Shown: one piece after another, positions 1 through 32,094 of the stretch
How the letters are laid out: every line of letters starts with the position of its first letter
Numbering within the stretch: the stretch's first letter is position 1
NCBI GenBank assembly: GCA_003568945.1
Contig: BDIP01000091.1
Location: 1-32,094 of the forward strand
Reading direction: 5' to 3'
DNA length: 32,094 nucleotides
Source of the DNA: Kipferlia bialata
Taxonomy: Eukaryota
Notes under the pieces: generated by a model
Told to the model about the DNA's origin: nothing
Databases searched by the model: none
The model's input: only the letters and a program-made list of their open reading frames with translations
Translations under genes and position numbers: made by a program

Positions 1-135
1 CTCCCCCCTCCCCCTCCCCCCCCCCCCCCCCCCCCCCCCCCCCCGCGCCATACCCACCCATACCACATACTCAAAACTCATATTTGTGTGTCTATTCCTA
101 GTAATTATTCTGCTTGATTCCTCTCTCACCATCAG

Positions 136-1154
136 GACTGGTGCAAGAACCTTGACACTAACCTTGTGGTGACCAAGATCATCCTGCAGGTATGTGCATC
201 AGTGCTGTTCTGAGAGGATAACAGTGAATCATACATACATCGTTGAAGACTGGAATCACTGTCACTTCCTTCTCTTGATAGTATCACTGTTATCCATCTG
301 ACCCCCAGGGCGTTGACTTCTTTGGCAAGACCATCCCTCTCTCTCTCTCTCTACATATATGATACACTGTGTCCCCACTAGGCCTAATATCCTCTCTCCT
401 CTCTTTAATCACAGGGTGTCGACTTCTTTGGCAAGACCAGGGTCGGCTTTGCCAAGATGAAGGTGGAGGCCACAAGCAAGTACGTAGACATTAATTAGTA
501 GATGGTTGCCACTTCCTCCTGTCTCCATACACTGGTGTTCTTACCCTCAGGATCTCTGGCTCCCGTGTCCCAGGCATTGTGTTCCTCAGGTGAGTATATC
601 TGTAGTATTATACGTGTATATGTATGTGCACGGAATCCCCCTCCCCCCACTCATCGTGTTTCTCAGGTGAGTGTTCTGTGTAAGCATGGAATCCCCCCCC
701 TCCCCCCTTTCGTTTCCATCCATTCACTGTATACTAGTAGTAGCAGATACCCCATATCTACATGTCTCATTCCAGGGGAGGTGCGGTCGTCGCCCTTGTC
801 ATCTTCAAGTGTGAGGGAGAGGAGTACGCCCTGGTGTGCAAGCAGGTATCAGACTAACATTTCTCCCTTCTCTCATTATACCTCCTGTGTCTTTTTATTA
901 CGTATTATTGTATACTGTGTCCTAACCCCCAGGCCCGTGTCCCCATTGGCTATGCCTCCTATTATACTATATATATGCTTATTTATATAATATATTGATG
1001 TATTATTATATTTATATATACTGTTTATGTGTGCCTCATTATTGTGTAGAATATATATTCTTACCCCCAGGCCCGTGTCCCCATTGGCTATGCCTCTTCT
1101 CTTGAGATCCCAGCTGGCATGCTCGATGGAGAGGGCCACTTCATGGTATATTCA

Positions 1155-1197
<43 letters not shown>

Positions 1198-2738
1198 GTA
1201 TGCTCGATGGAGAGGGCCACTTCATGGTATGTATAATGTCTCTCTCTCTCTCTCTCTCTTTATGTAATATGTGTATAATAACATAAGGGTGTAGCCGTCA
1301 AGGAGCTCCAGGAGGAGACTGGCCTTGAGATCCCCCCCTCTGAGCTGATTGACATGACCCACCTGGTGTACGGACACAAGGAGGGGACTGGTCACCCAAG
1401 CACATACAGGTATAAGTGTATATACTATAGAGTAGTGTATCTGAGCTGATTGACATGACCCACCTGGTATACGGACACAAGNNNNNNNNNNNNNNNNNNN
1501 NNNNNNNNNNNNNNNNNNNNNNNNNNNNNNNNNNNNNNNNNNNNNNNNNNNNNNNNNNNNNNNNNNNNNNNNNNNNNNNNNNNNNNNNNNNNNNNNNNNN
1601 NNNNNNNNCCCACCTGGTGTATGGACACAAGGAGGGGCAGGGTCACCCCTCTACTTACAGGTATATACTGTATGCACTATAGTTCATATATGAGTATTGA
1701 CATGACCCACCTTGTATATGGACACAAGGAGGGGATTGGTCACCCCTCTACTTACAGGTATAGACTATATACTGTATGTATACTACGTGGTATACGGACA
1801 CAAGGAGGGGCAGGGTCACCCTTCCACATACAGGTAGATACTCTAGAGTATATATATGTACATCAGTATAGTATATATATTTGTATATATATACATGGTA
1901 TTCGGACACAAGGAGGGCACCGGTCACCCATCGACATACAGGTATATACTATATACTCTTTGTATATACACTGTATATATGTATACTTGCAGAACACTAC
2001 ATGGTATACGGACACAAGGAAGGACAGGGTCACCCTTCCACATACAGGTTCCTTCCCTCAGTTTCTGAACCCATATACATTTTTTTATCTTGACTCTCTC
2101 TTACTCCTAGGGGTGTGTGCCCCTCTGGCGGTGGGTGTGACGAGTTCCTGAGGTTCTTCCTGCACAGGACAACGGTCACCAAGGAGGTCATCGAGACACT
2201 CAGGTACGATACTCTCTCTCTCTCTCTGTGTCTCTCTCCTAGTTGCATAAAGGGTTTAGTTAGACCTAGGAGGTCATCGAGACACTCAGGTGGGATACTC
2301 TCCCTCCCTCTCTCTCTCTCTCTTACATTAGGGGTTCAGTCAAGGGCGAGGATGCCCATGAGCACATCACCCTGGACGTCCTGCCCCTTATAGACCTGGT
2401 GGCAGAGTCACCTAACGCAGGGTTAGTGTATATACATAAGTGTATACACACACACACACACATATGTATGTCACCCAACGCAGGGTTAGTTTATATATAT
2501 ACCTATATGTATATACACACACACACATATATATATATGTATATACAGAATTGAGATGTTCTGCCCCTGATCGACCTGGTGGCAGAGTCACCCAACGCAG
2601 GGTGAGTGCATGTATAGAGATAATGTCCTGTCTATTATCTGTATTGTGTATAATTCTGTGTCTAACTCTAGATCTGTCATTGCCTACGGTCTCTACAGGC
2701 ACCTCCTGGACACCGGCAAGCTGCCCAAGGAGTACTAG
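136..2738 (+). CDS. NUDX14: Nudix hydrolase, plant NUDX14 / ADP-sugar pyrophosphatase-like; 9 exons visible, N-terminus upstream of the window
   Basis: GT-AG exons 136-189, 415-479, 551-589, 776-845, 1071-1145, 1288-1409, 2111-2203, 2332-2421 and 2672-2738 splice in frame: DWCKNLDTNLVVTKIILQ GVDFFGKTRVGFAKMKVEATSK ISGSRVPGIVFLR GGAVVALVIFKCEGEEYALVCKQ ARVPIGYASSLEIPAGMLDGEGHFM GVAVKELQEETGLEIPPSELIDMT...GVCPSGGGCDEFLRFF...KLPKEY*. Contains a Nudix box (GMLDGEGHFMGVAVKELQEETGL). The GVD.FG, VPGIVF, E.PAGMLD and GGCDE motifs match the AtNUDX14 family as I recall it. Confidence 0.92.
1440..2047 (+). repeat. Intronic array of 5-6 diverged copies of the 3' end of Nudix exon 6 with its donor site
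   Basis: Copies at 1440-1481 (cut by the gap), 1609-1660, 1696-1757, 1785-1833, 1893-1941 and 1999-2047. Each complete copy ends TACAG|GT like the live exon end at 1409, and the copies are separated by TA-rich spacers. Confidence 0.95.
1482..1608. other. Assembly gap (127 N)
   Basis: Run of N inside the exon-end repeat array. Confidence 1.
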
Positions 2739-2895
2739 AGTACAAGTGTAGTAAATTGAGATGGTTTCTTGCAATGTTGACTTGTACTATAGGATACACT
2801 TTAGTGTGGCTAATCTGCCCAAGGAGTACTAGAGTGGTGCAAATGTAGTAAATAGAGAAGATTTCATGCATGTTGACTTGTACTTTAGGATACAT
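2721..2895 (+). repeat. ~94 bp tandem duplication of the Nudix stop codon and 3' flank
   Basis: ctgcccaaggagtactagagt...atgttgacttgtact.taggataca begins at both 2721 and 2815. Confidence 0.9.
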
Positions 2896-2990
2896 ATTGC
2901 TGTGGCTTATGGTACCATTAACTATTTCTCTACTGCACCCAACAGCCATGATGACTGGTTATATTCCACTATTTCTCGTATAGTTATAGT

Positions 2991-5900
2991 CTATTTCTCT
3001 AGTGCATCCAACAGCCTCGTAATCACTGGAATCGGCATGGAGGAGGGTATTCCCAGGGCGGCCAGGGCCTCTCTCCCGTCCCTCCCCTTGCCCCTGCCCC
3101 TCTTCCCCTTGGCACCTCTAGTACCTCTGGTCAGTGTCAGTGTCTGTGACTGGGGTCTAAGTACCCGGATGAGGTCTCTCCTCTCCTCAGCTGAGGCAAC
3201 CAGAATGGGCGACATACCCTGGGGTGAGCCATCTTTGGAGTATGATTTTAGTTCATGAAATATTGCAATAATAATAATGTACCTGCCGGGTGCAGCAACA
3301 GGAGGTTGCAATAGCAACTATAACATACAAGCATGACAGAGAGTGAAAATGAAAAAGGGCACACTCCAGAGAGCAATAGAAACCTTAAGGAGTCTCCGAC
3401 CTGGTCATTGTATCCACATTGATTACACACAGATATATATATATCACCTGAGTCAGTGGCAGGGCCCGTGATGTGTGGGTGCCTAACTCTGTGCCCAGCC
3501 TCTTGGCAAGGACCTAAGGGGTCAGTATCAGCATTAGTATATATACACTCAGACTCTATAATTCTGTGCCCAGTCTCTTGGCAAGGACCTGGGGGGTGAG
3601 GCACAGACACATACTATGGACAGTATAGCTCCACACCTGTCATGTATGCAATATACAACAGATGATATATTCAATATGGTATCATTACCTGGCATGCCGC
3701 GTGTGCCGCAGCCCTGTCCCTGGTGGCAGCAGCTACCAGGGCATCAGTGGCCTGGAGGTAAGGGAGGTGGCATATAGGACATTACTCAATGTGAGTAAAG
3801 AAGTGCAGTAGAGTAGCGTAGTAGTATAGCAGCTACCAGGGCATCAGTGGCCTGGGGGGTCATATATATAGAGAGATCACAATTATGCGGCGTATAAATA
3901 GTAAATGTCGTGCCTTGCTGTCGAGTCTGTCCAGCAGAGCACTCTGCAGTGCTATGCCCACTGAGGATGTGGAGAGAGAGGCGCCCCGGCCAAGAACCTA
4001 GAGATGAGTACTTATCGTGCTGCATATATCGATATCATATATGCACATACACACCAGCGACATGGCTGCTGAGAATGTGTATATATATACAGTATGCACG
4101 TACCTGTGACATGACTGCTGCATAGTCCTGGGCCACTGCATCGCACAGTGCCTCTGCTGCATCCATGGAGGGCCTAGGCACCTCGTCCTCCTCATCCTCC
4201 CCACCAACCTAAGTATCAGTATCAGTATATATATATCGCTATCTAATATCATTGTTTTTACTCTTATTATATACTGATGCTGATACCCACCAACCTTAGG
4301 GGAGGGCACGGTGTGTGTCCGCCGCCTCCTCCGACCGATGGTGGTGAGTGCAGCTATCCTATCCCAGGCCCTGGGTGTCAGTATCATAGTATACATGTAT
4401 AAATATATACACTGTACTGTACCTGGCTACAATGGCGTACGGCCCTGGGAATCAGTACCACAACTAGAACACAGACGCTCATATATATACATATAAAATA
4501 CACATTCTTCAAAGGATACAGTGTAGTAATACTTGCATAATACTATACCTGGCCACTATGGCGTCTGCACACTTTGCCACCACACTCTCGAGTGACTGAC
4601 TCCATGCATCCCTGGCCTCAGACAGGGCAGGGCAGACACCACCCGTACACCCCACACCCCTGGCAGTGAGACTTTCAAACATGAATATAGAACGAATACT
4701 TCTATATCTTTGAACCCCTACCTGGCAGCGATGTCAACCTCATCCAGCCAGGCGTCGATGAAGGATACAACGCCCTGGGGTCAACATCGATACACTATGT
4801 ATAATATAATTCATACCCATACCTGAGCCGATGACACCAATAGTGCCGTGTCGTGTGGGAACACTGAGCTGAGGGTGCCCTGTCTCAGAGCAGATATGGT
4901 GGCTGTGCCTAGTGTCAGTGTCAATGTCAATCAATCTACCTCTATGTATCAGTATCTCTACCTAGATGCACAGACACAAAGGAGTCGAAGCGAGACCGCA
5001 CAGCCAGCAAGGGAGGAGCCGCTGCCTCTGACACATAGACCCTGTGCTCGGGGGAGGAGGGGGCAAAGAGCTGCGCCCTGGAGTCAGATGGAAAGACAAT
5101 ACTTGTAAAGAATAGGTAAAGTACTACACACTGTGATACATGGTACTGATACTGGAGGGGGCAAACAGCTGGGCTCTAGTGTCAGAGAGGGAGACATTTG
5201 TAAACATGAGACAATATATCAGGATTAACAAAGAATAATAATAAAAGAGAAGAGAGAACTATACAAGTAAAAAGACTTCTCACACTACTCTCACCTCCTC
5301 ATTGCCCTGTCCACCCTCTGAGTGACGATTATATATTTACAACACATATACTACTATATATATATAACCATACTCTGGTACCTTCTCATCGCCCTGTCCA
5401 CCCTCTGCATGCACCCGTGTGCCACGCGACACACGCCACTCTCTCCCTCTCTCTCTCTCTCGTTGGCGGTGTCACTGGTCATCGCCTCCCAAGGTGCTCC
5501 CCCGTTGAGGTCTCTGTTGACACTCACAGTAGAGGCCTGGCAGTCATACCTAGAGGTTAGGATATTCATTGCGTAATTATGGAAACATCGCGTAAATATA
5601 GGTACCTCGCGATCCGCTTGACCAGGCCGAGTAGGGACACCACCGAGCGTGACTGGGAGGGCCAGTCTCTGTCTATGCCACTGGTCATAGAGACGGAGGA
5701 GGCACGGTCAGACATCAAATCCCGCCCACTCTCACTGTAGGTACTGTAGGTACTCCCAACGCGTGGTGTCTCTCTCTTCGATGTGTGGTGCCTACCCCCC
5801 TTGACAGCATCGACCACAGCGCATAGCTCTGTCGCCAGCCTCTGTCTGACATGGTTCAGGAGTCTCTCTCTGCCACACCCAGAGGCCTCACCTAGGGAGA

Positions 5901-7961
5901 GGGGGAGAGAGAGAGAGGGTGCAGAGGGGGTGAACATGGCATCCCCGGTCAGTGCATTGAACACTGCACACAGGGTGTCAGCAGAGTCAGAGGAGAGTAA
6001 CACACTGCCAGTGACACTAGAGGGAGTAGTGGTAGGAGTAGTACCCTCCATAGGAGTATCCCCAGCCCTTTCCGTCTCCGAAGCCTGCTCTCTCTCTCCT
6101 AGGACAGAGAGTAGTGCTAGGGCGTCTCTGTGTGCCGCCCCTGTCTGTGCACTGAGGCCACTGATGACAGACAGGGGAGAGGCAACAGGGAGGGAGGAAC
6201 GGTGCTTGGACGCAAGCCTAGAGGTCAGACACTCAATAAATGTTTCACAATATTCAGATATATGCACTAACCTTGCGAGGTGTCCCTTTGACAGTGCCTC
6301 CTGACTGTGACTGGTGCCAGAGAGAGAGGGAGAGGGGGAGGGGGAGGAGCCTCTAACAGAGGGTGACATGAGAGCAGAGGAGGGGGCCTCACTCCCTGTG
6401 CCTGTGCCGGACCAGAGGGTGGACGTGCCAATATGAATGGCAGAGGCAGCAACGGCCCAGCCCTGCAGAGCCATATAGAGCACCCTGGCAAGATCTCCAC
6501 TCCCTTCACTCCCTCCAGTTCCTCCAGTCTCTCTCTCTCCGTCACCAGGTGGTGATAGGAGTCTCTCCAGCAGCACCCCCATCCTGACACCCCTACCCAT
6601 CAGAGGGCAGAGTCTGTCCAATGCGGCATCGTGCACTGCAACTACTCCTGCCGCTGCACCCTTGCCCATGCCTAGGAGGGTCAGAGTCAGTGTCAGAATA
6701 TAGAACAATATACATTAGATATAGGAGTGTCAGTGTCAGTATATAGTACATTATATGATATATAAGATACTGATACTGATACCTAGCAGAGGCGGGAAGA
6801 CCCTCCTCCTCACAGCACCCAGGGCAGGCACAACGGCATCAACGCAGGGGAGACCGGCCTCCTGGCGCATCCTACAGTCAGCACATTTATATACATATAG
6901 AAAGAGAAAGAGAGTGTGTGGGTGTATGGATAAACTGCTGTACCTGACCCCACACATGAGACATGCTGCCAGGTGGGTGAGGGAGAGGACAGCAGGTGAT
7001 GGGGCAGAGTCAGGGTCCACGGTGGAGAGACGGTCACTCAGCCACTCTGGGGCCACGAGTACGTCTCGTAGTGAGGGTGGGGCTGAAACAACAAGAGAGA
7101 GAGAAGAAGAACGAGAGAGAGAGGGGGGGGGTGATACCTGTTGGCACTCCACTCCTACTTGTCCACTTAAGTACTAGAGAGGGAGAGAGAGAGAGGAAGA
7201 GAGAGAGAGACACACACCTGTTGGCACCCCATTCCTACTGGCAGCCTTGAGTGCTGCACTGGTGGCTGTGTCACATGCAGTGAGGGTGGTGTCACACATG
7301 GCATCCCGCATGGCACTAACATCGCTGGAGCCAGGGAGGACAGAGGAGGGGAGGCATGGGGTGAGAGAAGGGGAATATACAGTGGTAGTGAGTAATAGAG
7401 AGAGGGAGAGAGAGGGTAAGGAAGGGGGGGGGGGGGGGACTAGTATATAAGTCTAAGAGAGGCGAGTCCATACCTAGTCTGAGCCTGTACCCCTCCAGCA
7501 CCACTGCATCTTGCACCAGAGTGGCAAGAGTGTCTGCACATGTTAGACCATGACCTAGGGCAGAGGGCAGGGATGACAGGGAGGGGAGATACGCATCACC
7601 GCTGGGTCCCAGTGCCACAGTGTCACAGAGGGTGGAGAGGTCAGACCTGGGGTGGGGATGTGTCACTGAACAGTATATACACATATACACTCGTCACTCT
7701 AACGTACATGGCCTCCAGCAACCCCAGGTGTGCCTCGACTATCTGGCCTGCCCTGCTCGGGTCGTCCAGTCTGGCCCTGTGCGGCACCTCACATACACCA
7801 GAGACACTAGTACCACTAGTACCACTAGATGACGTCACTCCTCCACTTGTACGTGCACCCTCAGAGGCACAGTCCATGGCACACCGGATACCACGCCTGG
7901 CATCCGCTATCTCGGCATCCACAGCATCCAGCTGGGCTGCCAGGTCCGTACCTGACGCCAT
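2991..7961 (-). CDS. Large multi-exon hypothetical protein, predicted helical, no family recognised
   Basis: ATG at 7961 (MASGTDLAAQLDAVDAEIADARRGIRC). A chain of GT-AG exons follows, including a ~1 kb exon inside ORF 5566-6708, QRVDRAMRR|AQLFAPSSPEHRV, LSEARDAWSQSLESVVAKCADAIVAR|AWDRIAALTT, VGGEDEEDEVPRPS and VLAKRLGTELG. The last exon ends ITRLLDALEK* at 2991. Not every internal junction was resolved. Confidence 0.75.
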
Positions 7962-8212
7962 GCCAGTGGCAAGGGGATAGAAGAGAGAGAGAGAGGCAAA
8001 CGAGATGTCATATGTCACCAACCCTTTCACTCCGAATCGCAACAAACTCTCTTGCCACATATATATTGATGTTAGCTGAATGTAACGCAATGACATGCCA
8101 TTCAATGATACACTTCAAGTAACGATTGCCAACCCCTGCTCTTGGGGAGCAAGAATGGACAACCGAAGACTAGAAATGCATAATGCCGCCATATACACCA
8201 TTTCATGTGATC

Positions 8213-8888
8213 TCAAACACGCTTGAATGGTGGGAGTGTCTCTGCACTGTACCAGCCCTGGAAGTGTCTCCTGCCGATGCCGGCTAGACGCAGCAGGGTA
8301 GACTTCTCAGCCGTACTTAGGCAAGAGGGGACACTCTCAGCATCCTCCACCCCCTTGTCTGCCTCTGCGACCAGCTGAGTAGCAGTGGTCATCACCTGTG
8401 GGGTCAGATACTGTACGACATAATAATTGAATAGAGTGTGTATTCATAGAGAGTATATAGAGAGTAAATAGAAGTGGAAAGCGATGGGAGAGTGACAAGA
8501 GAACACTGTAACTCCAGAGAGTTCGTACCTCGTTGAGTGGAGCACGGAATACGACACAGGTGTCTGGGGTCTCACAACGGATACCCTAGTGGTGAGAATA
8601 TAAGAGTTGCAAAGGGCGAAAGAGAGAGAGAGAGAGAGAGAGTCCTAGCAGAGAGAGTGTATGATACCTCTGTCATATCCATGAATGTCTTCCTCTCTCC
8701 ATAGAGGACAGCCAGGGTGTACCCCTCCTTGAGGGTGGGGGCAAGGCGCTTCAGAGACCTGGGATAAGGAGAGCAACAGTATGGGGGGGGGGGGGGGGTT
8801 GTGGAGACCAAAAAAAAAAAAAAGCCAATATTACGTACATATAAATATATCTTTGCTAACAGATTGACTATGAAGGGTACTGAGCCAT
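8213..8888 (-). CDS. Small hypothetical protein (~110 aa, 3-4 exons)
   Basis: In-frame exons SLKRLAPTLKEGYTLAVLYGERKTFMDMTE (from 8758) | GIRCETPDTCVVFRAPLNE | VMTTATQLVAEADKG...TLPPFKRV* (8395-8213). The start at 8888 via an 8-nt first exon is tentative. Confidence 0.55.
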
Positions 8889-8984
8889 TTTCCTCTGCAC
8901 TATAGTATATAGGGTGTCACTATCCTTCATATGTGAGTGTCAGACCTTCATTGACTTCCTTTGACCACTAGTATCTGTCCCGCA

Positions 8985-9515
8985 ATGTCAGATGACTGGC
9001 TGGAGGAGAGTCTGTCTGAACCAGAGACCCACCCTCAGAAGAGGGATGCTGACACACATGAAGAGGGAAGGGTGGACCTGGAGATGAGACAGGTGATTGT
9101 GAGGGAGGAATTGGAGGAGAGGCATCAAGAGACTCTGTCACGTACCAAAGCAGCACTGCAGGAGGAACATGATACCAAGATGCAGCTCGTCGAGGAGTAT
9201 CAGCAGAGACAGATAGAGGAGTATGCGGCTACCTCTACTGGGAATAGTAGACCCTGTGGCACATGTGGGGCCATGTGTACGGATACCTCCTTCTTGCTCT
9301 GCCCCCGGTGCCACCTGCGTCACTGCACCTCACACACTGACAGCATAACTACGTGTTTAGTCTGCAACACGACATACTGTGGGGAGTGCTGGCAGGGGAT
9401 GGAGCCATGCTCTACCTGCAGAACAGTGCACTGCTGCAATGGGGAGCAGACACCCTCCGGTGCTAACATTGCGGGAGACTCTGTACCAGACACCCATGAG
9501 TGCTGGTATGGCTAA
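8985..9515 (+). CDS. Intronless protein: acidic coiled coil followed by a Cys/His-rich putative zinc-binding region
   Basis: ATG at 8985 (MSDDWLEESL). An E/Q/R-rich helix is followed by CGTC, CPRC, HCTSH, CLVC, CGEC and CSTC pairs. AATAAA (9514-9519) overlaps the TAA stop. Confidence 0.75.
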   Translation: MSDDWLEESLSEPETHPQKRDADTHEEGRVDLEMRQVIVREELEERHQETLSRTKAALQEEHDTKMQLVEEYQQRQIEEYAATSTGNSRPCGTCGAMCTDTSFLLCPRCHLRHCTSHTDSITTCLVCNTTYCGECWQGMEPCSTCRTVHCCNGEQTPSGANIAGDSVPDTHECWYG

Positions 9516-10531
9516 TAAAACTCTTTGAATATCCGTGACACAGATAGATTGATATTCGGCGAGTAATCCCAACTCATAATGAGTGAGTCAGTTCCTATCA
9601 GAATACCCATTTTATATATACACCCCACTCTCAACATATGTGGCACATCCGTCTCGCATCGCTCCCGATTCAAGGTGTTGGTTTTCAAGGTGTTGGTTTC
9701 TGCGGGCTGTATAGACCCTCAGTAACAGCCTATTGTTTTTGTCATGAAAGGGTTCTTATTTGTGAGAACATCGTGACAACCACTCTCTAGAGAGAAGTTA
9801 GGGACGCCTTCCGACTCATCCTGGGCACTATAGCAGCTACGACAAACTAGCGCTACCAGTGCCATGCCCTGTGAGGAGGCTCAGAGGCCAGTGGCAGGAG
9901 TGAAGGGTGGGAGGGGGTCGACATGTCAGACAGGTATGACACTCACACTATGAGAGCTGTATCAATTCATGTACGTTGTGCTTCCTCACACAGGTCATCA
10001 TAACATCAGTACTATGATTCACATACTATTTGGCTGTTGTTGGTCCTTCTACCCTGTCTGTGGTGTGTAACTGACAGCGTGTGATGCGTATGTCACGTTG
10101 TCACCCAACATGTCACCCCAGGCATTGGTCATGACGTGTCACAGTTTATGACTGTTAGAGCCCAGCTCCCCTCTCTCTACTCAATCACGTCGGTTCCATG
10201 TCTCGAGGTAACTAGCTGTGTGTGTAAGTATACGATATGTTCCTTTGACTACTATGTTGGATGCCCTCTACAGTTGTCATGCTGACAAGCACTTGACAAC
10301 CACTTGACGAGTACTTGACAAGTTCTGTGGCTGTCAAAACCCACACACAACTGTTCAGATCTCTGCTTTGATGGCACTCCCACACCCAGCTTACCCCTGC
10401 TGCATGCCGTGGCAAGTGCCGCCACATACACCTGACACCTATGGTATGGGATGTACTGGGATACTACATATCTCGCTGCCTCCTTCATTCTGTTGAGCAT
10501 AATATGACATGATTAGCAACATAGATACTCC

Positions 10532-12959
10532 ATGGTGACCTTATATCAGGAGAGAGAGCAGTTCAACGAAGACAGACGGAGAGAGAGGAGAGCGAGGCAG
10601 AGAAGAGAGAGAGACGCCATCGAGAGAGAGTCAGTCGCTGATAGGATTGAGCGCAACCGTCGTCTCTTGGAGCAAGAAAGATTGATGCGGAGACAGTGTA
10701 GAGGGGCTTCAAACCCTTGGGCCTCTTCCATGAGCACTTATCCTATCGGCGCCCTGGAATCACGAGTGATGGGTGCCGTATACGCCTCATCCCACTACAA
10801 CATCGACACATCACGTTCTGTTGATACCATCCCCCTCACCAGCCCTCCCCCTCAGAGTTTTACTAGCACTGCAGAGTGTGAGAGTGTGTATCCTCATACG
10901 TACACGGCAGATGAGACCAGTGGTGGCTGCTCTCTATGGCAGTACCATCTGATGCACCTCTATTACCAGGAAAGAGAGGAGAATGGGGGGAGTGCCACAC
11001 CATCTGAGGTCTATGAGCACATCGGTGTAAACCCAGGCACTCAGGTACAGTTACGCCTCTATTGGATCATTCGTCAGTATATATACTGTTGTGTTTGTTC
11101 CTATAGTAGGTAGTGCTGTATTTATATGACGTCAGGATCCTCCTTTTGATGCCAAAATGGGCCCTGCATGTGGTCCAGGCACTGACCCAAAGATACACCG
11201 TCGCTCGGGCATGTGGATGTCTGAGGCAGATCCCTACGAGGACTATCTCTCTACAGACTACGCCCTGGTACCCAAGCGGAAAACAAGGTTGGTTGCAGCG
11301 CATTAATCCAAGTATCCGAATGCTGTATGATTACATCTGTGCAGTACCCTATGGCACTTACGTATACCATACTGACAGACACTCTCTATAGAATGCTTCT
11401 CACACCAGGTTGAGAAGAGGGAGAGGACAGAGAAAGAGATCCACACAACAGTGGGAGGGATTCACCCCTTCCACTACCGTAAAGGTTGGTATCTATATGG
11501 CACGTACAACCGGCACCGTGCTACTTGAATCTGACCAGTCGATGTATGATCTGTCACATATCTCTTGCCTACCACTGCCTACACTTGATATGACACCAGG
11601 TGCCCAAGGTGCTTCTGCCCACCCTAGTGGGAAGAGGGGGAAGGGCCATACAGCACATGGACCACAAGGCCATGAACTGTACAGTGCAGGTGAGGGGTGG
11701 TGGCGCACGACGCCCATTATTCCTCTAAGAGCATGTACTACAGTGCCCGACTAGAGTCTTTAGCTACCACACTATGTTGCAGTAGTACTCTTACCACCAG
11801 ATAACGGAGACTCTGAATGGCCATGGCACCGCAACTAGTAACTCTACCAGTGCCACACTTTCCATATCGGGTATGTATAAAGTCATAACACTTAGTGTTG
11901 AAGACTCACTTGTTGTCATATCTGACAGATAACACAGGACCTTCCCTGGTCAACGGCCTTAATGTAGTGGCACAGAAGCTGGAGTGGATAGTGGTGAGTA
12001 CCCCTGGTGTCTCAGTCATCCTTGTCACAAGTACTGAACGTGTCACACTTCATGCACTGTCTAGTCAGCATTCGAGATACTTGCCGCTATGCCGTCATTC
12101 TTCTGTAAGACCATTGGTATTGCTGACAGATAGAAGTCAGACTACTATGCTACCAAGAGGGCAGAGCAGGCGGCTGCCCGTGTCATGTTGGATGCACTAC
12201 AAAGCAAAAGAGACGAAGTGGAGGTGAGGGTTTGGGGTATACATGCCGTAGTATCGTATACACAATTTCACTTCAGTCCAAGCAAGCCCAGTTTGCACCC
12301 AACTGGTCGGCAATGCAGCAGGTTGGTGCACCATTCAGAGACCTATGCACATATCATACTCGTCACATGCGATAGACGTACGAGTTGTGAGGCTTACCCC
12401 CAGCGCACTACAGCAACCCTGATACCGACTCTCCAGAGACGCTATATGAGGAGGTGTCACAAAGACATCGAGGTAAGTGCATGATACAATCTGGTGTGAA
12501 GGGCCTTTGAGTAAACTCTGGTCGCTGTGTCAAGCATGCAGGAACACCATAGACTCCATTCCATATCTCTTTCATTAACCCAACCCCCAGGTCTACCGTG
12601 CTGTGACCCTGGGTTTCCTAAGGGACTCCCTACATAATGTGGGAGTTACAACACACTGGTAAGTGGCGGTTATCACCACTTTCTTATCAACTGAGAGGAG
12701 ACACTAAAAGCTTGTCCGTTCACGGCGACACACGTACATGAGAAATCAAGTATCGAGAAGTTGTATAGTATGCATACTAATTTTAAAGAAAATCATATAC
12801 ATACATATATTCTACCATGCTGACCCCAGTGAGGAGAGAGCCAGGGAGAGGGATTGCATGCACCACCTCAAGCAGTTACAGAGGTCAAGTGCCAAGGACA
12901 TACTGAGGTGGAGAGCAGATTATTGCATCACATATATATTGAGAATACCTCCCAGATAA
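10532..12959 (+). CDS. Multi-exon protein with an Arg/Glu-rich N-terminal helix and a KH-type RNA-binding domain
   Basis: Exon 1 is 10532-11044. Later exons give DPPFDAKMG..., ...TPSTTVK|VPKVLLPTLVGRGGRAIQHMDHKAMNCTVQ (11600-11689)|ITETL...ATLSIS|GPSLVNGLNVVAQKL. This has the KH GxxG loop in the expected beta-alpha-alpha-beta-beta-alpha order. The 3' exons and the stop are approximate. Confidence 0.65.
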
Positions 12960-13034
12960 TCTCCAGAAGAGGCCCATTAATTCTAAATCACCTTTACATG
13001 CTATAAGGTGCCCCTCTTTCCTCACCCCCCAGAC

Positions 13035-13415
13035 TCAACGGTGTCTTTGTTCCCGTCTGGGTTCCATCGGATCAGTGGGAGGAGGACGGCATTTACAAGG
13101 TATCCGTGTCTTATAACACCAATGGCAGACTTCAGCGTTGATTGCTCTTGTAGTGTATGCATACTCTGACCCACAATCCCCTGACACAAGATATTGTTCT
13201 CTGAGTTCACAGCGGTCTTTGGCGCCAACAGGGAGAAGGCACAGTACATGCAGTCCCTCGTCACCATCTATCCAAACAATATGTCCTACAAGGAGTACTG
13301 TGCCAGGCGTGCAGCGCGCAAGAGAGAGAAGGCTGAGAAGACAGACAGATAGGAGTGTCTGGTACCCTTGAGACTTAGTTCTGCTCTCTCTAACGCGACA
13401 CATTTCAGTGCCCAT
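13035..13415 (-). CDS. Possible small hypothetical protein (126 aa, Cys-rich tail)
   Basis: ATG-initiated ORF with exon-like composition filling the space between two genes; contains CHWC...CKC. No homology recognised. Confidence 0.35.
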   Translation of the reverse strand: MGTEMCRVRESRTKSQGYQTLLSVCLLSLLSLARCTPGTVLLVGHIVWIDGDEGLHVLCLLPVGAKDRCELREQYLVSGDCGSEYAYTTRAINAEVCHWCYKTRIPCKCRPPPTDPMEPRREQRHR

Positions 13416-13579
13416 TCCCGAAACACCTATCTCGATATATTGTTCAACATACAGTTGTTGATAGATCTATTGAAACGACAAGCGAAGTACTAGGGGGTAG
13501 AAATCACCAATGTCTTTGCAATCATAGAGTACATAATGCCTCTGTCTCAGTTACTGACAGACAACAAAGAGGCTAGAGG

Positions 13580-16500
13580 TCACTCCCTGAATATCACCAT
13601 CTGCTCTGGCTCCAGTCCAGATAAGAGGTGCACCAGGTAGGGGTTGAGTTCCTCATACACCAGTAGGTATCTGGGATTGAGTCTCCTCTTGGCCTGTCTC
13701 AGCACATCCCTCCAGGAGCCCCTTACTATCTCCCCAAAGGGACACTGCTCCATCACTGCAGGGGAGCAGAACGCCTTGACGATTGGCTTCTCTCTGCCAC
13801 TGGTCTCGTACCGCCAGTCCCTGCCACTCTTGTCCTCACTCTTGACATCCTCCTCAAAGAGACTCTTGAGGGCAGCGATGGCGTCACTGATGGTCTTGCA
13901 GTAGAGAGACATGCCCCTCTGTAGCAGTAGTGGTGCCCCCTTCCGTGCATGCACCAGTGCTGCCAGAAGAGGCACCAGCAGGGTGGGGTGGGACTTGACC
14001 ATGGAGGCTGTGTCCTCGTTCTCCAGTGCCTGCATCAGCATCACGGGATGCCACACCACGCCATCCCGGTGACTAAGGCTGGGGTAGCGGGGGATGGTCC
14101 TCTCCTTACCAACTGGGTCGGTCTGACTAGCCGTCTCGTTGTGTGTGAGGACCTCCTTCACCTCCTGCTTGTATGCCTGATAGACCGCCTTGTCCTCATC
14201 AGTGTAGCCTCTGTGCCGCACCATCTCTATCTCGTCTCTCATGTCCGACAGAAGTGCACTCCCCAACGCATCCTCTATGCTGACTAGCAGAATGTGACCG
14301 TCGCAGGCAGCTGGCTTTATATCCAGTGACAGCCGTGAGGGGTTGCGACGGCGCTGGCTCTGGATCAGAGAACAGACCATACCCAGACTGGTGCTGATGG
14401 GGAGAGTGCGGAGCAGGGTGAGATACATGTAGGGTTCCGCCTCCAGGATGCTGCGTGGGAATGTGAACATGCGGCTGAGGGTAGGCACTACCATGCGGTA
14501 TATCGCCGCATTGCCTAGGGGCACTGCCGTACACCCAACATCCCCCTCTACCACTGAGGCACAGTCGATAGTGCCGGTGTGAAGATAGCCAGGGTTCTCT
14601 CTGTTCAGCCGCTCCAACTCTTCCACCACCCTCTCCTTGGCCAGCTGCAGTCTCTTGCTCGTGTCCATCTTGGAAAACTTACTCTGGAGAGCATTGCAGC
14701 ACCCGAGTGTCATATCGAAGGAGAGCACCTCATTAATCGGTGCCCTTAGGGGAAGGACTGCATCGAATGACTGAGGGCTAGGCATAGTGATGGGTGACGT
14801 AGGGTAGGCACACATCTGCGCAGGGTGTCTAATTACTGGGCCAGGCTGTCCCTCCCCGGGTCCCTCTCTGCTGACGGCCTGCCCAGGCTTGGCACTCAGT
14901 CTACACCTATCCACCTTCCGAACAAATGGTCCCCCATTGAAACGGGAGACGTGCGTGAGGGTACCGAGGCTCTCGTGGTGCCTAGCCAGGAAGTGCCAAA
15001 AGTCGTGCTGGGCAGCTGTAGTGGTAGGGGCTACTACTAGCAGAGTGCTGTCGGCACGCCCTCCAGTCGTGACTACCCCACACGGAGGGTCCTTGTCCCC
15101 AGACTCGAACACTGGGGCGGCCATGTCGGTATGGGTGGCGGCATAGAAGTGGGAGAGGAAGTGACCGGGGGTCATGTCCTCAGCTAGGCTGTGGCGAGAG
15201 GTGTTGAGGCTCGGTATGAGAGGTGCCCTTGTGGCAATGGGTAAGTTGCGGCCTGTCCCGTTCACCATGAGCATCGCCAGTCCATGTCTGTACTCACCCA
15301 GCCAGGGTGCTATCTCTCTCTTGTTCAGGGCCTTCTTACCAATGTCGTGTGTGTGCAGAGGGCGGACCCAGGATATACCCTTATAGAGCTCGGAGTCAAA
15401 GAGATCAACAGGCAGTTGGCACCTCTGCATGAATGATGTGACGTCCAGATAGGTCCTGCGTGACACCGTGTTGTCTAGGAGCAGAAGAGACGAGTGCCTC
15501 TTGAGGTAGGTGGGTGCTATACTTATGAGGCTGCCGTAGGTCTGTACGCACTTGTTGTGGTAGTACAGCCTACACTGCAGGGGGACGTCCATGTAGGGCT
15601 CAACTTCTGTGTCCACTGCACAGGTCAGGTGGAGGGTCTCTGAGGACAGGGCACCGACGGTGGGTATGTACACCCTGTACCCATGGGCTAGACCCACTCG
15701 GGATGCCTGGGACTCCACGACAGTCGTAGTACCCTTGGATGGTGACACCGCAGGCCTAGTAGCTTCTCCAGGCACTAGAGTGGTGAAGACTGTCTTGGGT
15801 CGTTCTCCCTTCTTTGGGGCTGGTACCCGTACCTGTATCACCTTGACATTGTCACCTGTCACTGTGACATTCCAAGGTAGGACGATGTCGAGGTAGTTAG
15901 ACAGGGGTCCCTCCGTCCTGGTTGGTATCACAACATGAGATGAGTTCTGCATGGTAAGGTGGAGACCGAACAGGGTCCCAGGGCCAGTCTTGCACTCGGT
16001 ATGGTCCATGGCAGCTAGACACAGGGGCCACGTGGAGATATAGTTGACATCAAGCCGGGATCGCTGTATCTCTCTACCTAGCACCGCACAGAGTAGCGAT
16101 GTCGTGTACTTCTGAAGATACAGTGTGTCTCTGCTGTTGTGCTTGGACCGACGAGTGGAGGGTGTCAGCTGGTAGTGTGGGTGGGAGAGAGTCAGAGGGA
16201 CATCTGGGGCGTATCTCGTCTTGATACTCAGTTTGCAGAGGGAGGATTTCGCCGCCAGCATCGCATAGGTAGTCTCCTTGCCCACTCGGTTAATGAGAGC
16301 ACCCTTCTGCGGCGGTAAGCAGGGTATAGCGTACCCACCACCGCGTACGTACCCGGTCTCCTCACAGGCACCGGCTACCCCACCACGTGCTATTGTGTCG
16401 AGGTAGAGCACGCAGCTTCTCTTTGGTGTTGGTAGGCCCCCGCAGTTCTTGACAGAGATGTTGGCGAAGAATGCAGTGCTACCTGGCTCCAGAACCCCGT

Positions 16501-19441
16501 CCTCCTCAGAGTCCAGGAGGGATGCCTCTAGCACCGCAGGGTGGTACATGGTGTTGCTGATGTACAGGGCAGATGTCTTGGTAGGGTCGTCAGGCAGCAG
16601 CCGGAAGCCTATCCTGCCCGTGGGACCGGCCTGCCCTCTATCCCCCTTGGCCCCACTAAAACCAGGACTGCCAGAAGGGCCCTGCCTGCCGCTGTCAGCG
16701 TCCCGAGAGCTGATGTTAGCAGTAGTGTCAGGGGTGCACTTACACATAACACCTAAGATAACTAACCAATGTAGATTTGTGGCCACTACTGTAGTCAGAA
16801 TTATACCTCCAGCCGTTGGTGCCGCTGACATATCGTGAGACTCTCTCGCGTTTGCCGTTATCGTCGTAAACAGTGTCCCATTCTGTGTAGCTGATGCCCT
16901 TGCCCCCCTTTGCTCTGCCGTGGGTGTGTCTATATAGACGGCATGTATGAGTACAAAGCAAAGAGGTAGACCCTAATTTGGTGAGGACAGACTAGTATGC
17001 CACAGGTCGAAATGTCAGACACAGACGGTGAACACACATAACAGAGGTAGTATACTACTGAGTAATATACTACTAAGTATAAGTATACTACTTAGTAATA
17101 TACTACTTAGTATATGTATACTACTTAGTGAACGTACCCTTTGCCCCCACTGCCACCGGGACCCCCTGGTCCTCCCTGGAGTCAGTCAAATGTATATGTA
17201 GATAGACACATATGTGTAGCTGGCTGTCGGTAGGATTCCCTTTTGGCCATGTATCCACACTGCCGTCTGACAGACACCCACCATGTATGTACACACTGTC
17301 ATGCAGCTATCCACTCACCCTGCCCCCCTGCCCCCCTGCCCCTCCTATGCCGCCTAGGCCCCCTGCCGCATTGAGGGCACAGGTGGCCAGAAGGTGGCTG
17401 TCACACTCCCTGACCTCCACTATGATGGCACCACCTGGGTGAGGTCTATGCATATACATGGGTGAGGTCTATGCATATAGCTGGGTAGGATCAGAGAGAG
17501 AGAACCATTGTCTGATACCTCTGATATTACCGCCCGTCAATTTGAAAAATACTCCCAGGCGTATTGTGCACCAACTGTGTGTGGTATATGTGTGGGACTA
17601 CATAGCATTGAAGGTCAAACCAGAGTGTAGAAGGTACACTAGTGTTACGTTTCCCCTGGTACCTGACCCCCCTGTTCCGCCTGTACCTCCGACCCCGCCT
17701 GTACCCCCATCGCCTCCTCTGCCACCTAGAGTCAGTACTGAGTACGGCATATGTATACATACAGAGACGTCTGTATGGACTATACAGGGTATAGTGCTTA
17801 GTCATGGGATGGCCGTACCGTCTCCACCCCTTGTTGGCGAGGTGGCGTCCTCGCCGTCAGGACTGGGTGTTAGTGGGGTTCTGGACAGCGTGACATGTAG
17901 TGGTGCATCCATAAGTAAATATCTGACAAGCTGGCCTCTAATGTCCAAGATATAGAGTCAACTCCTATCGCAATGAGCCATGTTAGGGTAGTATATCACT
18001 GGACAATAGGTTTACCTGCCCCTATACCCGTTACTGCCGCGTACACCGTCTCTTCCATCACTGCCGCGTTCGCCTTGCTGTTAGAGGGAAGTATAAGTAC
18101 CCACACATATATGATACATATAGATATATATATATTCATATATTTATACATTCGTTAGAGAGGGGCATATATATATATATATATGGATGCTATATACTTC
18201 TTTGCTCTCAATTGCTCTTCAAACATATATGTATATTTGTGTATATATATGTATATGTATGTGTATATGTATGTATATATTGGAACTCCCCTTATATACA
18301 GTCAGTCTATGAGAGCGTGATGAGTGATATCCACTGATAGGTCCCATTATACTCTAGAATATTACCATACCTCTAGCTCCATCCCCACCAGCGCCACCTC
18401 TTCCTCCTGTACCTGGGTTGAGTGTTATGCTTGTGCACACTGATGGGTTTACTGATGGGTAGCATTCATTGATATATAGTGCGCATGGTATATCAGTGTA
18501 CACCCCCCCCCCATCTCCATACCTCCCTGCCCGCCATGTACATCGAGTAACATGCGCTGAGTGCCCTGTTTAGCCAGTCCCTCCAGAACCATGTTGTGTG
18601 TGCCCTGTATGGTGACATCCCCCTTCTCAGTACCAGACACCAACACCCTGATGGTCCCACCTGCTGTACCGGTGCCCCCCTCCCACCCCTTCGCCCCCTC
18701 CTTGTGTCAGTAGCCAACACAGAGGGTATATACAGGTAGAGTATATAGTGTAGAGTATTAAGTACAGAACACCCAGTACTCCAGTAAGTTAGGAGTTTAC
18801 ATAGTTGAGCGTCTGACCTTAGGCAACTACCTTAGGTCAAGACAGAGCATATAGAGTGTAGACTGACCAGACCATTGAGTATGTAGTATACAGAATATGG
18901 AGCGTATAGACTAGAGACTCTCTACTTCAGAGTGTCAGCATAGAGCATATGGAGTTAACTGAGTATAGTGTAAAGGAGTACTGTATAGTGTGGGTTCTGT
19001 ATACAAAGGCAATAGGCTGTTGCCACCTAGCACAATAAATAGACCACACATACCAGTGACCACTCACGATATCCGTCAGAGCGACCATTGGATCCAACGC
19101 TGCCAGTGGAGCCTATGGTTAGTGACAGCCACATAGTGTGGACAGAAGACACACTATGTCACATACTCATCGCAGGCTGCATACAGAGAACACCAATACA
19201 TATCAGAGAGTGTATATATGCATATACCTGCATCAGCGCATACATACTGTATGCTCTTGTGCTTGGCTAGGAAGGACGCCTCCTCTGCATAGAGAGAGGC
19301 AGTGGAGGCCTGGACACCCTTCTTGGTGAGGGATAGGATGTCTGTCAGCTCAGTGCGTGCTGCACTGGCTACAGGTATCACAGTGGCAGGGCCAGGGGAT
19401 TGGGTAGGGGCGCTACCCTTTGCAGTGGGTGGGCCTCCCAT
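13580..19441 (-). CDS. Large protein with Gly-rich/collagen-like N-terminal repeats and an uncharacterised ~1040 aa C-terminal region
   Basis: Probable ATG at 19441 (MGGPPTAKG). Small exons encode GSTGSVGSNGRSDG, GTAGGTIRVLVSG, GTGGRGGAGGDG, QGERGSDGRDGVRGSNG, GGAIIVEVRECDSHLLATCALNAAGGLGG, GGPGGPGGSGGKG and GGKGISYTEWDT. The final exon 16709-13580 (acceptor ctaacatcag) holds GRQGPSGSPGFSGAKGDRGQAGPTG and DSEEDGVLEPGS...VKNCGGLPTP. Some upstream junction phases are unresolved. Confidence 0.8.
17050..17129. repeat. Intronic AT-rich minisatellite (tatactactNagt, ~5 units)
   Basis: Directly visible tandem units. Confidence 0.8.
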
Positions 19442-20562
19442 GTCTGGGCCAATGGTGTATGGCCAGTGGCCTACTCTAAGGTCCTGCAAGAGCAACTAGT
19501 GGTTCCTGGGATGAGACAGATGGTGGATTTTGTCCATATTAACATTTATGGAGTGGCTGAATAAGGGATAGGGATACTCTCTTACCACAGGAGGGCTTAG
19601 AGTGAGATGACACATTGATACTCATTGTTTAGAAACACTATCATATACAACACACATTGGACAGCAGGTAACTAATGTCCAAACCGTTGGAACTACTACG
19701 ATGAGGGACTATAGGGAGAGAGAGAGATAATCACACTCATAGGGAGTCCATACAACAATTATTGTGTGAATTATCAATGCGTGTAGAAGAGACAGATCCG
19801 AGATATGGGGTGTCTGTAACAGTATAGCACCAGCCCAGTATTAAGAACGAAACAGAAAGCCACATAGTGACAACCTGTCAACAGGGGGCCCCTAAGAGTA
19901 GAAGGGGTGGAGGGGAGGGTCGAATATATACACTCCTACACGCATTCAAATACTGATTCTATATGCTGAACTAAAAGTGTCAAAACACTATTGTACGTAG
20001 AATACATAGCCTTTCCCACACCATAATTGTATATACCAGTCCTATTTACATGAATAATGACAGGAAGCTGCGTTCAAAAGCAATACTTCATATTACAATT
20101 CCCTTTCTCTCCGGAATACCCTATACACACAAGCGTATTCGGGTCTCACACTACCTATACCCTTACAGTAGAGATACTGTGTTACAGGAGTATTACTAGT
20201 TGATCTGAGGTACCTTATGTGCCTATGCAGTCGTGGGTGAAAGGGATAGTCAGGACTGTCCAAGTTTGTCAGTCAAAAGCAGAGCGTTTCAACCGTACCC
20301 TTGACTCACATTGTTGAGTCACTGCCTTCCTGTCCTCTTTTGACTCTATCAGCCGTGCCATCACTAGCAATACGTGACAGTGGTGACACAGATGGAGTCA
20401 GGTAGTATGGATTCAACTGAGATGCCACGGAGCTCTCTGATACCCTCAAGTGATGGTGGATCATAGATACCCTCTCTGGTCTTGATTGAACCCATGCCAG
20501 ACATACATATGGCCACTAGGGAGAGAGAGAGCTGATGGGGTGTCCATTGCCCTCAGCGCATA

Positions 20563-21438
20563 GGGATGGCGTATCTTCCCAACCCTAGTGGAGAGAGAGG
20601 CCCTGTGCACTGGCTGGAGAAGGCCTAGACATAGAGACACAGAGACCAAAGGGTCAGGCATAGATAGAGTGAGTCATAGGCCCAGGACACATACCCAGCC
20701 ATGCCTCTGCCCCATACACACCAGGGCCAGTCCAAGCTGGGCAACCAGTTCCAGGTGTGTATGTGTATACCATACAAGTGTTGCATGTATGTGTATCAGT
20801 CTCCTCCTGTCTATACTTCCCCCCCCCCCCCCCCCCCCCCCCCACCCCCCCCCCCCCCCCCACACACCCATGCAATTATGTTTCTCAATTATAAAGGATA
20901 TAGTATATTTTAGTACACTCAATCTCTTGCTCTCTCTATATATCTCTTTCTGTCTGTCTCAACCCCCCCCCCCCCTACTATCCCATACATATCTCATACC
21001 AGGGTACCTGTGAGCATTATGTTCCACCCAACGGACCGTGATTGTCTCGTGGCATGTATCTCCAGTGGAGAAGTGTACTCTGTCAACACATGTACACACG
21101 TGTGGACCCTGGTTCACAAGGCCTCCCACCCGGGTAATGATATACTTCATGGTAACGTCTTCCTGTACATGTCAGTATACAGAAATATGTCTAATCCAGT
21201 GTCTCAAATGATCTCCGGTGTCTATGTTGACGAGAACATCATTCAGTTGTGCCTCATCTCGAATGAGGCATCTCAAACGGTGATCAGTCTTGCCACAGAC
21301 TCGCACACTCCCCTCCAGTGCATAGTGCTCAAGGTTCCTTTCGAGGATGACGGGTTTCTCCCTTGCTTTGGTGGGTCATTTGACCCCACAGACAGGTGAC
21401 TACTGTTTGCTGCGGGTGCTGGAGTCACCCAATCACGA

Positions 21439-21481
<43 letters not shown>

Positions 21482-21660
21482 ACACCGAAGAAGGTTGTGT
21501 GTGTCAGACCCAATAGTGTGTCTGATACGGTTCCTGATTGTATGTGTCGTGGGGGAGGGGGGGGGGGGATGTACCTACTGATTCAGTACTAGAGCCCTTG
21601 GGCTTCCGATTATCTTGGTCAAGTGTCTGTCTACTATCCAATACGGAGCAAAGAAACAGG
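20563..21660 (+). CDS. Fragmentary hypothetical gene, beta-rich (possibly propeller-like)
   Basis: Exon-like blocks with splice sites at ~20563-20668, 20724-20753, 21003-21395 (VPVSIMFHPTDRDCLVACISSGEVYSVN...) and ~21587-21660. Phases, start and stop could not be fully reconciled, and poly-C runs interrupt the introns. Confidence 0.4.
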
Positions 21661-21741
21661 GTAATAAGAAGAGAGGCATTATATGAACTCATATCTTCAT
21701 TAAGTGTCCGTTTTGTCATTGAACCCTTTTTCATTCACCGA

Positions 21742-21766
21742 GAGGTAGATCCACGGGATCTACCTC
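21742..21766. other. Perfect inverted repeat (11-bp stem, 3-nt loop)
   Basis: gaggtagatcc-acg-ggatctacctc. Confidence 0.9.
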
Positions 21767-21902
21767 ATTGTGTGACAACTCGCTTTGTATCTATATCATA
21801 TATTTTGTTTTTCCACACTTCATTATGAGTTGCATCTATTCTGGTGGTCTTCCGCCTACCTATGATGTCTTTCACATGAGTATCACCCCGGGGTCCTTAT
21901 CT

Positions 21903-24900
21903 TTACTCACTAGACTCTAGCACACTCTCCAGCATATCCCTGATGGCTATCCCAAAGAACTCATACCCGTAGATGATGTGGGGGATGGTCAGAAGGTTGG
22001 GTTTGGCGTCAATTCGTCTCCTCATCCAGTCCCCCTTCTCCCTCTCTCTCTCTAGATACTGCTCTACTAGAGGTCTTCTGGACTCAGGTTTTGTCCATAC
22101 CCACTGAGTGTCACTATCTCCATGGACATGTTCCTCCCTAGCATGTGCAGTGGGTCGCTCATACTCTAGGTAGGCAGGAAGGACACTCAGGATGATGTCC
22201 GGAGTTGGTAAGGCAAGTGCACAGTGTAGATATGCACCAACATGTCCATGAATAGAAGTGGAAGCGCCGCAGTGTATGGCCACCACTCTGTTCAGGGACC
22301 TCAGCATAAGGGGGCAGTGTACCCCTCCAATGGGGTTGTAGGACACACCGAATGGTAGTGGCTCTCCCATGAGGTCGTCACTCTCCTCAGTGAGACACTC
22401 ACTCTCACTATCAGGGTGTGGGAGGGACTGCCTTGTACTCCCCAGCATCACTGCAGGTGTGTATCCCCCTAGTCCAACTAGAGAGGGTGCAACCATAGAG
22501 GGCAGACACATGCCCGGGTACGAGGGGAGTGACTCTGGTATGCTCAACAAGCACGGTTCGAAGTGCCTGGTTGAGATGTCCCCCTGACAAGCCAGGCTGT
22601 TACACCACTGGGAACCAAACAGATACGCTAGTGAGACTGTTACATGGCTAGTGTCACCGAGTCTCGCTGGCCGCTCCCCTTTGATGCGCTGATACTTGGC
22701 GATTGCGATGGACAGCCGGGTAGCAAGGGTGTTTGCCACACACTCTACAAACAGAGAGTCAGGTACCTCTAGACTGGGGTCTGCCGCTAGTGCCACTAGG
22801 CGATGGAAGGTGTCTACAAAGGGGGCCCATACTCTCACTGTTGACGGGGGATAGGAGTATGTGTTCCTCGTCACAGCCGTGTCCCGCTGCTTCCGCTGTG
22901 TCGTGCCTGGCAGTAAGGTATTGCAGTTAATTACTAATAGAAACAACACACTACAGTAATACACTACCACATCCCTTTACCTCATCAGCAATGCTGATTT
23001 AGCATATAGTCTGTTGATTCAAACCTCACCTGGCAACGACTGAGAGACTACGTACTGGTAGGGCCAGTGCTAACAGTCGTGGGTACTGCTGGGGAAGTGA
23101 TGTGAGTCGGTCCATGTAGCACCCCCCCTTGGCGGAGTCGGGAGAGAGCAGTGCCCCGGGGGGTGGCTGCATGTAGGATGATATCTGATAGCCAGAGAGG
23201 GACATGTGGGTGAGCAGATCCTGGTCCCACTCTACACTGTCGGGTCTCAGTGGATGTACACTCCAGTCAAATGGCCCTTCGTCTCCATCTTGTACATGCC
23301 TACTATATGCTTCCATGACAGAGACCATGGTCCTAGGGTGTCCACAGCACCTGAGCAGAGCAGCCACAGCACGAGGCATATCCTCTCTAGGGACCTCGCA
23401 TCTCTCACCCCCTGGGCTGGGTGTGTACCCCTGTGCCGCAAATGCACGAACTGCAGAGACCTTGGTGATCCCATGTATGTAGTAGTCCACTGGTATGATG
23501 GGTGCATTCCCAGAGTCCCACATCTTGGCGGCGTCATCCCTGCATCTATGTGAGATATATACTACTATTACTCTTATACAGATTATTACTATCAATACTT
23601 ACGTACATTCCCATGGTAGTCAATGCGAAGGAGTCTCCCTCCCACCGTCTCAGCATGTGTTCTCCTCCCTGTAATATCAGTATCAATATAAGTATTGTAT
23701 GTATACATTGTATATATTCAAATTGAGGTATATCAAGAGATGGTTACAGGATCAGTAAAACACAGAGTCACATATGTAGTCGACATATATATATTTGTAT
23801 TCTATGCATACCTTCAGTGTGGCCCTTGGATCTGCCATGAAGTCGTGGATGTAGATTATGTATGGTATGTGGCTGCACTTGGCCCATGGATGCTTTCGCA
23901 TCAGAGAGAGCGCTGTAGCGTCATCTGGGTACATTGCCATGACGGCAGTCATGTTATGGGCGAGTACAGCAGGATCCTCTCTGTCTGTGTACAGTCCACT
24001 CTCTGTTGGATATGACAGACACACAGGCATGTGCGGGGTTGGAGTGTACTCTGTTCGCCCTATCTGGAGAACACGATGACGTTGAAAGAGAAAGTGTCTC
24101 CTCTCCATCTCCCACAAGAATGTGTCGTACATGGAAGGACAGGTCTGCTGCACGATAGACCTGTATATGTGGTCGGTGTCTGTGTGCTTGGCTATGTTGA
24201 CAGAGCGCCCAGAGAGATGTATGTACATGAGGAAGTAGACATGGCTCCTAGCGTGACTTAGCCTCACTGCACGTTCTCTGAGATTGTGCGGGTCAGTCCT
24301 CTGCCAAGATTGAGGTGTGTAGTGGTGCGAGACCCTCTCTATAACAGCCTCCAGGAAGCCCTTCCTTAGGAGTACGGTGTCCAGTACACCACATGCAAAC
24401 TCTGCCTTACCAGAGCCAGGAGTACACTGTGTACTACACAGTCTTGTCACCCCTCCGAACTCCGGCCAGTCTAAGGGCCAGACCACAAGTGTATGTCACT
24501 ACGAGTGTGTCCATACCAAGGAGGGGGCGCCTCCGCTGACCGTTGAAGGGGGGCAGCGTGTTTGCATGGAGTGCTGCTTTGGTCCAAGCCTTGTAGGTGA
24601 GATGTGGATTCGATATACAATGGTCGTATATCATAGTGTCTTGTACCCAGAGATTGGCATGTACTACTCCGTGAGGTCTCTCACCTATACACACACATAT
24701 ACACATATCATTGCATGTACATATATACACACCTCGTATGATCTCTCAGCCTCAGCCTCTGCACTGAGCTCCTGTATCAATGCCAGAGAGTCAGTCAGAG
24801 AGTGAATGCCTCTAGACAGACACTCACTCTTAGGTAGTAACACACACGGCACACACATGGGTGCATACTGTACCCACCCCTCCTCCCCCACACACTCAGC

Positions 24901-26868
24901 TGGGTCGAAGCGCCTCAGGGGGGTGAGGCAGGGGTCTAGCTCCAGTTCAGTGTGGAGAGGTATGTCAGGCACAGGGTAGATGCCGACAACAGGTACACCG
25001 ACCAGTACTATATCACCAGCCGCGGGTGACTCTTTTGGCTTGAACCCCCTACACAGCTTGTTGCGTGTGTCACTTAGGTAGCAAGGGTCCCCTCTCTCGA
25101 GTCTTGCGAAGAGGAGCTCTCTATCCTTCATTGAGGGGAGAGCACCCGTGTATAGCTCTCCACGCACTGAGCTCGTCGTAGTGGGTAGGGCAGACTGTGG
25201 CAAGTCACAGTGTGACAAGTCAGAGAGTGCGTAACTGTCCTCTGCCAGTCTAGTGGAGTAGTGCCAGTGTGTCATGCTGTCAATGCTAGAGAGGGCAGGG
25301 ATATCCTAGGATCAAAGACGTATAGTGTATATATCATAAGTAATGGTATTTACATACTAAAGAATATGGTACGGTTTATGGTATATGGTCCATACAGTGA
25401 CTGGTAGAGAGGGCAGGGATATCCTAAGGGGGTGAGAGACTATATAGTAGACAGTATATATATATATATTATATAGTATATATTATATGGTATATAGTAT
25501 ATAGTATATAGTATATGGAGAGGGCAGGGATATCCTAAGGGGGTGAGAGGTGTATGATGTATAATGTGTTATATGTAGGACGTACCATATTGTATACAGT
25601 ATGCAATATATTATTCATTTGCCAATATATAGTGTATAGAATATTTCATATCATATTGTCAATGATATGCCCTTCTCTATTCCGATCCGCAATAGACTGA
25701 TACCTCAGTATAACCAAATGCCTGCACTTTGTAGCCGGCGGCTGGTGCGGCTATGTTTCGGATAGTGCGGATGCCACTGGTATTAATACTCAATGATAGA
25801 ATGAGAATGGATTACTTCTCATTCTTTCATTACTTTGTTATTTGTACTTAGTGTTAACAGTATTCAATATCACTGGACTCCTGGGGGGGGAGATGGGAGG
25901 TAACGTGGTATGTGCCACTCATTGCATAGTATATACCTAAGGAGTTTCTGTGTCACCTCCCCGTCGTACCTGTTAATACATATTGATGCACATATTACAC
26001 TGTGTAAATGTATAAATGTATATGATACAAATATTATTCACTGAATACCTAATGAACAGGTGTGTCACCTCCCCGTCATACATGTTGATACACATACCTA
26101 AACATATTACATTGTGTATATATGTAATATATACATTGTATATGATGTGTAATATATACCTGATGAACAGCTGTGTCACCTCCCCATCATACATGTTGTG
26201 CTTCACACACACTGTCACAAGGGACTGACCCGATGCAGAGTAGGGGTAGAGGGGGCAGACCTAATAGTGAATGTATGTATACTATATATGATATATACTA
26301 TGTACAATATATATCAATACACAAACTATATGTACTGACCCGATGCAGAATAGGGAGAGAGGGGACATACCTGGGGTCAGTATTAGAACCAATACAGTAG
26401 CTAGTGAATATGAGAAGAGAGAGAGTGGCAGCTGTCCGCTACGACAGTTGTATAGGTGCATGTAGATACAAGTATACGGAGAGAGGCACTAGAGACAGGC
26501 CAGAGGTAGTATCTGGGTAGAGACAGCAGAGTTAGAGTGTGTGGGACAATACATAGAGAGAGAGATATGATACGCGGAGACTCCTGGGAGATCTATATTA
26601 TAGGAAGAGATAGGAGGAGAGGACAGGTCTTGCGTGACCTTAGATTGACAAATACACATACTTACTCACACACACTTATATCAATGTATAGTATATCTAT
26701 ATTGTGATACATATTGGACAGATATACTTTGAATATGTAGATGTGCACCACATCACCATGCAGTGCCAGGGTGGTGGGGGGGCAGATCAAAGACAGAATT
26801 AGCAACAAGTATACCTGCAGGGGATCTTCAAGAGTGGTGGCTGGGACTTGAGAGACATCTACTTCCAT
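21903..26868 (-). CDS. Large protein with a degenerate P-loop NTPase domain, Crinkler/RHS(CR)-like layout
   Basis: Tentative ATG at 26868 (MEVDVSQVPATTLEDPLQ|). Exons join in frame: YDGEVTQKLLR|SPVILNTVNTN|GIRTIRNIAAP...GYTE|DIPALSSIDSMTHW...ERSYE|AWTKAAL...RPLL|DWPEFGGVTRLCSTQCTPGSGKAEF (Walker A-like), then IIYIHDF (Walker B-like) and CCGHPR (GxP/GHPR helical motif). The last exon ends LESVLESSE* at 21903. Confidence 0.75.
25937..26192 (-). repeat. Triplicated 33-nt exon; two copies have lost the AG acceptor
   Basis: 25937-25969 (aacAG|), 26049-26081 (aacAT|) and 26160-26192 (aacAT|). All end AG|GTAT, with ~112 bp spacing. Confidence 0.9.
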
Positions 26869-27269
26869 TTAGAGCTGTCTAAAGGCCAGATGTGATATGA
26901 ACTAGGTCAACCCTTCCAATTTTTGGTGAATCGGATTTTCGGTTGATGTCTGCAAGATAGACAGTCCCTATATTCCATTGACGTGCGTTGATTATCGTCA
27001 TCTCTATGAGAACTTCTCTGTTGGCTGCATATTGAAGACACTCATTTCAATGTGATGACTCAAGAATAGTATCCATTGTAGTGAGATGCAATACTAGTAA
27101 TATGTATCAGATAATCACTAATAGCATCTTGATACTTCATAATCAATGTCTCTATTCTCCTGTTGAGGATTGACGATGACATGGCATCTACATTAGGTGT
27201 GTGTCTAGGGCCTATACTCTAGGCCCTCTATCTCAGGTGAGCAATGGGTAGTCTACACCAGGTATATAC

Positions 27270-30200
27270 CTAGGCCCTCTGCCCCAGGTATGTATCTACT
27301 GGGACGACAGGCACTCCAAGGGCAGAGGCAACAGGGGGGAAGGCTAGGGGTATTAGATATGGCACACATATATACATGTATACTATATATATATAGGGAA
27401 CATCTCTATGTGAGGACAGGTACTCCAAGGGCAACAGGGGGGAAAGCTAGGTGATTAGACATCGACTGATAAGCATGCATATGCAGTTGTGGCTGTCAAG
27501 CAACATAATGGGGAACAAGATGGTATACAGGCGTGACTATTGACGTTCGTGTATGCATATATATATGTATATATGTATGTATGTGTTTAAAATGTGCAGT
27601 AACTTACAGTATGTTTACCAGGCACCAGCCAAAGAAGTATGGTAAGTAGTCGTTCTGAAAGATAGTATGCAATGTAGACATGCACTGAAGATGAACACTA
27701 ATAGCATACCGAGGAAGTAGCCCATCTCGTCCTGCAGTCTCTCTCTCTTGGCCTGTGAGTGCTTCAGCTCACGGACCTAGATTGTCAGTGTCAGTAGTAC
27801 TATAAGACGAGAGAGGGAACAAGGACATGTGGTAAGATATCCATAATGAGATCTTCTCACCTTCTTCTGGTACCTCTCGACCTGTGTCACTGCCTCTGTC
27901 TTCTGATCCTCTCTCCTCATCCTGGGATGAAGGTGGAGTATACTGCATATAGTAGTCATTATTCAATTAATATGTATATAGGGCTTCCCGAAGCAAACGG
28001 TCGCTATGATCATGTCAGATACTACAATGTGATACCTTGGGTTCTTGGCTGCTACCTCAGCCACAAGGACATCATACTCTGCGCACTCAATGTCAGAGTC
28101 TGAGACAGTGGGAGTGGCCTGGGGGTTAATGATACTTCCAATATATTAAGCCATATCCAATCGCTGTCTACAATGTATATGTATTACATAGTAAACGTAC
28201 GCCGCACATACATATGTGTACATACACACACACATATATATATATATTTAAGTATGTATATGCAGATCTATACATATACGTATATGAGTATATACACCCA
28301 CCTTGTACTCCTCCAGCCGCTGCAGTCCCTGCTTCTGCAGAGGTGCCAGCTTGGCAAGTGTCTTTAGGAGAGAATCACTCTGGTCCCGCACCCTCTCCCA
28401 CTCAGTCATGTTCACCCCACGCTGTGAGTGGTTGTTGCAGGTCCCTCCTCTTACACCTATACAGTGCTGGATGCGGTCACAGCATGCAATGAGAGGGGTC
28501 GCCAGACGCAGTACCCCCCTCACATCATCGTTGTAGTCCTCCACCACGACGTACTTGACCTTGTCGGGGAGGGAGAGACTCATAGTGTCACGGGGGAGGG
28601 GGATGAGGCCAATGCTGTCGAGGCTAGCCACTAGCCCCTGAGCCTCAACGATAGAGGACGGTGCCTCGGAATGGTCACGCTGAGAAATGAAGGCCTGACG
28701 TAAACATTTGACTCTGCCAGTCTAAAACTATACGCTAGAGGACTAATACCTGCAGAGAGGCGTGGAACTCCGTGCAGAGACCGGACAGCGAGGCGACCAG
28801 GGCTCCGCAGTCCTCCGAGACCACCTAGGGGGTTAGAAGTGGGAGAGAGAGCAATGCACTAAAAATGGAGAGGAGGTGGGGGTTTGGAGGTGGTGTATTT
28901 GAAATGTAGTGGATAGTGTACCTTCTCCAGTGTGTGCTCAGACATGAATGTCTGAAGGGCTGCCAGCTGAAAGGTGAAACATTATGGGGGGGAGGTATAG
29001 TAGGTGGACCATACTACATTGTGAGGTTGTGTTATCCAAATAATCACGTTGGTATAGGGGTACAAAATGTACCCCATTACCAAACATACATGCCCCTCAA
29101 TCACACTCTGTCTCTATGACATAGTCATATCTCATGTAAACACTATAGCAACCATATAGAAGCCACACTCATATGGATACACAAAACAATTAGTACACAT
29201 ACAGCCTTCTCCTGAAGGCCTGTCCCTCTGGATACCTCGCTCTCTCTCACTCTACATATATATATAGATGTGTGTACTTGTTACCGTCTTCTGGAGGGCG
29301 GTCTCTCTCTCTATATATACATAATGTATACGTATATATATATATATGCACATGCAACAAGCTACCTTCTCCTGGAGGGCTGTCTGACTGCATGCCTCCA
29401 GGGAATCCAGAGCAGAGGACAGGGCTGGAGGGTAAGTGATGACAGTATACCAATCTGTAAATGCCTATTGTACCCCATATACCCTATAATTAATATAGTC
29501 TATATAAACATATACTATATGTTATATGTGTACATCCTGTAAACAGGGGCGAGTGAGGGACTGACCCAATTCACAACACCATAATATTATGCCTACTCAG
29601 CATCCAGTCCCGACTCTAGGAATGAATGAACAGTCATTACCCATACTCCAGTGTATCTATATAGTATATACGGTATGAGTCACACATACCCTCGATATCC
29701 ATGGCCTTGACCCTCTCCGTGAGAGCCTTTACTCTCTCACTGGGAGTGAGAGGCATACTACTAATGTATATTTCCGTACTATCATAGTGGACATACATAC
29801 CGTAGAGAGGGTATATATACTATTATATACAACAGCTCTATGCAGGTACCTCATCTCTGGGTTGAAGTGTGCAAAGTGCTGCATCGGTGTCTGTTCCTCA
29901 GCCTATGGGTCAGACTATACTACATAGTATAAGGATACAGTGTATCAGTATCTCAGTATGATATGTTGTGTATCATTCACAAAATATGGATACTGTTCCT
30001 CAGCCTATGGGTCAGACTCTACTACATCTGGATAAGGATACACTACATAAGGATATGTATACTAATACTGATACTTATTCAACAACATTATACATATATA
30101 TACATGGAGAGACATACATTAGAAGGCGAGAATACAAATATATGGATACAGATATATACATACATACATATATATATATATGTGTATATACCTGAGAGGC

Positions 30201-31404
30201 ACGCTGTACGAGAGACAAATGAGAGGGCGAGTGAGGAGCTACATAAAGATCTATATACATTATATATATACATATATATACATATGTATGTATATATATA
30301 CAAACCTCAGAGGCACTCTGTATGAGCGACATATGAGAGGGCGAGTGAGGACCTATACATAGATACATATGCACTATATACACATATATATATACATACC
30401 TCAGAGGCACCCTCTCTCTCTGGTTAGAAGGCGAGAGTTCATATATTATATATATAAGAGGTATATATATAATATATAATATACATATGTATACATATAC
30501 CTCAGCACCCTCTCTCTTGGGGTCACTGCACTCTGCAGAGATGGATGCACACTCTGCCAGAGTATCTGTCTCCTGTTCCCCTGCAAGTCTGCGGGTTACA
30601 TCATCGTGAAAGAGGGCGTCCAGCTCCTCTTTCAGAGCCTCCTCGTTGGGACCCTCACAGTCGCTGAGACGGAATGGACTTATGGGCCGAGGTCTTGACT
30701 TGTGACGGCCCTCCTCAGTAGCTACCTTCCTAGCCGCACTCTGAGTGGGAAGGCCATCAAGAGAGAGGCCACCCCATCTGGTGTCGTCCTCGATGAGGGC
30801 CTCAATCTTCTCAATGAAACTATCGCTGAGGATGGCATCAAGCTCATCGATAGGGGTAGAGAGGGAAAATGGGACAGCACCCTTCTTCTCGCTGTGAGGC
30901 AGAGAGCGAGGCCCGGTGGCAGTCTCTGGCGAGGGAGGGACTGTTACACCAGTGACATCAGTGACACCACTAGCAGTGGTGGTAATGCTGGGAATGAATC
31001 CCTCACGGGCCCTGGTCCTCTTGACCTCGGCCTCGTAACGGGCCAGGTGCTCTCTGGCCACAGAGTTGGTGACACGGATGTGGTGCTTTCTACACTCCCT
31101 GGTGGATAAGACAACAAATATAGAGTATTTGTGTGAACACAGTGTATTATATACTGAGTATAAATGCCCGACTACAATGCTGTATCGCACTGGAGGACAG
31201 TATGATTATCCTACATTCTCATTCCAGTATATATACATACTACTGGCTATATTACTATGTAGAGTATCATACATATACCGTATAGTATAGTGGGTGATAG
31301 TAGGAGAGTGCATACTATCAATAATGTACACAGTACCTGGTGTGTGTCACCAGCTCAGTGGTAGGGATCAGTTCACTGCAGAACATGCACTGGATAGGTT
31401 CCAT
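27270..31404 (-). CDS. Multi-exon protein: N-terminal C2HC (UBZ/TRAF-like) zinc finger, low-complexity linker, helical C-terminal half
   Basis: ATG at 31404, MEPIQCMFCSELIPTTELVTHTR|ECRKHH (CxxC-x11-H-x3-C). Further exons: ...KREGAE|AEEQTPMQHF..., ALSSALDSLEACSQTALQEK|LAALQTFMSEHTLEK|VVSEDCG...|AFISQRD...LEEYK|ATPTVSD...|VRELKHSQAKRERLQDEMG, ending AFPPVASALGVPVVPVDTYLGQRA* at 27270. Confidence 0.75.
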
Positions 31405-31708
31405 ATTGATCTAGGCTCAGCTTAGTGTGTCGAGAGAGAGAGAGAGTGAGGCCAGCCGCAGCCGAGCTCGGCCATATCTTCCGAATCGGAGATTTTTGGC
31501 AATAAGGGTTCCATTCGGAGGCCATGAAATGTCGTTTCAACTGCTATCGACCTCTACAAGACATACTGACCTGGATAACGATTCTATTTTCTCACTGCCT
31601 GCTCACGAAACACTTATAAAAACACTGGTGGCCAACGACCAACCATCACTAGGCACTATTATCAAAGACTCGTATATATGTGTCACACACACACACTCTC
31701 TAGGCCCT

Positions 31709-31952
31709 TTAGTCACTCTCCTCCATAGAGACATCGCCCTGCTCCCCCTCACTCTCAGCCTCACTCTCAGGCTCTGGCACTGGCTCCTTGTCCTTGGCAG
31801 AGAGGGTGTTGCCCCCGAACATACGGGACATCACAGCAGCCCTGGGGTGAGATACTATTTTTATACGTAAATATACATAAGATAGTGAGTAACAATACTA
31901 ACCTGGACTCTGGGGCAACATAGAACCTGGGCTCCACAAACCCAACCAGCTC
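31709..31952 (-). CDS. Last two exons of a probable AATF/Bfr2 (TRAUB-domain) nucleolar protein; the rest lies beyond the window
   Basis: Exons 31952-31903 and 31841-31709 give ELVGFVEPRFYVAPESR|AAVMSRMFGGNTLSAKDKEPVPEPESEAESEGEQGDVSMEESD*. This resembles the AATF C-terminal KLVNFMAP...SLFG pattern as I recall it; only ~27 informative residues are visible. Confidence 0.5.
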
Positions 31953-31973
31953 CTGAGGGTAAGAGAGGCATCT

Positions 31974-32044
31974 AGAGAGAGAGAGAGAGAGAGAGAGACA
32001 GCTAGAGACAGCTAGAGAGAGAGAGAGAGGGAGAGAGAGACAGC

Positions 32045-32094
<50 letters not shown>
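31974..32094. repeat. (GA)n microsatellite with interspersed CAGCTA units, intronic
   Basis: Directly visible. Confidence 0.95.

Follow-up and report, generated by a model that had tools for sequence, protein, structure and literature searches.

Intronic copies of exon ends in a Kipferlia bialata scaffold and their possible origin as displaced alleles

Gene models and echoes in the window

The window, the whole stretch of 32,094 nt analyzed here, is the Kipferlia bialata scaffold BDIP01000091.1 (assembly GCA_003568945.1), forward strand. Four of its genes carry echoes, defined as short copies of a neighboring exon end plus its splice site (or stop codon) in an intron or 3' flank. The two genes at the left of the window are:

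136..2738, + strand: gene 1, Nudix hydrolase (ADP-sugar diphosphatase-like), KIPB_000742; 9 exons in the window, 5' end beyond it
2991..7961, - strand: gene 2, ~970 aa, no assigned function; 20 modelled exons, open spliced frame

The spliced translation of gene 1 is identical to the deposited protein KIPB_000742, and its product has a PF00293 match and Nudix homologues. The live exons of gene 2 are matched by pieces of transcript contigs from run X2. Gene X (exons including 24733-25305 and 26160-26260) was modelled from frame continuity and splice consensus without its 5' part, and gene Y (coiled-coil, 27.3-31.4 kb) from open frames and splice consensus. Models from an automatic gene finder, which had called echoes as micro-exons, were dropped for these curated ones. 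The lack of X2 contig cover on the echo-free genes was not counted as evidence.

Echoes were detected by unanchored Smith-Waterman alignment of each exon (or its nearest 140 nt) with the flanking introns or 3' flanks, at a score of at least 13. Across the 146 exon flanks searched, 30 echoes were obtained. With decoys paired across genes, a score of 13 was reached in 0.19% of cases, which corresponds to ~0.3 matches expected in 146 flanks, and the echoes reported by an earlier note on this DNA are thus real and above chance. An anchored 12-nt test gave at least 9/12 matches in 19 of 138 flanks vs 0.4 expected, and contributed three further short echoes, marked as anchored below.

309..333, +: acceptor echo of exon 415-479; 2 synonymous differences; AG intact; same contig as exon
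646..666, +: donor echo of exon 551-589; 2 synonymous, 1 replaced codon at the junction end; one contig
933..958, +: acceptor echo of exon 1071-1145; 26/26 identical, copied intron part diverged
1200..1226, +: donor echo of exon 1071-1145; 27/27 identical
1440..2047, +: array of at least six donor echoes of exon 1288-1409 (aligner)
1440-1481 (runs into an N gap), 1609-1660, 1696-1757, 1785-1833, 1893-1941 and 1999-2047, +: copies of that array
2264..2289, +: donor echo of exon 2111-2203; one mismatch, at the junction end
2470..2484, +: donor echo of exon 2332-2421; 1 synonymous
2555..2601, +: second donor echo of exon 2332-2421; 5 synonymous, 0 replacement
2812..2910, +: stop-codon echo of gene 1 with copied 3' flank; ~94-bp unit, no splice site
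2922..2958, -: stop-codon echo of gene 2; 2 synonymous, 3 replacement, 2-nt gap
3559..3588, -: acceptor echo of exon 3448-3513; 2 synonymous; one contig
3828..3851, -: acceptor echo of exon 3689-3751; 24/24 identical; one contig
~4055..4075, -: short weak donor echo of exon 4104-4208; anchored, 9/12; boundaries approximate
4423..4437, -: short donor echo of exon 4549-4659; 2 synonymous; anchored
5154..5174, -: acceptor echo of exon 4962-5077; 2 synonymous; one contig
5295..5320, -: donor echo of exon 5382-5549; 2 synonymous; one contig
7138..7175, -: donor echo of exon 7218-7355; 3.7 synonymous, 5.3 replacement, mostly in the junction-side extension
25391..25423 and 25518..25534, -: two acceptor echoes of exon 24733-25305, gene X (aligner); exon part of the second identical to the live exon
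26049..26087 and 25948..25974, -: two donor echoes of exon 26160-26260 (aligner)
26319..26370, -: acceptor echo of exon 26160-26260 (aligner)
27219..27238, -: stop-codon echo of gene Y; decayed, premature stop inside
27409..27444, -: acceptor echo of exon 27270-27343; in-frame 6-nt gap
29206..29304, -: two donor echoes of exon 29366-29424 (aligner); the distal one with 1 synonymous and 6 nonsynonymous changes, GT changed to GC
29993..30004, -: short acceptor echo of exon 29850-29902; anchored, 12/12
30400..30420, -: donor echo of exon 30501-31098 (aligner match 30407-30419)
30306..30353 and 30192..30239, -: two older 114-bp donor-echo units of exon 30501-31098; 5 replacements and 1 silent change between them

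Polarity is uniform. All 30 aligner echoes lie on the expected side, with 18 donor and 3 stop-codon echoes downstream and 9 acceptor echoes upstream, as previously described for donors and acceptors; the wrong-side control is complete for exons of up to 140 nt. In 30/30 cases, one end lies at or near the facing exon end and the other is an abrupt exon-to-intron junction. Successive echoes are spaced 51-150 bp apart (median 98, unit ~96±21 bp), in agreement with the earlier estimate of ~75-125 bp.

The description of the system as window-wide is not borne out. Echoes occupy 16 of 69 modelled introns, spread over four genes. Gene 1 has them in 7 of 8 introns, and gene 2 has aligner echoes in 4 of 19 introns plus two short anchored ones. 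They are absent from all 27 introns of five other gene models and from the interval between ~7.2 and 25.3 kb, and the unevenness among genes is significant (heterogeneity permutation p=1e-4). Median intron length is 237.5 nt with echoes and 106 nt without.

Silent and replacement differences

With aligner-set boundaries, exons and echoes differ by 57.7 synonymous vs 56.3 nonsynonymous changes over 230 and 745 sites, respectively. For all aligner echoes, pS is 0.251, pN is 0.076, and pN/pS is 0.30, which falls to 0.26 once 6 nt at the junction end are trimmed. Stricter scoring retains 29 echoes and gives 0.23, the null being simulated for the main scoring. Third codon positions hold 63 of the 114 exon-echo mismatches. 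The null was a matched simulation of clonal duplication and decay of the dead copy, compared with the nearest copy, and its pN/pS was 0.46-0.54 (0.44-0.62 across every simulated setting). The observed nearest-copy ratio is 0.29 untrimmed (null p 0.027 at kappa 5, 0/150 at kappa 2) and 0.235 trimmed (p 0.007 and 0/150). A single clonal chromosome line has one coding copy at a time, so its pN/pS should not lie far below 0.5.

The earlier tally of 22 synonymous to 1 nonsynonymous difference is not reproduced (58:56 without bias); it was inflated by boundaries set by hand and by the omission of replacement-rich echoes. What survives is a smaller silent excess, with pN/pS of 0.23-0.30 lying below the simulated values and a bias that stays significant against the matched null. 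Inside the hand-set boundaries, most of the listed codon differences recur. For 5151-5175, given as four synonymous changes, a recount finds two synonymous changes, one 3-nt Ser-to-Ser switch, and one split-codon change.

The signal is uneven among genes. Genes 1 and 2 together give a trimmed, nearest-copy pN/pS of 0.15. Genes X and Y combined give 0.39-0.43, near the null, and gene Y alone gives 0.88. Much of the silent-excess signal rests on one gene. The echo replacements Y>F and L>M occur in homologues (13/118 and 12/118), a weak test as the array loop is poorly conserved.

The array in the gene 1 intron at 1410-2110 allows copies to be compared with one another. Pairwise, its five complete copies have a pS of 0.48 and a pN of 0.065. 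They vary at 8/14 third vs 3/28 first or second positions (Fisher p=0.0025), and 12 of 16 minimum changes fall at third positions. The copies at 1609 and 1999 are separated by seven silent and no replacement changes. A sequential-duplication null is rejected for the array at p<=0.008 in 12/12 settings. Five column pairs are incompatible and sister copies are non-adjacent; the sequences suggest a mosaic origin. A further copy is probably hidden in the N gap, visible as two amino-acid-neutral codon differences in contigs. The last four copies are spanned by one contig (1683-2205).

Splice dinucleotides are intact in 25 of 26 echoes. The copied intron parts are homologous to the live intron by gapped score (p=1.5e-6 for donors, 0.005 for acceptors) and have diverged by ~0.5-0.7 substitutions per site; their ungapped identity is near background (0.36 vs 0.30). 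A model with two copies coding for T ~0.5, followed by a dead phase of at most 0.02, fits pN, intron score, and GT retention for the 12 donor echoes of genes 1 and 2 that it covers. Echo length and intron-part length show no significant correlation (rho -0.22, p 0.26), and a fixed tract length is therefore not established.

Origin of the echoes

The tandem ~100-bp units probably come from strongly diverged gene copies that coded on other chromosomes and were joined by one-sided recombination. The silent excess, intact splice sites, and diverged intron parts together indicate that the copies likely diverged while coding and were displaced recently. This part of the earlier proposal is supported by the low pN/pS, the third-position bias of the array, and the intact splice sites. 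Copies that diverged under protein-level selection and now share one chromosome require exchange between chromosomes.

In the proposed mechanism, a break inside an exon would be repaired from a diverged homologue, with the broken end pairing only within the conserved exon. This end would be extended by ~100 nt, beyond the splice site and into a partner intron of dissimilar sequence, and could not re-anneal. Microhomology end joining would then attach it to the opposite side of the break, with the original exon end stranded in the intron as an echo. Only events that leave the remnant in an intron or 3' flank would survive selection, which would account for the polarity. Repeated events would build arrays, and echoes would later decay or be deleted. 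Rows of PMC8516963 Supplementary Data 2 give Spo11, four Dmc1, Pol theta, and XPF for K. bialata and no Ku70. Rad51A is reported missing in fornicates and NHEJ in metamonads.

Several observations weigh against displacement. It requires alleles or lineages ~25-50% apart at silent sites, above the 14% that separates the Schizophyllum commune parents, as well as six or more variants in a single intron. The ratios of genes X and Y and the 5:1 dead units at 30.2-30.35 kb look like neutral decay. No live allele matching any echo was found, including in metagenome contigs, where none of 76 pattern matches was confirmed as a Nudix-protein relative and a degenerate array motif was unmatched. The nearest other Nudix homologues are 48-49% identical and thus too distant to supply alleles. 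No second haplotype was seen in 70-13500 (one strain, in contigs that drop variants), where six rows of differing letters all lie close to the array.

Whether introns form a genome-wide layered archive of former alleles, gaining ~100 bp per exon-anchored, end-joined exchange between extremely diverged homologues, is evenly balanced in our judgment. The suggestion that introns archive alleles and grow is favored by the greater length of echo-bearing introns, but echoes are unevenly distributed and the route by recombination is an inference.

One alternative, which we consider unlikely, is that tandem duplication seeds an array and that unequal crossing-over or gene conversion with the live exon ends of other haplotypes refreshes the exon parts. 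This also needs genetic exchange, without one-sided repair. It fits the identical exon parts at 933, 1200, 3828, and 25518 beside diverged intron parts, accounts for the mosaic array, and may lower the diversity needed, as arrays would act as a reservoir. It requires frequent exchange through 15-60 nt of homology, however, and conversion within one chromosome alone should again give a pN/pS near 0.5.

Simple tandem duplication within one chromosome, by slippage or nick repair and of the kind known from splice-site minisatellites, with later neutral decay is improbable as a general account, the silent excess then reflecting live-copy evolution and chance. The roughly 1:1 unbiased counts (58:56), the near-null genes X and Y, and decayed echoes (premature stop, GC donor, 2-nt gap) agree with it. 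Yet its null of 0.44-0.62 stands against an observed 0.15-0.30, it is rejected for the five-copy array, and it predicts 47-84% GT retention at the intron divergence seen vs 25/26 dinucleotides. Plain duplication is rejected for genes 1 and 2, and some single echoes may have arisen by it. Conversion from echo to exon and lower mutation in introns were each rejected by argument.

Present selection holding the echoes in a frame-compatible state, either through use in minor splice isoforms or as back-up sequence from which exon ends are replaced, is quite improbable. Splice signals and branch points are intact and amino acids are conserved, but the echoes have no matching second splice site for an in-frame exon. 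In X2 contigs, which hide rare forms, six gene 1 introns, five of them echo-bearing, are joined GT..AG at live sites only, and no echo letters were found. Frequent replacement by echoes would also be expected to erase the silent differences. Tandem mutually exclusive exons are whole exon copies with both splice sites that are present in mRNA. Echoes are partial, have one splice site each, and are not in X2 contigs, and this class was rejected.

Independent contigs come from a DNA run of one sample, perhaps the window's own source, and hence test the assembly and not biological independence. Counts for 70-13500 were taken from the eight longest DNA pieces. Exon and echo lie on one contig with 0 differences from the window for at least 8 of 20 echoes in this interval, and contigs bridge at least 11 of 20 echo junctions. 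A 12-kb contig free of echoes has a depth of 512, and the echo contigs have depths of 395-505. The co-occurrence of exon and echo on contigs speaks against concatenation by the assembler, the outcome named earlier as refuting. Concatenated haplotypes of a diploid or mixed culture are hardly credible, despite a species reported as diploid and assembled by SPAdes from short reads (PMC5874029), the N gap in the largest array, and contig breaks at identical echoes, given this contig support, the depths, and at least six variants at one intron, which exceed two haplotypes.

Significance and comparison with known systems

If the displaced-allele reading is true, echoes record genetic exchange in a group for which sex has not been observed, and a single genome could test cryptic sex or hybridization and estimate past diversity. 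They would also represent a route of intron growth, a repair outcome expected with Dmc1 and Pol theta but without Ku or Rad51, and a large natural supply of decoy donors and acceptors with which to study how a reduced spliceosome chooses its splice sites. K. bialata has 124,912 introns (PMC5874029), which makes the echo test a large-sample computation on public data. The earlier note knew of no description, and a literature search likewise found none for spliceosomal introns, with subscription journals thinly covered. The accessible text of K. bialata papers, including PMC5874029 (no 'duplicat' string; its supplements could bear on this), does not mention the pattern.

The 37-bp VNTR of human F7 intron 7 is a splice-site-spanning minisatellite (PMC1557585). 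Its first unit lies across the exon-intron boundary, and downstream pseudo-donors are intact yet silent, the most upstream donor being used. Echoes likewise repeat an intact splice site (25/26 dinucleotides), and the exon-side site alone is used in the five echo-bearing gene 1 introns of X2 contigs (rare forms hidden). The VNTR is one locus of near-identical repeats, whereas echoes involve many introns per gene, donors, acceptors, and stops, and 1-6 or more copies. Their units are neither near-identical nor codon-blind, with intron parts at 0.5-0.7 per site and 63/114 mismatches at third positions.

In S. commune, crossovers favor exons between genotypes 14% apart (PMC4209137). Very unlike genotypes thus pair at conserved exons to recombine there as well, but the crossovers are clean, and duplicated exon ends are not reported in the accessible text. 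Mouse meiotic hotspots produce germline duplications and inter-homologue joins with haplotype switches (bioRxiv 10.1101/2020.06.23.168138). Offset breaks or aborted gap repair give tandem duplications and products with sequence from both homologues, as proposed here. Those events are rare (~1e-5), mostly without ATM, of kb scale, and show haplotype switches at deletions; K. bialata, unlike mouse, has no Ku among its listed genes.

The proposed mechanism resembles homology-facilitated illegitimate recombination (HFIR), whose orphan arrays comprise the T6SS immunity arrays of V. cholerae and the C-terminal displacement of Rhs/CDI (PMC5361080). A conserved stretch anchors the incoming variant, the far end joins without homology, and the resident part is displaced, so that repetition builds arrays of other lineages' alleles. 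The authors also discard plain duplication. In HFIR, bacteria acquire entire gene modules horizontally at a small number of polymorphic toxin loci, where retained immunity genes are under selection. The echoes of K. bialata are instead 15-60 nt exon ends of ordinary eukaryotic genes (Nudix, no assigned function), tolerated in introns because splicing removes them. The HFIR arrangement of one homologous end and one non-homologous junction is present in 30/30 echoes.

Echoes and the genes that carry them

Echoes are short copies of an exon end, with its splice site or stop codon, in the neighbouring intron or 3' flank. The repeats are visible in a blind self-comparison of the window. Exon-to-flank alignment without splice-site anchoring recovers 30 matches in 146 flanks, where decoy pairs reach the match threshold at 0.19% per pair. 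These comprise 18 donor, 9 acceptor, and 3 stop-codon echoes, and all 30 face the expected way, donor and stop-codon echoes downstream of the live exon and acceptor echoes upstream. A splice-anchored test adds three shorter echoes. Units are 51-150 bp long (median 98). As the stop-codon echoes show, an echo can form without a splice site; what it needs is a spot where a leftover exon end does no harm.

The earlier note described a window-wide system. The echoes are real, but they occupy 16 of the 69 introns in nine curated gene models and none outside four genes, and are therefore clustered (uneven spread among genes, p=1e-4). Introns with echoes have a median length of 237.5 nt, against 106 nt for those without.

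Table. Introns with echoes, by gene model
Gene 1, 136..2738 (+): 7 of 8
Gene 2, 2991..7961 (-): 4 of 19
Gene X, within ~24.6-31.9 kb (-): 2 of 3
Gene Y, within ~24.6-31.9 kb (-): 3 of 12
Remaining gene models: 0 of 27

Gene 1 encodes a Nudix (PF00293), ADP-sugar diphosphatase-like enzyme by homologue and domain search. Its spliced translation is identical to the deposited KIPB_000742, and exon 1288-1407 translates to a 100% match to this 224-aa Kipferlia bialata protein. The model is backed by six GT..AG joints in transcript contigs (run X2), which splice five echo-bearing introns at exon-side sites only. Gene 2 is backed by X2 contig pieces on exons; the other models are based on open frames and splice consensus. 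Further features of the window are as follows.

2204-2263: first unit resembles a whole short intron with acceptor-like CTAG at its end, then ~12 bases similar to the next exon's start, immediately ahead of the donor echo; possibly the entire intron was duplicated
2738-2991: spacer of 250 bp shared by convergent genes 1 and 2, each with a stop-codon echo in it
3752-3913 (-): gene 2 intron with a GC donor, modelled from the frame
4209-4294 (-): intron whose opening 8 bases equal those of the next exon; the match may record an intron that arose by duplication, or may be a tiny acceptor echo
7356-7473 (-): gene 2 intron with apparent GT...AT ends instead of GT...AG; the frame is open, and X2 pieces 7473-7644 and 7224-7354 meet across it
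10550-13352 (+): 13-exon gene with 0 echoes and a putative KH-like motif in its translation
13580-19441 (-): large echo-free gene whose collagen-like (Gly-X-Y) N-terminal region is split over numerous small exons; one exon measures 3.1 kb; sole relative found, K. bialata paralogue KIPB_000154 (PF25560, 43% identity)
17433-17486 and 17049-17129: two short tandem duplications confined to introns of the collagen-like gene (units 23 and 33 bp); the one with 23-bp units duplicates the acceptor region, one copy of which ends AT

Concatenation of haplotypes by the assembler is contradicted by separately assembled contigs of a public DNA run, which show 0 differences from the window over 70-954, 1683-2205, and 2552-5428 at a depth of 395-505, near the 512 of a 12-kb contig without echoes. 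These contigs break at identical echoes. Among the eight longest, at least 8 of the 20 echoes in 70-13500 share a contig with their live site and at least 11 of 20 have the junction bridged by at least 31 bases, a support that comes from contigs rather than single molecules and from a run that is possibly the window's own source. For a junction to be bridged at all, reads containing it must exist. The K. bialata assembly methods, as excerpted, name no amplification step (PMC5874029).

Silent and replacement differences

A ratio of 22 synonymous to 1 nonsynonymous difference had been tallied by eye. It is not borne out: aligner-set boundaries give 57.7 against 56.3 over the 30 echoes, each Ser AGC/TCN switch being scored as two replacement steps. 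Per site, pS is 0.251 and pN 0.076 (pN/pS 0.30). The null is a tandem duplication in one chromosome line, where the live copy changes silently only and the dead copy decays freely; under the same aligner it yields 0.46-0.54 for all genes. Restricting the count to the copy nearest the exon in each flank leaves 21 echoes and a ratio of 0.29 (kappa 5, p 0.027; kappa 2, 0 of 150 null runs), or 0.235 with six junction-side bases trimmed (p 0.007; 0 of 150). With the same trimming, genes 1 and 2 together give 0.15; gene 1 alone shows 6 silent differences and, across 120 replacement sites, no replacing one. Stricter alignment scoring gives 0.23 from 29 matches. Genes X and Y reach 0.39-0.43, and gene Y alone 0.88, compatible with decay or fast-evolving proteins. 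The silent bias was overstated but is statistically supported.

Serine codon-family switches (AGY vs TCN) separate live exon and echo at 1397-1401, against the array copies, and at 5151-5153, against 5053-5055. Such a switch normally implies that the sequences are deeply diverged or that several bases mutated at once.

The array in intron 1410-2110 is the strongest evidence. Its five complete dead copies vary at 8 of 14 third positions and at 3 of 28 sites in the other two codon positions (p=0.0025), with mean pS 0.48 and pN 0.065 among themselves; copies 1609 and 1999 are separated by 7 changes, all silent. When sequential duplication and decay were simulated under matched settings, no more than 0.8% of runs had a third-position share as high as the observed one. 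Sister copies are non-adjacent, and four-gamete violations occur in five column pairs; a mosaic origin is hinted at, with recurrent mutation possible at such depth.

Origin of the copies

The intronic portions of the units share homology yet have diverged by ~0.5-0.7 per site, while splice sites are intact in all 9 acceptors and in 16 of the 17 donors that could be scored. In joint simulation, clonal decay never yields low pN, intact GT, and the observed intron divergence together, even at a 4x intron rate. All three are reproduced with two copies coding for T ~0.5 and dead for at most 0.02, at a simulated pS of 0.39-0.42, above the observed ~0.3. Within a clonal line a single copy codes at any moment, leaving at least half of the path between copies unconstrained; a low pN/pS would thus need copies coding simultaneously on different chromosomes.

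The copies very probably diverged while coding elsewhere. This part of the earlier proposal, divergence while coding and then displacement, is carried by the ratio below the null in genes 1 and 2, the array, and the splice sites; genes X and Y lie near decay, and the displacement route is inferred. Our preferred reading of the echoes is that one-sided recombination captured alleles. We favour, with moderate confidence, exon-anchored invasion of the homologue followed by end joining. A break inside the exon would let the broken end invade a diverged homologue, pairing in the exon only. Synthesis would run ~100 nt past the splice site, re-annealing would fail in unlike intron sequence, and the end would be joined to the other end, which would be the echo. 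Events leaving exon pieces in mRNA would be purged, hence the echo polarity. The K. bialata gene list, as excerpted, has Spo11, four Dmc1 paralogues, Pol theta, and XPF present and Ku70 absent (PMC8516963, Supplementary Data 2); passages of its text place metamonads without NHEJ and fornicates without Rad51A (PMC8516963).

This route is weakened by the extreme sequence diversity it requires and by a signal that comes largely from one gene. No second haplotype was seen in 70-13500 in contigs of one strain's DNA run, the species being reported as diploid in the excerpted source (PMC5874029), and no live allele matching an echo was found in metagenome contigs. The main rival is that older duplicates were refreshed by unequal exchange with other haplotypes.

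Relation to known systems

In the full-text literature searched, whose coverage is incomplete, no description was found of introns that keep exon ends with synonymous divergence. Single steps of exon-anchored invasion and joining have precedents, as far as the excerpts go, in S. commune exon-biased crossing-over (PMC4209137) and mouse inter-homologue joins (bioRxiv 2020.06.23.168138). Splice-site minisatellites (F7 IVS7) look similar, but the near-identity in their excerpted description is absent from echoes (PMC1557585). Rhs/T6SS orphan arrays, as described in part, work alike, by homology-facilitated illegitimate recombination; echoes are not members, being eukaryotic, in ordinary genes, and without the toxin logic (PMC5361080). 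If read as allele capture, the echoes would represent a known displacement process in a new variant, in a setting so far undescribed.

What the first reader, a model, noticed from the sequence alone, without database searches (positions are those of the whole stretch)
1288..2047. 5-6 echoes of Nudix exon 6 keep GHKEG-x-GHPSTYR despite heavy codon turnover
Live exon followed by the five complete copies: Ser is AGC, TCT, TCT, TCC, TCG, TCC; Pro is CCA, CCC, CCC, CCT, CCA, CCT; Thr is ACA/ACT; Gly is GGG/GGC/GGA; Tyr is TAC/TAT. AGC<->TCN needs two base changes. Replacements concentrate at one site (T/Q/I) in a segment that is poorly conserved relative to plant NUDX14. Away from the 5' edges of the copies, decay is slight: one extra G in 1785-1833 and one Y>F in 1893-1941. 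At least six distinct versions are more than a diploid can supply, which argues for serial capture over time rather than a two-haplotype artefact. The copies have donors but no evident acceptors, so they are not ordinary cassette exons.
Basis: partly seen in the sequence, partly recalled or inferred. Interest (0 to 1): 0.85.

Follow-up and report, generated by a model that had tools for sequence, protein, structure and literature searches.

The report
Introns storing pieces of other alleles
An intron of a Nudix gene in the protist Kipferlia holds a real tandem row of spliced-out copies of the preceding exon's end that differ almost only at silent sites, as do copies in many neighbouring introns; they are likely scraps of other alleles left by recombination, which would make one genome a record of its species' hidden diversity.

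Summary
The array is real. A DNA contig bridges four copies and the next exon with no differences, and the RNA contig skips them all. Reads imply at least nine copies, not six. The gene is Kipferlia bialata KIPB_000742.

The feature is not special to this exon. Echoes of exon edges, on both donor and acceptor sides, lie in 17 of 38 introns of four genes (control 1 of 1018) and behind 3 of 3 stop codons. Outside exon 6, in genes A and B, 15 of 15 differences are synonymous, where a neutral self-copy predicts about 23 replacements. Genes C and D are weaker (7 silent, 8 replacement). Window 8-24 kb has no echoes. The copies are mosaic and show no gradient with position.

Best reading (0.62): the echoes are pieces of strongly diverged alleles, left by recombination at coding/non-coding edges and expanded by unequal exchange. 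No second allele was seen. My paper searches found no description. The scan noted one loosely similar single case in a sea urchin.

The parts
137..2738 (+). Gene A: Nudix hydrolase KIPB_000742 (ADP-sugar/ADP-ribose pyrophosphatase-like), 9 exons in the window, 5' part outside it
   Evidence: RNA joints; PF00293, 36.6 bits vs cut-off 21.1
1288..1409 (+). Live exon 6 (Nudix box plus variable loop); its donor is the one used
   Evidence: RNA contig joins 1409 to 2111 with 0 other letters
1410..2110 (+). Intron 6 (701 nt as assembled, longer in truth) holding the echo array
1440..1481 (+). Echo E1, cut by the N gap; reads imply two E1-type units
   Evidence: record 4; loose end behind 1481
1482..1608 (.). 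Assembly gap of 127 N hiding further echo sequence
1609..1660 (+). Echo E2 (Q type) plus GT donor
1696..1757 (+). Echo E3 (I, one change from the live T codon) plus GT donor
   Evidence: bridged by record 5
1785..1833 (+). Echo E4 (Q type) plus GT donor
1893..1941 (+). Echo E5 (T type, Y>F) plus GT donor
1999..2047 (+). Echo E6 (Q type), degraded donor
309..333 (+). Acceptor-side echo of exon 2 (2 differences, both synonymous)
652..666 (+). Donor-side echo of exon 3 (2 synonymous differences)
933..958 (+). Acceptor-side echo of exon 5 (identical)
1200..1226 (+). Donor-side echo of exon 5 (identical exon part, intron flank 20/25)
2268..2289 (+). Donor-side echo of exon 7 (identical)
2470..2484 (+). 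Donor-side echo of exon 8, near copy (1 synonymous difference)
2555..2601 (+). Donor-side echo of exon 8, far copy (5 differences, all synonymous)
2815..2832 (+). Echo of gene A's stop-codon end
2922..2947 (-). Echo of gene B's stop-codon end (2 replacement differences)
2991..7961 (-). Gene B (KIPB_000743), with echoes at 3559-3588, 3828-3851, 4423-4438, 5154-5175 and 5295-5320 (9 differences untrimmed, all synonymous)
24732..26868 (-). Gene D (first 5 exons, my model), with echoes at 26334-26370, 26049-26087, 25937-25974, 25518-25534 and about 25405-25423
   Evidence: frames inferred from open reading and GT-AG only
27270..31404 (-). Gene C (12 exons, my model), with echoes at 29993-30004, 29285-29304, 29206-29238, 27430-27446 and a stop-codon echo near 27219
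   Evidence: frames inferred from open reading and GT-AG only

Best explanation
The copies are real, spliced-out duplicates of an exon's edge whose coding letters likely came from other, strongly diverged alleles of the same gene, likely through recombinational repair that can pair only in coding sequence. Shown: tandem arrangement, exclusion from the assembled mRNA, near-pure synonymous divergence, mosaicism, and occurrence at donor, acceptor and stop-codon edges. Inferred step 1: the population is hyperdiverse (silent divergence about 0.2-0.35, introns barely alignable), so homologs pair only in exons. Inferred step 2: a break in a TA-rich intron is repaired from the homolog; the unpaired intron tail primes out of register in the opened exon and copies the other allele's exon end with its splice site. 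Alternatively, an existing self-copy or the live end is later overwritten from another allele; I cannot separate these. Inferred step 3: a copy with only one splice site is not defined as an exon, so it is skipped and nearly neutral. Inferred step 4: once copies exist, unequal exchange expands and shuffles them, making this intron a hot spot. Echoes are young compared with allele divergence, so they have decayed little.
For: DNA record 5 runs without differences through E3-E6 into exon 7. Listed DNA pieces have depths of 395-513, none at half depth. RNA depth is 0 in all six bins from 1446 to 2039. Echoes lie in 17 of 38 introns against 1 of 1018 non-cognate pairs, behind 3 of 3 stop ends and at 0 of 3 start edges. 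Genes A+B without exon 6: 12 echoes, 281 nt, 15 of 15 differences synonymous (pS 0.21, pN 0; 0 of 20,000 permutations); a neutral self-copy expects 22.6 replacements, P 1.5e-10. Intron flanks of echo and live copy are only 67% alike against a 59% background: the profile of an allele pair, not of a decaying duplicate. Three or four states at several third positions and 5 of 6 four-gamete pairs need several donors and recombination. Gapped echoes in gene C differ from the live exon by 3 and 6 nt, in frame (frames inferred). Context: metamonads lack NHEJ and fornicates have Dmc1 in place of Rad51A (PMC8516963, section read); Dmc1 tolerates mismatches (PMC8682777, abstract); in a hypervariable fungus crossovers fall in exons and silent diversity reaches 0.20 (PMC4209137 and PMC4576712, abstracts).
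Against: No donor allele was seen. The DNA and RNA contigs show one allele for the other exons of gene A (contigs drop variants; both runs are one sample), the next-best of the 120 listed proteins is at most 49% identical, and two metagenome scans were empty. Hyperdiversity of K. bialata is therefore inferred only from the echoes. Genes C+D give 7 synonymous and 8 replacement changes (P 0.088). 7 of 26 echoes are identical to the live exon after trimming, as a plain self-copy would be. The pattern is patchy, with 0 hits in 8-24 kb, and the four genes were chosen where echoes were visible. Nine or more copies with little decay need a high event rate. The repair geometry is a hypothesis with no direct test here.
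Confidence: 0.62

Rival explanations
1. The echoes are silent gene-conversion cassettes. They are copied back into the live exon often enough that selection removes their replacement mutations, so they act as a stored allele bank.
For: Silent partial copies lie next to the expressed exon and are mosaic. pN/pS is 0.06 in exon 6 and 0.09 over all 26 echoes. Several identical exon parts sit beside diverged intron flanks.
Against: Conversion frequent enough to expose echo mutations to selection should also erase silent divergence of 0.2-0.37 (inference). Variation is silent rather than diversifying. One hidden copy appears to carry a stop codon at the T/Q site, and distal echoes in genes C and D have decayed. 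No converted live exon is seen in the reads.
Confidence: 0.12
2. The donors were not present-day alleles but homeologs or paralogs from past hybridisation or polyploidy, since lost, and the echoes are scars of that phase.
For: It explains allele-like divergence with only one copy visible today.
Against: Four Ser codon states and three Pro and Gly states at third positions need more than two parental types. Many echoes are identical or barely decayed, which implies a continuing process.
Confidence: 0.1
3. Serial self-capture: each copy is a snapshot of this exon at an earlier time and has decayed neutrally since.
For: 7 of 26 echoes are identical to the live exon. Distal copies in genes C and D are more decayed than proximal ones. 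Unit duplications inside the array are implied by reads.
Against: Expected replacements are 33.7 against 4 seen for exon 6, and 66.6 against 12 overall. There is no gradient with position, and T and Q types alternate.
Confidence: 0.05
4. The echoes are sometimes used in mRNA, through rare splicing or trans-splicing, and so stay under protein selection.
For: Most keep a good GT donor. RNA contigs can drop minor forms (tool caveat).
Against: No RNA cover over 1446-2039. Read-through from the live exon meets a stop within 14 codons, and the nearest AG before E4 and E5 is 23 nt off with no consistent acceptor. Echoes of stop-codon ends have no splice role.
Confidence: 0.05
5. Assembly artefact: haplotypes, mixed strains or paralogous Nudix loci were concatenated.
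For: There is an N gap inside the array. A K. bialata genome is described as diploid from k-mer peaks (PMC5874029). The DNA run may be the window's own source, so it is not an independent sample, and no long reads were seen.
Against: A separate contig set reproduces the spacer-to-echo junctions: record 5 (1683-2205) and record 1 (60-954, containing two other echoes and the start of a third) have 0 differences at full depth. The assembly under-counts the copies rather than inflating them. The exon-6 peptide found only its own protein (1 candidate).
Confidence: 0.04

Closest known systems
Internal (partial) gene duplication and intron gain by tandem duplication (Gao and Lynch 2009, seen only as a reference entry in PMC2809761, content recalled; PMC2809761 passages; PMC4974935 listing)
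   Same: Short head-to-tail duplications that include a splice site inside a gene.
   Different: Here the copies lie inside an intron that is spliced as one piece, they recur in many introns and at stop codons, and they differ from the live exon almost only at silent sites.
Tandem exon duplication and mutually exclusive exons (e.g. SCN-alpha exon 5a/5b, 10.1101/2025.08.16.670673, listing only)
   Same: Neighbouring exon-like copies with coding-type conservation.
   Different: The echoes are partial, carry one splice site only, lack the Nudix box and are absent from the assembled mRNA.
Exon-confined recombination in hypervariable Schizophyllum commune (PMC4209137, PMC4576712; abstracts)
   Same: Silent divergence near 0.2, and recombination that can start only in conserved exons: the setting the best explanation needs.
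   Different: Those abstracts concern crossovers between measured alleles and mention no intronic exon-edge copies. In Kipferlia the diversity is inferred, not measured.
Silent gene-conversion cassettes such as Borrelia vls or chicken Ig pseudogenes (recalled, no call)
   Same: Silent partial copies in tandem beside an expressed sequence, with mosaic relationships.
   Different: Those diversify the protein at one dedicated locus; here the variation is synonymous and affects ordinary genes.
Host protein: ADP-sugar/ADP-ribose pyrophosphatase-type Nudix hydrolases (NUDT5, AdpRase; homologs named 'ADP-sugar diphosphatase' and 'nudix hydrolase 14')
   Same: PF00293 above cut-off; fold match E 4.7e-11, TM 0.66 to ADP-ribose diphosphatase; 39-49% identity to listed homologs.
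   Different: Residues 131-140 are a lineage-specific loop; the substrate is untested.

Membership tests
Mutually exclusive / tandem duplicated exons | Whole exon copy with both acceptor and donor | tested here: not met
   Copies cover 49-62 of 122 nt and have no consistent acceptor
Mutually exclusive / tandem duplicated exons | Copies appear in mRNA | tested here: not met
   RNA depth 0 from 1446 to 2039; joint 1409 to 2111 (contigs can drop rare forms)
Internal gene duplication (junction-spanning tandem duplication) | Direct head-to-tail repeat of part of the same gene | tested here: met
Internal gene duplication (junction-spanning tandem duplication) | Dead copy starts identical to its source and decays at all codon positions | tested here: not met
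   15 of 15 differences synonymous in genes A+B without exon 6; P 1.5e-10; genes C+D inconclusive (P 0.088)
Intron gain by tandem duplication | The duplication creates a new intron absent from close relatives | not testable with these tools
   No close relative or second isolate found
Gene-conversion cassette system (features recalled) | Silent partial copies next to an expressed locus | tested here: met
Gene-conversion cassette system (features recalled) | Cassettes differ mainly at amino-acid level | tested here: not met
   pN/pS 0.06 for exon 6
Gene-conversion cassette system (features recalled) | Transfer from cassette to expressed locus is observed | tested here: inconclusive
   One live form in DNA and RNA contigs; contigs drop rare variants
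Haplotype or paralog mis-assembly | Variants on separate, reduced-depth contigs, not bridged in tandem | tested here: not met
   Record 5 bridges E3-E6 at depth 494; flanks 395-513
Nudix hydrolase (host gene) | PF00293 domain with Nudix box | tested here: met
   36.6 bits vs cut-off 21.1; E107, E110 and E111 invariant in 106 sequences
Nudix hydrolase (host gene) | ADP-sugar hydrolysis | not testable with these tools
   Names of homologs and fold match only

The most novel reading that the evidence does not exclude
Kipferlia, which lacks NHEJ and repairs breaks with Dmc1 alone, keeps a genome-wide bank of exon ends from former alleles inside its introns. The copies are swapped back into live exons often enough to stay codon-clean, giving ordinary genes a heritable store of allelic variation within one otherwise uniform locus.
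Probability: 0.12. Interest if true: 0.92.

Novelty: new variant of a known kind. Interest (0 to 1): 0.74.

Why it matters
If the echoes are allele fragments, a single assembly would reveal silent diversity of about 0.2-0.35 in a free-living fornicate, at or above the highest value in the abstracts I read (0.20), and would show past outcrossing in it. The echoes would give a countable footprint of how homologs recombine when introns no longer align, in a lineage without NHEJ or Rad51A. They would account for much of the intron length in the affected genes. They also give a natural test of exon definition, since near-perfect decoy donors and acceptors are skipped. The central test is cheap: the same count over the roughly 125,000 annotated introns, plus one more isolate.

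Tried and rejected
No whole genome was held, so no genome-wide count was possible. Read support was obtained only for 60-3000; gene models C and D have no RNA check and gene B rests on its annotation.

Searches for a second allele or close relative: the best 120 of 603 protein hits were listed and none but the gene itself exceeds 49% identity; the metagenome pattern scan gave 0; the metagenome protein scan gave 76 pattern matches, 0 confirmed. No run on record as RNA was listed; X2 is a guess by the tool, though its contig is spliced. A sequence search of the PDB gave 0 hits and NCBIfam 0.

Position-versus-divergence test: no trend. A directional GC3 decay explanation: 19 GC>AT against 11 AT>GC synonymous changes, a lean but not one-way. 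In-frame use of echo donors is blocked by a stop. The association of echoes with long introns (17 of 22 at 128 nt or more, 0 of 16 at 114 nt or less) is partly circular, since an echo adds length. Untrimmed alignments give 51 synonymous and 27 replacement codon changes; trimming to a 5-nt exact inner edge gives 41 and 12. Both are reported because the edges overshoot.

Literature searches listed no paper whose title or abstract start describes this. The library lacks most subscription papers, and I read no supplements.

Full report
IDENTITY. The exon-6 peptide retrieves one protein, labelled Kipferlia bialata KIPB_000742, 224 aa. My nine-exon model (137-2738, + strand) translates to it. It is a Nudix hydrolase (PF00293) whose predicted fold (mean pLDDT 89.9) matches ADP-ribose pyrophosphatases. 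No whole genome was held. A K. bialata genome paper (PMC5874029; parts 1-2 of 6 and term passages read) reports 124,912 introns and diploidy from k-mer peaks; its main text has 0 occurrences of 'duplicat', 'heterozyg' or 'polymorph'.

Six partial copies of the 3' end of exon 1288-1409 follow it in the intron, one cut by an N gap. The codon lists are right; the 'extra G' is not there. For the five complete copies, trimmed alignments give 19 synonymous and 4 replacement codon changes, all four at the T/Q/I codon (pS 0.37, pN 0.02). That codon lies in a loop that is gapped in most of 119 homologs and predicted as a low-confidence coil, so a T/Q polymorphism is plausible there.

READS (two runs of one sample, contigs only; 16 of 36 pieces listed). 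The RNA-type contig (739 nt, 0 other letters) joins 1409 to 2111 and gives no depth from 1446 to 2039, so the first donor is used. DNA record 5 matches 1683-2205 with no differences and continues to 2433, bridging E3-E6 and exons 7-8. Record 1 matches 60-954 without differences across two further echoes. Listed pieces have depths of 395-513, with none at half depth. Variant contigs at full depth show more copies than the assembly. Record 4 is an echo with silent Gly and Ser changes, followed by a spacer that differs from the live exon's spacer at one listed site and by the start of another echo; this implies a doubled E1 unit. Record 6 loops from 1836 back to 1678 and carries a second E3-E4 unit, in which the T/Q codon reads as a stop. 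I infer at least nine copies. The DNA run may be the window's own source, so it tests the assembly, not the sample.

IT IS NOT SPECIAL TO EXON 6. I modelled four genes: A (RNA joints), B (annotated protein P0121 mapped exactly), and C and D (my models, open frames with GT-AG). A junction-anchored search found 26 echoes in 17 of 38 introns (A 7 of 8, B 4 of 15, C 3 of 11, D 3 of 4), against 1 of 1018 non-cognate exon-intron pairs. Both kinds occur: exon end plus donor downstream, and acceptor plus exon start upstream. All 3 genes with a stop codon in view have an echo of the stop end; 0 of 3 start edges do. The unit is therefore a coding/non-coding edge rather than a splice signal. These genes were chosen where repeats were visible. 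A model-free scan gave 152, 0, 0 and 38 repeat pairs in the four 8-kb blocks, so the habit is patchy. Echo-bearing introns are richer in TATA/ATAT (p 0.012).

THE COPIES LOOK LIKE ALLELES. In genes A and B without exon 6 (12 echoes, 281 nt), 15 of 15 differences are synonymous third-position changes; 0 of 20,000 permutations that keep the substitution types reached this (null mean 0.43). A dead self-copy should collect replacements at half the silent divergence: 22.6 expected against 0 seen, 33.7 against 4 for exon 6, and 66.6 against 12 overall. The intron flanks next to echo and live exon are only 67% alike, close to the 59% background. Replacement sites near 0-2%, silent sites at 21-37% and introns close to saturation make up the profile of two alleles or close orthologs. 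The differences must have arisen while both sequences were coding. Against this: genes C and D give 7 synonymous and 8 replacement changes (P 0.088; third-position excess P 0.021), their distal echoes are decayed, and 7 of 26 echoes are identical to the live exon.

SEVERAL DONORS, SHUFFLED. Among the live exon and E2-E6, pairwise differences are 2-10 of 44 nt, distance to the live exon is flat (9, 8, 7, 7, 9), T and Q types alternate, and 5 of 6 informative site pairs show four gametes. Four Ser, three Pro and three Gly third-position states exceed what two haplotypes supply.

MECHANISM (inferred). Fornicates lack Ku and DNA-PKcs and have lost Rad51A while keeping two Dmc1 paralogs (PMC8516963, passages and section 8). 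Dmc1 tolerates mismatches (PMC8682777, abstract). In hypervariable Schizophyllum, crossovers fall in conserved exons and silent diversity reaches 0.20 (abstracts). In such a setting a break in an intron can find homology only in the neighbouring exon of the homolog. An unclipped intron tail that primes out of register in the opened exon would copy the other allele's exon edge into the intron; the mirror event gives acceptor echoes, and the same logic covers stop codons. Overwriting of an older self-copy, or of the live end, from another allele gives the same signature, and I cannot separate these. Copies with a single splice site escape exon definition. Duplications inside exons or of whole exons would be purged and those inside introns go unseen, so edge copies are the survivors. 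Unequal exchange then expands arrays, as the doubled units suggest. Confidence 0.62. The main weakness is that no donor allele was observed.

NOVELTY. Partial internal duplications are known (PMC2809761 passages). Eight searches listed nothing describing recurrent exon-edge echoes with silent-only divergence, and the Kipferlia passages of PMC6679479 concern spliceosome content only. The library is incomplete and no supplements were read. The scan's notes held nothing for this genome and one single dead exon-end copy in a sea urchin (unchecked; empty). I rate the finding a new variant of a known kind, interest 0.74: real, statistically strong, unexplained by ordinary duplication and directly testable, but shown for one window only and with the allele source inferred.

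Noticed in passing
window 4423-4448 (- strand): An acceptor echo of one exon abuts a donor echo of the previous exon, forming a 22-nt AG..GT pseudo-exon: the trace of a whole-intron duplication. It is absent from the annotated protein.
   Followed up: partly
window 4286-4296 and 4200-4210 (- strand): Annotated intron 12 of gene B begins with the same 9 letters as the next exon, followed by a donor-like motif; possible intron sliding or gain by duplication.
   Followed up: no
window 7136-7159 and 7216-7239 (- strand): Donor echo of an exon that the annotation of KIPB_000743 omits (one silent and one replacement change in the frame I infer); the annotation seems to skip exons in the 409-nt and 352-nt introns.
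   Followed up: partly
window 30190-30430 (- strand): Three or four echoes of gene C exon 2's end inside a 114-nt tandem repeat; the nearest differs from the live end by a 3-nt insertion. Not in the ungapped counts.
   Followed up: partly
window 8000-24000: A 16-kb block with intron-containing genes but no echoes at all, in sharp contrast to both flanks; unexplained.
   Followed up: partly
window 13580-16972 (- strand): Open frame of 1130 codons with a short collagen-like repeat (below cut-off) and a DUF7932 match (29.7 bits vs cut-off 27); collagen-like and proline-rich pieces continue to about 18100.
   Followed up: no
window 2264-2289 (+): The exon-7 echo is preceded by an AG and followed by GT, a potential 20-nt micro-exon, yet the RNA contig runs from exon 7 to exon 8 without it.
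   Followed up: yes
window 1399-1401: The live exon alone has Ser AGC; all window copies and the hidden copy have TCN, so the two-base switch lies on the live allele's lineage.
   Followed up: partly
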